A stretch of 64,000 nt of DNA, from the IMG/VR virus record IMGVR_UViG_3300045955_000385; one strand, given 5' to 3'. Made by a program: the position numbers and the translations under genes. The notes below the pieces were generated by a model. That model saw nothing but the letters and a program-made list of their open reading frames with translations. It was not told where the DNA came from and did not search any database. Each line of letters begins with the position of its first letter. Position 1 is the stretch's first letter. Below, in pieces: positions 1-64,000 of this stretch. Source of the DNA: an uncultured virus (IMG/VR IMGVR_UViG_3300045955_000385). Its lineage: Duplodnaviria; Heunggongvirae; Uroviricota; Caudoviricetes.

Positions 1-233
1 TCAGTAGGGCCAGTCAAATAGACCGTAGCCGCGCCCTGGTCGTCTAGCACCGTTGGGTTTGGATTGCTGATGGTGAGAAAAGGGTCCGAAAATGTCGAAC
101 TCGGGGTAGATGTTCCAGGTAGATAGCTAAACAATTTGGCGCCAATGGCCGGCTGGCCGTCAATCACGGCCTGGAAATGCGGCCATGGATATACTTCTAT
201 TATTACTGTTTCTAAAGGTACTGCTATAGCCAT
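1..233 (-). CDS. Tailspike/tail fibre, N-terminal virion-binding domain (partial, runs off the left edge)
   Basis: Hand translation from ATG 233: MAIAVPLETVIIEVYPWPHFQAVIDGQPAIGAKLFSYLPGTSTPSSTFSDPFLTISNPNPTVLDDQGAATVYL. This resembles podovirus tail-fibre N-termini and lies after the ejection genes. Confidence 0.7.
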   Translation of the reverse strand, partial: MAIAVPLETVIIEVYPWPHFQAVIDGQPAIGAKLFSYLPGTSTPSSTFSDPFLTISNPNPTVLDDQGAATVYLTGPT

Positions 234-266
234 AGCAGATAGCCCTCTTTTTTGGTATAATTCGCG

Positions 267-361
267 TATACTTTCTTGCTGGTGGGGCCGGAGCTGATCA
301 CTCCGCGTAAGTTGCTGCCCTATACGGCAAGCCTCACCACCTCGCGCTTATAGGGAGTGCG
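267..361 (+). ncRNA. Structured leader copy E1 with TATACT -10 box, upstream of an HNH gene
   Basis: -10 at 267-272. Outer stem 280-288/331-339. Hairpin A 289-305 (loop CTGATCA). Hairpin B 312-330 (loop CCCTATA). Hairpin C 343-361 (loop TATAGGG, overlapping the SD). Confidence 0.75.
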
Positions 362-364
362 CTC

Positions 365-967
365 ATGCCTCGCAAAAGTCTTCTGTGTACGTGTCTTCAA
401 TGTCATGGTCAATTTCTTGTCAACGATCACCGCACCAGTAAGCCGGAAGCTATCAAATATTGCTCGCGAGTATGTCATGCAGTTGTGCAGAGTGCCGAAC
501 AAGCCTCGAAATTTTGGGAGAAGGTTGCCATCTGCGTGCATGGGCTGGACTGCCCTTACTGCTGCTGGCCATGGCAAGGATTCGTGAGGTACGATGGCTA
601 CGGCGCAGTGACCAAGCACAAACGCCCCTATGGAGCATACCGCCGCGCATGGGAATACTGGCATGGTATGGACATGCCCAGTGGGCTTGATGCCTGCCAC
701 TATTGTCATAATCCTCTCTGTGTCAACCCTGCCCATATTCATCCTGGCACACGGCAAGACAATCAAACTGAATCTGTCCTGGCTCATCGCTTTCCTGTGG
801 GAGAAGCCCGCGCCAATACGAAACTGACAGAAGCGGACGTACGCTTGATCTTGCAATGGCATCGTGATGAGGGCATAGGTTGTTATGTCATCTCGAAACG
901 CATAGGAGTGAGCAACACGACGGTGTACGCGATTCTCAAAGGGCGTACCTGGAAACATATCTCCTAG
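365..967 (+). CDS. HNH endonuclease (HNH_3-like) with N-terminal Zn finger and C-terminal HTH
   Basis: CWPWQG, YGAYRRAWE, CHYCHNPLCVNPAHIHPGTRQDN, and C-terminal KLTEADVRLI...GRTWKHI. Confidence 0.85.
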   Translation: MPRKSLLCTCLQCHGQFLVNDHRTSKPEAIKYCSRVCHAVVQSAEQASKFWEKVAICVHGLDCPYCCWPWQGFVRYDGYGAVTKHKRPYGAYRRAWEYWHGMDMPSGLDACHYCHNPLCVNPAHIHPGTRQDNQTESVLAHRFPVGEARANTKLTEADVRLILQWHRDEGIGCYVISKRIGVSNTTVYAILKGRTWKHIS

Positions 968-1000
968 CGTGGGTGCCATAGCGCACTTTCCCGTTAAAGT

Positions 1001-1029
1001 TTGCACGCAAAGGTGTCGAAACGTATACT
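1001..1029 (+). promoter_or_regulatory. Sigma70-type promoter
   Basis: TTGCAC (1001-1006), 17-bp spacer, TATACT (1024-1029). Confidence 0.75.
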
Positions 1030-1035
1030 AGAGGC

Positions 1036-1126
1036 TGCCGTGCAGGGTTTGGCCACCCTCGCAAGTGCAGCAGCGCCAATCCGCTGATTGCAGCACGGCG
1101 CACCACCTCAGCCTGATTGGAGGTTG
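1036..1126 (+). ncRNA. Structured leader copy E2
   Basis: Outer stem 1036-1043/1093-1100. Hairpin A 1044-1059. Hairpin B 1066-1092 (loop CCAATC). Hairpin C 1109-1126 (loop GATTGG; SD GGAGG at 1119-1123). Confidence 0.75.
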
Positions 1127-1130
1127 TCTC

Positions 1131-1271
1131 ATGTCCTCATCGGATCGTTGGCTCTTCGCCATCCACTTCGCCGTCATGGTCATTGGTCTCGGCTTTCTTG
1201 CCACCATGGTCTATCTGACCTCCAGGCAAGTGGCCCATGTCGCGGATCTGCTGATCCGCCTGCATCAGTAA
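1131..1271 (+). CDS. Small single-pass membrane peptide
   Basis: GGAGG SD; MSSSDRWLFAIHFAVMVIGLGFLATMVYL... forms a hydrophobic helix. Confidence 0.6.
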   Translation: MSSSDRWLFAIHFAVMVIGLGFLATMVYLTSRQVAHVADLLIRLHQ

Positions 1272-1282
1272 GGCGGTGCGGC

Positions 1283-1537
1283 ATGAGTCTGCTCAACCTT
1301 GAAACCTACGATGCCCTCAAGGCGGCCGGCACCCCGGAGCCCGAAGCGCGCCAGGCCGCTATGGAAGTCGCCACGATGGGCGGTATCCTCAGCGTGCTGG
1401 CCGAACGCGTCAACGGCATCGACAGCAAGCTCACCATCATGCTGTGGATCATGGGCATTGGTTTTTCGGCCATGCTCACCGGCTTTGGCTTCATCCTCAA
1501 CATCCTCTGGCAGATCACCGCCAGATTGCCACGCTAG
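1283..1537 (+). CDS. Small coiled-coil plus C-terminal TM protein (DUF1640/CCDC90-like); paralog of 53248-53481
   Basis: YDALKAAGTPEPEARQAAMEVA...VLAERVNGIDSKL followed by a TM segment. Confidence 0.65.
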   Translation: MSLLNLETYDALKAAGTPEPEARQAAMEVATMGGILSVLAERVNGIDSKLTIMLWIMGIGFSAMLTGFGFILNILWQITARLPR

Positions 1538-1547
1538 GAGGTGCGGT

Positions 1548-1691
1548 ATGGATCGCCTCTCCTTGACCGTGCTCGTTGTCGGCTGTGTGGCCATGCTGAC
1601 CTGTACGACCCTCGTCGCCTACCAGAACGTGCGGCTGGCCCAGATTCAGCAGCAGACCATCGACCTCATCGTGCGCACGCACCAACGCTAG
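1548..1691 (+). CDS. Small single-pass membrane peptide, similar to 1131-1271
   Basis: AGGAGG SD; MDRLSLTVLVVGCVAML...IDLIVRTHQR. Confidence 0.55.
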   Translation: MDRLSLTVLVVGCVAMLTCTTLVAYQNVRLAQIQQQTIDLIVRTHQR

Positions 1692-1702
1692 GGGGTAGCG
1701 CC

Positions 1703-2011
1703 ATGGCCTGGATACTCTGGATCTTCCTTGGTGCGCTGCTGGCGATCCTGTTTCCGGCGATCCACGCGGTCTTTGCCGCCCTCGGTCCGGTGTTCGTTGT
1801 CCTCGGCCTCCTGATCGGTACCGGCGTCTTCCTGTATGCCCTGTCCTGTGGTGTCGAGGGCACCCTGCGCGAAGCCGGGGCCATGTGGCATCCGCTGACC
1901 CGCTGGCTGCCAGAAGGGCTCCAGCCGTACAGCTTCTGGCTCCTTGTGGCCGGCGGCATGGGGGCCTTTGTCGCCTTCAGCGTGACGGTGCACCTGCTCA
2001 TGGGGCGTTAA
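1703..2011 (+). CDS. Hypothetical multi-pass membrane protein
   Basis: About three hydrophobic segments. Confidence 0.55.
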
Positions 2012-4092
2012 TCCGTGGTCCTGGCACGGCCACCCGGGGCCTGCTGGGACTCGCTCTGCCCTGCCCTCTGGCGTGGCGGCTCCTCCTGCATGGGCCCGTA
2101 GCCCATCTCCCGGCGTGCCGCATCCAGAATCAATGCCACATTGTTGGCCGAGAGTTTCCCCCCACTGCGCACAATGCTGTCACGAAACAGGTTCATGGCG
2201 CGGGGCGACCCGAGCATAAGACTGAGTGAGGCCGGGATCGCTGCGGCCACGGCCGCCCCCGGTTGCCCGGTCAGGAGCATCCAGCCCGCCGTGCCGAGAC
2301 TCCCCGTCTGTGTCACCAGCGAGGCCAGCGAGGGAATCTTGACGAAGGGATAGCGTTTCGCCAGGGCATCGAGTTCGCGCTTCAACGTCGCCTGTTCTGC
2401 CTCGCCCATCTGCCCCAGGACCCGCTGGGCGCGCTTCGTCGTGCCCTGGAGTTCTTTGTTGAGGGCTGCCAGGTTGAGATCGCTGAACTTCGTATTGGGG
2501 TTGTAATTCGTGTGCTTCGTGACCATAGCTTGCAGGTCATCGGCATTACGGATACGGCGCCAGTCGGCCTGCGCCTGCTGGAGACGCGCAGGCGAGAAGC
2601 CTGCGGGCACCCGTCCCACGCTGAGGCCCTGGTCAATCGCATCGTCCACCGCGTTGCGCATATCCCAGAGCAGGTCGCGCGTCTCTGGCGTCGTGACGAC
2701 CTGGCGACGTTTCATGAGTTCGGAGCGCAGGCGTTGCAGTGCACCAATATCCCAGCCCTTGAGACTCGCCGCACCGGTCGTGCCCGAGCGTTCGAGGGCC
2801 TGCGCCAGTGGCGACGAGATGCGCCGCACTTCCTGAAGCGCCCGCTGTCTCTCCACCGTACTCAGGCCGTTCCACATGGTCTGCACGGGGGCAATGTCCA
2901 ACTTCACCCCACTCTGGCCAATCTCGTCAAAGACCGCCGATACCCGCGTCCGCTCTGGCGCCTGAAAGACGCGCTGCCCCAGCCCCTGGGCTTCCCTGGC
3001 GGCCTGGTCCCGCAGCACCATCTGCCCCCCACGACCACTGCGGAGGATCGTCCGTGCCGTGCCACGCACCGCTTCCTCACCAGCGGAAGGGACCAGATTC
3101 CAGGCCAGGGTTTCGAGCGCTTCCTGGGGTGTCGGGGCTTTCCCGGTCTCCCACCAGCGCCCGGCGGTTTCGCCCGCGCTCTGCGTGAGCGCTTCGCCGG
3201 CCACACGGGCGGCGATCCCCGCGGCCGGACGCATGGCCGTGCCCACGCCCGTCATGAGTGGAATCAGCGTCGAGGGCTTCGTGATGCCTTCCTCCAGTGG
3301 CGCTTCCACCTGACTTGGCAGCACCTGTGGCCGCTGACTGGGGGGGATCGGGTCGCCCTCATGCCACCCCCGCTGTCTGCCCATGGCCAGCAGCGCGGTG
3401 GGGTCGGTCACCGGCGGCGCCTGGACCGTCGGACCACCCCCCACCGCTAGCGCCGCCGGATCCTCCATCCCTTGCTGCTGGCGCATCCGGGCAATCGTCT
3501 GCGCGGCTTCCTGCTCGGTGGCCACCGGAGCCCCCTGGCTGGCCGCTGGAGCCGTCTGGGATGTGGGGGTCGTCTGGGACACCGGGGAAGGGGTCGTCGT
3601 GGCGCCTGGAGTCTGCTGGGCGTCTCTGCGGGCGAGTTCCGCTTCAATCTCGTCGAGACGACTGCGCCCAGGGGCGGATGGCTGCGGCGTGGCCGCCTCG
3701 GCACGGGCAGGGGTGAGTGCGCCGAGGATGCGCGACACATAGCCCCGCGTCTCTTTGAACGGGGGCACGCCTTTGTAGGCATCGACGGCCCCCGGCCCGG
3801 CGTTGTACGCCGCCAGGGCCATGCCCTGGTTCCCCCCGTAGCGGTCGAGCTGCTGCTTGAGGTAGCGCACGCCGCCTTCGATGTTTTGCCCCACGTCCGC
3901 AGGATTGACGCCGAGTTGGCGTGCCGTGCCGGGCATGAGTTGCATGATGCCAGCAGCCCCTTTGGGCGAACGGGCAGTGGGATCGAAGTTCGACTCCTGG
4001 CGCGCGACGCCGAGCGCCAGCGCCGGATTCACCCCCTGCAACCGGGCTTCCACCTCGATGAGGCGTTGGATATCGTCACGGGAGAGTGGCAT
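2008..4092 (-). CDS. Ejection/internal virion protein with N-terminal lytic transglycosylase (SLT) domain
   Basis: [30 protein letters not shown]...[12 protein letters not shown]...ETRGYV. Last of three large ejection-type genes. Confidence 0.85.
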
Positions 4093-5643
4093 CTAGCGCC
4101 CTCCCTTGCGCAGGCGGTCGCGCTCGGCGAGCAGTTCATCGCGGGACATCTCCGTGACGGGTTTCAGCGCCTGGCTGCTCTGGCCCCCACCGGGCGCGGC
4201 CTGGCCTCCGGTGCGTCCGGTCGCCCGGGCTTCTTCTTCGAGGTTGCGCGTAATGCGCTCCCGGGCCTGACGCTTTTGCTCAATCACCTCTTTGCTGTTG
4301 CCCGGTTGCGGGAAGTAGATCTGATCGGTCATGTCCCATTCCATCTGGGTGACATTGGCCCCAGACGTTTTGCGCAACCACGCCGCGGCAAATTCCCCGA
4401 CCGCCTGCTTGTATTTTTGATAGTCCTCGCCCGTCAGATAATTGCTGATGCCGTAGGGCAGTTTCTGGTCAGCCAGCTTCTCCCAAAAGCCCGGCTGAAA
4501 CCCCTTCTTTTCCATCTCGGCAGTAATGGCCTGGGAGCTTTTGGCAAGATCGTAATAGGTCCCGGCCTTTTGTTCGGCCTCGGTGGGCTTGCCGAGCAGC
4601 GGTCCCCCGCCGGGAGCCTGGAGATACTCGACGTCGCCACTTTTGCCAATACGCACCATGCCCTGCGGCGTCTCTTTAATCTGCCCGGCACCATGCATGG
4701 CGGACACCCGCTCCTTGGCCGACTCGGCCTGCTGGATGGCCCAGGCGCGTTCCTGTGGCGTGGCCGTCTCCCAGGTTTTGTTGAGGGTCCCTAAGTACTC
4801 CGTCACTGGCGCGCTAATCCCCTCGCGCTTCGCCTTGAGCATCGCCGCCTGCGCCTTCAGGTCTTCCTGCTCCAGCAGGATGCTGTCCTTCCGACTGAGC
4901 GCCCGGTCCGCAATCGACTGCATCGCCTCGGCCGAGTACACCTGCGGCAGTTGCGCCGCGTATTGATGCAGGCCCTGGCTTTGGAGCTGGGTCCGCCAGG
5001 TGTCGAGGTCCGCCTGGGACTTGATGGTTGGCGCGGTCCGGCCCAGGTACTCCATGACCTTCTCACCTATGATGAGTCGGTTCTCCTGGCGCTTGAGCTG
5101 CGCGTCCTCCTGCCCCTGCATCTGGCGCATGAGGAGCAGGCCGGCCCGGGGATTCTGGCGCACGAGCGCTTCGATAGGGTTGCTCTGCGGGCCCCCGAGT
5201 CCCGCCAGGGTCGGCTGTGGGGGCGTGACTCTCGGCATGACCTGCGCCGCGACGTCTGGCGGCATCGGCCCCCCACTCGCCGGCGACACCCCGGCAAAGC
5301 GGCTCATGTCAGGGTAGGCGGGAATCGTCTGCGTCGCACCTGGACCGCCCGGCCCCACCGTCTGTTGCGTCATGGCCCCGGCCGCCGGCTGGCCACTGAG
5401 CGACGCCAGGGGACTCTGGGGCATGCTGCCGCCGCCGCCCAGCCCCAGTAAGGCGGGGTTCTGTTGCACGGCCTGCAAGTACAGGGCTTCGGCTTCCTGG
5501 TTGCGCTGCGCTTCCTGCAAGGCCATCAGCGCGGTGCGGTTCTGCAGCATGCCCCCCGCCGCATTGATCGCCTGTGTGGTCGTGCGCGGGAGGTCAAAGG
5601 GCCGCATGTCCGGTAAGTAGAGTCCGCCAAGAACGGTACTCAT
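4093..5643 (-). CDS. Putative DNA ejection protein
   Basis: 516 aa, Gln/Ala-rich and helical, at the syntenic position in a P22-like module. Confidence 0.6.
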   Translation of the reverse strand: MSTVLGGLYLPDMRPFDLPRTTTQAINAAGGMLQNRTALMALQEAQRNQEAEALYLQAVQQNPALLGLGGGGSMPQSPLASLSGQPAAGAMTQQTVGPGGPGATQTIPAYPDMSRFAGVSPASGGPMPPDVAAQVMPRVTPPQPTLAGLGGPQSNPIEALVRQNPRAGLLLMRQMQGQEDAQLKRQENRLIIGEKVMEYLGRTAPTIKSQADLDTWRTQLQSQGLHQYAAQLPQVYSAEAMQSIADRALSRKDSILLEQEDLKAQAAMLKAKREGISAPVTEYLGTLNKTWETATPQERAWAIQQAESAKERVSAMHGAGQIKETPQGMVRIGKSGDVEYLQAPGGGPLLGKPTEAEQKAGTYYDLAKSSQAITAEMEKKGFQPGFWEKLADQKLPYGISNYLTGEDYQKYKQAVGEFAAAWLRKTSGANVTQMEWDMTDQIYFPQPGNSKEVIEQKRQARERITRNLEEEARATGRTGGQAAPGGGQSSQALKPVTEMSRDELLAERDRLRKGGR

Positions 5644-5654
5644 GCCTGGACCTC

Positions 5655-8420
5655 CTAAGCGTTGAGGCTGCCGAGCAAGCTGGTCAGCTGATTCTGAAAT
5701 GCGACGTTGCCAAAGGCCCCTTGCGCCGCATTGCCGAGGTTGCCCAGCGTGTTGGTCCAGGCGTTCCCACTACTGAGCGCCCCCTGTCCTTGCGCCGTCC
5801 CCAATTGCCCGTACAGGTTCCCCATCTGCTGCCCGTAATTGGCCCCCAGCTGCCCGAGCTGCCCCAGGCTTGTCTGCCCCAGCCCGGCCAGATTACTCCA
5901 CTGATTGAACTGCGTGCCTTGCGCCAGCCGTTGCGCATTAAACAGTTCGGCGAGCCGCTGGTTCTGCGCTTCCCGCTCGGCCCAGTCACGCCCGTACTGG
6001 AGCTGGTTCTGCCCCAGCAGCCGACTATAGAGGGCCTCGTCATAGGCCTGCCGCTCGCGCTGCCCCTGTTGCTGGGCGTTGAAGTCGGCCTGCCAGCCAA
6101 ACTGCCCTTGCTGCGCCCGCATCTGGGCTTCCTGTGCGGCCTGGCTCCAGTTCTGGGCTTGCGATTGCTGCGCCAATTGCTCCCGGAAGGCCGCTTCGGC
6201 CTGTGCCTGCGACCAGCCCTGCTGACTGGCGATCTGGTTGACCTGCTCGCGGAGCTGCGCCTCACTCATGGCCTGGCCGTAACCCATCTGACTTGCCGTC
6301 TGCGCCCACTGCTCTCGCAGCTGTGCCTGTTGGCTGGCGCGTTGCCAGGCCGCGCCATACTCCTGACTCGCCAGGTCCTGCCCTTGCTCCTGGAGCGCAC
6401 GCAACGCTGAGCCTGACAAGGCCCCACCCCGGGCCGCCTGCGAGGCCTCTAAGGCCCGCTGGGCCCGGTCCAGGCGAAACTGCACCCCCGGATCATTGGC
6501 GAGCAGTGCCTGCCCACTGAGCGTCGGCACGGCCCCCGGCGTGTAGCGGTACTGGCTCGCGGCCGGGATGGCCCCTGGCGCGTAGCGGTAGTCCCCGGCA
6601 CGCGGTCCCTGCCCTGGCGTGTAGCGGTACCCCGCCGCACTGGGCACGTCGGTGGGCGTATAGCCGCCGTAACTGCCCGGCGTCCACCCTGGGGTGGCAC
6701 TCGGGAGGGCATAGCCTGCGCCACTGAGCGGCGCCACCTGGCCGAGCGTCGGTTGCGCCTGACCCGCCAGCGTCTGGAGTTGCCCCAGGGCACTGCGTCC
6801 GGCTTCGAGCCATGGGGCCTGGTTGGCCTGGGTAGCCAGCCACTGGGCCGTTTGCAGATCAATGCCCCGGTTGAGGGCCGCCGCCTGGAGGGCCGCCGCG
6901 TCACTGGCGGCACTGGCCCCCATGGCGCCGGCCCCGAGCGACGTCAGGCCGCTCACGGCAGGGCCGAGCCACGAGGCATTTTTGCCCAGAAAGCCGCCCA
7001 CACTGCCGAGGGCGCCGAGAGCGGTGCCGAGCCAGCCGCCGCCGGTGCCGCCGCCGCCCCCAAAGCCGTACAGACTGGGATTGGCCGCCATCGCCGCCGC
7101 GACCTGATCTTGTAAGGACGACACGTCACCAGGGAAATCCCCCGTGCCGTAGCCACTCCAATCGCTCACACCACTATACCAGTCGCCGGCGCCGATATCC
7201 GTACTGTAATCTCCCGGGAAATCCCCACCGCCCCAGTCGTTCCAATCCATACGCCCTCCTGTCGCCGCGTCCGTGAGTCCCTGCGTCGCCCCCTCCTGCA
7301 CGCCCTGCGCCGCACTGAGCAGGCCCGCCACACCACTGCCCGCACTGCCAAGCTGTGACCCTAAGCCCAGATAGCGACTCACCTGTTGGAGGGGCTGTGT
7401 TCCAGTTGCCCTCCCAAGCGCCCCAGTAATGCGCCCAGCAGAGCCCGCTAAACGTGCCACATCACCCACACTGCGGATGCCGGTACTCGCCAGATTCCCC
7501 AGCCCGGCCGCGCCACCCGCCAGGCCACCGAGGACCCCGAGACCCAGCCCGACTTTCTGGAGCCAGGGCTGGCCCGTGGCGGCGCCCAGCACGTTCGCGC
7601 CCATCCCGCCGTAAGAGCCGATGGCACCGATCGTCCCGAGCGTCGAGGTGGGAATCCCCAGGATCGAGGGCGCCGCCGCACTGGCTGCCGCAGGGGCTGC
7701 CGCGGCGCCACCGGCCGCCACTGGCGCAAAGGCCCCGAAAGCCGCCGCGCCGCCGGCCGCCGCGCCCAGGGTGCCCAGGGCCATAAAAAACTCGTTCGAG
7801 AGCGGGTTGAAAGCGTCCGAGGGCTGCGGTGTCGTGGCCACCCAGTTCTGGTACGCATCGGCCTGGCGCACGTTCTCGAACAGACTGCGCTCGGCATCGG
7901 TGGCACTGCCGGCGCGGATTTTGTCGCGTAGGCCCAGCATAATGGCGCCCAGGTCGGGGGAGCTCTGCGTGAGCCGCCAGGCGGACTCCACCCACTCGGG
8001 ATCGCTCTTGTCCTCGGGAAATCCGACCCAATAGCCCCCGCGCGCCCCTGGGGTCAGGCGCGCGAGCTCCCGCGTCGGCACCGCCAGGGCCTGCGTGCGC
8101 ATCTCCTCCCACTGCTCACGCTCGTAGTCCTTGAGCTGCCCGGCCTCGGCCTGCTCAGCAAAATGGAGGAGCTGCTGAATATAGCCCGGCGGGGCGTAGG
8201 GCATCTGCGGGATCGGGGCGCCCGGCATCCATTGAAAACTGCTGCTCGATCCCTCCTGGCTCGGGAATTGATAGGAAAGCGTATATTCCGGGACCTTGGA
8301 GATCCCTTCATCCCCCCACGTTACCTTGCTCCCGTCAGGGAGCGGTAACTCCCCGTAGAAGGGAATGTCTTCCTGTTGATCGTCCACAATCCCGCGGCCA
8401 GGAACAACGTACAGGGTCAT
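5655..8420 (-). CDS. Putative DNA ejection/pilot protein (Gly/Ala/Gln-rich); possible internal start at 7250
   Basis: GAMGASAASDAAALQ...QAPWLEAGRSALGQL and DPGVQFRLDRAQRALE...GGALSG motifs typical of podovirus DNA-transfer proteins; three YRY(T/A)PG repeats. Confidence 0.65.
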   Translation of the reverse strand: MTLYVVPGRGIVDDQQEDIPFYGELPLPDGSKVTWGDEGISKVPEYTLSYQFPSQEGSSSSFQWMPGAPIPQMPYAPPGYIQQLLHFAEQAEAGQLKDYEREQWEEMRTQALAVPTRELARLTPGARGGYWVGFPEDKSDPEWVESAWRLTQSSPDLGAIMLGLRDKIRAGSATDAERSLFENVRQADAYQNWVATTPQPSDAFNPLSNEFFMALGTLGAAAGGAAAFGAFAPVAAGGAAAAPAAASAAAPSILGIPTSTLGTIGAIGSYGGMGANVLGAATGQPWLQKVGLGLGVLGGLAGGAAGLGNLASTGIRSVGDVARLAGSAGRITGALGRATGTQPLQQVSRYLGLGSQLGSAGSGVAGLLSAAQGVQEGATQGLTDAATGGRMDWNDWGGGDFPGDYSTDIGAGDWYSGVSDWSGYGTGDFPGDVSSLQDQVAAAMAANPSLYGFGGGGGTGGGWLGTALGALGSVGGFLGKNASWLGPAVSGLTSLGAGAMGASAASDAAALQAAALNRGIDLQTAQWLATQANQAPWLEAGRSALGQLQTLAGQAQPTLGQVAPLSGAGYALPSATPGWTPGSYGGYTPTDVPSAAGYRYTPGQGPRAGDYRYAPGAIPAASQYRYTPGAVPTLSGQALLANDPGVQFRLDRAQRALEASQAARGGALSGSALRALQEQGQDLASQEYGAAWQRASQQAQLREQWAQTASQMGYGQAMSEAQLREQVNQIASQQGWSQAQAEAAFREQLAQQSQAQNWSQAAQEAQMRAQQGQFGWQADFNAQQQGQRERQAYDEALYSRLLGQNQLQYGRDWAEREAQNQRLAELFNAQRLAQGTQFNQWSNLAGLGQTSLGQLGQLGANYGQQMGNLYGQLGTAQGQGALSSGNAWTNTLGNLGNAAQGAFGNVAFQNQLTSLLGSLNA

Positions 8421-8442
8421 AGGAAAGTCCTATGTTTCTAGC

Positions 8443-9003
8443 CTACCCCGCCCAGTACGACCCACTGAGCGCAATCTGCGTCGTGGCCGTCAGGGCCGTC
8501 ACCGGCAGGCGGTCCCAGCCCGTCGTACGCCCTTGCTGATACAGCCGCACGCGCGGTTCGCCAGCCACCATGGCGCCCATCAGGCTCTCGAACTGGCCGC
8601 CCAGCGTGACGTTGCCAAAGGCCAGCGACACCGGAATGAGCAAGGCGGGTGGGCCACTCGCCGCCGCCGGCAGCCCTGCCACGTCCACAAAGCCGGCCAT
8701 GATGGGATCGAGCGCGCTGAGGGCGAGCGTCGCCGCAATCGTATAATTGTTCCCCGTCTTGATGGCCTGGCCCCACTGCACGCTATAGGTGTGACCACTC
8801 GTGCCACTGCTGTCCACCAGCGTCGGCGTCCAGGTGAGGAGCACCGGCGTGATGGCCTCCAGCGTGGCCTCAATGGCGCCCAGGCGTTGCTGCGTCGTCA
8901 GCGACAAACGCTCGAACCAGCGTACCCACGTCGGCGTGAGCACCAGGGGCTCCCGAAACAGCACGGGCTCACGGGCCGGCACAGGATCTAAACGTTCGGC
9001 CAC
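8443..9003 (-). CDS. Hypothetical virion protein
   Basis: 186-aa ORF with a GTG start and an RBS, inside the structural operon. Confidence 0.55.
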   Translation of the reverse strand: MAERLDPVPAREPVLFREPLVLTPTWVRWFERLSLTTQQRLGAIEATLEAITPVLLTWTPTLVDSSGTSGHTYSVQWGQAIKTGNNYTIAATLALSALDPIMAGFVDVAGLPAAASGPPALLIPVSLAFGNVTLGGQFESLMGAMVAGEPRVRLYQQGRTTGWDRLPVTALTATTQIALSGSYWAG

Positions 9004-9015
9004 AGCTAGGGCTCC

Positions 9016-9382
9016 TCAAGGTACGACTGTACCGCGCAGTCCTGTCGGCGCGTTGGGCGCTTGTGGTAGCGGCACTTGAAATTGAACGGTGTTGCTAGGA
9101 CCGGATTCCTCCCCGTCTGCAGCCACCGCTTTGACGATGTAGCAGTAGTTGTGCCCAGCCAGCAACGGGGCCGGCGCCGAGCCCGTATCCGTATACGTCT
9201 GCTGGCTCCTGGGCGTCGTCGCCAGGAACGCATACACCCCGAGACAATCGTTATCGCGATACACCGCGAAGTGGTCCGCCGGGTCCAGGGGATTGTCAAA
9301 GATAATCCCAGATGAGGTTCACCCCAACCCCCAGGGCAGGCATGGCCCAGAGCAGCACAAGGGCGGTCAGTACGGCGCGCAT
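9016..9382 (-). CDS. Signal-peptide, fibronectin-III-like protein split by a +1 frameshift at 9295-9304
   Basis: Frame 1: MRAVLTALVLLWAMPALGVGVNLIWDYL*. +1 frame: DNPLDPADHFAVYR...YTDT...YCYIVKAVAADGEESGPSN. Confidence 0.6.
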
Positions 9383-9383
9383 G

Positions 9384-10856
9384 TTAACTTACCTCCAGGC
9401 GAGCCCCTAATATGGCCGTGAACACCGGGTCAGTCACGACCACTTTGAACGCCCGCTGACTCTTCGCTCTCCCCAGCCGACGCCACCTGACCAGCCTCGT
9501 GCGTTCGCCAATGCGCCCGGCGCTACGCCACAGGGGGTGACTCCACGAGTGGCCCCCGTCATCGGACCAACTCAACATGACTTGCGGGTCGGCCCCTGGC
9601 GGCTGCGCACCCCCGTCGGGCGGGTCGAAGCCGGCCTGCTCGTGCGTGCCAGGCAGCGCCAGCCCATCCAGGCCCACGCCCGTTTCGAGCAGCAACTCGA
9701 ACAGGTGATACACCACGGGCTGCTGGTCGTTGCGGATGTGCGGCGAGATGCGCTCGCGGTAGAGCGGATCGGTGCCATGCGTGTACCAATCCGGGCGCCA
9801 GCGATACAGGTGCCCGGTGGTGCGATCACCCCAGAGATGGTCACCAAACGCGAGGCAATGCGTGCCAGCGCGCCAGGCCGTGAGCGTACCCTCGGCGGTG
9901 AGGTCCGCCAGTTCGGTCCAGCCCTGCGTCGCCACGTCATAGGCCCAGGTGGTGTCGTGGCCCGGCACGTGCAGGAAGTACCACGAGTGGCCACCATGCC
10001 GGGCGGTGTAGGCTTCCGTGCCAGAGAGATCCGTCACATGCGAGAGCGACGATTCAACGGCATGGGTGGAGATGCGGACGGGGGCGAAACCTTCCAGGCG
10101 CCAGACCGGGCCTTCGCCCCTGGGGCTTCCTCCTAGGAAGTACACAGTATTTTGCATAGCGACGCAGGCCCAGGGCGCCGCGATCCCCTGCTCAATAAAC
10201 GTACTGCTGGCACGCATGTACGGGTTCAGACTGTCCCCGGTCGGATGCCACACCTCAATACTTTGCGTGCCGAATAAGTACAGCTCTCTATGGTCTATAA
10301 GCAGCGTCAGGAGCAGGTCGGCACGCGCTTCCGCCTCGTAGAAGTTGAGGGCGGGCCAGGTCGCCGGGGCAAACGGGTCGCTGTACCAGAAGCGCCGCGT
10401 GCCAGGCTCGTTGGTGAGGATGCGGCCATCGAGGTACTGCACCCGCCCAAAGGTCTGCGGGCCTGTGAGCGGGATGGTCGCCAGCGTGTTGGTGGCAAAC
10501 GGCATGGTATACCCGACGCCCTGCGCGCTCACCACCAGCGTCTGGCCGTCATCGGTCATACTGACCGGCGCGAGGCCGGTGGCGAGTGTGCCACGCACGA
10601 GATGCGTACCGCCGGCAAAGCACTCGTAGAGGGTGGTACTGGTCGCGCTAAAAACCCTGCCATTTGTACATTCATATAATCCGAGAATAGGTGCAGATTC
10701 AAGTAAATCGACTTGCTCTAAACCAGGGAAACCGTACAACGTGTATTGCCCACGTTGATTTGGGGACTCTTCTAAATACAAATTTAATGTTCTTTCAGAA
10801 CTAACAAAAGGGCTTCTTGCTGGTGATGACGGACCTACAAAGCCTTTAAAATCCAT
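9384..10856 (-). CDS. Packaged-DNA stabilization/tail hub protein (P22 gp10-like)
   Basis: FYEAEARADLL, TWAYDVATQGW, LLLETGVG, DPQVMLSWSDDGGHSWS...RWRRLG...FKVVVTDP. Confidence 0.85.
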   Translation of the reverse strand: MDFKGFVGPSSPARSPFVSSERTLNLYLEESPNQRGQYTLYGFPGLEQVDLLESAPILGLYECTNGRVFSATSTTLYECFAGGTHLVRGTLATGLAPVSMTDDGQTLVVSAQGVGYTMPFATNTLATIPLTGPQTFGRVQYLDGRILTNEPGTRRFWYSDPFAPATWPALNFYEAEARADLLLTLLIDHRELYLFGTQSIEVWHPTGDSLNPYMRASSTFIEQGIAAPWACVAMQNTVYFLGGSPRGEGPVWRLEGFAPVRISTHAVESSLSHVTDLSGTEAYTARHGGHSWYFLHVPGHDTTWAYDVATQGWTELADLTAEGTLTAWRAGTHCLAFGDHLWGDRTTGHLYRWRPDWYTHGTDPLYRERISPHIRNDQQPVVYHLFELLLETGVGLDGLALPGTHEQAGFDPPDGGAQPPGADPQVMLSWSDDGGHSWSHPLWRSAGRIGERTRLVRWRRLGRAKSQRAFKVVVTDPVFTAILGARLEVS

Positions 10857-10889
10857 GGCATTCCTAGCCATACTAGGGTACAATAAGAG

Positions 10890-10984
10890 TATACTTGCTC
10901 ACTGATGGGGTAGCGCCTGATCAGCGCTCGTCAAGTCATTGACCTTCCTCAGTGAGCCCCATCATCCAACCTGGAAGGAGGTTG
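10890..10984 (+). ncRNA. Structured leader copy E3 with TATACT -10 box
   Basis: Outer stem 10903-10911/10956-10964. Hairpin A 10912-10928 (loop CTGATCA). Hairpin B 10936-10955 (loop CCTTCC). Hairpin C 10967-10984 (loop GGAAGG). Confidence 0.8.
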
Positions 10985-10988
10985 CCAC

Positions 10989-11696
10989 ATGCCGTTCAAA
11001 GATCCCGAAAAATATCGTGCCATGGCTGGTATTTACTGTAGACGTTGGCTCGAAAAATCCCCCAAAAACCGTGAGACGTACAATGCCGCAGCGCGTGCGT
11101 CGTACCATCGACGGAAAGAACGACTCAACTCGGAACGTCGGGCAAAGCATGCAGCAAATCGTGACGAGTTGAATGCGATACGGCGAGCAAAGCGCGCTCT
11201 GAAGACACAAGATGCGCGGGAAAAGCGACTGCAAGAAGCTCCGCTGAAGAAAGCGCAAGCACAACAAGCACGTATTCTGTGGCTCAGCCAATGGCATCGT
11301 ACTTATCGGGCTGCTAATCCTCAGCAATTCCGTGCCTATGGACACGCGCGACGTGCAAGAGAAAATGGACATCCATATACATTGACACCAGAGCAAGAAT
11401 CGTTTTGCCGCGCGCACTTTCACTACACCTGTGCTGTCTGCGGCCATGAAGAAGGCTTTCAGTGGCGCATTGTGTTGGATCACTGGATACCTCTCAAATC
11501 CCCTGACTGTCCTGGCACGGTTGCCACCAACATGATTCCTCTCTGTCATGGCGTCGGCGGCTGTAATAACTCGAAAAAGGACAAAGACCCTGAAACCTGG
11601 CTGATTGCTCGCGTCGGGAAGCGCAAAGCCGCGACAATCTTGAAGCGTATCCGCGCCTATTTCGCTCTTGTGGCCCCAAAGGAGCAAGACGCATGA
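10989..11696 (+). CDS. HNH endonuclease with a basic helical N-terminus
   Basis: CAVCG...LDHWIPL...NMIPLCHGVGGCNNSK. Confidence 0.85.
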   Translation: MPFKDPEKYRAMAGIYCRRWLEKSPKNRETYNAAARASYHRRKERLNSERRAKHAANRDELNAIRRAKRALKTQDAREKRLQEAPLKKAQAQQARILWLSQWHRTYRAANPQQFRAYGHARRARENGHPYTLTPEQESFCRAHFHYTCAVCGHEEGFQWRIVLDHWIPLKSPDCPGTVATNMIPLCHGVGGCNNSKKDKDPETWLIARVGKRKAATILKRIRAYFALVAPKEQDA

Positions 11697-11965
11697 CCCC
11701 GGAGCGCAAAGCCGACGTGCTCTTCTGGTGCCAGGTCGCCCTCTATCTCACGATTATGGGCGCGATTATCACCACCATGATCCTCTTTGCCTTCTGGCTC
11801 AATACCCTGCGCCTCGACCTGGAGGAAGCCCGCGCCAGAGATCGCGCCATGCTCCAGCAACACCAGACCGTGCTCGCCGATCACGACCGCGCCCGCGAGC
11901 AACACGACCGCGACCACCAGGCGTCCCACGCGGCCTTCATGGCGCTGCTCCAGGCGTACCGTTAA
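11693..11965 (+). CDS. Small membrane-anchored coiled-coil protein coupled to the HNH gene
   Basis: ATGA overlap with the HNH stop; N-terminal TM segment followed by a heptad region. Confidence 0.55.
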   Translation: MTPERKADVLFWCQVALYLTIMGAIITTMILFAFWLNTLRLDLEEARARDRAMLQQHQTVLADHDRAREQHDRDHQASHAAFMALLQAYR

Positions 11966-12678
11966 CCAATCCCCGCCCGGAAGCGCGCCATCCGGTCCCC
12001 CACCAGACCGCTCCCCGGCGTTGGACTCATCCGCCCTACGACCGTGTTGATCACCGCCAGGTTGCGCTTCGATTCCTCCGCAATCTTCAGCGTAAGCGGC
12101 GAGGGCTGCACGCCATAGGAGGGCGAACATTCGAGCGCCAGGGCTGCCCGGAGCGCCCGCGTATAGCCTGGCGGAAACTGCACGTCGTCATCGAGACTGC
12201 TGAAGGCCTCTAGGGGCACCCAGGGATAGACGGTAATCGTCCATGGTCCTGCCGCATTGACTGGCCAAATATACAGCTCCCCTAGGGGCACCTGCGGCGC
12301 GTAGTACAGCGCCAGGGGCCACGTGCTGGTTTCCGTCTTCCAGGCGAGCTGGGCGTACTGCTCCTGGCGCGCCAGCACCTCCACGGGGTAGTCATAGCCC
12401 ACCGCATCACGGTACTCCGCATGGTCCGCCAGGCGGATCGGGCGCGCACTGGGGATGGCACCGCCCACCCCCCAGGTCTGCATCGGGACACCTGCGGGCC
12501 ACGACAGCTCCGTGGGCTTGAGATAGTAAATCCACAACGACTCGGTACTGAACGAGTCGAGCAGGGCATTGAGCAGGTCCAGGCCATGCTGGGCCATATC
12601 AGCCTGAATCGGCTCTTCCGGGCTACTGACGCCCAGGTCCATCAGGGCGCCTTTAATCAGGGTCCTGGCGGTGGTCAC
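11962..12678 (-). CDS. Head-to-tail adaptor (P22 gp4-like position)
   Basis: TARTLIKGALMDLGV...GLDLLNALLDS...FPPGYTRALRAALALE. Confidence 0.75.
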   Translation of the reverse strand: MTTARTLIKGALMDLGVSSPEEPIQADMAQHGLDLLNALLDSFSTESLWIYYLKPTELSWPAGVPMQTWGVGGAIPSARPIRLADHAEYRDAVGYDYPVEVLARQEQYAQLAWKTETSTWPLALYYAPQVPLGELYIWPVNAAGPWTITVYPWVPLEAFSSLDDDVQFPPGYTRALRAALALECSPSYGVQPSPLTLKIAEESKRNLAVINTVVGRMSPTPGSGLVGDRMARFRAGIG

Positions 12679-12863
12679 CGGCTGCTCCGGCGCGGGCTGG
12701 CCGCCTCACTCTCAGCAGCCTTCGCCGCCGCGTCCGCCGCCTCAGCCGGGCTCTCAAACCATTCGCCAGCCGGGAGCGCACGCAATTCCTCCGGCGTCGT
12801 CACGACCTTCGATGTGCCACTGACGTGATAGCGCCAGGAGGGCAGCACAGGGGCTTCGGGCAT
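12675..12863 (-). CDS. Small hypothetical protein after the coat gene
   Basis: PSWRYH...EELRAL...WFESPAEA. Confidence 0.55.
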   Translation of the reverse strand: MPEAPVLPSWRYHVSGTSKVVTTPEELRALPAGEWFESPAEAADAAAKAAESEAASPRRSSR

Positions 12864-12883
12864 AATCCATCTCGCTTTCCATA

Positions 12884-14092
12884 TTAGACCAATGGACTCC
12901 AGACACGGCATACGGCCTCAGGTTGCACATATTTGAACCCCCAGAGCACATCACAACGGCTCAAATGGCCATCAGTACGGATGTCGGAGTCACGCCACAC
13001 GCGCAACGCCAGACGCACCTGTTCATCACTGGCCGTGGCATTCTCGCCAGACCACGGGGTAAACAGCTTGACGTTGCCCAGCGTCACGCCAATGGGGTGA
13101 TAAAACAGGTTCTGGGCATAGGCGGTGTCTGCGGTACCCAGAAACGTGATGACGCCGTTATCCACGGGGAGTGCCGTGACGGTGGCCCGTGGGTCGGACG
13201 GCAGAATCATCGGCGGGTAGACCGGCACACTGGCCGTGCCCGTGCCACTCGCGTCCACGTCGGCCTGCACGCTGAACATGCGCAACTTCCCGGTCGATTC
13301 CAGCGACTGCGGCTTGATCCCGAACACGTTGGCCACCTGAAACACGTCGCCCTTTTTGAGAACGCCCGTGGCCGAGGCGGTAAAGCCCTTCATGTTAATC
13401 GTGGACCCCGTCGAGCCGGCGGCAATGAGCGGCGTCCCGGCGCGCGAGCCCGTGGTATGCGTGGCCACGTTTTGATCAATCGACCACTTCGCGCCTAAGG
13501 TCTTGCCCATCAGGCCATCGGTGTACTGCCGGCCAATCTCGGTGGACTGCTGAAACAGGCCCTTGTTCTCGTCAACCACCTCGATGCCTTCGTCGGGATG
13601 GAGCACCACGGCGCGCTGATCGTCCCTGGGCACCCCTTCCATATCCAGGAGGGCCGAGGCCAGACCAAACGCCCGCCAGTGCTTGCCGGTTTCCACCAGC
13701 ACCGAGTTATACGCCTCCCAGTACATAGACAGGCCATCCGTGTCAATTTCGTTGGCCAGGCGGGCCGCCTGGGGTTTGGCGATGCGATTGTTCCAGTCAT
13801 CGAACTGCAATGTAAGTTCCACTGACGTGAAATCCACATCCGCATGTTTCTGTTTGTCAATGACCAGACGGACCACCTCTTCCACGTAGTCTTGACCGAC
13901 ATAAGCAGGGCCATCATGGACCGAATAGCGCGGGGTTTTCCTTATGTCGAGAAAATCGCCGATCTTGTGACCTTGCTTCCCAAAATCATCCTCCCAGCGG
14001 CGATCCGCACCAGCGGCGAAAACGAGGTTATTGGTTAAATTAGCGAGAAGCATTTGACTTACCATCTGTATGGTACGAAAAGTATTGGCCAT
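12884..14092 (-). CDS. Major capsid protein, P22 coat (gp5)-like
   Basis: MANTF...NNLVF...KIGDFLDIRK...IDKQKHADVDFTSVEL...LANEID...RCDVLWG. Confidence 0.9.
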   Translation of the reverse strand: MANTFRTIQMVSQMLLANLTNNLVFAAGADRRWEDDFGKQGHKIGDFLDIRKTPRYSVHDGPAYVGQDYVEEVVRLVIDKQKHADVDFTSVELTLQFDDWNNRIAKPQAARLANEIDTDGLSMYWEAYNSVLVETGKHWRAFGLASALLDMEGVPRDDQRAVVLHPDEGIEVVDENKGLFQQSTEIGRQYTDGLMGKTLGAKWSIDQNVATHTTGSRAGTPLIAAGSTGSTINMKGFTASATGVLKKGDVFQVANVFGIKPQSLESTGKLRMFSVQADVDASGTGTASVPVYPPMILPSDPRATVTALPVDNGVITFLGTADTAYAQNLFYHPIGVTLGNVKLFTPWSGENATASDEQVRLALRVWRDSDIRTDGHLSRCDVLWGFKYVQPEAVCRVWSPLV

Positions 14093-14199
14093 ATTAGCTC
14101 TTTCCTATTTACAACGGAATGTCGGCGTAAAGGGGGAGCTAAACGCCATACTTTATTGGCAAACGTGCCAATAGATGGGATACAATTACCTATGTCTGG

Positions 14200-14298
14200 T
14201 ATACTCCAGATGCGACACGGCTAGGGAACAGCTGCCCGAAAACCTGTCTCAGCAGGCTGCCGCGTCGTTTTCCACTGAGACCTCTGACTGAGGAGAGG
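14200..14298 (+). ncRNA. Structured leader copy E4 with TATACT -10 box
   Basis: Outer stem 14212-14221/14259-14268. Hairpin A 14224-14237. Hairpin B 14243-14256 (loop TCTCAG). Targets are CTGAGA 14275-14280 and CTGAGG in the loop of hairpin C 14281-14298. Confidence 0.7.
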
Positions 14299-14306
14299 AC
14301 AGAGAG

Positions 14307-14981
14307 ATGTCTCGCCAAATTGATCCAGACGTGCAGAAAGCACGCTGGCGTCTTGCCAGTGCGCGCTATCGTGCCAAACATCGTCCAAAAGTTCTTGCCA
14401 AACAGCGTGACTATAATCAGCGCTACTACGCGAAAAATCGCGAGAAATTGATCGCAGCCAGCGCCGCGTACTATGCGGCAAATCGCGAGCAGATTCTTGC
14501 TGACAACAAAACTCCAGAAGCGCGGAGGTATCAAGCGCTCTGGAAAAGGGCCTTCCGTGCGAGCAATCCAGTCGCGTACAATGCCTATACGCAGAAGCGT
14601 CGTGATGCCAATCGCGAGACCATTCGCGAGCGTGACCGTGCCTACTATGCCATAGACTATGCCGCGCATCCTGAACGCCACCGGGCGAAACACCATAGGC
14701 GACGTGCGCGGATAGCCGGATCGCAACGTAATGACTTGACGCCCGAACAAGCTGCACTCATTCTTGCTCTCGCCGATGGCGTCTGCGCCTATTGTCCGTA
14801 CTACAATCCTACGTGTCAGGCCTGCAAACGGCATAGTCACGAACTCACCTATGATCACATCACGCCCGTCAATGACCAGGGCGACAGCACACTCTGGAAC
14901 TTTGTCGCCTGCTGTAAGTCTTGCAACTCCAAGAAAGGTATTGGACCGCCTCCAGGACCAGTCCAACCGTTGTTGCTCTAG
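14307..14981 (+). CDS. HNH endonuclease with a repetitive basic N-terminus
   Basis: CAYC...YDHITPV...NFVACCKSCNSKKG. Confidence 0.85.
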   Translation: MSRQIDPDVQKARWRLASARYRAKHRPKVLAKQRDYNQRYYAKNREKLIAASAAYYAANREQILADNKTPEARRYQALWKRAFRASNPVAYNAYTQKRRDANRETIRERDRAYYAIDYAAHPERHRAKHHRRRARIAGSQRNDLTPEQAALILALADGVCAYCPYYNPTCQACKRHSHELTYDHITPVNDQGDSTLWNFVACCKSCNSKKGIGPPPGPVQPLLL

Positions 14982-15973
14982 CGCCCGAAGTCCCTAGGGC
15001 TAGGCCTCCATCCACTATTCCATTTCGCTCTAAACTCCGCCTGACTCCAGTCCGCCGGGGATTCCGGCGGGGCCGCCCCGCGCCCAGTCAGGGGGGCGAG
15101 CGGGGGGGCTAAGGGTGGGGGACTGGCCGCCGGGGGAGCAGCGGGCGGGGGGGCCTGTGGCGGGGTGCCGTTCGCCTGGAGAGAGACAGGCTGCAGGCGC
15201 CCGAGTTCGATCAGCATGAGTGGCGGGGGGAGCTGGTTCAAGCGTGCCACCACGTCAGGCTGGCTGGCCAGGCCATAGGCGATGGCAGGACCATCCGGAT
15301 GGAACATGAGGGCCTGCTGGAGGGGCGGCGAGACCTTCCCCACCAGCCCGGCACGCACCACGTCGTCGTAGTCCGCGTGCTGCGCCTTGAAAGCCGCCTC
15401 GCGTTCCTGAAGCTGGCGCTGGAGGTCCTGCATCTGCTGGCGCTGCTGCATCTCCTGTGTCTGCGCCTGCGTCACTTGCTGGGCTTCGTAGCGGGCCGTG
15501 GCGCGCACGTAGTCGTCGTGACTCTGAAACGCCTCGGCCTGCGGGGGGCCCTGGGGCTGCTCGGGGAGCGCGGGGGCCCCACCCTGGAGCAGCTGCGTCA
15601 TGAGCTGCATCTGGGCACGCAGTTCGGCAATGGTCTGCTGATTGGTGGCGCGCTCGGCTTCCAGGGCCCGCTCGGCCGCACGGTGGCGAGCGGTCAGGCG
15701 ACCAATGCGTTTATGGAGATAGCCGGCCGTAATCGGCGCATCATCGGGAGAGTCGGGCTCGTCCGCATCCCCTGGGGACTCTCCCTCCCCAGGGGCGGGT
15801 GGTTCGGGTGGTGAGTCCGAGGGCGGTGCGTCGGAGGCCTCCGGCGACACCTGTGCACCAGGCGCATCTGTTTGCGCACCGTCAGCTGCCGGCACGTCGG
15901 GCGATACGTCCCCGGGATAGGGGGTCTCGGTAATCTGGCCGCTGGCGTCGCGGCTGGTGATCGTAATGGCCAC
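14978..15973 (-). CDS. Capsid scaffolding protein
   Basis: Lies between portal and coat; KRIGRLT coiled coil, FKAQHADYDDVV, GPAIAYGL. Confidence 0.8.
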   Translation of the reverse strand: MAITITSRDASGQITETPYPGDVSPDVPAADGAQTDAPGAQVSPEASDAPPSDSPPEPPAPGEGESPGDADEPDSPDDAPITAGYLHKRIGRLTARHRAAERALEAERATNQQTIAELRAQMQLMTQLLQGGAPALPEQPQGPPQAEAFQSHDDYVRATARYEAQQVTQAQTQEMQQRQQMQDLQRQLQEREAAFKAQHADYDDVVRAGLVGKVSPPLQQALMFHPDGPAIAYGLASQPDVVARLNQLPPPLMLIELGRLQPVSLQANGTPPQAPPPAAPPAASPPPLAPPLAPLTGRGAAPPESPADWSQAEFRAKWNSGWRPSPRDFGR

Positions 15974-15975
15974 CG

Positions 15976-18069
15976 TTATTGCTCCTCTACGGTGCCGTTC
16001 GTGGGTTGCTGCATGTCATGGGCGAGTTTTGCTGCTTCGACAGAATATTTGAGTTCCAGTTCACGGCGCTTGAGGGCATTATCCTCCACAGCCACCTCAT
16101 GTTCCCACTTCGCCTTATAGGTCTCAATCGCCTCGGTCTGGCGCTTATCCTCCAGGCGCGTCTTGAGCCGGGCATTTTCCTGCTCGGTCAAGGCCAGCTG
16201 TTGCGTCGCCACCTGTGTCTGCTGCTGGAGCTTCTGCATCTCCTGCGTCAGCGCCTCCAGCTGCTGCTGGGCCTGTCTGGCGGCGTTCTGCGCCTGCACC
16301 AGCTGCGTTTCCGGACTCCCGCCTTGCGTCGCCTGGAGCGCTTCCGGTGGGACTAACGTGCGCAAGCGTTGCGAGAGTTCCTCGGCGCCCGGGATATCGA
16401 GCGAGCCCGTATAGATGTCGAGGACATACTTCGCCACGTCAGGCACCGCGCCCAGGAGAATGCCAAGCCGCTCATTCATCATCTCGCGGCTGGTGTCATA
16501 ACTGGGGCCACTGGACACCACGCATTCGTACACGCCAGCCCCCAGCGCATGGTCCATCCCCTGCCCATCCGGCCTGGGCTGGTTCACCTGGGCCATCGAA
16601 ACCGTCCCGTCCTTGCCGACCTGGCGCAGCTGCGTCGGGCCCGGGTAGAGGGTTGGCAGGATAGCGAGGATCTGCCTGCCACACGCCTCGATCGACCACG
16701 CCAGGTTGGCCGTGAAGCCGGCGGTCGTCTGCTCGCCCTCGCGCTTCCTGGCGTCAATCGCCGCGCCACTCTGTTCATTGGAGGGCGCGCCAACGCTGGC
16801 TTCGTACTGGCCTACGGTGGCCTGAATGTCCTGGGCGGCGAGCATCCTGGCCTGGGAGATGGCCTGGACGGCGGGCTCGGCCACCTCACGGCGGGGTGGG
16901 GGGAGGAGCTGGCCGCCAGCCACCACGGCCTTGACGGGCAGGTAGGGCAGGTGCGCGTCATTGGCCTGCCTCCACAGGTCCTCGTAGCCGGCGATGGTCT
17001 CGGCAAACAGGATGAAGGGCGCCTTGGGCGTCAGGGCAATGGCACTCATTTCGGCGCTGGCGTAGGCATCGTAAGCGAACTGGCTGGAGGCCGAGGCCTG
17101 CACAATGCCGGTGCGGCGGGCCCGGCCGTCGAGGTCGAGGCGCCGGCCTTCGACACGGATCAGCGGGATGTGACTTCCTGGCCAGCGGGTCTTCTCCAAC
17201 ACCGCGTAGCCGCACATGGTCACGCCATAGACGGTGCAGATGCGCGTCTGGCGCGTCGGCCACTCTGGCGGGAGATCGCCGAGTCCCTCGGTGGGCAGCA
17301 CCGTGCCATCGGGCATCTGGACGATCTCTTCGTCCTGCCAGACCTTGTAGTAGTAGAGAGCCACCTGGACATCCGTCGGCGTGACCCACTTCTGGTCAGG
17401 ATAGGACGCCCAGTGACGCACCTCGGCCGGGCTCTTGCGGTATTTGGCGCAGAAGGCGCGGTGCGACATGGTGTCGATGATGAAGGCCCAGTCGAGGTCC
17501 AGGGCTGCTGGGTGGGTGGAATAGGGGTCACAGAACACACTGAAGCGGTCGTACACCGGCACAATTTTGAGGCACTGCTGGAAGGACGTCGGGGATTCGT
17601 AGTCCAGCGCGAGGCGAAAGAAGCCCTCGCCAGTGCTGATGGCCTGGGATAAGGCCGAGGTGTACGAAATTTCTGCTTGTGAATCGGCCTCTATGTCCCT
17701 GACTTTCCCTTCCAAGATCGTCGCAAGCTTCTGCGTCGCCCCCCCCGACTTGGGACGAATACGGATGGAAAAGGGCGCACGCCTGTACGAGTTGATGAGT
17801 TGGGAGATATATTGATGCGTCCGATCAATAGTGAGCGTCGGCTGCTCCTGGCCTTGTTTGGCGCGTTGCTCCCGTAAATAGGAAGGCCAATGCTCACCGC
17901 TTTGAAACACTAAGGCATCGCGTTGTTGAGCCCTTTCAGCCTGCTCGGCTTGTTCTGATTCGGTGAACCGGGCACGGGCTTCGCTGAGCACGTCGTCATC
18001 GGTGCGCGGGTCCAGCGCAGTCTTGTCCTCGCGGGTCAGCGGGCGCAGGGTCTGGACGTGTTCAGCCAC
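15976..18069 (-). CDS. Portal protein, P22-like, with a C-terminal coiled-coil barrel
   Basis: FQSGEHWP...PTLTID, GEGFFR, WPGSHIPLIRVEG, SGAAIDARK, SGPSYDTSRE, and a long Gln-rich C-terminal helix. Confidence 0.9.
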   Translation of the reverse strand: MAEHVQTLRPLTREDKTALDPRTDDDVLSEARARFTESEQAEQAERAQQRDALVFQSGEHWPSYLREQRAKQGQEQPTLTIDRTHQYISQLINSYRRAPFSIRIRPKSGGATQKLATILEGKVRDIEADSQAEISYTSALSQAISTGEGFFRLALDYESPTSFQQCLKIVPVYDRFSVFCDPYSTHPAALDLDWAFIIDTMSHRAFCAKYRKSPAEVRHWASYPDQKWVTPTDVQVALYYYKVWQDEEIVQMPDGTVLPTEGLGDLPPEWPTRQTRICTVYGVTMCGYAVLEKTRWPGSHIPLIRVEGRRLDLDGRARRTGIVQASASSQFAYDAYASAEMSAIALTPKAPFILFAETIAGYEDLWRQANDAHLPYLPVKAVVAGGQLLPPPRREVAEPAVQAISQARMLAAQDIQATVGQYEASVGAPSNEQSGAAIDARKREGEQTTAGFTANLAWSIEACGRQILAILPTLYPGPTQLRQVGKDGTVSMAQVNQPRPDGQGMDHALGAGVYECVVSSGPSYDTSREMMNERLGILLGAVPDVAKYVLDIYTGSLDIPGAEELSQRLRTLVPPEALQATQGGSPETQLVQAQNAARQAQQQLEALTQEMQKLQQQTQVATQQLALTEQENARLKTRLEDKRQTEAIETYKAKWEHEVAVEDNALKRRELELKYSVEAAKLAHDMQQPTNGTVEEQ

Positions 18070-18081
18070 GGGCGCGTGCTC

Positions 18082-18276
18082 CTAATACGAGGTCTTTGAG
18101 GAACGTTTGGGGATCTTCGCCCCGGCTTTCCTCGCCTTGGACAGCGCGATGGCGCGCATCTGGCTCTCGCGCTCCTCTGCTGTCTGGTGCGTGCCCATGG
18201 TCGAGGGCGGGTTGGCATGCACCTCGCGCATCGCCTCAGCCACTTTTTTCGCGGTCTTACTCTTCGCCTTCGCCAT
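18082..18276 (-). CDS. Small basic hypothetical protein
   Basis: KKVAEAMRE...AIALSKARKAG, with an RBS. Confidence 0.55.
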   Translation of the reverse strand: MAKAKSKTAKKVAEAMREVHANPPSTMGTHQTAEERESQMRAIALSKARKAGAKIPKRSSKTSY

Positions 18277-18511
18277 CGTCCATCTCCTCAGCGGCCGGGA
18301 AGTATCCCCACCGCAGACTGTATAAGCCACATCGACACACCGTAGCTGGTGCCTCGGTCTCGCAGGCATACGACCGCCAGTGCCGAGGCAGCCGTCCGAG
18401 CCCCCGCTGCACCCAAACCCAGCGCGGCAGCAGCATGACCCACCGCCGGCGCGTGCGGTGGCGCCAGGGGGAGGTGACGGCCCAGGCCTCAGGAAGCGGT
18501 GTGGTGGGCAT
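18257..18511 (-). CDS. Hypothetical protein
   Basis: AGGAGG SD; ORF in operon orientation. Confidence 0.45.
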   Translation of the reverse strand: MPTTPLPEAWAVTSPWRHRTRRRWVMLLPRWVWVQRGLGRLPRHWRSYACETEAPATVCRCGLYSLRWGYFPAAEEMDDGEGEE

Positions 18512-19096
18512 CTAGCCTCCTAGGGCCTGCTTCTGTGCGCTGAGACGGCGACGGTAATTTTTCTTGTGCCTGCTACGACACGCACGACAAATACGACGTC
18601 CCTTTGGGTCCAACGCCAGGTTGTCGCCATCAAATTCATGCCCATATTTGCAATGCGTCTTGCGAGCATTGGCAGCGGTTAATCCTTCGCCTCGCAAGAT
18701 ATTTGTATGCCTGGTAACGGGCTCAAGATGTGCAGGATTACAACAGGCATGATGGCGGCAGAGATGATCGAGCTGGAGTCCTTGAGGAATCGGTCCTACA
18801 AAGCGCTCATAAGCATACCGATGCACATACAGGAACGTGTGACTCCCTAAAGACAACTGTCCATAGCCCTTCTTATCAAGGGTCCCACCCCACAGCCAAC
18901 ACGTCTCCGTGCGTGTTACATAGGCTTCAAAGCGTATGGCAAGACTACAGGCGTCAGAACATCCCCGCTGGGATCTCCCATTGGCTCGGTAGACGTGGTT
19001 GCACCACACACACACGCGCAAAGGGGCACGCGGGTGGCTTCGTTGCGTTTTTCTCCAGACAGCGGGCGGAAAAAGCCGTAGATTCTTCTCAGGCAT
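18512..19096 (-). CDS. HNH endonuclease (HNH_3-like) between TerL and portal
   Basis: CWLWGG...HRYAYE...LDHLCRHHACCNPAHLEPVT...KTHCKYGHEF. Has its own extended -10 TGGTATAAT at 19164-19172. Confidence 0.85.
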   Translation of the reverse strand: MPEKNLRLFPPAVWRKTQRSHPRAPLRVCVWCNHVYRANGRSQRGCSDACSLAIRFEAYVTRTETCWLWGGTLDKKGYGQLSLGSHTFLYVHRYAYERFVGPIPQGLQLDHLCRHHACCNPAHLEPVTRHTNILRGEGLTAANARKTHCKYGHEFDGDNLALDPKGRRICRACRSRHKKNYRRRLSAQKQALGG

Positions 19097-19196
19097 GCTG
19101 CGACTCCAATCCAGTTGCAGTGTGAGTAGGGACGTGTCAGGCACCACCCTGGCACGTCTCGTTATTATACCACAAGAGTCTGCGTAATACATTGAT

Positions 19197-20534
19197 TTAC
19201 CTGAACCAAAAGCCTTGCCTTACCCCTCGTGGGATAGCACCTGGATCTCTTGTAAATGTCGGAAGTTGCACTGTCTCCTGATCCTGGTACATAATACAAA
19301 ATGTTCTAAGAGAGTCTGCGGCGTGGCTTGACCAGTCATGCATAGGATGGTCTAAGAAGGTTTTGCGTGTCTCGCTCCATTCCCTACGGTAAGCCGCCAG
19401 CGCCAGCAACCCTTCATGGCACTTCTCTTTGTCGAACATGAAACGGGGGAATAACGTTCTCACGGCCTGCACACCGTCAGCAATCGGGCTCTGCGTGGCA
19501 ATGACCGAAGGCTTCAGCCCTAAGCTTTCCGCCAGGGCCAAGCGGGAACGTCCATCACTACTAAAGTCGCGCGCCATGACGTCATGAGGCCAGTAAAAAC
19601 GACCATAGACGTAGGGCTTCTCTCGGATGGCTCGCACATAATATTCCAGTCCACGGTCCGTTGCTTCGAAGTAATCTATAACGTGGATCATTCTGCCCAC
19701 AGGCTGAAAAAACCAAATAGCCGTGCTATCGGCAACCCCGATGTCGAACGAAACGTGCACAGGGATATTGACTTCCCATGGCACTCTGGTGATACGTCCT
19801 TCCTCCCTGGCCGTCTCCAGGTACGAGGCGTAGTAGGCGCCAATCAGGGCACTCTCGAAACTGCACATCCACTCCTGGGCATATTGCTCTGGTGCCATGA
19901 CGCGCCGGGCCGCGTCGAGTTCCTCCTGCGGGATGACGCCGGTATCCTCCACCGTATAGAGCGCCGTATGCCAATCAGGCTCGTGCTGCGCCTGCTGGTA
20001 GAGGTCGTAAAAATGATTATGCCCCATGGGCGTCCCAATGAAGATGGCCCAGCCGGCCCGGTCCGCCAGTGCCGGGCGCACCACTTCATGCCACACGCGC
20101 GGGCGCATCTGGGCGTACTCATCGAACACGACGCCATCGAGGTAGATACCGCGCAGGCTATCGGGGTTATCCGCACCGTAGAGGCGAATCTGGCCACCAT
20201 TGGGGAAATCCACCCGGAGCTCGGCTTGATTGATGGTGATGTCCTCAAAGACACTGGCATAGCGCGACAGCATATCCCACGCAATGGCTTTGGCCTGGCG
20301 ATAGAGGGGAGCGATATAGGCGTAACGCGGCTGGCGCTGCGCGTTGCGTGTGAGGTCAGAGAGGGTAATCAGTAAGGTCAGGGCACTTTTCCCGAAGCGA
20401 CGATGACAGACCCAGCAATTAAAACGCTGACGCGCATCGACCAGACGCTTTTGATAGGGGCGGAGGCGTTCAGCACGGATAAGGGGTGCACGCCTAGATT
20501 TCGAGGATCTGGGTGGTGCGATGGCCATGTTCAT
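19197..20534 (-). CDS. terL: Terminase large subunit (P22/Terminase_6-like)
   Basis: CHRRFGKS Walker A, GADNPDSLRG, VVFDEYA Walker B, FIGTPMG, FDIGVADST, HDWSSHAADSLR. Confidence 0.93.
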   Translation of the reverse strand: MNMAIAPPRSSKSRRAPLIRAERLRPYQKRLVDARQRFNCWVCHRRFGKSALTLLITLSDLTRNAQRQPRYAYIAPLYRQAKAIAWDMLSRYASVFEDITINQAELRVDFPNGGQIRLYGADNPDSLRGIYLDGVVFDEYAQMRPRVWHEVVRPALADRAGWAIFIGTPMGHNHFYDLYQQAQHEPDWHTALYTVEDTGVIPQEELDAARRVMAPEQYAQEWMCSFESALIGAYYASYLETAREEGRITRVPWEVNIPVHVSFDIGVADSTAIWFFQPVGRMIHVIDYFEATDRGLEYYVRAIREKPYVYGRFYWPHDVMARDFSSDGRSRLALAESLGLKPSVIATQSPIADGVQAVRTLFPRFMFDKEKCHEGLLALAAYRREWSETRKTFLDHPMHDWSSHAADSLRTFCIMYQDQETVQLPTFTRDPGAIPRGVRQGFWFR

Positions 20535-20772
20535 CGACCTTGGTAATTTCCAGGATCTGTTTCACGTCAATGGGCTTGCCATAGACATAGGCCCAGACGG
20601 TTTGCAAGAAGGAGACACTCGGGGTCTCGGCGTTGAGCACCTTATCGAGCTGCGACTTGAATTCAGGGCGTTCCAGGATCGTGCGGAAATACGCTTCTGC
20701 CTCGACGGTGCGCTTGTTCAGAGAGCCAGGAGGGCGCCCGGCGCCGGGGCGTTTGCCGCCGTGTGTCGCCAT
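20494..20772 (-). CDS. terS: Terminase small subunit
   Basis: HGGKRPGAGRPPGSLNKRT N-terminus, directly upstream of TerL. Confidence 0.7.
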   Translation of the reverse strand: MATHGGKRPGAGRPPGSLNKRTVEAEAYFRTILERPEFKSQLDKVLNAETPSVSFLQTVWAYVYGKPIDVKQILEITKVDEHGHRTTQILEI

Positions 20773-20999
20773 GATCATTCATCTTGATTCTTTATCAAGC
20801 ATCCCCCATCCGTGCGCCGCAGGGCCAGACGACGCACGGCGGGTGTTAGTAGCACAAGAGTCCTGGGGTCGTGTGGATAGTGTCGAGAGGAGAGGGCTTG
20901 CCGGTGAGTAGGCGCACCAGTAGCCCCAAGGATAGGATAGGTCTAAGATACTCTATCCTATACTTCCTCTAGACTACTAGCACGGGAACAATTGTATGG

Positions 21000-21242
21000 C
21001 TATCGCGTGCTGGATGTCAAAAGGGAAAATGGGTCCGCGTCGATCCAGGCCACGGCATCAGCGGGGGCCGCATGCATGCTGGCGGTGTTCGAGGGCCAGA
21101 CCCAGATCACGGCGTCTGCGGCAAAGTCGACGTCGCTGAACACGGCCTCCGGGTAGCGCGCCAGCAGCGCGGTCATGGCGTCCTGGAGGGAGGCGAAGTC
21201 CTCCGGGGTGGCGCACGCCAGGTCGTAGACGGTGCAGGGCAT
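21000..21242 (-). CDS. Hypothetical protein
   Basis: GGAGGA SD; 80-aa ORF. Confidence 0.45.
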   Translation of the reverse strand: MPCTVYDLACATPEDFASLQDAMTALLARYPEAVFSDVDFAADAVIWVWPSNTASMHAAPADAVAWIDADPFSLLTSSTR

Positions 21243-21250
21243 ACGTCCTC

Positions 21251-21460
21251 CTAGTGCCCATTGGGCGGCCGCTGGAGCAGGTCGAGGATGGCGGCGAGCG
21301 TGCGGTCAAGGCGCGCGTTGATCTCGCCTTGACTGGCGAGAAACCGGAGGAGTTGGTCCTCCACCTTGCTCTGCATCTCGGCCAGGTCGATCATCACGGC
21401 TGTCAGTTTGTCAAAGCCCTGCTCCAGGCGTGTCAGGCGGCCTTCGTGGTCATCAGGCAT
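21251..21460 (-). CDS. Small coiled-coil peptide (LLQR..NG family)
   Basis: Heptad pattern; ends LLQRPPNGH. Confidence 0.55.
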   Translation of the reverse strand: MPDDHEGRLTRLEQGFDKLTAVMIDLAEMQSKVEDQLLRFLASQGEINARLDRTLAAILDLLQRPPNGH

Positions 21461-21468
21461 CTGTCCTC

Positions 21469-21645
21469 CTAGGGCGTGCCGTTGTGCGTGTCGTTCCCCT
21501 CGCGGCGCTGGAGGAGTTGCACGATCAGGCGGTGGTCCTCGCGCAGGGCATCGATCACCGCGTCCATGCGGCTACAGAGCGCCACGAGGTGTCGGATAAT
21601 GTCCTCGTGGCTGGCGAGCTGGGCGTTAAAGTCAGGGTCAGACAT
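21469..21645 (-). CDS. Small coiled-coil peptide (LLQR..NG family)
   Basis: Ends IVQLLQRREGNDTHNGTP. Confidence 0.55.
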   Translation of the reverse strand: MSDPDFNAQLASHEDIIRHLVALCSRMDAVIDALREDHRLIVQLLQRREGNDTHNGTP

Positions 21646-21862
21646 GGGGCACCTCGTCACGACCGAGGAGATAATCCACACTCACGCCGAGCACATCAGC
21701 AAGACGGACAAGCCGCGCCACCGTGGGCACACTCACGCCACGTTCGTACTTACTCACATCGGTTTTAAACAGCCGCGCCTGGTGCGCGACATCATCCTGA
21801 CTCAATCCACGTCGTCGCCGCACGAGCAGCAAGCGCTCCTGTAACAGCGGAACACGTTCCAT
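21638..21862 (-). CDS. XRE-family HTH regulator
   Basis: RRRRGLSQDDVA...VSKYERGVSVPT...LADVLGVSVDYLLGR. Confidence 0.9.
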   Translation of the reverse strand: MERVPLLQERLLLVRRRRGLSQDDVAHQARLFKTDVSKYERGVSVPTVARLVRLADVLGVSVDYLLGRDEVPHV

Positions 21863-21937
21863 ACTCACCTCCTACTATGATGATAGCAAGTGGTGAAAAA
21901 TATTTCAAATTTCTTCTACTTTTTTTCTAAGATTGGC

Positions 21938-21966
21938 TTGCACAGGTAAGCGAGTTAGGCTACAAT
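21938..21966 (+). promoter_or_regulatory. Sigma70-type promoter divergent from the XRE gene
   Basis: TTGCAC, 17-bp spacer, TACAAT, in an AT-rich intergenic region. Confidence 0.7.
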
Positions 21967-22026
21967 ATTTCTAGAGACAGCATGGCGGTGGCCAACCCCG
22001 CAAGAGAGCATAAGGAGAAAGACAGC

Positions 22027-22620
22027 ATGTATCCAGAGGCACTCATTACCCGTTTTTGGTCCCATGTGCGACAGTGTACACATGGGATGACGTGTGACAC
22101 CTGTTGTTGGGAATGGACAGCAAGTCTGAATTCCTGGGGGTATGGAAATTTTAAAATGACGCCCCGCTACCGCGAAGGACGGGCCATCACACAGCACGCA
22201 CACCGCGTTGCGTATCGGATTCACTATGGGGCATTCGACGACGCAGCATTCGTCTGCCATCGTTGCGATAATCCTGCCTGCGTTAATCCACAACATTTAT
22301 GGCTCGGCACACCAAAAGACAATGTCAATGATGCGGTGAAGAAAGGACGACATCGATCCCAAGTCCTCAAGCTCCCGGAAGAGGAGAAGCGGGTCATTAT
22401 GTACGCGAAATCACGCGGGATAAACAATAAGCATCTTGCCATGATTTTCGCAGTCACGATCCAAACGATACGTCTCATTGGGCATCAGCAAGTGTTCCAC
22501 AGTCCTAAGGAAGGATTTCAGGACTATGCCGCAGAGTATGTGAAGATGGCAATTGAAAAAAGGTTAGCGGCTTTACGAGAGCAGTTACTCGAAGTCTGCC
22601 AGCAGTTAAAAGAACAGTAA
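22027..22620 (+). CDS. HNH endonuclease (HNH_3-like)
   Basis: CWEWTAS...AHRVAY...VCHRCDNPACVNPQHLWLGTPKDNVNDAVKKGR. Confidence 0.88.
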   Translation: MYPEALITRFWSHVRQCTHGMTCDTCCWEWTASLNSWGYGNFKMTPRYREGRAITQHAHRVAYRIHYGAFDDAAFVCHRCDNPACVNPQHLWLGTPKDNVNDAVKKGRHRSQVLKLPEEEKRVIMYAKSRGINNKHLAMIFAVTIQTIRLIGHQQVFHSPKEGFQDYAAEYVKMAIEKRLAALREQLLEVCQQLKEQ

Positions 22621-22704
22621 GGAAACATAGCGCGGCGTACCGCCAAGCCCTAGGAAGCGAACGGTACGCCACACCACCCCTGAACCCCATGGAGGAGTCG
22701 AGAG

Positions 22705-23250
22705 ATGCGCACCGTAGCAGAAACCATCCAGTTTGACAATGCCCTGAGAGACCTGGCCGAGCGTGCCCGCACCCGGTACGCCGGCGAAACGGCCCGCATC
22801 GACCGCGGCCTCTGCCTGGCGCTGAACGGCCACGTCACGCTGCACCAGGACGGGACGGCCAGCGTGCAGAGCGGCCGCGACGCCGAGGTGGTGTATACGG
22901 TAAACGGGCACTGCGATTGCCCGGATGCGACGCGGGCCCCGGAAGGCCGGTGTAAACATGTATGGGCTCGCTGCTTCGTCCGCAAAGCCCACAAGCAGAT
23001 CGAGGAGGACCGGGCCGCCAACACGTATTATGCCACGTACTACGCCGAGCATGGCCTGGCGTATCAGGGCATCGCGCAGTACATCCCCGGGCAGGGCTGG
23101 GTGTTTCAGTCGGACGAGGATGACTTTACGCTGACCTACGCTGACCATGCCAGCCTGGTGCTGGGCGGCCGCGTCGATATCCTCGAAGCGCAGCGCGCCG
23201 CCGATGGTTCGCTGGTTGAGAAAGTCTGCTTCGGCACAGGGAGGAGTTAA
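22705..23250 (+). CDS. SWIM-type zinc finger protein
   Basis: YTVNGHCDCPD...CKHVWA fits the CxC-xn-CxH pattern. Confidence 0.7.
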   Translation: MRTVAETIQFDNALRDLAERARTRYAGETARIDRGLCLALNGHVTLHQDGTASVQSGRDAEVVYTVNGHCDCPDATRAPEGRCKHVWARCFVRKAHKQIEEDRAANTYYATYYAEHGLAYQGIAQYIPGQGWVFQSDEDDFTLTYADHASLVLGGRVDILEAQRAADGSLVEKVCFGTGRS

Positions 23251-23253
23251 ACC

Positions 23254-23835
23254 ATGATTGCCGAATACCTTGTCCTGGTCTTGGCCTTCAGCGTCGCTGA
23301 AGGCCTCCTCCTGTGTGTCGTGCACCAGTATCTGCGCCGCCGCCGCTAACCCCACCCCGGGCGCCACGCGTGGCGCCCGACAAGGAGCCCTGATGCCCAC
23401 ACTCGATGACCACGAAGAACGCTTGCAGCAGCATGCCGAACGGATTCGGTTGCTCGAAGACTTGATGGCGCGCGCCATCGCCCTGAACGAACTGGTGGTG
23501 CAATTGCTCCAGCGCCAGGCGGACGGCGGCCCCCAGAACGGGCAGCCCTGAGCGCACCCCCGGGCGCCCACACGGCGCCCCAGAAAGGAGATGCGACGAT
23601 GTTGACCCCACACGAAGAGACGCAGTGGTACGACTATGTCGAGACCATGGCTCAGCGAGGCCTGACGGTGGACGTAAGCGAGCTGGTGGACGTGCTGCGC
23701 CATCTGGAGGATGCCCCCGCAGGGCACGTGCTGGCCGCCGCCCTGGGAGTCGGCACCATGCCCCTGGAGGATCTGGCCAGGCGCCTGACCTTACAGACGC
23801 GGACCATCATCGAGACCGGCCGCGTCCCACGGTAA
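23254..23835 (+). other. Three small genes (23254-23349 TM peptide, 23393-23551 coiled-coil peptide, 23599-23835 hypothetical), each followed by a GGGCGCC-n-GGCGCCC hairpin
   Basis: Each ORF has an AGGAG SD. Hairpins at 23358-23379, 23562-23580 and 23845-23863. Confidence 0.55.
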
Positions 23836-23981
23836 CCCCCCACCGGGCGCCCCCGTGGCGCCCATCCCGGCACACCATGGAAAGCTAAAGTTTCCATGTA
23901 TATCCTCGTAACTTCTTGATGTACCTGCTCTTAAGAGATCCGTATTTTCCCTGGTTGCGCCTGGGTTGCGGATTGACGTCC

Positions 23982-24440
23982 TCAAGCCGTCTCCGTGCCG
24001 TTGCGCTCCGTGTCCCCGTGTCCCCCGGTCTCCGTGTCTGCCTCTGCCTGTCCCTGGCGCCGGAGCTCCTGCCAGAGATCGCTGACCCGGGTCAACTGTT
24101 CCTGCGAGAGGTTGCCGAGGATGACCATCCCCCCGTTGGCCACCCAGACGCGCACTTCGCCCGCCGCGTGGTAGTGCACGACGCGGCCACCGCCGAGGCC
24201 GCCGAGCAGTTCATCAATGCTGGTACGCAGGGCGGCCGCCAGGTCCTGCGCGTGCTCGAGGGACGGCCACACCTTGCCACCCTCAATCTGCGAGATGTTT
24301 TCCTGGGTCACGCCGATGCGCTGCGCCAGCTCGCCCTGGGAAAGCCCCAGACGTTCCCGGTGCAGGCGCACCATGCGCCCAAAAAGCTCCTGCCTGACCC
24401 GACTCTGCGCCCGTCCACGCTTCTGTTTTGCCGCCGGCAT
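23982..24440 (-). CDS. XRE-family repressor (CI-like position; no peptidase domain seen)
   Basis: RERLGLSQGELAQRIGVTQENISQIEGGKVWPS...LAAALRTSIDELL; divergent from the Cro-like gene. Confidence 0.85.
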   Translation of the reverse strand: MPAAKQKRGRAQSRVRQELFGRMVRLHRERLGLSQGELAQRIGVTQENISQIEGGKVWPSLEHAQDLAAALRTSIDELLGGLGGGRVVHYHAAGEVRVWVANGGMVILGNLSQEQLTRVSDLWQELRRQGQAEADTETGGHGDTERNGTETA

Positions 24441-24593
24441 GCTGCACCATCCGTGTCAACGTATAACTTTTTTCCGCGCCAGTATAAGTAAAAGTTCTTG
24501 TAACTATAGACAACAATTAACATTCCGTAAAGTCATATAAATTCCAGATATTAAATATAGGAAAAATAGAACGTTTCGAGGCTGTTTTTAGGC

Positions 24594-24622
24594 TTGCAGG
24601 GTCGCATTAATCTGACTATAAG
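24594..24622 (+). promoter_or_regulatory. Putative rightward early promoter
   Basis: TTGCAG, 17-bp spacer, TATAAG, in the AT-rich CI/Cro intergenic region. Confidence 0.5.
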
Positions 24623-24687
24623 GTGACTTTATCAAACTCACAGATACTTTGGCCTCTTGTCCTGGAGACAGCGGAGAGGAGGACCCA

Positions 24688-24948
24688 TTGTCGACGACCA
24701 GATTAGGCAGCCTGCTCCTGGCCGGCCGGGTCATGGCTGGCTTCAAACAGATCGACGCCGCAGATCACGCCAACATCTCGCAACCCTATCTCTCGATGAT
24801 TGAACATGGCAAGTGTGCCCCCTCACGCGCCCTCAGAGACCGCCTGTGCATGCTCTACGGCCTGGAGGTGGACAAGGTTGAGGCGGCCGTCAAGCGCGGC
24901 GGGCCGCGACTGGCGCTGCTGCTGCTGGTGGGCGGGTGGTGCGTATGA
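24688..24948 (+). CDS. Cro-like XRE HTH protein
   Basis: GFKQIDAADHANISQPYLSMIEHGK; GGAGG SD before a TTG start. Confidence 0.75.
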   Translation: MSTTRLGSLLLAGRVMAGFKQIDAADHANISQPYLSMIEHGKCAPSRALRDRLCMLYGLEVDKVEAAVKRGGPRLALLLLVGGWCV

Positions 24949-25271
24949 GCCCGCCCGCGTGCCCCGTATGCCGCGTCCTCACCAGCTATGCCGAGGTGCT
25001 GCTCGTGCAGTTCGTGCTGGCACTCCAGGACCTGGTGCGGACCTGTTGCCCGGCCTGTGCCGAGCCCTGGGGCGAGCACGGCCTGGCGCATCCGCATCAG
25101 CGAGTGGGGCGGGTATCCTCCTGCCCAGGCATCGAGGGAGAAGGTGAACTGCAGCAGAGTGATCATGCGAGAGAGCGGGGCTGGGTGTGGGATCCAGCCC
25201 CAGACAACCTGATCCATCCCGCGCATGGGTGACACCTCGCGGGAGGATCCTGCAACCAGAAGGAAAGCATA

Positions 25272-26147
25272 ATGGCCGAGAGGCAAAATACCAAACAGGT
25301 CGAAACTAGCCCTGCAGTGCAACGCAAGCCCTCCCGCGAGGCCTTGCCCGAGATTGAATGGCTGGCGGTCGCGGATTTGCTTGTGGACTATAGCTATCAA
25401 CATCGCCCGTATGCCAGTGCGATCGAAGCGCTCAACAAGGATTTCCAGGAGGCCCATAGCGGCTTTATTCTGGTCAATCAGCGGGCGGATGGCAGCATGT
25501 GGATTCTCGATGGACAGACGCGTCACGCTGTGCACCAGCTGCGCGGGATCCGGTGGATCAGGGCGGAAATGCTCCATGGGCTCACCCAGGCCGACGAGGC
25601 TGAGGTGTATTTACTCAAATGCATCAACGCCAAACGCATGCCGGTGGATTTCTTTCTGGCGGAATATATCGCCAGACGACCCATCGCCGTGCTCATCCAT
25701 GACGTACTCACCAAACGTGGGATTGAGATTGAGTCCTACGCCACAACGCAACGGCGGCGCGGGATCGATACCACCCCGGTGGTCACCTGCGTCAGCTATC
25801 TCAAGCGCATGATTCACCGGGATCCCAGCGGGGAGGTGTTAGGGATGGCCCTGGATTTGATTGACGATACCTGGGAGTACAGCGGGAATTCGCTGACCGC
25901 GATCTTTCTAGACGCCATCCACAAAATCCTCGTGGCGCATGCCGATGAACTGGACCGCAAAGCCTTTATCACGAAGTTGGAAGGGCACCGTCCCGAAGAA
26001 TTGCGTGAGCAAGCGCTGCTCCTCAGGCTCGGCACGAAACCCCAACTCTCCGTCGGCGTCGCGCTGCAGCGGGTGATGATCGATCTCTACAATCACGGCC
26101 GGCCGCAGGACAGGAGGATCACCCTTGGATCTCCAAACCGCAGCTAG
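25272..26147 (+). CDS. ParB/Srx-like nuclease-domain protein
   Basis: LLVDYSYQHR...ILVNQRADGSMWILDGQTR...EAEVYL. Confidence 0.65.
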   Translation: MAERQNTKQVETSPAVQRKPSREALPEIEWLAVADLLVDYSYQHRPYASAIEALNKDFQEAHSGFILVNQRADGSMWILDGQTRHAVHQLRGIRWIRAEMLHGLTQADEAEVYLLKCINAKRMPVDFFLAEYIARRPIAVLIHDVLTKRGIEIESYATTQRRRGIDTTPVVTCVSYLKRMIHRDPSGEVLGMALDLIDDTWEYSGNSLTAIFLDAIHKILVAHADELDRKAFITKLEGHRPEELREQALLLRLGTKPQLSVGVALQRVMIDLYNHGRPQDRRITLGSPNRS

Positions 26148-26700
26148 GCGCTATGAAGAAACGCGGCACTTTTGGGCGCGCGAAATGGCCCTCAAACTTG
26201 TCGAAGGCCATTACCTGAAGCTCGTGCACCTGTTGCGGTGCATGCAGGCCAACGCGGCGCCCATGTCCACGAGGATGCTTGCTGCAACCTGGCCCATGGG
26301 CAATGGCAAACTCATCTCACATGAGCGTGGTGTCGTCATGAGCCTCAAGGCTCTCAGGCGTGCAGGCATGGTCAAACGCAGCTCCAGGGCTGACTGTGTC
26401 TTTTGGTATACGCTGACAGAATTAGGGGAAATGGTGTGCCTGTATCTGCCTCTGGATGAGGGCAATGCCGCGACGAAAAATACCCGCTCACCTTCGGTTG
26501 GGAAAATACAGAACGCGTTCCCAACCGATGGTGGCGAGACACATACGCCGCCAGACGAACACAAGGTGGAGGGGGACAATCCGGTCCTGGACAATCAACA
26601 GCTGGAGGAAGCCCATAATCAGCCTGGCAACCAACCGATGGAGCAGACACGCAAACGCGGGCGACCTCGGAAAACGCTCGTGGCTGCAGACAGCGCTTGA
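26125..26700 (+). CDS. Hypothetical DNA-binding protein (winged-helix-like, with AT-hook-like RKRGRPRK)
   Basis: LKALRRAGMVKR...WYTLTELG, and C-terminal GRPRK. Confidence 0.45.
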   Translation: MDLQTAARRYEETRHFWAREMALKLVEGHYLKLVHLLRCMQANAAPMSTRMLAATWPMGNGKLISHERGVVMSLKALRRAGMVKRSSRADCVFWYTLTELGEMVCLYLPLDEGNAATKNTRSPSVGKIQNAFPTDGGETHTPPDEHKVEGDNPVLDNQQLEEAHNQPGNQPMEQTRKRGRPRKTLVAADSA

Positions 26701-26730
26701 GAGCTCTCAGGGAGGGGGACATCCCCCCTC

Positions 26731-26940
26731 CTACGCCGTCGGGGCCAGGGCGCGGCGGCGGCGATCTTTGGTGCGATCTCGCTCCTCCTTGAGAAGCCGC
26801 CTGGCGAGCGCAGAGGCACCTTCAGGATGCACATCCAACCACTCTTTCAGGTCGCAGGGCACCATGATGTGGATCTGATACGTCAACCCTTTAGGTTTCG
26901 GGCCTGGTTTTTTGCGTGGTGAGGTCTCTGGAGTATCCAT
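26731..26940 (-). CDS. Small basic, possibly ribbon-helix-helix protein
   Basis: RKKPGPKPKG...IHIMVPCDLKEWL...ARRLL. Confidence 0.45.
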   Translation of the reverse strand: MDTPETSPRKKPGPKPKGLTYQIHIMVPCDLKEWLDVHPEGASALARRLLKEERDRTKDRRRRALAPTA

Positions 26941-27048
26941 GTGATAAGTGTAGCACAAATGGATAATTGTTGTACATAAGGGAAAAATCACGTACAATTA
27001 ATCTACAAAAATCATACGGATATCTTCGCAACACAGAAGGACCTCTCT

Positions 27049-27690
27049 ATGCCTCCCCTCGCCCCAAAACCATACAGCGTCATTCATCACGAAGCCCCCC
27101 TGCCACCTGATCTCAGCAAGGGCCAGACGCTCATCGCGCTCTATGCCCTGCAACAATGGGAATGCCTCAAGCAACCCCAACTCAGCCCCTACAAACCCGG
27201 CTACTTCTATAACGCCATCCAGGGCATTTTACGCGGGCTGGAGACCCCATCGCGAGGCACCGCGTTGCGCCATCTCGCCACCAGTGCCTGCATCGCCTGT
27301 GGCGATCCCGTCAATCCGCTGCGTTCCAGATTCGATCATATCATTCCAAGCGCCAGCGGTGGTCCGGAAGACCTCGGCAATGCCCTCGTCTTGTGTCGTC
27401 CGCATAACAGCTCGAAAGGGACGAGGGACCTGCTCGACTGGTGGCTGTGGAAATCCTACGATGCCCTCCTGCTGCCTCGAGAGGTCCTGTGCCTCTATGC
27501 CCGTATTCACTGGCAGCATTACGGCCCAGAAGTTCTTGGCGAACCCACACCGCCCTTTCTTGCCGCGTTCCTGTGTGCCCGCGCTGCAGCCCTCCCCGGC
27601 GATGACTACCGCATTGCCCTGATCGGTGCAGCCTTTGCCGCCAGTGGCTTTGTACGCTGGCTCAAGGAGCCCCCACGCCATGGCACGTGA
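27049..27690 (+). CDS. HNH endonuclease
   Basis: CIACG...FDHIIP...NALVLCRPHNSSKG. Confidence 0.8.
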   Translation: MPPLAPKPYSVIHHEAPLPPDLSKGQTLIALYALQQWECLKQPQLSPYKPGYFYNAIQGILRGLETPSRGTALRHLATSACIACGDPVNPLRSRFDHIIPSASGGPEDLGNALVLCRPHNSSKGTRDLLDWWLWKSYDALLLPREVLCLYARIHWQHYGPEVLGEPTPPFLAAFLCARAAALPGDDYRIALIGAAFAASGFVRWLKEPPRHGT

Positions 27691-30229
27691 TCTGACTACT
27701 CAGGACCTCCTTACCGCAGCAATGGCCTATGCCCAGCGGGGCTGGCGCGTCATCCCCCTCTACAGCCTGCACCAGGGGGTGTGCAGTTGTGCACGGAAAC
27801 GCGCCTGTCCCACGCCGGGGAAACATCCGCCGGTTGCAGGATGGGTGTCGGCCGCCAGTACAGAGACGACACAGATTGAGCAGTGGTGGCAGCGCTGGCC
27901 CCAGGCCAATGTCGGCATCGTCACCGGAGCGGGCTCTGACCTCGTCGTCGTGGATGTCGATCCACGCCACGGTGGGCATCTCGCCTGGGACGAACTCCAA
28001 CATCATCATGGCCCCATCCCCCACTCGCCCCAGGTACTCACCGGGGGCGGTGGCACGCACGACTATTTTCACATGCGTGAAGCCCTCGGCAGTATCGACC
28101 TGGCCCATGGTATCCAATTCCAGGCAGAAGGGCGCCTGGTCGTCGCACCACCATCGCTCCACGTCTCCGGTCAACGCTACGAGTGGGAGAGCGCACACGA
28201 CCCGGAGGATATCCCCCTGGCACCCCTGCCAGCGTGGATACGTGCCATGGTCCAGACGCATACGCAGGACGACGAGCACCCTGCGGCACCGCCTTTGCCG
28301 CTCATCGACACGCCCCCGGTGTATCTCCTGCGGGTCTCGACACGCATCAAATATCTCATCCAGATGGGCACCGATCCCGACAACCCGGCACGCTATCCAA
28401 GCCGCTCAGAGGCACTCTTTGCGGTCATCTGCGCCCTCGTGCAGGCCGGCTATGATGATGCCACTATCGCCGCCATTGTGCTGAATCCCCAGCACGCCAT
28501 CAGCGACAAACCGCGCAGCCAGCGCGACCCCCGCAGTCCCAGGTATGAGAGCGCGATCCGGGCCTGGACGGCCAAAGAAATCCTGCGCGCCCGGGCCAAA
28601 GTCCGCCCCGCCAGCAATGGCTCTCGAGCAGCGGGCGGGATTAAATTCCTAGATTCCAGGCATTTAATTCCTAATGAAAACGATCACGAAAAATCCTCAC
28701 AACATGCTGATATACATAGTGAAAAAGGCGATACATCCGGATTAAATTCCTTAAATTCATTAAATTCCTACCGTGAATGGCCGTGTATGGTGCCAGAGGC
28801 GTACTACGGGATTGCCGGGCGCATCGTGCACACCATTGAGCCGCATAGCGAAGCCGACCCTGTCGCCCTGCTCATCCAGCTCCTGACGTACTTCGGAACC
28901 CTCATTGGCCGCAGTGCCTATTACCAAATCGAAGCCACCCGGCACTACACCAATCTCTATACGTGTCTCATTGGTCCCACCTCCAAAGCCCGCAAAGGTA
29001 CCGCCTATGATCACATCGAAGCCCAGATGAAAACCGTGGATACCTCATGGGGCGCGTCGAACCGCAGTGGGGGCTGCGGGTCCGGGGAAGGACTCATTGC
29101 CGCGGTGCGTGATCGGGTCATGCAACGCCAGGCCATCAAACAGCGCGGCAAAGTGACCGGCTATGAGGACGTGGAAGTCGATCCCGGGGTCATTGATAAG
29201 CGCCTGCTGGTGTATGAGAGCGAATTTGCCTCGGTCCTCAAAATCGCTGCCAGGGATGGCAACATTCTGAGTGTCATTCTCCGGCAAGCCTGGGAGACAG
29301 GGGAGTTGCGCAACACCGTGAAAACCAGTCCGATGAAAGCCACCGGGGCGCATATTGGCCTGATTGCCCATATCACCATTGAAGAACTCCAGCGCTTGCT
29401 GACCAGCACCGAAGCCGCCAATGGTTTTGGCAATCGCTTTGTCTGGCTGTGCGTCCGTCGCTCCAAACTGTTGCCGCATGGTGGGGCCTTGCACACCGAG
29501 AACGTTGCGCCCCTGGTGCAGGCCTTAGGAGAGGCCGTGCGCGCCGCCCGTGACATCACGGCCATGCGCCGGGACGCCCAGGCCACGGCCGGCTGGGAAG
29601 CCGTCTATCCCTTGCTCTCAGATGAACGACCTGGGCTGGCCGGCGCCCTGCTGGCCCGTGCCGAAGCACAGGTGCTGCGCTTCTCGATGCTCTATGCCCT
29701 CCTCGATGGCAGCGCGGTGATCACGCTCGCGCACCTCTGTGCTGCCCTGGCGGTGTGGGAGTATATCGAACAATCCGTACTCTATATCTTTGCTGAGACC
29801 CTTGGTGATCCCCTGGCCGATACCCTCCTGCTGTTGTTGGGGGAGCAGGGCGAAGAGGGATTGACGAAAACACAGATCTTTGCCCATGGCACGTTTCACA
29901 ATCGCCGTGTCGATGAAATCGATCGGGTGATTCGCCTGCTGGTCGAGCGGGGACTGGCCCGCGTGACTCTCGTACCCACCGGCGGGAAAGGGCGACCGAC
30001 AGAAATAGTCACCGCCATGGGGCAGGAATTTAATGAATTTAAGGAATTTAATGCCTCTAAGTACGTTAACCTAGCTAAAATCAAAGGGTTACAGATAAGC
30101 GATGAAAAGGAATTAAATAGGCAATCGGTAGGAATTAAATCCCCGCCAGGGTCAGGCTGTGCCCATGAGAGCACCTGCACGGCGGGGGACAATCTCATCT
30201 GCCAGGCATGCGGCGTCGTGGTTTTTTGA
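27680..30229 (+). CDS. Replication protein: bifunctional primase-polymerase (Prim-Pol) fused to a DUF3987-like P-loop domain
   Basis: YAQRGWRVIPL, PGKHP, NVGIVTG..LVVVDVDPRHGG, TGGGGTHDYF, VVAPPSLH; later GPTSKARKGT, SGEGL, YESEF, NGFGNRF. Confidence 0.88.
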   Translation: MARDLTTQDLLTAAMAYAQRGWRVIPLYSLHQGVCSCARKRACPTPGKHPPVAGWVSAASTETTQIEQWWQRWPQANVGIVTGAGSDLVVVDVDPRHGGHLAWDELQHHHGPIPHSPQVLTGGGGTHDYFHMREALGSIDLAHGIQFQAEGRLVVAPPSLHVSGQRYEWESAHDPEDIPLAPLPAWIRAMVQTHTQDDEHPAAPPLPLIDTPPVYLLRVSTRIKYLIQMGTDPDNPARYPSRSEALFAVICALVQAGYDDATIAAIVLNPQHAISDKPRSQRDPRSPRYESAIRAWTAKEILRARAKVRPASNGSRAAGGIKFLDSRHLIPNENDHEKSSQHADIHSEKGDTSGLNSLNSLNSYREWPCMVPEAYYGIAGRIVHTIEPHSEADPVALLIQLLTYFGTLIGRSAYYQIEATRHYTNLYTCLIGPTSKARKGTAYDHIEAQMKTVDTSWGASNRSGGCGSGEGLIAAVRDRVMQRQAIKQRGKVTGYEDVEVDPGVIDKRLLVYESEFASVLKIAARDGNILSVILRQAWETGELRNTVKTSPMKATGAHIGLIAHITIEELQRLLTSTEAANGFGNRFVWLCVRRSKLLPHGGALHTENVAPLVQALGEAVRAARDITAMRRDAQATAGWEAVYPLLSDERPGLAGALLARAEAQVLRFSMLYALLDGSAVITLAHLCAALAVWEYIEQSVLYIFAETLGDPLADTLLLLLGEQGEEGLTKTQIFAHGTFHNRRVDEIDRVIRLLVERGLARVTLVPTGGKGRPTEIVTAMGQEFNEFKEFNASKYVNLAKIKGLQISDEKELNRQSVGIKSPPGSGCAHESTCTAGDNLICQACGVVVF
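28638..28769. repeat. Left iteron-like array of ATT(A/T)AATTCC units
   Basis: Five AT-rich 9-10-mers inside a GC-rich ORF. Confidence 0.8.
30024..30143. repeat. Right iteron-like array, mirror image of 28638-28769
   Basis: 30024-30052 is the exact reverse complement of 28741-28769 (29 bp). Confidence 0.8.
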
Positions 30230-30331
30230 GAGGAAACGTGCTTATATATGTAGAATTATCATACAGATTTTTGCTATAATGGTCGATAAGGTAGGTAGAC
30301 ACACACACCCCTTGGCGAGAGGAGCCCTGGT

Positions 30332-30493
30332 ATGGACAGTGACACCCGTCTGGAAGAGCGTATTGAGCGCTTAATGGAAACCCTGGCGATGACGCAAGAC
30401 CGCCTGGTGGAGATCCAGGCGGAGACGACAGAGAGCTTGCAGCGGATCGAAGGACTACTGAAGCAGATTCTGGCCGCGGTGGCCAGAGACTGA
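30332..30493 (+). CDS. Small coiled-coil peptide
   Basis: AGGAG SD, upstream TATAAT; MDSDTRLEERIERLMETL... Confidence 0.5.
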   Translation: MDSDTRLEERIERLMETLAMTQDRLVEIQAETTESLQRIEGLLKQILAAVARD

Positions 30494-30577
30494 CACACGA
30501 CAGGCCTGGCTCCCCACCACGGTTACCAGGCCTGCGCGATGCACTGACATAACCCCCCTACGCAAAGGAGTCGAGAG

Positions 30578-31744
30578 ATGAATAACACAAGTAGCGTAGT
30601 AGAGCAACTCATGCACACAGACGCCGAACGCGAATTATGGATCATCGTCAAAGAACACGAAAGGCCGCCGTACTTTTTCCCTGACGAGGGCGTGGGCAAT
30701 CGCCTCAACCGCGCCGCCCGCGTCGTTGCCGAGGGCCGCCTCACGCCCAACGCGGACGGCTCCTACACGGTGGAGGGCTCTGCGGGTCGCACCTACCGCG
30801 TGGCGGATCGCTGTTCGTGCCCCAATGCCTCGCGCGGCAAAAATCATTGGTGTTACCACCACGTGGCGGTAGCCCTCTACATCGAATGGTGCCGGCGCCG
30901 CCATTTCCTGCCCGGCCAGGAGGCGTTGCCGCTGCCGCCCACGACGCCTGACGAACGCCTTGCCCATGCCCCCCTCGCGGCCCACGAGGCCCTAGGAGAC
31001 GCGATGACCGAAGACCCCTCTCCCTACATCCCGGAGCCTGACGAGGCCACAGTCGCTGTGCTGGAGCCGCCCAGAGCGACCCGTGCACTGACCCCCGCCC
31101 CGGCGCAGGAGGACGATCTGGAGCAGGCCCTCGCCACCTGGACCGCGCAGCGTAAAGTGGTGCAGCGCTTTCTCAAACAGGAGCTGCACGCCAACGTGGA
31201 TTATTATCAACTCAAAATCGGCGGGAAGGACACCAAGCCCTCGCTCAGTAAGGCCGGTGCCGAAAAGGTCACCGGATGGCTCAAACTCCAGGCGTCCTTT
31301 GCCCCGGATACCGGCACCTGGGAAATGCTCGGACGCCCACAGGATTTAGTGTGCTACGTCTGTACACTCCGCACCAGGAGCGGGGAAATTGTCGGCGAAG
31401 GGCGCGGCGCCAGGTCCGTCAAGAAAGACGGCGGTGATGTCAACAAAGCCATCAAGATGGCGGAAAAGTCGAGTTTTGTGAGTGCCGTCCTGCGCACCGG
31501 CTGCCTGAGTGATGTGTTTACCTCCGATCTGGAGGACATGCAGGACACCCCGGAGCCCCAGCCCAGGCCCCCGGCCCAGCCCAGCAGTGCGGCGCTGCGG
31601 AGCCAGATCTGGGCCTGGATGCAGCAGCACGCGCCCGAGGTCACGTCCCGTGAGGCGGTGACCGCCTGGATCGCGCAGGAAACGGGGTATGAGCTGCATC
31701 CGAACAATTATCCCAAAATCATGGCGAGCCTGGAAGGACGCTAG
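30578..31744 (+). CDS. SWIM zinc finger fused to a putative single-strand annealing (recombinase) domain
   Basis: CSCPN...CYHHVA, then KPSLSKAGAEK...GEGRG...NKAIKMAEK...LSDVFTSDLED. Confidence 0.6.
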   Translation: MNNTSSVVEQLMHTDAERELWIIVKEHERPPYFFPDEGVGNRLNRAARVVAEGRLTPNADGSYTVEGSAGRTYRVADRCSCPNASRGKNHWCYHHVAVALYIEWCRRRHFLPGQEALPLPPTTPDERLAHAPLAAHEALGDAMTEDPSPYIPEPDEATVAVLEPPRATRALTPAPAQEDDLEQALATWTAQRKVVQRFLKQELHANVDYYQLKIGGKDTKPSLSKAGAEKVTGWLKLQASFAPDTGTWEMLGRPQDLVCYVCTLRTRSGEIVGEGRGARSVKKDGGDVNKAIKMAEKSSFVSAVLRTGCLSDVFTSDLEDMQDTPEPQPRPPAQPSSAALRSQIWAWMQQHAPEVTSREAVTAWIAQETGYELHPNNYPKIMASLEGR

Positions 31745-32181
31745 CCATGCAGAGCACTGGCCTCCTGGTCTTCCAGGCGTTATGCGACTGCGGCAACACC
31801 CTGGCGGCGTGCCGCGACGACTACCCGCCGGGCAGCGATACGTGGTGCGCGCTCACGGGCTTTGTGCAGAGCATCGATCAACTTATTGACGCGCTGGTTG
31901 AGGGACCAGCGCTGGAGGAGGAGTGGTAAGTTGGAGTCCTCGACTGGGAGGCGCCTGTACAACGAGCTGGGGTTAGTCGCCACGCGCTACCGCGACTGGT
32001 TTGCGGAGGGCACCCCCGCCGAATGGGTCCGGGCTCTCGATCATATCCAGGCCGTCCTGACGGCCTGCAAGCGCGAGGCCGCCGACGCCGACCGGGCCCA
32101 CCGTGCCCGGCTCGCGGCCGCGCAGTAACTGCCCCTGCTGCCGGAGGCCGCCGGGCACGAACCAGTGCTGGAGGATAGGCC

Positions 32182-32478
32182 ATGCCGCGCGGCCGCAAAA
32201 CGTCCCTGACTCTCACCCTCACGCCGGAAGAGCGCCAGGTACTTACCACCTGGCAGCGGCAACACCTGATCCCGGTAGGGCTGGCCCGACGCGGCCGGGT
32301 CATGCTGCTCGTGGAAGGCGGCATGCCGCTCACGCACGTGGCCGCCCGGGTGGGCTTCAGCCGCCGCTGTGTGGCAAAGTGGGTGCGGCGCTTCCTGGCG
32401 CATGGGCTGGACGGGCTGAGAGAAAGGCCACGCGGGCGGCGGGGCGACGCAAGGATGGGGCGGGAGGAGGGGGCATGA
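32182..32478 (+). CDS. Stand-alone IS630-like N-terminal HTH protein (no DDE domain)
   Basis: LTLTPEERQVL...ARRGRVMLL...VAARVG..RRCVAKWVRRFLAHGLDGLRERPRG. Confidence 0.7.
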   Translation: MPRGRKTSLTLTLTPEERQVLTTWQRQHLIPVGLARRGRVMLLVEGGMPLTHVAARVGFSRRCVAKWVRRFLAHGLDGLRERPRGRRGDARMGREEGA

Positions 32479-32689
32479 GCGCGCCTCTGCGTCTGCCCTG
32501 CACCTGTACGCCGGCGCACCAGCCCTGTGACGCCTGCGTCCGGTGGGCGGAGCGGCGGCGGCCGCTCCGGGGTCGAGCACGCCAGGCGGTGGCGCCGGCA
32601 GCCGAGCTCCGGCTGCGCGGCCTGGCGCACCACTATGCGCCGGCGGCGACGACCCCGCTGCTGGTGCCCCTCACGCCGTGGGAGGTGCG

Positions 32690-33589
32690 ATGGATCAGTC
32701 TGTAAGGCTGTGCGTCGTCTGCGAGACACGGCCGCGGCGCAACGCGCACGCCAACACGAAATACTGCACGGCCTGCCAGCAGGCGTTGTTGCACCAGCCG
32801 CCCAGTCGCGTCACGCCGGCGCAGGCCGCCGCCATCCAGCGCCTGTGTGGGACGATGACGCGCACGGCCATCGCGCAGCAGCTCGGGCTCAGCCATGCGA
32901 AAGTGCAACGCTTTCTCCGTGAGCAGGGACTGCGCTCGAACGCGCGGGATTATCCCCCGGAGGTCGTCGAGGCCGTGGCGCAGGTCTATGAGTCGGCCCC
33001 ACCGGGCCAGGGGAAGCGCACGATCGAGCAGCTCTTTCCCGCCGTGGTGGTGCGCTCGATCGTGGAGCGCCGCCAGCACCACCGTCCGGTGTATCAGCCG
33101 CGCCAGGTGCGCTGGCAGGGCGAGCAACTCCTGGACGCGGTGCGGATGGCCGGCCTGGTCAGCCATCATGCCCAGGCGCGGTACTTTGGCCGCCCCAATG
33201 CCTATGCCGGGTCGATCACGTCTCTGTGGCAGAAGCATTTCCGCTGTCCCCCACGGGATGTGCATGGCCTGCCCTTGCACCTGAGCTGGCTCGTGGCCAC
33301 CCCTGGCGTGCCAGCCGTCCTCGTGAAACACCAGCAGGTGGCCGGTCCTGCCGCCAAGGTCCTGTGGCTCGACCTGGTGGGGTGGCTGCGTGAGGACCTC
33401 GACCCCACGATACGAGACGCCGTCGAGGTCCTGGCGCAGTTCCAACGTTGGTTGTTTCACACATCGTCAAGTGACGATATTCGGCGCATGATTACCGAGA
33501 GGGAGACGACGTATGGCGACGACTGGCACCGTAACGACGAACGGACAGACCCCGGCCCCCCCCGCGCCCGTCGAGGCACCGCTGTTTAA
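32690..33589 (+). CDS. Hypothetical Zn-finger plus HTH protein
   Basis: CVVC...KYCTAC; TRTAIAQQLGLSHAKVQRFL. Confidence 0.55.
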   Translation: MDQSVRLCVVCETRPRRNAHANTKYCTACQQALLHQPPSRVTPAQAAAIQRLCGTMTRTAIAQQLGLSHAKVQRFLREQGLRSNARDYPPEVVEAVAQVYESAPPGQGKRTIEQLFPAVVVRSIVERRQHHRPVYQPRQVRWQGEQLLDAVRMAGLVSHHAQARYFGRPNAYAGSITSLWQKHFRCPPRDVHGLPLHLSWLVATPGVPAVLVKHQQVAGPAAKVLWLDLVGWLREDLDPTIRDAVEVLAQFQRWLFHTSSSDDIRRMITERETTYGDDWHRNDERTDPGPPRARRGTAV

Positions 33590-33761
33590 CGCGCGCTCGG
33601 TGGTGCAGGTCCTGGAGCGGTTGATGACGGAAGTGACGAAGGAGGAGTGTACGCCATCCACAGTCAACGCGGCCTGCAACGCGGCCGCAAGGATCACGGA
33701 TCTGCTCAGGGTCCATCTGGAGGCAGAGCGGCTGCAGATCGCCAGGAGACGGCAGCCATGA
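33513..33761 (+). CDS. Hypothetical protein
   Basis: GGAG SD; coupled to the next gene by an ATGA overlap. Confidence 0.5.
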   Translation: MATTGTVTTNGQTPAPPAPVEAPLFNARSVVQVLERLMTEVTKEECTPSTVNAACNAAARITDLLRVHLEAERLQIARRRQP

Positions 33762-34183
33762 GCGTCCTCCACTTCTTGCCCGCCCTCGACGCCCCACCCC
33801 TGTGCGATGCCGAGGGGCCCTTCTACGCCAGCCTGGAGGCCAGTCGCGTCACGTGCCACAAATGCTTACGGCAGATGGCGCCGCAGGTGAGCGAGAAAGC
33901 GCTCCAGCTTGCCATCCGACGTCTGGCGGTGCGGGACAACTGGCTCGTACACTGCACCACCGATAGCCGCCGATCGCCGCCAGGGTATCCCGATCTGACG
34001 TTACTCAAGCCCACGGGGGGCCTCATGCTGGTCCTGGAACTGAAAACCGACACCGGGATCGTCACCCTGGAGCAGGCGCGCTGGCTGGATGCCCTGGGGA
34101 GAGTCACCCGCGTCCACGCGCAAGTGGTGCGCCCGGGGGACCTGGCGGTGGTGCACGCGCTGCTCGCCGGGCACGCACCATGA
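33758..34183 (+). CDS. VRR-NUC (PD-(D/E)XK) nuclease
   Basis: SEKALQ...GYPDLTLL...VLELKTDTG.VTLEQARWLDAL. Confidence 0.8.
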   Translation: MSVLHFLPALDAPPLCDAEGPFYASLEASRVTCHKCLRQMAPQVSEKALQLAIRRLAVRDNWLVHCTTDSRRSPPGYPDLTLLKPTGGLMLVLELKTDTGIVTLEQARWLDALGRVTRVHAQVVRPGDLAVVHALLAGHAP

Positions 34184-36209
34184 CCCCGCCGCTCAGTCCT
34201 GAAGGCTACGCGGCCACGGGCGGGACCGCCTGCCCGGCCTGCGGGGGCAGGGACCTGGCCCACGGGCGTTTCGACTGGACACACGCCGATACCGTCACAC
34301 GGCGCTGGGCCTGCGAGCACTGCGCCGCCAGATGGACGGCGGTGTATGAACTGACCGGGTATGAAGGCCTGGAGACGCTCCCCGCCGGGCCTATGCCTGA
34401 GCCCTGACGGGGAGGCGCGAGAGTCCTCTCCAGTGTCGGAGAGGGTGCTAGGATACGCCAGGCACGACCCTGGCGCAAGGTTACGGGCAGGGTCGGGAGA
34501 GAACATCGATTCCAGGCGAGAGGTTAACAGGAAAAGGGGGTATCTCATGCATACGCTCCCGCTCGAGTGGTCGAGAGGTAGTTGGACCTACACGCAGGTC
34601 AGTCGCGAGGGCGATGTGGCTCTCTACCGCCAGACACATCGCGAGGGCTCTGCGGTACGGTTCGAGGTCATTATCGTGCAGCACGCGAAGGAACGCCTTG
34701 CCCCTGGGGGCAAAGTCGTGGAAGCGGGGGAGTATTATCCCAGTTCATCGCAGTGGGGCAAGGGCGGATGGACGTGCTATACGCTGGAGGAAGCGCACGC
34801 GCTCACGCGGGATCTGGCATGCGCGTGTCAGCCATCTGCGGGCGACTGGAGTGCCGAAGCCGAGCTGGAGGACACCCCATGACCCCTGAGTACACCATTA
34901 CCTACTGGGCGCCCGATGAGACGATGGGCGACACGCCGCCGCTGGCCTGCGAGCAATTTCGCGGCTGGGCGCTGCGCCAGTTGCACGCCGCCTTTCCGGG
35001 CTACTATGTGCGCGTCCTGGCCGAGCCCGGCCTACGCCAGGCGTCGACCAATGACGACCGACGCGAGGGCGAGATTGCCGACTTCTGCGCCCGCCTCTGG
35101 GATCGCTGTCCCTGGGATTGGAGGAACGTATGAGCATACAGGCCCTGATTGACAGTCTCGTTACGGAGTGGCACGCTGAGGACCTGCGTCCCCTGATTAC
35201 CCGCTGCGTGCTGCGCGCCTATGCCCTGGGCGTGGAGGACGGCGAGAAAGACATGGCGGCACAGGAACACGGCGACACGGCGCGAGAGGAGGACACGCGA
35301 TGAGCAGATACTGCGGAGCCTGCCAGCAAGCGGTGCACTGGGCCTGCGAGGGGCGGGGGTGCGCCTGCCCCTGCGATCCCGACGCCGCCTTTGAGGCCGC
35401 GAGCGCGGCGCTGGACGACGCGGACGTCCCGCCGCTGGACGAGGAGGAAACACCGCCATGAGCACCACCTGCACCATCTGCAACGCCCTCTGCGCCGGCC
35501 ATGCCGACAGCAGCAACCCGCTGTGCGAGGATTGTCGCCGGCTGTCGTTCAGCGGCAACCCCCATGACCGCTGGCCGGATGACGATCCCCCAGCGCTCAC
35601 GCTCACGCCGCGCCAACTCCAGCAACTCGCGCGCCTGGTGGCCGCGGGGGGGGCTGGCGGCGCAAGGAGACCGACTGATGCGCCGTCTCGCCAATGGCAC
35701 GTATGATTTCCGCTGCCCAACCTGCGGGGCCGAGGGTGAGTTGTCCATGCCCGAGGATATGCGCGAGCCGTTTGGCTGCCCGGAGGGCTGTGGTACCACC
35801 TATGTGCAGTACCGGGCGCACACGCATCTGCATCTGCGCTGTGTCGCCTGGCCGGTCCTGCCCGCCAGGCGCTGGCAACCCCACGAGGAGACCCCCTGAT
35901 GCCTGGCGACCACCTGACGACCCACTGCGACTGGTGCGGCAGCCCCACGCCCGCCGCCTGGCTCGACCCCTGCGCCCCCCCCAGCGACGCCGAGGTGTCC
36001 ACGTGGTGGCTCTGCCCCGTGTGTGTGCAGGCCGGCGCCTGGCGGGATGCCCACGAGGAGACCCCCTGATGCTCGACACCATCGTGTTCTGGGTCGCATG
36101 CGCCACCGTCGTCTACGCCCTCGCCATGGGCAGCCGTAACTGCTACCGTGCCTGGAAGATCTGGCGCACCCTGCGCCACGAGAGGAGCCAGAGATGCCCA
36201 CCATCCTAA
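34180..36209 (+). other. Run of small, mostly translationally coupled ORFs, many with CxxC pairs (34180-34407, 34547-34882, 34879-35133, 35130-35303, 35300-35461, 35458-35706, 35678-35899, 35899-36069, 36069-36209)
   Basis: Consecutive ATGA/TGATG overlaps, each preceded by a GGAG(G) SD. Confidence 0.6.
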
Positions 36210-37636
36210 TCGTGCTGCTCCACGCACTGCTCTTCCTCGTGCTGGCCTGGGTGCCAGCGTGGGCTCAGACCACCTATCACACCCGTCAGCAGGCCCAGAC
36301 CCGGCAGGGGCGGACCCTCCCCGCCGGCAGCGATAGCTACACGTGCCAGCAGGCCACGTCGCCACAGACACCCAAAGGCAGCGTGAATGGCGGCATCAGT
36401 TGCCTGGCCGGAGGCGATACCCTGCTGATTGGCCCGGGCACCTACAACGAGATCGTCGTGACCTACTATAGCCAGGCCACCTGTCTCAGTGGCGACGCCG
36501 CCGTGCAGCAGCCCTGCGCCGTGATCCCGAACGGCCTGGACCCGGACCGCCCGACGCGCCTGCTCGGCACAGGCCAGGCGGTCATCTCCCCCAGGGGCAA
36601 AGCCAGCCCGGGAGGCGGCGGCATCCTCACGGCCTATGACCAGTCGCGCGCGCTGCACATCGAAGGCCTGCGCTTTGTGGCGGATAACACCCCGGGCTCC
36701 GCCGTCGGCGTGCACCTCGGCCACAGCCAGTACGTCACTGTGACGCGCAGCGAGATCGCCGGCAACAGCCTCCAGAGTACGGGCGCGCTGCTGGCGTCCT
36801 CCGGGCAGAGCCGCTACCACACGCTCACGCACAACGAGGTGCATCATGCCGGCCAGCAGTGCAACCCGCGCACGCAAACCTCGCCCCCCTGCCCCCACGG
36901 GCTCTACATCCAGGGGCAAGATCACCTCATTGCCGATAACTATGTGCACCACAATACCGGCTATGGGGTGCAGGTCAGCGGGGAATCGGGTGGCCTGGCC
37001 CGCGTGGTCGTGACGCGCAATAGAGTGGCGTACAACCAGGGCGTCGGCATCCGCGTGCAGGGCAGCGACCATCAGGCCACCGCCAATCTGCTCGTCGCCA
37101 ACGGCCTGGGGATGACCATCACGGGCACCGCCCTGATTGCGCATAACACGTTTGACGGCGTGCATCCTGAGACCGCCTACGACGATCCCTTTGGCCTCTG
37201 GGTCGATGGCACCGGCAGCACCATCGTCAACAACCTGTTCACGCGCCAGCAGTCGGCCTGGCTCCTTATGCAACGGCGAGACGGCTCGACCTTCGTCCCG
37301 GTCGATCCGGCCTGGGCACACCACAACGGCGCCGACGTGAGCGGCAACGTCGGCGCCACCATCGTCCACCCCCTGGACACCTGGTATCGTGACGCCGCCA
37401 GTGGGGATTACACGCTGCCCAGTACGTCACCTGCCATCGCCGCCGGGGTGACGGGAACCGGGGTGGACGTGGATCTGGTGCACCATGCCTACCAGACTCC
37501 GGATCTGGGGAGCTATGCCGCCAGCCCCCAGGTTCCGCCCACGCCCACACCGCCCGGGGCCATGGTGTGCCGTGGGGAATTAGGGGCGAAGGGGATGATC
37601 GAACTGCTTTGTAGCCCGCAGGAGGGCCGCCGATGA
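36194..37636 (+). CDS. Secreted right-handed parallel beta-helix (pectin lyase-like) protein
   Basis: Signal peptide (AWA/Q), LAGGDTLLIGPGTYNE, repeated xxNxxxxN rungs, DYTLPSTSPAIAAG...PDLGSY. Confidence 0.8.
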   Translation: MPTILIVLLHALLFLVLAWVPAWAQTTYHTRQQAQTRQGRTLPAGSDSYTCQQATSPQTPKGSVNGGISCLAGGDTLLIGPGTYNEIVVTYYSQATCLSGDAAVQQPCAVIPNGLDPDRPTRLLGTGQAVISPRGKASPGGGGILTAYDQSRALHIEGLRFVADNTPGSAVGVHLGHSQYVTVTRSEIAGNSLQSTGALLASSGQSRYHTLTHNEVHHAGQQCNPRTQTSPPCPHGLYIQGQDHLIADNYVHHNTGYGVQVSGESGGLARVVVTRNRVAYNQGVGIRVQGSDHQATANLLVANGLGMTITGTALIAHNTFDGVHPETAYDDPFGLWVDGTGSTIVNNLFTRQQSAWLLMQRRDGSTFVPVDPAWAHHNGADVSGNVGATIVHPLDTWYRDAASGDYTLPSTSPAIAAGVTGTGVDVDLVHHAYQTPDLGSYAASPQVPPTPTPPGAMVCRGELGAKGMIELLCSPQEGRR

Positions 37637-38603
37637 CCCTGGAAGACCTGATGGACTCTCTTGAGGACGCGCGCACGGACGAGACCCTGACGCGCAAGCA
37701 CATCGAGCGCTGTGTCCTCCTGGCGTACGAGATGGGCATGGAGGCGGGACGCCTGGAGATGGCCCGTCCGCTGGCGCAGGAGGAAGGCCGATGAGTTGGA
37801 TGGGAGCCTGGTGCTTGTGGAGTATCGCGTATGCCGAACTCGAATGGACCTCTCTTCATAAGTCGCGTGGACGGCGTGGCTGGAAAGCGCATTTGGAGGC
37901 GTATGCTCGCGCACGCGGCCTCGAGATCTGCGAACCGCAGGAGGTGCAGCGATGACCGAAGCGCAGGCCCAGAAGCTCCTGCGGTGGTTGGATCGGACGC
38001 ACCACTTGGAACGCCTCAGCGATAGCGCGCTGGGCGATCTGCTGACCGCAACGCTCTGGGCCTCGCTCCGTCTGGGGACGCCGGACAGCGATGCGTTGGC
38101 GGAAGCGATCGCGCGCCTCAAGGGAGAACGCCCCTCTGAGAGGGAGGACACGCCATGACCGACACCACCTGTCCCGTCTGCGGCGCCCATGACCTGGCCA
38201 GTCGTCCGCCCGGACTCACGGCAGATGGCGAGATCCACCGCGACATGACGTGCGAAGATTGTGCTGCCACCTGGATCCTGGTCTACCGCTTTGCGGAGAT
38301 CCGTTTCATCGAGAGCGCCCCACCCCAGGCCCCCGCCTGATGGCCCGCACCGCTGTCCGCGCCATCTACAAACGCCAGGGCCGCTGCCCCTGGTGCGGCA
38401 AAAAACTGGGCCAGGATGGCCCACAACACTGTGCGCGCTGTGGCGCCTGGAACCGCGCCTATCAGCGCCGGCGGTACGCCACGTTGCGCGAGGCTGGCCG
38501 CTGCGTGCAGTGCGCCAAAGCCGAGGCGGTGTCCCCGTACGTGCGCTGCGAGGCGTGTCGGACGTACATGCGGGAGTACCACCGGACGTATCAGCGCAGT
38601 TGA
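37633..38603 (+). other. Run of small coupled ORFs (37633-37794, 37791-37955, 37952-38158, 38155-38340, 38340-38603); the last two are Cys-rich
   Basis: ATGA/TGATG overlaps with SDs; CxxC motifs. Confidence 0.55.
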
Positions 38604-38782
38604 CAGGGACATTCCACGCGCAAGCAGCGCTCCAGAGGCACGCCGCCAGTCGCCGTGACGCCGTGTCCCAACCAGTTACTCCAATACACGCAACTCTGGG
38701 CCTCGCGCTCCTCCAGGGCGGCGACGAGCGGGCCCGTACAGCCGCCGGTGAGCAGGCACGCCAGGAGGAGCAAGGTGGGCAT
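38591..38782 (-). CDS. Small lipoprotein (possible outer spanin or lysis accessory)
   Basis: MPTLLLLACLLTGGC lipobox-like sequence at the end of the late operon. Confidence 0.45.
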   Translation of the reverse strand: MPTLLLLACLLTGGCTGPLVAALEEREAQSCVYWSNWLGHGVTATGGVPLERCLRVECPCQLR

Positions 38783-38783
38783 G

Positions 38784-38924
38784 CTAGCGGCCCAGGGGCA
38801 GCGCGCGCAGCAGCTCCATCACGGCCAGGACGAGGACCGCGGACCAGAGCGGCGCACGGTTCATGGCCGCAGCGACCGTGAGGGCCAGGGCGACAATGCC
38901 CATGAGCAACATGACGGTAAGCAC
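38784..38924 (-). CDS. Small two-TM protein (possible holin)
   Basis: Two hydrophobic helices; AGGAG SD before a GTG start. Confidence 0.4.
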   Translation of the reverse strand: MLTVMLLMGIVALALTVAAAMNRAPLWSAVLVLAVMELLRALPLGR

Positions 38925-38932
38925 AATATCTC

Positions 38933-41900
38933 CTACGCCTCCGCCTCGAGGGCCTGCACCCGCGCGCTGAGGGCCTCCACCTGCGCCAGCGTCTCTTGCA
39001 AGGCCCCCCACAGCCACGGCACCAGCTTACTCAGGTCTATTTGCTGGGGCTGGATACGCCCCTCCTCGTCCACCGCATCCACTTCGCCGCTGACGACGCC
39101 CTGCACCACGCCCTGCACCTCGTGCCCGACAAAGCCCACGCCGGGCGAGTCGTCAGCCCGCCAGCGCCAGGTGCGAGCCGGGATGGTGCGCAGCACGTCC
39201 AGGGCGCCGGTGAGGGGGGCGATAGCCGATTTGAGCCTGGCATCGGAGGTGGTATTAAAGGCCGTGGCTGTTTCAGAACTCGTAATGCTGCCGACGATCG
39301 TATTGGTGGTATTATGGCACAACAGGACGGTGACGGTGCTCGCCTGCGTCGAGCGTGTCCCCAGTGCTGCCCCAGAGGCCACGTCAATCTCGACCGAGAG
39401 CCAGTCCGGGATGTTTGAGGTATTGACGCCCACTTTGCCCGCAAAATAATTCGGCGCGGTGCCATCGGCAAAGATATTATACTTCTCCGTCCCACTCGCC
39501 ACCTGAGAGCGGATACCGTAGAGGCTAGAACCAGCGGCGTCTTCAATCCATATCCCCCCAACAGTAGATTGCACAGGCAGCCGGATTGTCCCCCCCGTAA
39601 TCGCCACCGCATTGGCGTTCTGCGTGGCCATGGTGCCGAGCGCATCGCCAAACTCCGTGGCATTCGCCGCCGCGTTGACGCGCAGCACTTTGCTGGCGTT
39701 GCCGGCGTAATCGTTGGGGGTATCGTTCAATCCCAGGAACGTCGTGGCAATCCCCAGGGTGCCCTGCGCGGCGGCCTGATCGGTGTCATCGAGGAGCGTG
39801 CGCGCAAAGGCCGTCAGGGGCGTATAGTCCAGCGCGGTCGCCCCGGCATTCACGGTGACGAGGTTCCCGCCCTGCCCCGTATACGCGGCTGGCGTGTCTG
39901 TCAGGCCCAGAAACGTCGTGGCCCCCATCTCGCCTGGCACCACGCTGCGTGTCCCTGCCAATGACAGCCCCAGGTCCGCCAGCGTGGCATCGGCACTGGC
40001 AGGCGCATGCACGGTGAGGATATCCCCCGCGGTAAAGCTCGTCGCACTCGCCATGGTGAACGTCGCCGTGGTGGCACTGGCAGCCCACTGCACACTGCCC
40101 ACGCTGGTGTTGTTTTTACGGATGTCCAGGGTCGTGGTCGCGGTGGCAGCCACAGCGGAGACGCCCCGTGAGCCCGTGAGTCCCGCCGGGAAGTCCACGC
40201 CACGTGGGAAGGGGTAGCGCAGCAGCACCTGTGAGGCAGGGAGCGTCTCGGCCCAGGTGAGCCCCAGGTCGTAAGAGCCTGTGGCCGCGGTGGTGAACTC
40301 CAGGCCCGTCGCCGTGCCGTTCACCACCACACCCTTCCCCGCCTGGCCGACATACGAGTCTGGCGTATCGCTCAGCCCCAAAAAATCACTACTGCCGCCC
40401 CCACCGCCAGGAATCTCCAGTGTCGCACGCATCGTGGCAGCATCTGGGTCATCGAGGAGCTGGCGCGCAAAACCGCTGAGCACGGTGGTTTGCGCCACGT
40501 CCACGCCAGTAAAGAAGGGGAGCAAGTCGGCGCCCGTCGTCAGGCCCGCCAGCGCCTGGAGGGTGGCGTCCTGCGCCTGCACCGTGGTGCCAGGGAGCAG
40601 CCCCAGCGTCGTCTGTGCGGCCGCCTGATCGGCGTCATCGAGGAACGTCCTGGCGTAGGGAGTCACGGTGAGCAGCGCGGCCGTATCCACCCCGGTAAAG
40701 AGGGGCACGGTATCGGCCGCCGTCGTCAGTCCCGCCAGCGCCGTCAGCGTCGCATCGAGCGGTTGAAAGCTGCCGCCCGGCGCGTCGACAAATTCCAGCC
40801 CGGTCGCGGTGCCATTCACCACCACGACTTTCCCGCTCTGGCCCGTATAGCTCGTCGGCGTATCGGTGAGTTCGGTAAAGGCGATGGTCGGTTCCCCGCT
40901 CTCGGCAATCCCCAGCGTGGCGCGGGCTGACGCCGCATCCGGGTCATCTAAGAGCCCGCGCATAAACGCCGTCAGCGTCGTGAGCGAGGCGGTGTCCGTG
41001 CCGGTAAAAAACGGCAGTTGATTGGCCCCGGTGGTGAGGCTTGCCAGGGCCGTGAGGGTGGCGTCCTGCGCCTGCACATCCGTGCCAGGGGTGAGCCCAA
41101 GCGTGGTGCGCGCCTGCGCCTGCGTGGCATCGTCCAGGAGCGTGCGCATATAGGCCGACAGGGTGGTCTGCGCCGCCGTGTCGGTGCCGGTAAAGTAGGG
41201 CAGGGTATCGGCCCCCGTGGCGAGCCCGGCCAGCGCGGTCAGTGTTGCATCGAGGGGCTGCGCGTTCGTCACCGTGGCATTGAGGACACCGCCCACGAGA
41301 CTCATGTTAGCGCCCAGGGTCAGCTCTTCGATATCACCCGCACCGGCCGTGGAGCGTCCCAGTACCCGTTGGGGTTGCACATTCTGAATCTTGTTATAGG
41401 CCACACTATCGACGACAAGCGCCAGTTTCGCCTGCCCGGCGGTGGCGAAATCCCAGGCAATCTCTGGCGTGTTGGTCGCCACCCGGTCGTCCGTGAGCAG
41501 GCTGTGGCCGGCAGCGACCAGGTAACTGGCCTCCGGTGGCGCCGCCGGTTCCGGGACAAAGTTGCGGATAAAGCGCACGATAATGACGACATTATTGGCG
41601 AGCGTTCCCGCGCCCAGTTCCCAGGTGATGGGCAGCGTGGCGTAGGTGCCCTGATCCACTGCCGGTCCCGTCAGGAGATAGCGCAGGGTGATGTTCGCGT
41701 CATTGAAATCCTGGATGGTCAGTTCATCGTCCGTCTCCAGCGCCAGAATGACGTTACGGCTATCGACGCCGGTATCGCTCAGATAGGCCAGGCGTACCTC
41801 GGTGGCAGCACTGTAGGTGGCGTTGTTGACGCCGAGGATGCCGGTGTTTGGGGCACCGCTCAGTGTCGTGGTCCAGCGCCAGTTGCTCGTGGCCGACTCA

Positions 41901-42295
41901 GAGCCGCCCCCACCGCCGCCGACGCCGCCAGCCACGGGATAGACATTGCTTGCGTCACAGTAGAGGAGGGTGCGCTCGCCCTGTTTCACCGCCAGACCGC
42001 TGCCCGTTGGCGGAGCAAGCGTCACGGTAAACGCCCCGGTGGTGCGGTTATCGGCAATGTAGACGCGGCTTTCCGCCGGCACGGTGACGGTCACGTTGGC
42101 CGTCAGGGCGCCCGTGAAAATGAGCACAAAGTGGCGCGCTTCGGTGGGCGTGAGCGTGCGGTTGCCAGTCAGCGGCAGCGTGATGGTGCCAGAGATGCCC
42201 TGTTCCAGATTGGTGAAGGCATCATTTGAAAGAGTCTCTTTCGAAACACTCCCTATGTCGATAAACTCTATATCTCGAAAGGTGCTGTACGGCAT
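38933..42295 (-). CDS. Tail fibre with internal repeats and C-terminal intramolecular chaperone (peptidase S74-like)
   Basis: Four DATLxALAxL..FTG.D..LLDD repeats, four F.xL.DTP.xY.G..G..V.VN repeats, and NTTSDARLKSAI...GFVGHEVQ...LVPWLWGALQE. Confidence 0.88.
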   Translation of the reverse strand: MPYSTFRDIEFIDIGSVSKETLSNDAFTNLEQGISGTITLPLTGNRTLTPTEARHFVLIFTGALTANVTVTVPAESRVYIADNRTTGAFTVTLAPPTGSGLAVKQGERTLLYCDASNVYPVAGGVGGGGGGSESATSNWRWTTTLSGAPNTGILGVNNATYSAATEVRLAYLSDTGVDSRNVILALETDDELTIQDFNDANITLRYLLTGPAVDQGTYATLPITWELGAGTLANNVVIIVRFIRNFVPEPAAPPEASYLVAAGHSLLTDDRVATNTPEIAWDFATAGQAKLALVVDSVAYNKIQNVQPQRVLGRSTAGAGDIEELTLGANMSLVGGVLNATVTNAQPLDATLTALAGLATGADTLPYFTGTDTAAQTTLSAYMRTLLDDATQAQARTTLGLTPGTDVQAQDATLTALASLTTGANQLPFFTGTDTASLTTLTAFMRGLLDDPDAASARATLGIAESGEPTIAFTELTDTPTSYTGQSGKVVVVNGTATGLEFVDAPGGSFQPLDATLTALAGLTTAADTVPLFTGVDTAALLTVTPYARTFLDDADQAAAQTTLGLLPGTTVQAQDATLQALAGLTTGADLLPFFTGVDVAQTTVLSGFARQLLDDPDAATMRATLEIPGGGGGSSDFLGLSDTPDSYVGQAGKGVVVNGTATGLEFTTAATGSYDLGLTWAETLPASQVLLRYPFPRGVDFPAGLTGSRGVSAVAATATTTLDIRKNNTSVGSVQWAASATTATFTMASATSFTAGDILTVHAPASADATLADLGLSLAGTRSVVPGEMGATTFLGLTDTPAAYTGQGGNLVTVNAGATALDYTPLTAFARTLLDDTDQAAAQGTLGIATTFLGLNDTPNDYAGNASKVLRVNAAANATEFGDALGTMATQNANAVAITGGTIRLPVQSTVGGIWIEDAAGSSLYGIRSQVASGTEKYNIFADGTAPNYFAGKVGVNTSNIPDWLSVEIDVASGAALGTRSTQASTVTVLLCHNTTNTIVGSITSSETATAFNTTSDARLKSAIAPLTGALDVLRTIPARTWRWRADDSPGVGFVGHEVQGVVQGVVSGEVDAVDEEGRIQPQQIDLSKLVPWLWGALQETLAQVEALSARVQALEAEA

Positions 42296-42304
42296 ACCTC
42301 TCTC

Positions 42305-42475
42305 CTACGCCATCACCTGCACATGCGGCTGCGGCGCCATCTGTGGCAGTGGCTCCTCAGGGCCGTTCACCCGCAACACTTCGAGCACCACCTGTGCGAG
42401 CTCTGCGGGGACCTGCGTGCCAGTCCGCAGGACCTCCAGCACCACCTGTGCGAGTTGGGCTTCTGTCTCAGCCAT
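42305..42475 (-). CDS. 56-aa peptide with two LAQVVLEVLR repeats (not in the ORF track)
   Basis: Hand translation: MAETEAQLAQVVLEVLRTGTQVPAELAQVVLEVLRVNG...; TGATG overlap with the upstream gene. Confidence 0.6.
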   Translation of the reverse strand: MAETEAQLAQVVLEVLRTGTQVPAELAQVVLEVLRVNGPEEPLPQMAPQPHVQVMA

Positions 42476-43476
42476 CAGACCACCTCGGCACCGACCTGGA
42501 GGTTGTTCACCGCGCCCTCATTCCAGAGCCCGCCGGTGGCAGGATCAATCGCCTGCACCTGGAGCAGATACAGTTGCCCGGTGCTGAGTGCGGTATCGGC
42601 GCTGCCCATTTCCGAGGCCCCCGAACGGATCACGCCCTTGATACTGCGTGCCCCGGCATCCGACTTCTGCACCGCCAGTCCGAGTTGCACGCCATAGATC
42701 GTGCCGGTCTGCACCGTGAGATCCTGCATGCCAAAGAGTTCGCGATGCGTCGGGGTAACACTGCTCACGTAATCCGTCGTAGTGGGCGCGGTCTCATCCA
42801 CGAGTGTGTAATGCGTGCCAGGCGTTGATGGCGTCCACTGCTGCGTACTGCCCTCGGCATTGGGCAGGAGGGTATCCACGCGGCAGTCGCCCAGGAAATC
42901 ATTGTAGGGCGCCCCCCCAGTCCCATCGCAGAGATAGAGGTCGTCATAATCCAGCACACTCCCATGCCCCGCCAGGCTGAGCCCATTGGCAGAGGCATTG
43001 GCCGTCGCCTGCGTATCGGTCCCCGCCGCAAGAGTGAGGCATTCCGTGCCATTGGCGCGCAGCACGCACGTATTGGCCAAAATACTGTTGGCAATCGTGA
43101 CTTTCCACTCCACGTAGTAATACACGTTTGGTGCAAAGGCCACCGAGGAACTGCCGAGAATCGTCGAGCCACCACGCCGTATATAGAGCTTCGAATCACT
43201 GCTAAAGACCAGGTCAATCTGCTTTGCGCCGCCGTCCGTCAACGTGATCACCGGGATAAAGGCATTCGTCTGCCCCCACCGGCCGGCCCAGCCAAGGATC
43301 CAGGTGGGTTGATTATCCAGCGTGAGCATCGTGTCGGTGCCACCAGGATGCCGCAAACACGCCGTAGCGCGCCGGCCATTGCCCGCACTAATGGTGGCGC
43401 CTCCTGCCGCGGTCCATTTCTTGCCGATATCCGCCGTCGCGCAGTGATCAAACCCATCCATGAACCTGAGCGCCAT
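42475..43476 (-). CDS. Virion tail-associated beta-sandwich protein, paralog A
   Basis: MALRFMDGFDH...YYYVEWK...YDDLYLCD...FLGDCRVDTLLPNA; clearly homologous to 48558-49574. Confidence 0.65.
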   Translation of the reverse strand: MALRFMDGFDHCATADIGKKWTAAGGATISAGNGRRATACLRHPGGTDTMLTLDNQPTWILGWAGRWGQTNAFIPVITLTDGGAKQIDLVFSSDSKLYIRRGGSTILGSSSVAFAPNVYYYVEWKVTIANSILANTCVLRANGTECLTLAAGTDTQATANASANGLSLAGHGSVLDYDDLYLCDGTGGAPYNDFLGDCRVDTLLPNAEGSTQQWTPSTPGTHYTLVDETAPTTTDYVSSVTPTHRELFGMQDLTVQTGTIYGVQLGLAVQKSDAGARSIKGVIRSGASEMGSADTALSTGQLYLLQVQAIDPATGGLWNEGAVNNLQVGAEVV

Positions 43477-43484
43477 CGTCCCTC

Positions 43485-45866
43485 CTACGCCGCTGCCGGC
43501 CGCGACACATCGTTGCGCCCCACCTGATAGACCTGCGCATACAGCACGCTTTGTGCCCCGCCAAAATCCGCGCTCTGTTGGGCCAACGTATACACGTACC
43601 CCTGCCTGGCCTGATAGTCCCCACTGTCGCCCTGGTCCACCTGTCTGACGATGGTCGCCTGCGTGGCGTCACTATAGATCACCACGCGGTACGTGAGAAA
43701 ATCCGGGTCCGGTGTCGCCTGCGAGCCGTCGACCCACGCCCCCGTAAAGCGTGCCCGCCCTCGCCAACTGATGAGCCAGTCCGTCCCGCTCTGTTCCAGC
43801 CGCAACGTCGCCACCGACCAGGGGCGTAAATTCTCCATGGTCGGCGCATAGTCAAACGACGTTACCTGGCTGATGTCGAGCCCGCGGGTCACCGCCTTCC
43901 AGGGCCTGACCACATACCGATCGCCCAGCCCTTGCTCGAAGCGGTAGACCGCCTGATCAATCCAGGCAAACCTCTCCCCCGCCACATGCGTGCCTGTCGC
44001 CCACTCGGTGCCCCGCCGCCCGCGCCACAGATGTCGCAGCAGATACGTCTGCTCGTCAATCAAGACCGCATCACGAAACGCGATGAGTTCTGAGCCCAGC
44101 ATGGCCAGATTCGCCCCCGCCTGAAACGCCGCCGGCGTCACACTCACCAGCTCTCCAAAGCTGAGCTTCACCTGCACCGTGGACGTGGTATCGGTGAGAT
44201 GCGCCGGGGCATCCGGGAGTACCGTCAACGCTTCCCCGCTATACGCTTCGAGCGTGCCAATATGCAGCACCTGGTAGGAATCCCCGCCGTCGACCGAGCG
44301 GTGCAGGGTGGCTCCGGGCCAGCTCTCCGGTTGCGTCGAGCTATAGATGACATACGCCCTGGGCGCCTGGTCCTGCGCGTCCATCGCTGGCAGTTCGAGG
44401 AAGACAGCCGTCGTGTGCTCCAGGTACAGGAGTATCTGGTCCGTCGAAATCCCTTCCGCCGCCGCCGCCCCCTCGACAAACACCACCGGCGCGCTATCGG
44501 CCCGCGCCTTACAGGTGAGCAGCCCAGGACGGCCGTAGCCCAGCTCACTGAGCGTCATGGTGTACACGGCGCCGCGGCTCTCGACCGCCAGACGATCGCC
44601 CGGCTCCAGTGCGGCCCAGCGCCGACCCAGCACGAAATCGTAGCCGGTGCGCTCAATCCAGAGTCGATCGAGCGTTTCCTGCGCTAACGCTTTGGCGTCG
44701 GCGTCCTCCATGGCCAGCGACGTGGACACCGCGCGCGGTTGCTCCACCGTCTCCAGCGTCCCCAGGGTCGCCACCTGCGTCGAGGCCTGATAGCTTCGGC
44801 GCGGCGCCGTGTAGGCCACGCTGAGCTGCGTCGGCAACAGGCGGCTACGTTCACGCGCAATCGCCAGACCCCGTTTCTCGCTGCCCTCCCGCTCGGCGGC
44901 ATCGAGATCGCCAGCCGGCACCTGCGCCACGACACCGCCCGAGCCCACCCGCCGGGCGACAATCTGAAACCCGCTTTCCAGGAGAAAAAAGCGGTACGCC
45001 ACGGTGAGCGATTCGAGCGTCGCCCGCACCGCCTGCACCGACATAATCCCCAGGCGTACCCGCAGATCGGGGAGATCAGCGATATCCAGCGCCGCCTCCG
45101 GGAGCCCCGCCCCCACTGCTAACGTCTCAACCACCTGCGGCAGTGGCGTGCCCGCCCCGTCCCCCTGATACACCTCGAAGGTAAAATTGGGCAGACGGGG
45201 ATAGGACCCCATATCGTAATCGTTCATGACCACGTAGCACGTATAGATATAGCCCGGAATTTGCTCGATGCCGCCAAAAAAGGCCCGAATAACCGGATCG
45301 GGGAGCTGATCGCCGGTGCCCCGATAAAAGGTCCAGTTGCTGGGCCAGGGCCCCTGGTCACTGGCATAGATCGCCGTCCCATCCGCCCAGGCAAAGCGGA
45401 TACCGTCCATCGGCCCCGTCAGCAACGTATCACACAGGGCAATAGCCACGTCGACGCTATACGTATAGGTAATGGAGACCCGCTTCGGACCACCCTTGCC
45501 GCCTTGCTCCTGGCGGTGCGCGTTGCGCTTCTTAAAGCTGATCCAGATAATGTTCCCGGCTAAGCGCCAGGCGCCAAACACCTGCGCCACCGGTTGCCCG
45601 TAGGCACTCGTCTGGATCTGCATCCCGGCCACCGATTCCTGACGGTTCACCACGTCAGGCGCGGTCATGAAATCGACCAGCCCGCCGATGGTGCCGCCAA
45701 CGGCCGCCCCGAGCATGGCGCCTTTCATGACCAGCGCCAGAGAAATCGGCGTCCCCGCTCCGGCCGTGGCGATGGCAAAGGCCGCCCCCAGGGCAATGCC
45801 GGCAATAGTGCCGATGGTGGACCCACTCAGGGAGCCTCTCTGGCTGCTCATGATGGCCTGTGGCAC
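43485..45866 (-). CDS. Tail tip/host-specificity protein (Phage-tail_3, GTA-like)
   Basis: TSAYGQPVAQVFG.WRLAGNIIW, RLPNFTFEV, ALEPGD, GANLAMLGSELIAF, LWRGRRGTE. Confidence 0.85.
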   Translation of the reverse strand: MPQAIMSSQRGSLSGSTIGTIAGIALGAAFAIATAGAGTPISLALVMKGAMLGAAVGGTIGGLVDFMTAPDVVNRQESVAGMQIQTSAYGQPVAQVFGAWRLAGNIIWISFKKRNAHRQEQGGKGGPKRVSITYTYSVDVAIALCDTLLTGPMDGIRFAWADGTAIYASDQGPWPSNWTFYRGTGDQLPDPVIRAFFGGIEQIPGYIYTCYVVMNDYDMGSYPRLPNFTFEVYQGDGAGTPLPQVVETLAVGAGLPEAALDIADLPDLRVRLGIMSVQAVRATLESLTVAYRFFLLESGFQIVARRVGSGGVVAQVPAGDLDAAEREGSEKRGLAIARERSRLLPTQLSVAYTAPRRSYQASTQVATLGTLETVEQPRAVSTSLAMEDADAKALAQETLDRLWIERTGYDFVLGRRWAALEPGDRLAVESRGAVYTMTLSELGYGRPGLLTCKARADSAPVVFVEGAAAAEGISTDQILLYLEHTTAVFLELPAMDAQDQAPRAYVIYSSTQPESWPGATLHRSVDGGDSYQVLHIGTLEAYSGEALTVLPDAPAHLTDTTSTVQVKLSFGELVSVTPAAFQAGANLAMLGSELIAFRDAVLIDEQTYLLRHLWRGRRGTEWATGTHVAGERFAWIDQAVYRFEQGLGDRYVVRPWKAVTRGLDISQVTSFDYAPTMENLRPWSVATLRLEQSGTDWLISWRGRARFTGAWVDGSQATPDPDFLTYRVVIYSDATQATIVRQVDQGDSGDYQARQGYVYTLAQQSADFGGAQSVLYAQVYQVGRNDVSRPAAA

Positions 45867-45869
45867 GTC

Positions 45870-46304
45870 TTACTCCTCGGCATAGGGGAAGGCCCAGGCG
45901 CGGTCGTGCAAGGCCAGCAGCGCGCCCCTGAGCGGGTCTCTGACGACCCCACGGTCCACCAGGGCGTGCACCACGTCACCTCCCGCAAGGAGGAAGGCCG
46001 CGTGGCTCACGGTGAGGCCGACCCGGAAGGTCAGCACATCCCCTGGCTGCTTCGCTTCCCAGGCCACCGGTGTGCAGCCACAACCCTCCAGGATGCGGCT
46101 CATGAGATCGTCGCGCTGGTGCCAGTGGCGTGTGGGATGATAGGTCTCACAGTGCCAGTGCGGGGGGAGCACACCGACCGCTTTCGCTACCCCGATAATG
46201 AACTGCCCACAGTCCACGCCGATCCCCTTCAGGCATGCTTGCGCATGGTAGGGCGTGCGCAGCCACGTCTGGGCTTCCTGGAGAATCATCTCGCGTAAGG
46301 TCAT
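45870..46304 (-). CDS. NlpC/P60 tail-associated peptidase
   Basis: AQTWLRTPYHAQ...GVDCGQF...PGDVLTF...HAAF...VHA. Confidence 0.88.
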   Translation of the reverse strand: MTLREMILQEAQTWLRTPYHAQACLKGIGVDCGQFIIGVAKAVGVLPPHWHCETYHPTRHWHQRDDLMSRILEGCGCTPVAWEAKQPGDVLTFRVGLTVSHAAFLLAGGDVVHALVDRGVVRDPLRGALLALHDRAWAFPYAEE

Positions 46305-47182
46305 GACACATCCGCTTGATTTGCTGGCTGTTGGAGCGGATTATATAAAACTTGATCCATACCTGGAAGGTGGGGATACCCACCGTAGCGCGGCGCGTTA
46401 CTAAACACGTTGATACACGTCGCGTAGGTTTTATCGTCGCCATGCACCGCGCTGTAGGTGTCGCCCGCTGCGACTGGGTACGGCAGTGGCCGGTGCAAGG
46501 TAAAGGTCGGCGGATGCCAGGTGCGCACATCCATGCGCCGCCCACTGTTGGCCCCACTGGTCATGGTCATGACGCCCTCGCTAAAAAACCCGTCCGCTTC
46601 CCCCTGGCCGGTATCATCGAACGTATAGCGGGCATCTGCTCCCACTGCCGTGACCGTGCCGGTGCGTGTCCATGGCCCCAGATCGACGCCGCAGCGGCTA
46701 TCGCCCAGGCGCCACGGACAGCCCGGCATATAGAGGCGCCCGATACTCGTATCGAGTTGCTCCAGCAGCCCGTGCAGTTGCGCGCTAAAGCGTCCGTCCT
46801 GGCGCTGGGTGGCGCCGAGGCGGCCATGACTCAGGATGTTGCACGTGTCGGGGCTGAGTGTCTCCGGTGGAACATCCCACGGCGCTTCAAAGACGGTCAC
46901 CTGCGCCTCGTCCCACAGGCCGGCTTCCATCTCGGCTTCGGTGCTTGCCAGTAAAAAGGCGCTGACGTCCAGGCTCCCTGGCTGCAGATCGGCGGTCTGC
47001 TGCGTCGCGGTGGCGCCCAGCCCGAGTGCGGCGCGGTAGAGGAGGCCGTCAATCGTTACGTCCTGGTCATGGTCAATAAAGCCAAACACCTGCGCGTCAC
47101 TGCGCACCACTTTCCAAAAGGTCGCCAGGCGCGTCACGGCTTGCGCGTAATGGGTGCGTAAGGTCGTGTTCCAGGGTTTCAT
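46301..47182 (-). CDS. Baseplate hub protein (DUF2163/BR0599-like)
   Basis: FGFIDHDQDV, GLWDEA, CPWRLGDSRCGVDL, GDDKTYATC..FSN...YGGYPHLPG. Confidence 0.88.
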   Translation of the reverse strand: MKPWNTTLRTHYAQAVTRLATFWKVVRSDAQVFGFIDHDQDVTIDGLLYRAALGLGATATQQTADLQPGSLDVSAFLLASTEAEMEAGLWDEAQVTVFEAPWDVPPETLSPDTCNILSHGRLGATQRQDGRFSAQLHGLLEQLDTSIGRLYMPGCPWRLGDSRCGVDLGPWTRTGTVTAVGADARYTFDDTGQGEADGFFSEGVMTMTSGANSGRRMDVRTWHPPTFTLHRPLPYPVAAGDTYSAVHGDDKTYATCINVFSNAPRYGGYPHLPGMDQVLYNPLQQPANQADVS

Positions 47183-47787
47183 GGCTCGTCCTCCAGCCTC
47201 ACTTCGACCAGTTCGATGCGCTCCAGGCTATACACGGCCGGGGCGACACGGGTGATGGGCAACACCTCAGTGGCAAAGCGCGTTGGTACCTCAAAGGTCC
47301 CACTGGCCTCGACGACCTCCCCGACGGCTGGCGGCGTCCACAGGGTCATCTGTCCGGTGAAAAAATCTGGGTCATAGTCCTCCCGCACCACCCCGGCAAC
47401 GCGGACCTGGAGCGATCCGGCCATCGGTTTTTTGACGGGGCGTGTCACACTTCTGGCGCCATAGGTGTAGACCTTGACCAGTTGAAACGTCGTCGTCGTG
47501 CCATCGCCCACCCCGATAGCATTGTCGAAGGCATCGTCGGTAAAATCCCGGAACCGAAAACTGTGCAGCGTGCCCTGGGCGACGGCGTGAAAGAAATGCA
47601 GCAGTGCCTCGATCTCCGCCTGCGTGCGATGTTGCGAGCCCACATCCCACCGACACAGCGGTTCATGCCAATTCTGGTTGCGGCTTTCCTCGCCCCCCGC
47701 ACACACGACGATATCCGTGTGGTAGACGGGCCCACCGCTGGCCCCGAAAGACAAGACGGTCGGAAAAGACGGTGCCTCGATAAACAT
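47179..47787 (-). CDS. Distal tail protein (DUF2460-like), copy 1
   Basis: FPTVLSFGASGGP...GGEESRNQNW...FRFRDFTD...FQLVKVY...FEVPTRF. Confidence 0.88.
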   Translation of the reverse strand: MFIEAPSFPTVLSFGASGGPVYHTDIVVCAGGEESRNQNWHEPLCRWDVGSQHRTQAEIEALLHFFHAVAQGTLHSFRFRDFTDDAFDNAIGVGDGTTTTFQLVKVYTYGARSVTRPVKKPMAGSLQVRVAGVVREDYDPDFFTGQMTLWTPPAVGEVVEASGTFEVPTRFATEVLPITRVAPAVYSLERIELVEVRLEDEP

Positions 47788-47793
47788 GGGTCC

Positions 47794-48558
47794 TTACTCG
47801 CCAAGAAGCTCCAGCAGACTGAGATTGGCCGCACTAAAAACCCCGGGCGCCACGCAGGTGAGATCCAGGCGATCACTCGCAAAACGCACCAACGTCTCAA
47901 ATTCCCCAGCCGCCCACACGAGTGCTCCCGATGCTGGTGGCACGTCAAAGATCACTTCGCCGCTCGCCAGATTGACCTCGAAATCCTCCGTAGGCACCCC
48001 GTTGAGTGTCACGGTGAGCGTGCCAGGGATGGGGCGCGTGAGCGGCCGCGTCGCGGTGAGGCTGCCACTCTGGTACACCTTGACCAACTGAAACGTCTGT
48101 GTCGCACCGGTGCCGATACCGATCTGATTGTCGAACTGATAATCGGGGGTGATCACGTCCTTGAAGCAAAAGTTGTCGGCCTGGCCATGCGCGACGGCCC
48201 GCATAAAGGCCACGAGTTCCGCAATCTGTGCTGCCGAACAGTTGACGAAACTCACGTCCCAACGGCCACGAACCTGGGGCCAATGCTTGATGCGTTCCTC
48301 CCAGCCCCCAGGCGACGTAAAGAGACTGACCCCAAAATCTGGCCCGCCACTGGCCCCGAAGGCGATCCAGCCGGGCAAGGGCTCGCAGGGCAGTGGCGTG
48401 CGGTCCTGGGCTCTCAGCACCTCCAGCACCTGGTGCGTCAGGCGTGCCGTTGGGACAATCGTGGTACTGAGCACCTCCAGCACCTGGTGCGTCAGGCGTG
48501 CCGTCGGAGACGTGGTCGTGACGACTTCAAGAACCTGCTGCGTCAGGCGCGACGACAT
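47794..48558 (-). CDS. Distal tail protein (DUF2460-like), copy 2, with three N-terminal RLTxQVLEV repeats
   Basis: FGASGGP...GGWEER...FCFKD...FQLVKVY...FETLVRF; DNA repeats at about 48415-48550. Confidence 0.85.
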   Translation of the reverse strand: MSSRLTQQVLEVVTTTSPTARLTHQVLEVLSTTIVPTARLTHQVLEVLRAQDRTPLPCEPLPGWIAFGASGGPDFGVSLFTSPGGWEERIKHWPQVRGRWDVSFVNCSAAQIAELVAFMRAVAHGQADNFCFKDVITPDYQFDNQIGIGTGATQTFQLVKVYQSGSLTATRPLTRPIPGTLTVTLNGVPTEDFEVNLASGEVIFDVPPASGALVWAAGEFETLVRFASDRLDLTCVAPGVFSAANLSLLELLGE

Positions 48559-49574
48559 TAGGCGTGCTCCACCCCCGCCTCCAGGGCATTCACCGTCGCC
48601 GACGTCCAAGGAACCAGCCCATCAGGATTCGTTTCCCAGATGTCGCTATACCACGCATACGTATTGGGCAACGTGATGAGCGTCGATCCCACCTGGGTGG
48701 TCAGGCCACTTTTGAGCAGCGTGCGTAGCTGCTGCAATCCCGCATCATCTTTCCGCATCCTGACGCCATGCTGTACCGCATAAATAATCGGATTGGGCAT
48801 CGACGGCAACGCGGTAAAATGATGCGATTCGCGTGCGCCTGCCACCAGAGTGCTCACATAATCCACGTCATCAGTCGAGGGCGTGTCATCCACCAGACTA
48901 AAGTGAGCGGCGGCGATCGACGGCGTCCAGTCGCTATAGGTCCCGTCGGCATTCGGGATGAGCATATCGACGCGACAATCGCCCAGCAGCGTGTTGTTCG
49001 TTGGGCCGGTCGCATCACAGATATAGCAATCATCTATCCACCCAAGGGCCATAATGCCGGCCGTCAAATAAATTTCATTGGCAGCATTATTGCTTGTCGT
49101 GCGCGTATTCACATTGCTGAGAGCTATCCGTGTGGTGCCGTCAATCGCCAGAGTGGCGCTGCCAGTCGTGGGATGAATGGTGGCCATCAGTTCGATATAG
49201 TAGTAGACGGTTGCCACCATGCGAAAGGCCCCCGCCGTGCCCAACTCGACCCCATTGCGCGTCACAATGGGGCACCCATCATTGCGGATGCGGACTTCCA
49301 CCTGATTGGTGCCATTATCACGCAAGGCCAGGACGGGCTGTGGCGCGGCAGAGCTGTTGGGCAAATAACTGAAACGTAAGGCAAAACCCACGATCCATGT
49401 CGGTTGCGCCTCCAGCACTTTGCTGACATAGGCATTAATGGCACCCAAACCCAGCGCCTGTGTGCCACGACGTCCGTCGCCGGCCCGGATATCGCAATAG
49501 TTCGTATCCGTCCATTTCTCGTACAGATTGCCCGTGGCGTAATGATCAAAGGAGTCGATGAATCTAAGGCTCAT
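48558..49574 (-). CDS. Virion tail-associated beta-sandwich protein, paralog B
   Basis: MSLRFIDSFDH...YYYIEL...IDDCYICD...LLGDCRVDMLIPNA. Confidence 0.65.
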   Translation of the reverse strand: MSLRFIDSFDHYATGNLYEKWTDTNYCDIRAGDGRRGTQALGLGAINAYVSKVLEAQPTWIVGFALRFSYLPNSSAAPQPVLALRDNGTNQVEVRIRNDGCPIVTRNGVELGTAGAFRMVATVYYYIELMATIHPTTGSATLAIDGTTRIALSNVNTRTTSNNAANEIYLTAGIMALGWIDDCYICDATGPTNNTLLGDCRVDMLIPNADGTYSDWTPSIAAAHFSLVDDTPSTDDVDYVSTLVAGARESHHFTALPSMPNPIIYAVQHGVRMRKDDAGLQQLRTLLKSGLTTQVGSTLITLPNTYAWYSDIWETNPDGLVPWTSATVNALEAGVEHA

Positions 49575-52099
49575 TACATATTCCTCTGCGCCTGCTGCAT
49601 GGCCTGCATCATGGCGCGTGACACCGCCCCGCGCGAGGCCACGAAACTCTGCGCGTTCTGCACGCCACTCACATGCACGTTGACCACGGTCGTCCCTCCC
49701 ATGGCCTGGCCATTGGGCACCACCGTGCCACTTTGTCTCGGCACGAACAGTTCCGGCCCTCTTTCTCCAACCCAGTACGGCTGGCCGCCAACAACCGGGC
49801 CGCCGTGCTGCATACCCGGCGCATCGCCCCCCACAAAGGCCAGGGCGCTCACGGCCGTCCCTGCCCCACCGCCTCCCCCAGCGCCGGCCGCGGCACTGCC
49901 GAGCTTGAGGACGGCTTTGAGTGCCACATCGAGCCAGCCGCCCTCCTGGGTGGCCATCTTGCCAATCGTCTGCAAGGAGAGGCGGTAGAAGTCCTCGGCA
50001 ATACTACTCACCATGTCCTTAAAGGACGCCTTGCCGTGAAACACAAAGTCGGTGAGGGCGTCGCCCATCTTGTCAAAGGTGCGGTCGGTGAACTCGCGCA
50101 GGGTCTCCAGGTCCTCCTGCATGCTCTCGAAGGCCAGGGTGCGTTCCATCTGCGCCCGCCCACGCGCCAACGTTTCTGGATCGCTCGTCACTTTCTTGAG
50201 ATCCTCGAAGCTCTTGGCCAGTTGCTCTCGGCGCGTCAGTTGGATATCGGGCTCAAAGTCCTGCATGATCTCCTTGATCGCTTCAAACTCAGCCGCACTG
50301 GCTTTGGCCTGGGAGCGCAACGCTGGCAGTTGCGCTTCCACTCGCTGCACGTCTGCAATAGCCGCAGCCAGCTCCCTGGCTTTTTCTGCGTATTGCGAAG
50401 TAGCAAGTGAAGCCGCGAGCATGCTGGCGCGATCAGCATCCCGTTCGGCGCGCACCTCGGTATAGCGTGAGGCCAGTTGCCGGAGGGCCTCCATCGAGGT
50501 AGCATGCACCCGCGCCACTTCCTCGGCTTGCTGCCGATCAAGGCGCGCCTCTTCTTCCTGGGCTTGCTGCCTCTTGCGCTCGGCTTCTTCGCGTGCCTGG
50601 TCGGCTTTGCGCTGGGCCGCGGCCAGATCCTGGATGGCTTGTTTCTTCGCCTCGATTGCCGTGACATCTGCGCTGTACTGGCGGCGCAATTCCGCCTGCT
50701 GCGCCACGAGTTCTGCGGGCACGGGGCCAGCGCGTTCGGGACGGCCGGTGATCGTGGCCGTGATGGCTTCGAGACTCTTGGCCGTGAGATCCTTGCGGCG
50801 TTCCAGAAACTGAATTTGCTGCTGGAGGGTGCCGTTTTCCTTGCCATAGATTTCAGGGGTGAGCGCAGAGGATTTATTGAGGGCATCCCTGGCTTTTTTC
50901 TGATCCTCAAGCGTGGTCGTCAGGGCCTTATTGTTGGAGGCTTGATCCCGGAGAATCGCCTGGTTGGCAATCTGCTGTTCGTTAATTTCCTTCTGGCGCG
51001 CCGCGGCCCGCTCCTGTTCCACGGCCCGTTTGCGAATGTCTTCAATATCGCGTTGTAGAATGCTTTCGGGATGGCGCCCCATGGCCGTTTCGGTCATGGC
51101 CGCCTTTTCTGCCTCCGTCGTCCACTTTGACAGAGGCCCTAACATTTGCTCTACCTGGGCACGTGCATTCTCGGCGGCAGTCCGCGAGGCGGTAAACAGC
51201 CCGGCAATCTTGCCAGCAGCAGCATCGAGGAATTGCAAAAGACCAGATTGTGCCATGCGGTCTTTGAGGAGCAGGATCTCATTGCCTAGCTGGGCAATCC
51301 CTTTCCCGGCCCGCTCGGCAGCGAGTGGGGCTTCGACCTTGAGCTGTTGCGTAAAGCGCTGCGTGAACTCGACCGCATCGAGCCCTTTGGCGATCATCTC
51401 TTCGAGGGCTTTGGTATTGGTGCCATAGGCTCTGGCAGCGATCTGCATAGCCCCAGGCAACGCTTCACCCAATTGCCCGCGTAACTCCTCCATGCTGACC
51501 TTGCCCTTACTCACAATCTGTTGAAAGGCAAGGAGAGCACGTCCTGTTTGATCGGTGGAGAGACCAAAGGTCGTTGAGGCTTGTGTCAATGCCGTGAAGA
51601 GATCGCGTGTTGCCTGACCTTCAAGTGCCGTGCCACGTGTCGCCGCAGTGAGACTGCGGTACTGATCGGCCAGCTTGCTCAGCTCCAAACCAAGCGTATT
51701 GGCGGTCTTCACGACAAAGGCAAATTGCTGACCACCCGCTTGCGCGCCGCCAGCAATGGCGTTAAACGAGGTGCGCAGGTTCTGCATCTCGATCCCAGTG
51801 CGCACGACGTCCTGCATGGCACTGGTAAGCGATTGCACCGTGAGGACACCCGCCGCCAGGCCCAGGAGCGAACTGGACAGACCACCGACGCTCGTCCTGG
51901 TATTGCCGATGGCGGTAGCGGTAGCATTGGCACGAGTAGTGACACCGGAGAGGGTCGTGCCGAGCTGGGAGAAGGTCGAGGTGAGACCCTTCACTTCCTG
52001 CTCGGTGAGGCGCAAGGTGGCCGTAGTCTTGCGCATACCCTGCTCGAAGGCATCGGTTTTAGCAGAAACAGTTACTACTAAACTTCCTGCGATAGCGAT
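49574..52099 (-). CDS. Tape measure protein (probable ATC start at 52099; first ATG at 52036)
   Basis: AFQQIVSKGKVSMEELRGQLGEALPGA tape-measure motif; C-terminal GGPV..GQPYWVGERGPELFVPRQSGTVVPN. Confidence 0.9.
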   Translation of the reverse strand: MAIAGSLVVTVSAKTDAFEQGMRKTTATLRLTEQEVKGLTSTFSQLGTTLSGVTTRANATATAIGNTRTSVGGLSSSLLGLAAGVLTVQSLTSAMQDVVRTGIEMQNLRTSFNAIAGGAQAGGQQFAFVVKTANTLGLELSKLADQYRSLTAATRGTALEGQATRDLFTALTQASTTFGLSTDQTGRALLAFQQIVSKGKVSMEELRGQLGEALPGAMQIAARAYGTNTKALEEMIAKGLDAVEFTQRFTQQLKVEAPLAAERAGKGIAQLGNEILLLKDRMAQSGLLQFLDAAAGKIAGLFTASRTAAENARAQVEQMLGPLSKWTTEAEKAAMTETAMGRHPESILQRDIEDIRKRAVEQERAAARQKEINEQQIANQAILRDQASNNKALTTTLEDQKKARDALNKSSALTPEIYGKENGTLQQQIQFLERRKDLTAKSLEAITATITGRPERAGPVPAELVAQQAELRRQYSADVTAIEAKKQAIQDLAAAQRKADQAREEAERKRQQAQEEEARLDRQQAEEVARVHATSMEALRQLASRYTEVRAERDADRASMLAASLATSQYAEKARELAAAIADVQRVEAQLPALRSQAKASAAEFEAIKEIMQDFEPDIQLTRREQLAKSFEDLKKVTSDPETLARGRAQMERTLAFESMQEDLETLREFTDRTFDKMGDALTDFVFHGKASFKDMVSSIAEDFYRLSLQTIGKMATQEGGWLDVALKAVLKLGSAAAGAGGGGGAGTAVSALAFVGGDAPGMQHGGPVVGGQPYWVGERGPELFVPRQSGTVVPNGQAMGGTTVVNVHVSGVQNAQSFVASRGAVSRAMMQAMQQAQRNM

Positions 52100-52158
52100 G
52101 GCTTTACCCTTTCGCTAAAGTTCTTTCTGCTGTCGGTCGATACGAGGTATAGTTATGT

Positions 52159-52247
52159 TATGATACTGACGTGGTAAGGTGTGGGTCGCTCCCACAGACA
52201 TGCCTTAACCATGTCAGCCTTACCACATACACCTGTTAAGGAGGTGT
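52159..52247 (+). ncRNA. Structured leader copy E5 with TATGAT -10 box
   Basis: Outer stem 52171-52180/52217-52226. Hairpin A 52181-52195. Hairpin B 52197-52215 (loop CCTTAAC). Hairpin C 52229-52247 (loop GTTAAGG; SD AGGAGG). Confidence 0.8.
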
Positions 52248-52250
52248 CCT

Positions 52251-52607
52251 ATGTCCCGCATCATGTACGGTTTCGTTGGTGTTGTCCTCCTTGTGGCCAT
52301 GTTTCTCATCAAAGACATGGTCAATCCTACTTACCCTGCGCATGCCAAAAACGTTGCCCACACGTTTTGTCGAGATTTCGGCAACATTGCTGCCACTGTC
52401 GTCCGAGCAAGAGATCGTGGAACCATCCCATCATTGCTTCTCCAAGAGATACGAAATAGTGCCGTGACCTATCCCATACCGATGCCAGGCGTTGATGCCA
52501 TGAACACAGAGATCGTTCTCTATGTATATGGCAATCCGCATGTGACAGAAACATCAGCCAGGCAGCGTATAGAAACACTGTGTCATCAAGTCATCCACGA
52601 AATGTAA
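52251..52607 (+). CDS. Hypothetical exported or membrane-anchored moron protein
   Basis: N-terminal hydrophobic helix, lower GC, antisense to the tail operon. Confidence 0.6.
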   Translation: MSRIMYGFVGVVLLVAMFLIKDMVNPTYPAHAKNVAHTFCRDFGNIAATVVRARDRGTIPSLLLQEIRNSAVTYPIPMPGVDAMNTEIVLYVYGNPHVTETSARQRIETLCHQVIHEM

Positions 52608-52619
52608 AGGAGCCATCCC

Positions 52620-52817
52620 ATGTCTGATGTCACAGGTCCACTTTTACTGCTATTTCTGATCTTCATGTACTTCTTGCCTGCTGCCAATGCTTACTGGCGC
52701 GGCCATCACAATGCCGAGCCCATCTTGATTATCAATCTCCTGCTCGGCTGGACGTTCGTAGGCTGGGTCGTTGCCCTGGCGTGGTCTGCCACACAAATCA
52801 TCGACAATCGCGTGTAG
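52620..52817 (+). CDS. Superinfection immunity protein (T4 Imm-like)
   Basis: YFLP...RGHHN...IINLLLGWTFVGWVVALAWS. Confidence 0.85.
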   Translation: MSDVTGPLLLLFLIFMYFLPAANAYWRGHHNAEPILIINLLLGWTFVGWVVALAWSATQIIDNRV

Positions 52818-52826
52818 GAGAGCACC

Positions 52827-52967
52827 ATGGATCACCAGCATATCCATCATTGCCACTGCCAGCATACGCATCGGCATACCTCTATGTGGACCATTTCCCC
52901 CTGGGTCATCTGGTTCACCATCGGGAGTATGGTGCTTGGGTATGGCCTTCTCATCGCTTTTCTGTAA
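52827..52967 (+). CDS. His-rich small membrane peptide
   Basis: AGGAG SD; MDHQHIHHCHCQHTHRH followed by a TM helix. Confidence 0.5.
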   Translation: MDHQHIHHCHCQHTHRHTSMWTISPWVIWFTIGSMVLGYGLLIAFL

Positions 52968-52978
52968 CGAGGGATGCC

Positions 52979-53227
52979 ATGCCAATCACCTTTGACACAC
53001 ACAAATTGATTACCCGCCTGACGCAGGGGCAGATGTCCCTGGAACAGGCCGAAGCCGTGTCCGATGCACTGCAAGAAGCGGTCGAGGGCAGCATTGGCCA
53101 GCTCGCCACAAAAAGCGATATCGCCGATTTGAGAACCGAACTGAAACACGTCAAATGGATGATCGGCGTCAATATGACCCTTGTGGTGCTGATCCTCGGC
53201 AAACTCTTACTCTTCATGAAACCATAA
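52979..53227 (+). CDS. DUF1640/CCDC90-like coiled-coil membrane protein
   Basis: TFDTHKLITRL...EQAEAV...LATKSDIADLRTEL...KWMIG. Confidence 0.75.
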   Translation: MPITFDTHKLITRLTQGQMSLEQAEAVSDALQEAVEGSIGQLATKSDIADLRTELKHVKWMIGVNMTLVVLILGKLLLFMKP

Positions 53228-53247
53228 CCATTAGGAGAGACTGTCCC

Positions 53248-53481
53248 ATGTCGTCGATTAATTTCGAACTCTACCAGGCTCTGCAATCCGCCGGAACCCC
53301 TGAACCAGAAGCCCGCCAGGCCGCCATGGAAGTCGCCACTATGGGTGGTATCCTCGCGGTCCTTGCCGAACGGGTCAACGGGATCGACAGTAAGCTTAAT
53401 GTCGTCATCGGCGTCATGCTTGTGGGCTTTGGCGGCATCCTCGCCGCCCTGTGGCAAATCTTCCTGCGCTTGCCGCGTTAA
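53248..53481 (+). CDS. Small coiled-coil plus TM protein, paralog of 1283-1537
   Basis: AGTPEPEARQAAMEVATMGGILAVLAERVNGIDSKL. Confidence 0.65.
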   Translation: MSSINFELYQALQSAGTPEPEARQAAMEVATMGGILAVLAERVNGIDSKLNVVIGVMLVGFGGILAALWQIFLRLPR

Positions 53482-54175
53482 CGCACCGTACCCCCCGCCG
53501 CGCGCGTCAGGGACTCTAACATCTGTTGCTGCTGGAGGATGGCCGCGTCCCGGTCCTCCTCCGCGCTGCCGTCACGGTCAAACGTCGGCATAAAGTCGCT
53601 CGGCGTAAAGGGTCTCGTCTCACGGCTACGATGAATATTGGCCAGCGTCGACGTGAGTATCCCCGTCCGCAGATCCGCGCGCCCTTCGCCCCACGGCTCC
53701 AGATGCCAGTACGCCAGCCACTCGCTAAACTCCCGGCTATCGACTTCCTGCATACACCGCTTCACCGACATCCCCAGACTCAGGGCGAGTCGGAACCAGA
53801 AGCGCCTGGAGGCGTTGCCACGGAGTTTTTTGTCAGGGCGTCCACATCCTCTTGACGAATACCACTCAGACGTACTGCCACTTCATAGAGCCGATCGAGG
53901 ACTTTGCCTGATTTTTGGCCGAGACGTGAGGCATCGGCTAACATAAAAACCGGCATGCCACGGTCATCACAGACAGCCATCACTACCAGGCGCGCACGGA
54001 AATTGGCATAGCGTTTCTGCGCATCCGGTTCTACATCCTGGAGGGTGTGCGTTTCCCACAGATCCCGTTCAGCCCCAGTGAGACAACGTACATACACATC
54101 CCCGCCCCACTCAGGCACCTGTACCAGCTCCCGCTGCAGATCATCTGCACCTAATATGTCATCACGACTGAGCAT
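53478..54175 (-). CDS. Tail assembly chaperones gpG (54175-53780) and gpGT via a -1 frameshift
   Basis: Slippery A AAA AAC at 53831-53825. The -1 frame reads RRFWFRLALSLGMSV...SREFSEWLAY...EPWG. Confidence 0.85.
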
Positions 54176-54182
54176 AATTATC

Positions 54183-54629
54183 CTAAGCAAATAAAGTAGG
54201 TTTATCGTACAAATAGGCCCCAGTAAAAGCAATAATAATTGTGGCCATCATAATTTCGTTAGGCTGCATGGAGACTTCGACGTCCTTCACCCAACCGGTG
54301 GCCTGCCATTTGGCGGGGGTCGATTCGTTGGCACGTCTGGGGAGCACCAGTTGAATGGTCTGCACCTCATGCACTTTGGGGAGGCCGATGGCACTATCAA
54401 AGTGGACGTTCAAGTTCCAGTCTTTGAGTTGCGCGATGCCGCCAGGAATTTGCTGCCCGTTACTGTTGACCTCATCCAGGGTGGGCATCATCATGTGCGA
54501 CGCATCCAGGGAGGTCCCGGCCAGGCCCATGGCGCCATTAATGGAGACAATTTCGCCAATGGTCCCCGACGACGTAAAGATGATTTGAGTACCGAGGCCG
54601 ATCTTGGCCCGGCTATTCGATTCGGCCAT
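54183..54629 (-). CDS. Major tail tube protein
   Basis: Lies between the tail terminator and the chaperone; beta-rich, 148 aa. Confidence 0.65.
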   Translation of the reverse strand: MAESNSRAKIGLGTQIIFTSSGTIGEIVSINGAMGLAGTSLDASHMMMPTLDEVNSNGQQIPGGIAQLKDWNLNVHFDSAIGLPKVHEVQTIQLVLPRRANESTPAKWQATGWVKDVEVSMQPNEIMMATIIIAFTGAYLYDKPTLFA

Positions 54630-54637
54630 GGTCTCTC

Positions 54638-55063
54638 CTACGCTGGCACCTCACGCATGTGCCAGCACGAAATAGTCAGAATGCGTCTATAATAGGCACG
54701 CTCAGATCCATCCTGCGCGGGCTCGGGCGCGTCGAGTTCGCTGTCCACAAAGACGCCATCCACCTCCAGACCGTCCCAGGCAGCCGGCATGCCGTCCATA
54801 CTATTCCTGATAATACGGGCCATCTGATGCGCTTGCATGGGCTCCAGGGACCAACAATCAATCTGAACCATAGAATCAAAGGTTGCTGTAGCACCATCCA
54901 GGTAGTAGTGAGAAGCAATATTCAGGTCCTGGAGCGTGATATAGGGAAATGGCGAGCTTGTTGGTGCGATAGAAGGAAAGATCCTTGTACCTACGATGGC
55001 CGTCAATGGCGGATAGGTACTTAGGAAACTATATAGAGCACGCGCTAAACTTGGAACTGCCAT
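54638..55063 (-). CDS. Tail terminator (DUF3168-like)
   Basis: IVGTRIFP..AP....FPYIT...VQIDCWS. Confidence 0.8.
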   Translation of the reverse strand: MAVPSLARALYSFLSTYPPLTAIVGTRIFPSIAPTSSPFPYITLQDLNIASHYYLDGATATFDSMVQIDCWSLEPMQAHQMARIIRNSMDGMPAAWDGLEVDGVFVDSELDAPEPAQDGSERAYYRRILTISCWHMREVPA

Positions 55064-55512
55064 CAGGACATCCCTCGCATCGCTGCCTCGATGCCGTTAT
55101 CCAACTCCTGACGCAAGATCGCAAAGATCGCCTGTTGCCCTGTGCGTAACGAACTGCGCATATAGGGGTTCGCCGCATGATGCACACCGCTCCTATCTCG
55201 ATGCCCAAATTCTACGTGCGAGGGGTAATAGCCACGTTGTTTCGGGTCAATACCGAGTTGTGACCGTGTGCCAGTCTGTACCATGATGCCAATGCGGCCC
55301 TTACGTCTTTTGAGACTTCTGAGACGCATCGTTGTTGAGAGTCGTCCGCTTTCCCTTGGAGCCCGCGCTTTCGCCAAAGCCATGTAGTATTTCCCGGCCT
55401 GCCTGAGTGCCTGACGCATGACTTTTTGCTCCAGTTTGTCAGGCAACGCTGCCAGGGCTCTGGAGAGTTCCGGGACACCAAGCATGCTGATATCAAATCT
55501 ATTGCTTGCCAT
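55063..55512 (-). CDS. HK97 gp10-like tail completion protein
   Basis: GVPELSRAL...AKARAPRESGRL...HVEFGH...ANPYMR. Confidence 0.85.
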   Translation of the reverse strand: MASNRFDISMLGVPELSRALAALPDKLEQKVMRQALRQAGKYYMALAKARAPRESGRLSTTMRLRSLKRRKGRIGIMVQTGTRSQLGIDPKQRGYYPSHVEFGHRDRSGVHHAANPYMRSSLRTGQQAIFAILRQELDNGIEAAMRGMS

Positions 55513-55515
55513 AGG

Positions 55516-55836
55516 TCATTTCAGTTCCGGTTCGCCTACCGTTACATCGAGCGATGCCGCCGTTGCGGATACCACATGCGCCGTGAGCGTATCCGTCACA
55601 GTCGTAATCCCGGCGCCCAGATCGGCATCGCAGGTCATGGTGATGAGGCTATCGCCTGGCGCATTGCCACTCACCACATAGGCACTGGTGCCGTCCACAG
55701 CCTGAATCGTGCACGTGCCACTGGTCACCGCAAACGCCACCGCCCCATCAATCGGTGCGGGATTCCCCGCTTCGGTCACCGGCTCGGCAACAATCAGGAC
55801 TTTTTGCTCAGTAGAGAGTGTGACTTCACTTGGCAT
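55516..55836 (-). CDS. Small Ig-like virion protein
   Basis: Beta-rich; GNPAPIDG, DADLGAG. Confidence 0.5.
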   Translation of the reverse strand: MPSEVTLSTEQKVLIVAEPVTEAGNPAPIDGAVAFAVTSGTCTIQAVDGTSAYVVSGNAPGDSLITMTCDADLGAGITTVTDTLTAHVVSATAASLDVTVGEPELK

Positions 55837-55844
55837 AGTTTCCC

Positions 55845-56171
55845 CTAATCAAGAATTTCCCAGGCCAGACATTCGATGGTCCTGTGCCGCTCCCCCAGAT
55901 CCCGCACGGAATAGAGCTGAAAAGCCCTATCTTTCTCCAACCATACCAGTCGCCAGCGTGGATCAAGCTCCACCAGACCGCGCAGGAGAATCTTATGACT
56001 CAGTCGCCCCTCGATACTCTGCGCTTCATAGAGTTCACGGCCCTTGATGGGCTCAATAGCGCCCCAGACATCACCGCCGCTCATCCAGACCTGGCGGTAG
56101 CCACCAATATCATCGCGGGCTTCCACCGGCATCTGGATCTGCAGCCGATGCCTGAGCGCTCCCGCCCGCAT
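55845..56171 (-). CDS. Head closure/head-tail joining protein
   Basis: MRAGALRHRLQIQ...DDIGG...W...VWGAIEPIKGRE. Confidence 0.85.
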   Translation of the reverse strand: MRAGALRHRLQIQMPVEARDDIGGYRQVWMSGGDVWGAIEPIKGRELYEAQSIEGRLSHKILLRGLVELDPRWRLVWLEKDRAFQLYSVRDLGERHRTIECLAWEILD

Positions 56172-56173
56172 GT

Positions 56174-56587
56174 TTACGCCACCGTGCGCGAGGGAAACAG
56201 CGACATCCGCAGCGTATTGCCCGGCGCGCCAACTCCCAAGAGGGTCGTGTACCAACCCGCGAGCTTGTCTCCCACGGGGGCAATGCCGCCAGGGGTGGCT
56301 CCCGCGATATAGACGGTGGCATTGACTGGCGCCGCCCCCGCCCCGAGCGTCAACGTGCCGTCCGTCTGAATCCGCAGCGGTTGCTCCGCTGCTGCCTCAT
56401 GCAGGGCAATCCCCAGGACCTCGGCGCTATCCTGCGAGCCATTGGCATCGGCCAGGCGCAAGCGATTGGTGAGTGTATCGAGATAGACGGCCTGCCCGGC
56501 GGTCACGGCCTGCCCGGCAATGCCCTGAAAAAAGTCCGCATCGGCGCCAGAGAGCACCTGCGCCGGCGTAATCGTCAGTTCCGCCAT
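56174..56587 (-). CDS. Putative capsid decoration protein, copy 1
   Basis: TITPAQV...AGQAVTAGQAVY...LADA...GIALH. Confidence 0.6.
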   Translation of the reverse strand: MAELTITPAQVLSGADADFFQGIAGQAVTAGQAVYLDTLTNRLRLADANGSQDSAEVLGIALHEAAAEQPLRIQTDGTLTLGAGAAPVNATVYIAGATPGGIAPVGDKLAGWYTTLLGVGAPGNTLRMSLFPSRTVA

Positions 56588-56596
56588 ACGCGCCTC

Positions 56597-57016
56597 CTAG
56601 ACTGGCGAAGGCGCCGGTTGCCCTGACGCCGCAATCGCCAACTTCAGCGTATTATTGCTCGCCCCGACGCCGATCAGCGTGACAAACGACCCCAGGGCCA
56701 GTTCGGTTGCGGGCACAATGGCACCAGCAGTTTCCCCCAGGGCGTATTGCTCGCCCACCACGGTCGTCCCGCCAATACTGATGACTCCCCCGGTTTGCAC
56801 GCGCAAGGGTTGCCCATCGGCGGCCCCGTGGAGGGCAATGCCTTTGACGTTGGCCGCCCCGGCGCCGCCGTCGGCATCGGCGCCACGCAACTTGTGATCG
56901 TTCGGATCTTCATAGACCGCCATGCCAGCGGTCACCTGCGCCCCAGCATAGCCCTGAAAAAAATCCGCACTCGCGCCAGCCACGACATTGGCTGGCGTAA
57001 TCGTGATGGCTGGCAT
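56597..57016 (-). CDS. Putative capsid decoration protein, copy 2
   Basis: TITPANV...AGAQVTAGMAVY...GADA...GIALH. Confidence 0.6.
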   Translation of the reverse strand: MPAITITPANVVAGASADFFQGYAGAQVTAGMAVYEDPNDHKLRGADADGGAGAANVKGIALHGAADGQPLRVQTGGVISIGGTTVVGEQYALGETAGAIVPATELALGSFVTLIGVGASNNTLKLAIAASGQPAPSPV

Positions 57017-57018
57017 CT

Positions 57019-57609
57019 CTAGTACATCTCCAGGTTGCGGTATGGGCCAATGAGGCGACATACCGTGAGGTTTTCGGTTAACCGCTGCTCGGCCTGCGCT
57101 TCCGTGTGTTCATACATATCGGCCGCACACAGTAAGATGGCCTGCCTGAGTGGCGCCGGCACATCCGTGGCCAGATCCCCGTACCCAGCCTGGTAGGTCA
57201 CCGTCACTGGCGTCAGACCATCCCCGAGTGGCGGCATGCTGGTGAGCTTGATGCGCCCCGGTTGCGAGGCCGTGTCCACCTGATACGTCGCCGGATCGAG
57301 GACCTGCACCACGCCACTGCTATCGATGTAGGCAATGCCCAGGTCCGGCTCGCCCACCGTGGGGACCATGTTGACCAGTGGCGGTCTGGGCACCGCAATG
57401 ACCGTCTGCCAGGTATCGAGTGACAGCGACCAGGTCGCCATAACAAACTGGCGCCAGAGCGTCTCTTCGAGCATCTGCCTGGCCGCCGTAATGAGCACGG
57501 CCAGCATCGTGTCCTGCACGTCCGTATCGAGACGCAGGTGCATCTTCAGTTCGTCGACGCTCACCGGCTCCGTGGCCGGCGGGGTCACCTGCACCAGCGA
57601 GAGCGGCAT
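57019..57609 (-). CDS. Head-tail connector (gp6-like)
   Basis: PPATEPVSVDELKMHLRLD...LITAARQ...YQAGYG...VPAPLRQAILL. Confidence 0.88.
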   Translation of the reverse strand: MPLSLVQVTPPATEPVSVDELKMHLRLDTDVQDTMLAVLITAARQMLEETLWRQFVMATWSLSLDTWQTVIAVPRPPLVNMVPTVGEPDLGIAYIDSSGVVQVLDPATYQVDTASQPGRIKLTSMPPLGDGLTPVTVTYQAGYGDLATDVPAPLRQAILLCAADMYEHTEAQAEQRLTENLTVCRLIGPYRNLEMY

Positions 57610-57613
57610 AGGA

Positions 57614-58102
57614 TCAATCGACCTTGGCGTCCGGCATCAGGGTGCCCTGATACCTCGCGCCGCTCAGCACATAGAACACGCACAGCAAATCGGCGTTGGT
57701 GCCAGGCGAGGCGACGCTCACCGAGAGACAATCAAAGCCGCCATCCACATCCAGATCATCCCCGTCAATTTCGATGAGGGTGACGGTATTAGGCACGGCG
57801 CCCAGATTGAACGTGTTACTCACCACTGCCAGTTTGGTAAACTGGCTGCCCGTCCCAAGCCCGACCTTGCTCCAGCGGGCATCAAAGGCCAGGGCTTTGG
57901 CATCCGCGCCGCTCACATCCGTGGCCTGTTGCAGGGTCACGGCCGGCGTGCCCCCGGCCCAGGCCCCTTGAATAATCACGATGGTGGCATGCGAGTAGTC
58001 CTTGAGAGACATCCAGTCGCCCACCTGGGCCACCCCGGTAATATCTTTGGGCGCTACGGCGGTCTCAAATCCCAAGAGTTCCACGACATTGGGCAGGGTC
58101 AT
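57614..58102 (-). CDS. Hypothetical head-associated protein
   Basis: Follows the capsid gene; WMSLKDY, VTLQQATD..G..AKAL, DVDGGFDC. Confidence 0.55.
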   Translation of the reverse strand: MTLPNVVELLGFETAVAPKDITGVAQVGDWMSLKDYSHATIVIIQGAWAGGTPAVTLQQATDVSGADAKALAFDARWSKVGLGTGSQFTKLAVVSNTFNLGAVPNTVTLIEIDGDDLDVDGGFDCLSVSVASPGTNADLLCVFYVLSGARYQGTLMPDAKVD

Positions 58103-58112
58103 ACCGGTCCTC

Positions 58113-59528
58113 CTAACGTGCCGCCAGGGTCACGAATGGGCTGAGAGTGAGCGTGCTATAGGCCGGCGTCAGCGGTTGCTGGAGCCACGGTTGCCCGTCC
58201 ACACTGAACAGGAAGCGGAATGCCACCTCGTCGTAATCAAAGCGCAAGTGGATGGACATGGCTTCGTTAATCCCGCCCCGAATCCCTACGGCGTAGTAGC
58301 CGAGATTGGCAAAGATCACATCGCCCTTGTCCCCCAGCGTTTTACAGTATTCGATAGGTTGCACCGGGCGGCCTTTGAGACGATTCTGGGGCGGCTCTGC
58401 CACATTGGGAAAGCCGGTGGGTGAGGCGAGATAGACCGGCAGACCGCCGGTGCCCACTACGGCATTGAGGGTTTCGAGCGCGGGCTCGACGTCCTGATTG
58501 ATAAACCAGCGGGCCCCGGCGCGGGCTCGGGCGTGCATGCGGCTGTACATATGATTGACGTTTTCCAGCAGAAAGGTGTCCGGGTCCTGACTGGCTTCCG
58601 CAGCCACTTCGAGCGTGCACGCACTGCCCAGCACTCCCAGCGGTTGCCCCACGCCCGTGCCTGAAATAATGGCATCGTTCACCAGCCACATGATTTCCTC
58701 GCCAGCAGCACGTCTGATGTACGTATCCAGGGCAGTCGCGTTACTCATAAGCTCGTCGGTCGCATACACCAGGACCCCCAGCTTGTGCGGCTCCAGCTTC
58801 ATCTGCCGGAACGTCGGCATGCTGGACGTCATCTGCGCTGCTTCGGCCAGCCAGTAGGCCCGTATCCCGCCGTAGCGGCTGCCCGTGGCGCGGCTGGTTT
58901 CGGCATTGGCCGGGAAGGTCAGGGAGGACCCGGTCACCGGGTACACGTCGCAGTACTGCATGAGGTTATCGGGCATGGCGTTGAGACCATCCCAGATTTG
59001 CGTGGAGAACTCGGGTGGAATGAGATACCCGCCCTGGGAGCCAATACCCTGATTCATGCCACTGGCGGCCGCCTGAATTTTCAGCAGCCGGTGATCCGGC
59101 ACGCCCATTGAGGGGTTGTAGGCCTCCATCACGCGCAGGGCAAATTCCCCCATGTGCGCAAAGCCGCGGCGCGGATCGGCCATAGTCATGTCAAAGACCT
59201 GGACCGAGCTACGCACTTGCGAGCGGCTGACGATCTGTGCCGCGTTGGGACGGTTTTGGATACGCATGCGCCCCTCTTGGAGGGCGATCGCTCTGGCGTT
59301 GCGCTGATCGAGTTCTTCAATACGGTCCGCTTCCTCCTCGCAGCGCTTGTGTTCTTCCCAGTAGGCATCCCACTCGGCCTGTTCGTCGATGGTCAAATTC
59401 CGCTTGCCGTCTTTTTCGGCGATCTCCTCCAGGGCCTGCGCCTTATCGAGCGCTTCCTGGCTCATGCGGCGCAAGTCATTGAGGGATTGCACAATTTGCC
59501 CTGGGCTGGGCACGGTTGCTACCGGCAT
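58113..59528 (-). CDS. Major capsid protein, HK97 family, with an N-terminal coiled-coil (delta-like) domain
   Basis: SQGGYLIPPEFS, AYWLAEA, HKLGVLVYATDELM, GTGVGQPLGVL, LKGRPV, RFDYDEVAFRF. Confidence 0.92.
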   Translation of the reverse strand: MPVATVPSPGQIVQSLNDLRRMSQEALDKAQALEEIAEKDGKRNLTIDEQAEWDAYWEEHKRCEEEADRIEELDQRNARAIALQEGRMRIQNRPNAAQIVSRSQVRSSVQVFDMTMADPRRGFAHMGEFALRVMEAYNPSMGVPDHRLLKIQAAASGMNQGIGSQGGYLIPPEFSTQIWDGLNAMPDNLMQYCDVYPVTGSSLTFPANAETSRATGSRYGGIRAYWLAEAAQMTSSMPTFRQMKLEPHKLGVLVYATDELMSNATALDTYIRRAAGEEIMWLVNDAIISGTGVGQPLGVLGSACTLEVAAEASQDPDTFLLENVNHMYSRMHARARAGARWFINQDVEPALETLNAVVGTGGLPVYLASPTGFPNVAEPPQNRLKGRPVQPIEYCKTLGDKGDVIFANLGYYAVGIRGGINEAMSIHLRFDYDEVAFRFLFSVDGQPWLQQPLTPAYSTLTLSPFVTLAAR

Positions 59529-60451
59529 TGTTTGCTCCTTCTTGCTCCAAGGTGCTGCGCCCGTTTCAGGGCAAGATGTGGCACACTCGCCCCCCACCTG
59601 CGTGCCGGTGGCTCCGGTGCTGGTGGCAGGACCTCTCCCCGTTTTGCCTCCTCCATGGCGTCATCAAAACTCTCCACCGCATCGATCAACCCGTAGCTCT
59701 GGGCCACGGACGCAATGTGCACCCGCCCGTCACTGATGCGATCGACGTCGGCGGCCGTCATGCCCCGCCCGCGCTGCACGGCACTCAGGAAGTGACTATT
59801 TAAACTCTCGACGCGGCCCCGAAAGTACGCCAGGGCTTCAGCGCTGAGTGGTGCCCCCTCCACACCCGCCCCTTTGTAGGGCCCCGTCGAGAGCACATGC
59901 ACCTCGATGCCTAAGCGGTCCATGCGCTTGCTCGTGTCCTCCAGCACGGCTACCGTGCCGATAGAGCCCACCTCAGCCGTCTCATTCGCACTGATACGCT
60001 GCGTTTGTGAGGCCACCCAATAGGCCGCACTCGCCCCTAAGTCCTCAATGTGCGCATACGTCGGCTTGACCAGGCCGACCCGCGCCACATCGGCGGCGAG
60101 CTCATGCGTGCCGTCCACATGACCGCCAGGTGAGTAGACGTGCAGCATGACGCGCTCCACCGCCTCATCCCGAGCCGCCTGGCGCAGCATCTGGCGTATC
60201 TGCACGGTACTGGCTTCCTGAAATTTCCAACTCCCCGCTTTCGACATCGGACCGTGCAGAGGGATCACCGCCGTACCGTCGACCACGTCGTAGGGGCGCA
60301 GTTCCCGCCCACGGGGGTTGTCGGCGGCGTCCATCTGCGCGGCATAGAGCCCGGCCTTATAGAGCGCTACTGCCTGCATGAACCAGAGCGGCTCGATACA
60401 CCATAGACCTAAATGGTTTGACCAACACTGCGTGGTCTCAGTCAAGTCCAT
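59519..60451 (-). CDS. Prohead protease, S49/SppA family
   Basis: VYSPGGHVDG, GASAAYWVASQ, VGSIGTV, GLIDAV. Confidence 0.9.
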   Translation of the reverse strand: MDLTETTQCWSNHLGLWCIEPLWFMQAVALYKAGLYAAQMDAADNPRGRELRPYDVVDGTAVIPLHGPMSKAGSWKFQEASTVQIRQMLRQAARDEAVERVMLHVYSPGGHVDGTHELAADVARVGLVKPTYAHIEDLGASAAYWVASQTQRISANETAEVGSIGTVAVLEDTSKRMDRLGIEVHVLSTGPYKGAGVEGAPLSAEALAYFRGRVESLNSHFLSAVQRGRGMTAADVDRISDGRVHIASVAQSYGLIDAVESFDDAMEEAKRGEVLPPAPEPPARRWGASVPHLALKRAQHLGARRSKQCR

Positions 60452-61766
60452 GGTGCGCTCCATTGCTCCCGTTACGGCCTGGCGGTGTCGGTCCCATAGG
60501 CACCATGGCGGGTTGTGGCTGCTCGGCCTGTTCGACGACTTGCTTGAGTGGCATCAAGTTGTTACTCGCGACGAAGTATTCGTCGCCTTCCTCGCCAATC
60601 GGCGACATATTCTCCAATTCCCGAATATCGTTCGGACTGAAGACCCCTATGCCAAACAACGAGGTATAAAACTGACTCCTTGCCGCCTGATCGCCCCGCA
60701 TAAGCCCCTGGATAGCGTGCTCACAGAAATACCGGCTGCCGATACCAAATAACTTGCGGTGCAGGTGCTCTTCCCAGCGCTTGCACCACGGCATCAGCGT
60801 ATCCACGACGTACTCAATGGCCTGTTGCTCAATGTTGGTGTACGTCGCGTTTTCCAGTTCGTTCACTTTGTGCAGTGGGATACGAAAGATGCGCGCAATC
60901 TCATGGACCTGAAAGAGCCGTGTCTCCAGAAATTGCGCATCATTGGGCGGGATGGCCATGCGGCTATACTTCATACCCTCTTCCAATATGCCGACCTTGC
61001 CCGTATTCTGGGGTCCCCCGTACACCGCTTGAAACGATTCCCGCAGATGCGTTGCCGCCTGATCGGAGAGCTTGCCAGGATGTTCGAGGACACCAGACAT
61101 AGAGGCGCCATTGCCAAAAAAGGCGGCACCAAACGTCTGCGCGGCCAGCGTCAACCCGAGCGACTCCGCCATGAGTTGCGCCACGGAGTAGCCCACAATG
61201 CCCTCGGCGCCGAGCCCGCGGATGTGGATCATGTCGTCTGCGCGCACGCGGTAGACCTGCTCCAGGTGCGCGCCAGGCAGGAGCTCGCCGCCGTAGACGT
61301 CATAGACCAGCAGCCCATCGTCATCCCGGCGCACCACCACACGGCTGGGATGGATCGGGTGGAGGGAGATCGGCTGCATGCGGCTATCGCGGTCAATCAG
61401 CGCATACCCGTTGCCCCAGGCCAGGGCGTAGTGGGTGAGCGTTTCACGAAACGTCATCGCTTCCATGTCATCGTTGGGGGCATCGTGCAGGAGGGTATAG
61501 AGGGGATGGTCTGGGGCACGTTCCTTGCCCCGCGGTTCCAGACGGCGATAGGTGATGAGCGGCAGCTTGCCAATATCTTCCGAGATGGCCCGGATACAGG
61601 CATAGTACGTAGGCAGGGTCATGGCGGACGCGGGGGTGACCGACACGCCGGCCAATGTCGGTCGCCCCAGCGCCCAATCGCGCAACCAGGCGGTTGGGTG
61701 CAGCAAGTCGGAGAGGGCGTCGGCTTTAGGGGTGAACCAGCCACGGATACGGTCCGTGAGCCACAT
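60438..61766 (-). CDS. Portal protein, HK97 family
   Basis: YACIRAISEDIGKLPL, GNGYA, MIHIRG...GYS, FFGNGA, LEEGMKY, DAQFLETR, IARIFRIP. Confidence 0.93.
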   Translation of the reverse strand: MWLTDRIRGWFTPKADALSDLLHPTAWLRDWALGRPTLAGVSVTPASAMTLPTYYACIRAISEDIGKLPLITYRRLEPRGKERAPDHPLYTLLHDAPNDDMEAMTFRETLTHYALAWGNGYALIDRDSRMQPISLHPIHPSRVVVRRDDDGLLVYDVYGGELLPGAHLEQVYRVRADDMIHIRGLGAEGIVGYSVAQLMAESLGLTLAAQTFGAAFFGNGASMSGVLEHPGKLSDQAATHLRESFQAVYGGPQNTGKVGILEEGMKYSRMAIPPNDAQFLETRLFQVHEIARIFRIPLHKVNELENATYTNIEQQAIEYVVDTLMPWCKRWEEHLHRKLFGIGSRYFCEHAIQGLMRGDQAARSQFYTSLFGIGVFSPNDIRELENMSPIGEEGDEYFVASNNLMPLKQVVEQAEQPQPAMVPMGPTPPGRNGSNGAHHGLD

Positions 61767-61784
61767 AGTCCCGACTCCAGGCAT

Positions 61785-61830
61785 AAAAAAAGGGCAACGA
61801 CCGGCTGAGGAGCGGTAAGGTCGTTGCCCT
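61785..61830 (-). terminator. Intrinsic terminator just upstream of the portal gene
   Basis: 12-bp inverted repeat 61791-61802/61819-61830 followed by a T-run on the minus strand. Confidence 0.7.
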
Positions 61831-61881
61831 GTGAGGCGTAACGTGTATGTTTGGGGGAAGGATACTACGATAATTCAGCAA

Positions 61882-62238
61882 TTACAATTCGTGTGTATAC
61901 GTCTCGTCTTCCTGGGTGGACAAGGGCGAGTATCCAGTTTTACTCCCATTTGCTTTATCGCACAACTGATCATCCACGCCATAACAGATGAGATAATAGG
62001 AATTTTTGGGAGAGTCAGGCCGATACCCTTCGAAATACTCCGGATGATTCATGGTCCAGACAATCTCTCTGGCGTTTTCCAAACCGATGTCGATCTCCAC
62101 GATATAGCGCATAGCCTGCTCAATAGTACTAAAAATCCCGCAAGGGAAATATGGTGTCTCAGTAACATCAGTTTCTTGAGCCAAAACGCTCAGCGGACCA
62201 CACGTCAACAACCACAATCGCTGCTCTCCATTGCTCAT
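61882..62238 (-). CDS. Hypothetical low-GC protein
   Basis: 118-aa ORF between TerL and portal. Confidence 0.45.
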   Translation of the reverse strand: MSNGEQRLWLLTCGPLSVLAQETDVTETPYFPCGIFSTIEQAMRYIVEIDIGLENAREIVWTMNHPEYFEGYRPDSPKNSYYLICYGVDDQLCDKANGSKTGYSPLSTQEDETYTHEL

Positions 62239-62448
62239 CTAGTCGACCTTTGGTGGGCACAGCGTAATACGCGGTCTGACCGATTCCCGTGTGCCATGGC
62301 GGGCAAAGTGGAACTCCAGGCTGCCCTGATCGCAGGCGTTAATCAACTCGGCATCCCTCAAAATGAGGCTGATCATGCTCTGCACGCGGGGTGCCAGCGC
62401 GGTCATATCCACGCAGTGGACCTGGGTGGTGAGTTTGATGACTTTCAT
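62239..62448 (-). CDS. Small hypothetical protein coupled to TerL
   Basis: ATGA overlap with the TerL stop. Confidence 0.45.
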   Translation of the reverse strand: MKVIKLTTQVHCVDMTALAPRVQSMISLILRDAELINACDQGSLEFHFARHGTRESVRPRITLCPPKVD

Positions 62449-64000
62449 AGCACTGTGATAATCCCACGACTATCGTAGACAGAACCATCCTCCGGCCGCA
62501 CCATCGCACGCCCCAGGGCCATCACGAGGGCAACAACGAGGTCAATCTTCTTCTTACTGAGTGCTTTGCTGGGCTTCAGGTTATCCGCAGGGTCCTTTTG
62601 CACCGCCACATTGCCTACACACCACGTCAGGACGGGATGATTGCCATGGCGTATCTCATGACTTAAGATGAGCCGTTCTAGCTCTTTCGATGGGGCATTC
62701 ATGCTGGCAAACCCCTGGCGATATTGGACAATCTCGTACCCCTCAGCCATGAGTTGCGTCTGCATCTGGGTACTATTCCATGGATCAATGCCAATTTCGC
62801 GTATATCAAAGCGCTGCGAGAGTTCCCGGATGTCATGCTTGATACAGTCGTAATCTGTGACGTTCCCCTCCGTCACCCGTAAATAGCCTTGTCGCTCCCA
62901 CATGGCATAGAGCGGGTCCCCCTTCACCTCCAGCATCGTCACGGTATCACGCGGTACCCAGGCATAGGGCAACACGGCATTGCCACAGGTAGGGAAGTAC
63001 AGAACCAACCCGCAGAGATCTGAGGTCGTAGCCAGATCCAACCCGGCCCAGCATGGCTGCCCGTGCAGATCCGCCTCGGTGAGCCGCTCCCCACACGCCA
63101 GCCAGTGATCCATCGACAGCCAGCGCTCCACCTGGGCTGTCCAGATGTTCAGCCGGTAGCGCTTAAACGCGTTTTCCAGCCGCGGCGACTGCACCGCGCG
63201 CTGAAAATCTTCCCGGAAACTCTCCAGACTTATCACCGATCCGAGTGCTGGATTCGCCTCATGCCAGACCGCCTCATCCTTCCAGCACGCTTCCTTTGCG
63301 GCGTCCTCCTCGACTCGGCGCATGGCCCACTCAGCGGTGCGCACATAGGCAAAAAACCCGTCATCCTGGACGCTCCCCTCCATCACCTGCATGGCCTTGG
63401 TGTGATACTCGTAACAGAGGCTCTCCGGGTCGACGCCAGCGGTGGTGATGATCACCTGCAGGGGCTGCCGCCTGGCCGCGCCACCATACATCAGGGCATT
63501 CCAGAATTTATCGTTCGGCTGGGCATGCATCTCGTCCATAATGAGCATCGAGATGTTCATGCCTTCGTTGGTACCCGCCTCAGCCGAAAGTGCCTTGTAG
63601 AGGCTCCTGGAGGCCACATCCGTCATATGCTTCTGGGATTCGAGGAGTGTGAGGCGTTTGTAGAGACCAGGGGACGCTTTCACCATGTTCACCGCTTCCC
63701 GGTAGACAATGGCGGCCTGGTCCCTCGACGCTGCGGCTGAGTAGACCTCAGCGCCCTCTTCACCGTCACCTAACAGACCATACAGGGCCAGGCCGCTACA
63801 CAGGCTACTTTTACCGTTCTTTTTGGGCACTTCGATATACGCTGTGCGGTAGCGCCGTGTCCCATCCGCCCGCATCCAGCCAAACAGGGGCTTGATAATC
63901 TCATCACGCTGAAACGGCAGGAGCTTGAACGGCTGCCCGGCCCATTCGCCCTTGGAATGGCGCAGGAAGGTCTCGAAAAACGTCACCACACGCCCGGCCG
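62445..64000 (-). CDS. terL: Terminase large subunit (Terminase_1/HK97-like), 5' end truncated by the window
   Basis: RRYRTAYIEVPKKNGKS, YSAAASRDQA, IMDEMH, IITTAG, GLDLATTSDL, KIDLVVALVMA. Confidence 0.93.
   Translation of the reverse strand, partial: AGRVVTFFETFLRHSKGEWAGQPFKLLPFQRDEIIKPLFGWMRADGTRRYRTAYIEVPKKNGKSSLCSGLALYGLLGDGEEGAEVYSAAASRDQAAIVYREAVNMVKASPGLYKRLTLLESQKHMTDVASRSLYKALSAEAGTNEGMNISMLIMDEMHAQPNDKFWNALMYGGAARRQPLQVIITTAGVDPESLCYEYHTKAMQVMEGSVQDDGFFAYVRTAEWAMRRVEEDAAKEACWKDEAVWHEANPALGSVISLESFREDFQRAVQSPRLENAFKRYRLNIWTAQVERWLSMDHWLACGERLTEADLHGQPCWAGLDLATTSDLCGLVLYFPTCGNAVLPYAWVPRDTVTMLEVKGDPLYAMWERQGYLRVTEGNVTDYDCIKHDIRELSQRFDIREIGIDPWNSTQMQTQLMAEGYEIVQYRQGFASMNAPSKELERLILSHEIRHGNHPVLTWCVGNVAVQKDPADNLKPSKALSKKKIDLVVALVMALGRAMVRPEDGSVYDSRGIITVL

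Follow-up and report, generated by a model that had tools for sequence, protein, structure and literature searches.

The 64,000-nucleotide stretch of soil phage DNA analysed here (the window) carries five gene cassettes that all run antisense to structural genes, and each of them opens with a structured leader. Are these leaders copies of one RNA, is that RNA already catalogued, and what does it do to the genes behind it?

Five leaders share one architecture

The leaders, E1–E5, were found on the + strand at the coordinates given below, and their sequence matches the preliminary description, which had given them one common fold: an outer stem of 8–10 bp around hairpins A and B, with a third hairpin, C, carrying the Shine–Dalgarno sequence (SD). 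MFE folding recovers this architecture: E1, E3, E4 and E5 directly give the outer stem with its two hairpins and, apart from it, the SD hairpin, and E2 does so if folding begins at 1035.

In E1, the three-way junction (280–339) consists of a 9-bp outer stem, hairpin A (loop CTGATCA), a linker and hairpin B (loop B, 318–324); hairpin C with the SD lies at 344–361, the complement of loop B at 349–355 and the start codon at 365. The E2 junction (1036–1100) has a long, bulged hairpin B (loop B, 1076–1081) and is followed by a hairpin C (1109–1126; start codon at 1131) with a 6-bp stem, whose 6-nt loop (1115–1120) is fully complementary to loop B. E3 has the same loop A as E1 in a junction at 10903–10964 (loop B, 10943–10948), and again a hairpin C with a 6-bp stem (10967–10984; start codon at 10989) and a 6-nt loop (10973–10978) fully complementary to loop B. 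In E5 (junction 52171–52226, loop A TCGCT, loop B 52203–52209), hairpin C (52229–52247; start codon at 52251) has a 6-bp stem, and its 7-nt loop (52235–52241) is fully complementary to loop B. The E4 element spans 14212–14280, with the junction at 14212–14267, loop B at 14247–14252 and a first complementary site at 14275–14280; its hairpin C (14281–14298) has a 5-bp stem and a loop that holds both the SD and a second complementary site (14288–14293, one G-U), ahead of a start codon at 14307. The reverse complement of loop B starts at 349, 1115, 10973, 14275 and 52235 in E1–E5, respectively.

A covariance model made from E3 alone was run, with filters off, over both strands of the entire 64 kb. 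Its top three matches other than E3 itself were E1 (41.3 bits, E = 1e-7), E5 (19.5 bits, E = 0.012) and E2 (18.0 bits, E = 0.027). Because these are the top-ranked non-self matches in the window, their likeness to E3 is not due to chance. No sixth copy was evident in the window: the next best match of an 11-sequence model (R2), at 32103–32184, scored 17.3 bits (E = 0.39) and is without a loop match.

Stems and loop pairs covary among relatives

Ten further leaders were found in soil viral contigs, nine belonging with E1, E2, E3 and E5 and one (L201) with E4, giving 15 in total. Two scans of viral contigs were run with N in the loop of hairpin C. An upstream junction was present in 7 of the 12 matches from one scan and 6 of the 12 from the other, and in all of those loop B fitted the unspecified loop; the remaining 5 and 6 matches were without a junction.

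The preliminary description had argued for a selected structure from covariation, and the larger set bears this out, with compensatory changes (both sides changed) at 21 of the 25 stem pairs. In an alignment that was itself fitted to the model, 95.4% of stem cells are paired, compared with 68.1% after shuffling and 36–45% after sliding. The loop pairs, which form 11 classes among the 15 leaders, behave in the same way: cognate Watson–Crick runs are 5–8 nt long, while those of non-cognate pairs of different class (n = 198) average 3.49 and reach a maximum of 5, and in none of 100000 permutations of 11 class representatives was the observed sum of runs attained. The mean duplex energy is −7.2 kcal/mol for cognate and −3.4 kcal/mol for non-cognate pairs, and 10 of the 15 leaders have MFE loops B and C (6–7 nt) that are equal in length and exact reverse complements.

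Among E1–E5, cognate runs are 6–7 nt and non-cognate runs at most 4 nt; each loop B complements its own loop C only, and the pairs are copy-specific, as described earlier. The orthogonality is nevertheless imperfect. With one G-U, the loop of the E5 class fits the L002 target nearly as well as it fits its own (−7.8 against −7.7), and loop B of E3 reaches about −5.5 kcal/mol on any SD. No consistent second target of loop B was seen at other start codons in the window. One loop pair is shared by E5, L051 and L053, and another by E2, L065 and L191, while the stems drift among such close relatives. Leaders with a longer hairpin B domain tend to have a longer spacer ahead of hairpin C (Spearman rho 0.57, p = 0.035, n = 14, for leaders that are not independent lineages); this is what an intramolecular contact would require, and it favours contact in cis.

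E4 belongs to int-alpA; E1, E2, E3 and E5 do not

Whether the leaders were already catalogued had been left undecided, and the answer differs between copies. E4 is a member of the Rfam family int-alpA (RF02996), which it matches at 14214–14280 with 36.9 bits (gathering threshold 35.8; E = 5.5e-4 in the whole window); L201, from a related phage, scores 41.2 bits, also above threshold. E1, E2, E3 and E5 match no Rfam family. In particular, in Rfam scans at E ≤ 10, int-alpA was matched neither by E1 and E2 (951 bases scanned) nor by E3, E5 (as identical copies in L009 and L038) or seven relatives (13.6 kb scanned).

The int-alpA motif is said to come from the 2017 survey of Weinberg and colleagues. 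Its outer stem around two hairpins is seen in all five leaders, as is a second hairpin whose loop complements a purine-rich site just downstream. Nevertheless, E4 and L201, which both start 6 nt after a TATACT box and both precede HNH genes, score only 5.0 and 8.9 bits with the model of the other leaders. In E4 (14275–14280) and L201, the tail site of the int-alpA consensus follows the outer stem directly, whereas the spacers of E1–E3, E5 and their nine relatives are without such a ‘decoy’ and the sole complement of loop B lies in a dedicated hairpin C loop of matching size; the Rfam model stops before hairpin C. The linker is CGNNAAG-like in these four leaders and their relatives and GAAAA in int-alpA. 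Finally, int-alpA takes its name from integrase and alpA neighbours, whereas the leaders described here stand in structural modules, ahead of HNH genes and genes for small membrane proteins. Judged by sequence, E1, E2, E3 and E5 are a separate family with int-alpA-like architecture that is uncatalogued in Rfam.

Promoter-like boxes place the predicted transcript start at the outer stem

As described earlier, −10 boxes (TATACT in four copies, TATGAT in one) precede the leaders, ending 7, 6, 7, 6 and 6 nt before the outer stems of E1–E5. The E1 box (267–272) has a second box, TATAAT, 11 nt further upstream; the E2 box (1024–1029) has a −35-like hexamer, TTTGCA, 18 nt upstream; the E3 box (10890–10895) has a second box, TACAAT, 11 nt upstream; the E4 box (14200–14205) is preceded by TGG; and the E5 box, TATGAT (52159–52164), is preceded by TG, with a second box, TATAGT, 11 nt upstream. 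GTATACT occurs five times in the window (1.68 expected), a count reached in 5 of 100 shuffles. Among all 15 leaders, 12 have a TANNNT box ending 6–9 nt before the outer stem. Promoter scans placed a −35/−10 pair correctly for E2 and E5 only.

Since the fold begins at about the transcript start that these boxes predict, 5′ processing by RNase P, which the preliminary description had suggested, would be unnecessary. The CCA that it had placed at or just after the outer stem is present in all five copies; however, its position varies from −3 to +6, and E1 and E5 have it paired within the stem. Of the 15 leaders, 13 have a CCA close to the end of the stem, at positions that again run from −3 to +6, and in 9 of the 13 it touches the stem or falls inside it; L065 and L191 have none. 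RNase P processing is therefore not supported.

Unrelated cargo behind the same leader

The assignment of HNH nucleases to E1, E3 and E4, and of ORFs with hydrophobic segments to E2 and E5, was upheld. On the + strand, E1 heads an HNH endonuclease (HNH_3; 365–967), E3 an HNH/endonuclease VII-like protein of 235 aa together with a hydrophobic protein of 90 aa (10989–11965), and E4 an HNH endonuclease (14307–14981). E2 is followed by three ORFs (46, 84 and 156 aa; 1131–2011) that have hydrophobic segments and match no family, and E5 by a 118-aa protein (phrog_2315) whose N-terminus is hydrophobic and, in addition, a 65-aa superinfection-immunity protein (PF14373) (52251–52817). At most of 11 related loci the flanking long ORFs are on the opposite strand, as judged by rough ORF calls in GC-rich DNA. 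Two other HNH genes in the window (18512–19192, − strand; 21982–22620, + strand), both co-oriented with their neighbours, are without a leader. The leader had been called portable, and it is: the same type heads unrelated genes, and two different leader classes are found ahead of a single cargo family. The lock proposed below is best read as a property of the cassette, which would travel with it whatever gene follows.

Discussion

The leaders have a fold that is conserved, stems and loop pairs that covary, and promoter-like boxes close upstream. From these features we infer contact between the loops in cis, the transcript start and the effect on translation, and we think it rather probable that the leader is a cis-acting kissing-loop lock that lowers translation. 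Each cassette would be transcribed from its own sigma-70-type promoter, starting at, or a few nucleotides from, the base of the outer stem. The first 55–65 nt would fold co-transcriptionally into a three-way junction displaying loop B. The ribosome-binding region, as it emerges, would form hairpin C, whose 5′ arm (usually ACCT-like) would pair with the 3′ half of the SD, leaving a loop of 6–7 nt made up of the 5′ half of the SD and 3–5 copy-specific bases. Loops B and C, of the same size and fully complementary, could then form an intramolecular kissing helix; together with the stem of hairpin C, this would leave the whole SD paired and hold translation initiation low. Because the predicted loop pairing covers the SD, the translational lock put forward earlier is the natural reading. 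Such a lock could serve HNH nucleases as well as small membrane or immunity proteins, as products that may be harmful in excess. Against it, at spacer lengths of 0–3 nt simple geometry leaves it uncertain whether a coaxial stack of hairpin B, kissing helix and hairpin C can close onto an outer stem of 9–10 bp.

The five loop pairs of the window all differ, which fits avoidance of cross-talk, a need that arises only if leaders also act in trans and that therefore speaks against a purely cis lock. It suggests a C4-like antisense RNA directed at its own kind of transcript, in which the junction, cut off or outliving its mRNA, would become a stable small RNA that kisses hairpin C of fresh transcripts in trans, giving feedback within each cassette and cross-repression of incoming relatives of the same class. 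The spread of 11 classes over 15 leaders and the loop pairs kept among close relatives with drifting stems agree with this, fully complementary loops of 6–7 nt are the format of trans-acting kissing antisense RNAs such as ColE1 RNA I/II, and Rfam types int-alpA as ‘Gene; sRNA’. A TTTT behind the outer stem of E4 also agrees with it, but L201 and the new family have no U run there, our scan detected no terminator-like site after the junction in E1–E3 and E5, most leaders offer no free 3′ CCA tail, and the link between hairpin B domain and spacer length argues for cis. We hold this reading to be doubtful. An addressable set of regulators, in which every cassette has a private loop ‘address’, the junction doubles as a trans-acting small RNA repressing its own class, including that of an incoming related phage (a cassette-level immunity), and loop A pairing reads gene dosage and opens the lock during replication, seems to us unlikely.

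Loop A itself raises the prospect of a switch opened by a signal, be it leader–leader pairing through a self-complementary loop A at the high transcript levels of phage replication, a protein on hairpin A, or the convergent late transcript. Three of nine distinct loop A sequences contain a 6-nt palindrome, which 16 of 20000 random sets reach, and six of nine contain one of at least 4 nt (32 of 20000), and the antisense setting of the five cassettes and of most related loci also agrees with a switch. Yet TCGCT, the loop A seen most often (5 of 15 leaders), is not self-complementary, and loop A finds no partner within its own leader and a complement of at most 5 nt in the downstream sequence checked, and we regard such a switch as quite unlikely. 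We consider it very unlikely that the leader mainly protects or insulates the mRNA, its paired 5′ end and compact fold slowing 5′-end-dependent decay and screening off upstream or antisense context from the start region, while the translation rate would change little. The outer stem does begin at the predicted transcript start in 12 of the 15 leaders, and the cassettes do sit in foreign, oppositely transcribed surroundings; however, protection by a stem would call neither for hairpin B nor for covariation of a loop pair with SD-adjacent bases across 11 classes.

If the kissing-loop lock is correct, it would give an orphan Rfam family typed as a small RNA a function in cis control of translation, and a second, uncatalogued family of soil phages would use the same design with a hairpin-displayed target. 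This suggests how selfish nuclease and accessory genes may move between phages with their own dosage control, and the 11 natural loop pairs would be a ready-made, largely non-cross-reacting set of candidate translational locks.

The C4 antisense RNA of phages P1 and P7 is an RNase P substrate with a free 3′ CCA behind its closing stem and with two loops that each have complementary targets on both the upstream and the downstream side, and acts in an antirepressor system. Like C4, the leaders are structured RNAs upstream of their own target on the same transcript, the target overlaps the ribosome-binding site of the next gene, and specificity resides in a few loop bases. However, only loop B has a target here and upstream copies of that target are absent, most leaders offer no free CCA tail, the genes behind the leaders do not encode an antirepressor, and the Rfam models C4 (RF01695), c4-2 and c4-a1b1 gave no match at E ≤ 10, so that the kinship with C4 suggested earlier is not supported. 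In ColE1 RNA I/RNA II and R1 CopA/CopT, kissing antisense partners come from opposite strands and meet in trans. They share with the leaders fully complementary loops of 6–7 nt and specificity classes that differ by a few loop bases; here, in contrast, both loops lie on the + strand, in one predicted transcript.

Morons of temperate phages are accessory genes with their own promoter and terminator in late operons, often antisense, and encode immunity or membrane proteins; no leader RNA is known to be common to them. The cassettes resemble morons as autonomous units between late genes with their own predicted promoter and immunity or membrane cargo, although our scan found no terminator-like site after the cargo and, while all five have −10 boxes, a −35/−10 pair was called for E2 and E5 only. 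Phage homing-endonuclease genes (I-TevI, mobE of phage Aeh1) have local hairpins that sequester the ribosome-binding site, and the SD-stem sequence of the leaders also occurs in simple SD hairpins, for instance upstream of Bryobacterales recombinase genes. As predicted for the leaders, pairing of the SD limits translation of a selfish nuclease in the homing-endonuclease systems. Whereas those hairpins are single and local, here a remote loop on a three-way junction would supply half of the pairing, and it covaries with its target.

Five leaders of one fold in the window

Reading of the sequence found the leaders E1–E5 where the preliminary description had placed them, starting at 280, 1036, 10903, 14212 and 52171 on the plus strand. 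Each follows a −10-like hexamer that ends 6–7 nt 5' of the outer stem (TATACT in four leaders, TATGAT in one), and folding reproduced the proposed arrangement, in which an outer stem of 8–10 bp surrounds hairpin A, a linker and hairpin B, while the Shine–Dalgarno (SD) sequence sits in a separate hairpin C. The reverse complement of loop B is present inside hairpin C at 349, 1115, 10973 and 52235; the complement of the E4 loop lies at 14275, and a second site at 14288–14293 pairs with one G-U. The loop pairs are copy-specific, as had been claimed: among the five, cognate runs measure 6–7 nt and non-cognate runs at most 4 nt. A complement search revealed no target for loop A. Loop A is often palindromic, containing TGATCA, CAGCTG or GGCC (window 295–301, 10918–10924, 14229–14234 and 1052–1055), with TTGCAA in leader L051 from another contig; such sequences are typical of restriction or methylation sites as well, TGATCA containing GATC.

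A promoter scan placed a −35/−10 pair at the correct position in E2 and E5 only. Tandem −10-like hexamers, their starts 10–11 nt apart, replace a clear −35 box in six of the 15 leaders considered below (window 256–272, 10879–10895 and 52148–52164; also L053, L054 and L066). From 1027 on, RNA-library contigs of two separate studies (X16, X20) agree with the window, whereas upstream they share one different sequence of 51–59 nt, the break falling inside the E2 −10 box; there seems to be a variant phage with the E2 cassette in other surroundings, perhaps lacking the E1 nuclease cassette.

When a covariance model with E3 as its sole sequence was run over the whole window, its best three non-self matches were E1 (E=1e-7), E5 (E=0.012) and E2 (E=0.027); E4 was not recovered. 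A model built from 11 leader sequences (R2) revealed no further copy in the window. Its next best match (32103–32184, 17.3 bits, E=0.39) was judged to be chance after reading of the sequence, as were weak-stemmed matches from the descriptor scanner. The descriptor scan also gave a weak three-way fold at 18620–18676 on the plus strand, with stems of only 3–4 bp and, 15 nt downstream, an 8-nt complement of its second loop; it is located within a minus-strand HNH gene. The leader is absent from the two HNH genes that are co-oriented with their neighbours (18512–19192 and 21982–22620), the latter being immediately preceded by a leaderless TTGCAC-17-TACAAT promoter.

Gene layout and origin of the window

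At 62% G+C, the window contains two modules of phage structural genes. One, P22-like and on the minus strand, encodes coat (12884–14092), portal (15976–18069) and large terminase (19197–20534), and is followed by plus-strand early genes that include a primase-polymerase (27626–30229). The other, siphovirus/GTA-like and likewise on the minus strand, occupies 38933 to the window end, with tape measure (49574–52036), portal (60438–61784) and terminase (62445–63989). E5 lies beside this tape measure gene. At 21650–21985 lies a divergent control region whose minus strand carries an HTH repressor-like gene. Past the E5 cassette region, a G+C-rich hairpin at 53417–53449 matches DicF weakly (24.6 bits, threshold 48), and a hairpin is probably all it is.

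Megablast found no near GenBank phage, and the portal proteins were at most 32% and 46% identical. Sequence identical to parts of the window is present in several IMG/VR contigs and in soil metagenome runs. The stretch was found in 24 soil sequencing runs, eight of them RNA libraries; the four runs examined comprise contigs only, with both strands covered, and gave no transcript starts or ends. Three IMG/VR contigs identical in sequence to the window cover approximately 1–23242, 5888–31790 and 31999–64922. Because none of the fetched contigs crosses the 208 bases between the P22-like and siphovirus-like halves (31791–31998), the window may join two phages, either as tandem prophages or through an assembly join.

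Relatives in other contigs

Among loci that surround protein relatives, descriptor scanning yielded a sixth leader, L002, 5' of an HNH gene whose product is 35% identical. A model (R1) run on seventeen such loci gave just three matches at E≤1, of which L042 proved real. Viral contigs were then scanned with patterns that specified the conserved hairpin C stem and the stretch from SD to ATG and left the loop unspecified. The upstream junction was present in seven of 12 matches to the E5-type pattern (two E5 copies, L050, L051, L053, L054 and L042, the last two L054 and L042 being one and the same leader) and in six of 12 matches to the E2/E3-type pattern (among them two E3 copies, one E2 copy, L065 and L066); it was absent from the remaining five and six, respectively. 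In all structured matches the unspecified loop was complementary to loop B. An R2 search of ten viral records added L191, L198 and L200, bringing the distinct leaders to 15, E4 included. The common architecture is the minimum free energy (MFE) structure, or near it, in all 15.

Scanning of genome contigs for the E5-type hairpin C gave at least 120 matches; among the 80 fetched there was no R2 match at E≤0.01, and these proved to be simple SD hairpins 5' of recombinase-like and other genes. A metagenome scan gave at least 117 matches, with a single R2 match (26.4 bits) among the 80 fetched, a plain long hairpin and thus false. In Bryobacterales MAGs, a gene for a protein with an N-terminus resembling that of a tyrosine recombinase or integrase is present in many copies, and in front of each stands a conserved leader that ends in a simple SD-pairing hairpin (L068, L071, L072, L084, L092, L098, L103–L105, L108, L111, L114 and others). 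In a Rhodopila MAG, a different unit of gene and SD-hairpin leader occurs four times.

The leaders are a selected RNA structure

Aligned with MAFFT (A1, A2), the leaders were out of structural register, and these alignments were left unused. Because model-made alignments (A5, A8) placed several loops in insert columns, the loop pair was counted by script, with loops drawn from the MFE parse and complementarity not a criterion of their selection. Changes on both sides were seen in 21 of 25 stem pairs when 11 sequences were aligned; paired cells amounted to 95.4%, as compared with 68.1% after shuffling and 36–45% with partners slid, in an alignment fitted to the model and therefore favouring structure. 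Cognate loop runs were 5–8 nt, while non-cognate pairs of different classes (n=198) averaged 3.49 nt with a maximum of 5; with 11 loop-pair classes, the observed sum was reached in none of 100000 permutations. Loops B and C are equal in length (6 or 7 nt) and exact reverse complements in 10 of the 15 leaders. Loop B starts with or contains CC, facing the first GG of the SD, and its other positions vary.

Mean duplex energy was −7.2 kcal/mol for cognate and −3.4 kcal/mol for non-cognate pairs, and for 10 of 15 rows the best partner was the cognate or a same-class target. The others are the E5-class loop, which via one G-U pairs with the L002 target nearly as well as with its own, and the loops of E1 and E4, which are trimmed in the MFE parse. 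No consistent trans targets of loop B were found elsewhere in the window. The leaders are a real, selected RNA structure.

Portability and cargo

The view of the leader as a portable unit held up: one class stands before different genes, and one protein family lies behind two classes. The E5-class leader precedes a 118-aa protein, a distant relative of it (L051) and an unrelated protein (L053), and two leader classes (L054, L191) serve one small membrane protein family. The cargo in the window comprises the three HNH nucleases and hydrophobic small proteins previously described, together with a superinfection-immunity protein. By eye, small hydrophobic cargo proteins reappear across different cassettes, the L054 and L191 products have a common C-terminal motif, RDIARFLGTDR, and the 90-aa protein behind E3 (11693–11965) resembles the second ORF of L054.

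How the leaders may act

We infer, with moderate confidence, that the leaders lock translation in cis through kissing loops. In hairpin C, the 3' half of the SD pairs with the 5' arm; the 5' half of the SD, with 3–5 variable bases upstream of it, is the partner of loop B. With both pairings formed, the entire SD would be double-stranded. In favour of action in cis, a long hairpin B domain (24–28 nt) goes with a long spacer before hairpin C (8–10 nt), and a short domain with a spacer of 0–3 nt (rho 0.57, p=0.035, n=14, a correlation with only two or three lineages behind it). The dependence of domain length on spacer length speaks against a trans-acting, C4-like role, which we think unlikely, but two observations favour such a role and count against action in cis only: the five loop pairs in the window all differ, and close relatives keep the loop pair while the stems drift, as would be expected if trans cross-talk mattered.

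That the leaders are a triggered switch appears distinctly improbable. Loop A provides a lead in that direction: a 6-nt palindrome occurs in three of nine distinct loop A sequences, a result reached by 16 of 20000 random sets, but the commonest loop A, TCGCT, has no such palindrome. A pure stabiliser would leave the covariation of the loops unexplained, and we give this explanation very little credence.

Comparison with int-alpA and C4

Whether the element was already catalogued had been left open, and the answer differs between copies. Against 4227 Rfam families there was one gathering-level match, E4, which is an int-alpA RNA (RF02996; 36.9 bits, threshold 35.8), whereas E1, E2, E3 and E5, together with seven relatives, had no Rfam match at E≤10, including C4 (RF01695), c4-2 and c4-a1b1. 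A second int-alpA, L201 (41.2 bits), lies 6 nt after a TATACT box and 5' of an HNH-like gene, in a related phage that also carries L198, a leader of the other family. In 20 loci of E4-nuclease relatives, int-alpA was absent at E≤0.1. R2 scored only 5.0 bits on E4 and 8.9 bits on L201. The window thus contains a single int-alpA, and its other four leaders belong to a separate sequence family that is uncatalogued.

PMC12370729 lists int-alpA among predicted sRNAs, and a literature search returned no paper testing it in the text available. The search did not find kissing-loop RBS control of a phage homing endonuclease and, as far as the accessible text of the matches listed goes, none described a moron or prophage leader RNA of such kind at an SD.

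C4 resembles the leaders in principle, being a structured RNA 5' of its own target at the RBS. The proposed kinship is not supported, because only one loop has a target, the fold begins at the predicted transcript start, and in most leaders the CCA lies in or against the stem or is absent. The suggestion of RNase P processing at this CCA was likewise set aside: the trinucleotide is present in 13 of 15 leaders (positions −3 to +6) and missing from two, it is inside or against a paired stem in nine of the 13, and a conserved 5' UGG, with which it pairs, accounts for much of it. As the promoter would already start the transcript at the beginning of the fold, no 5' processing needs to be invoked.

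Int-alpA and the new family have their architecture and logic in common. In L201 the first complementary site lies past the stem and the SD is exposed in a hairpin loop. The new family, unlike int-alpA, has a CGNNAAG-like linker and no U run, and its spacer is without the first site, the target being shown in a size-matched loop.
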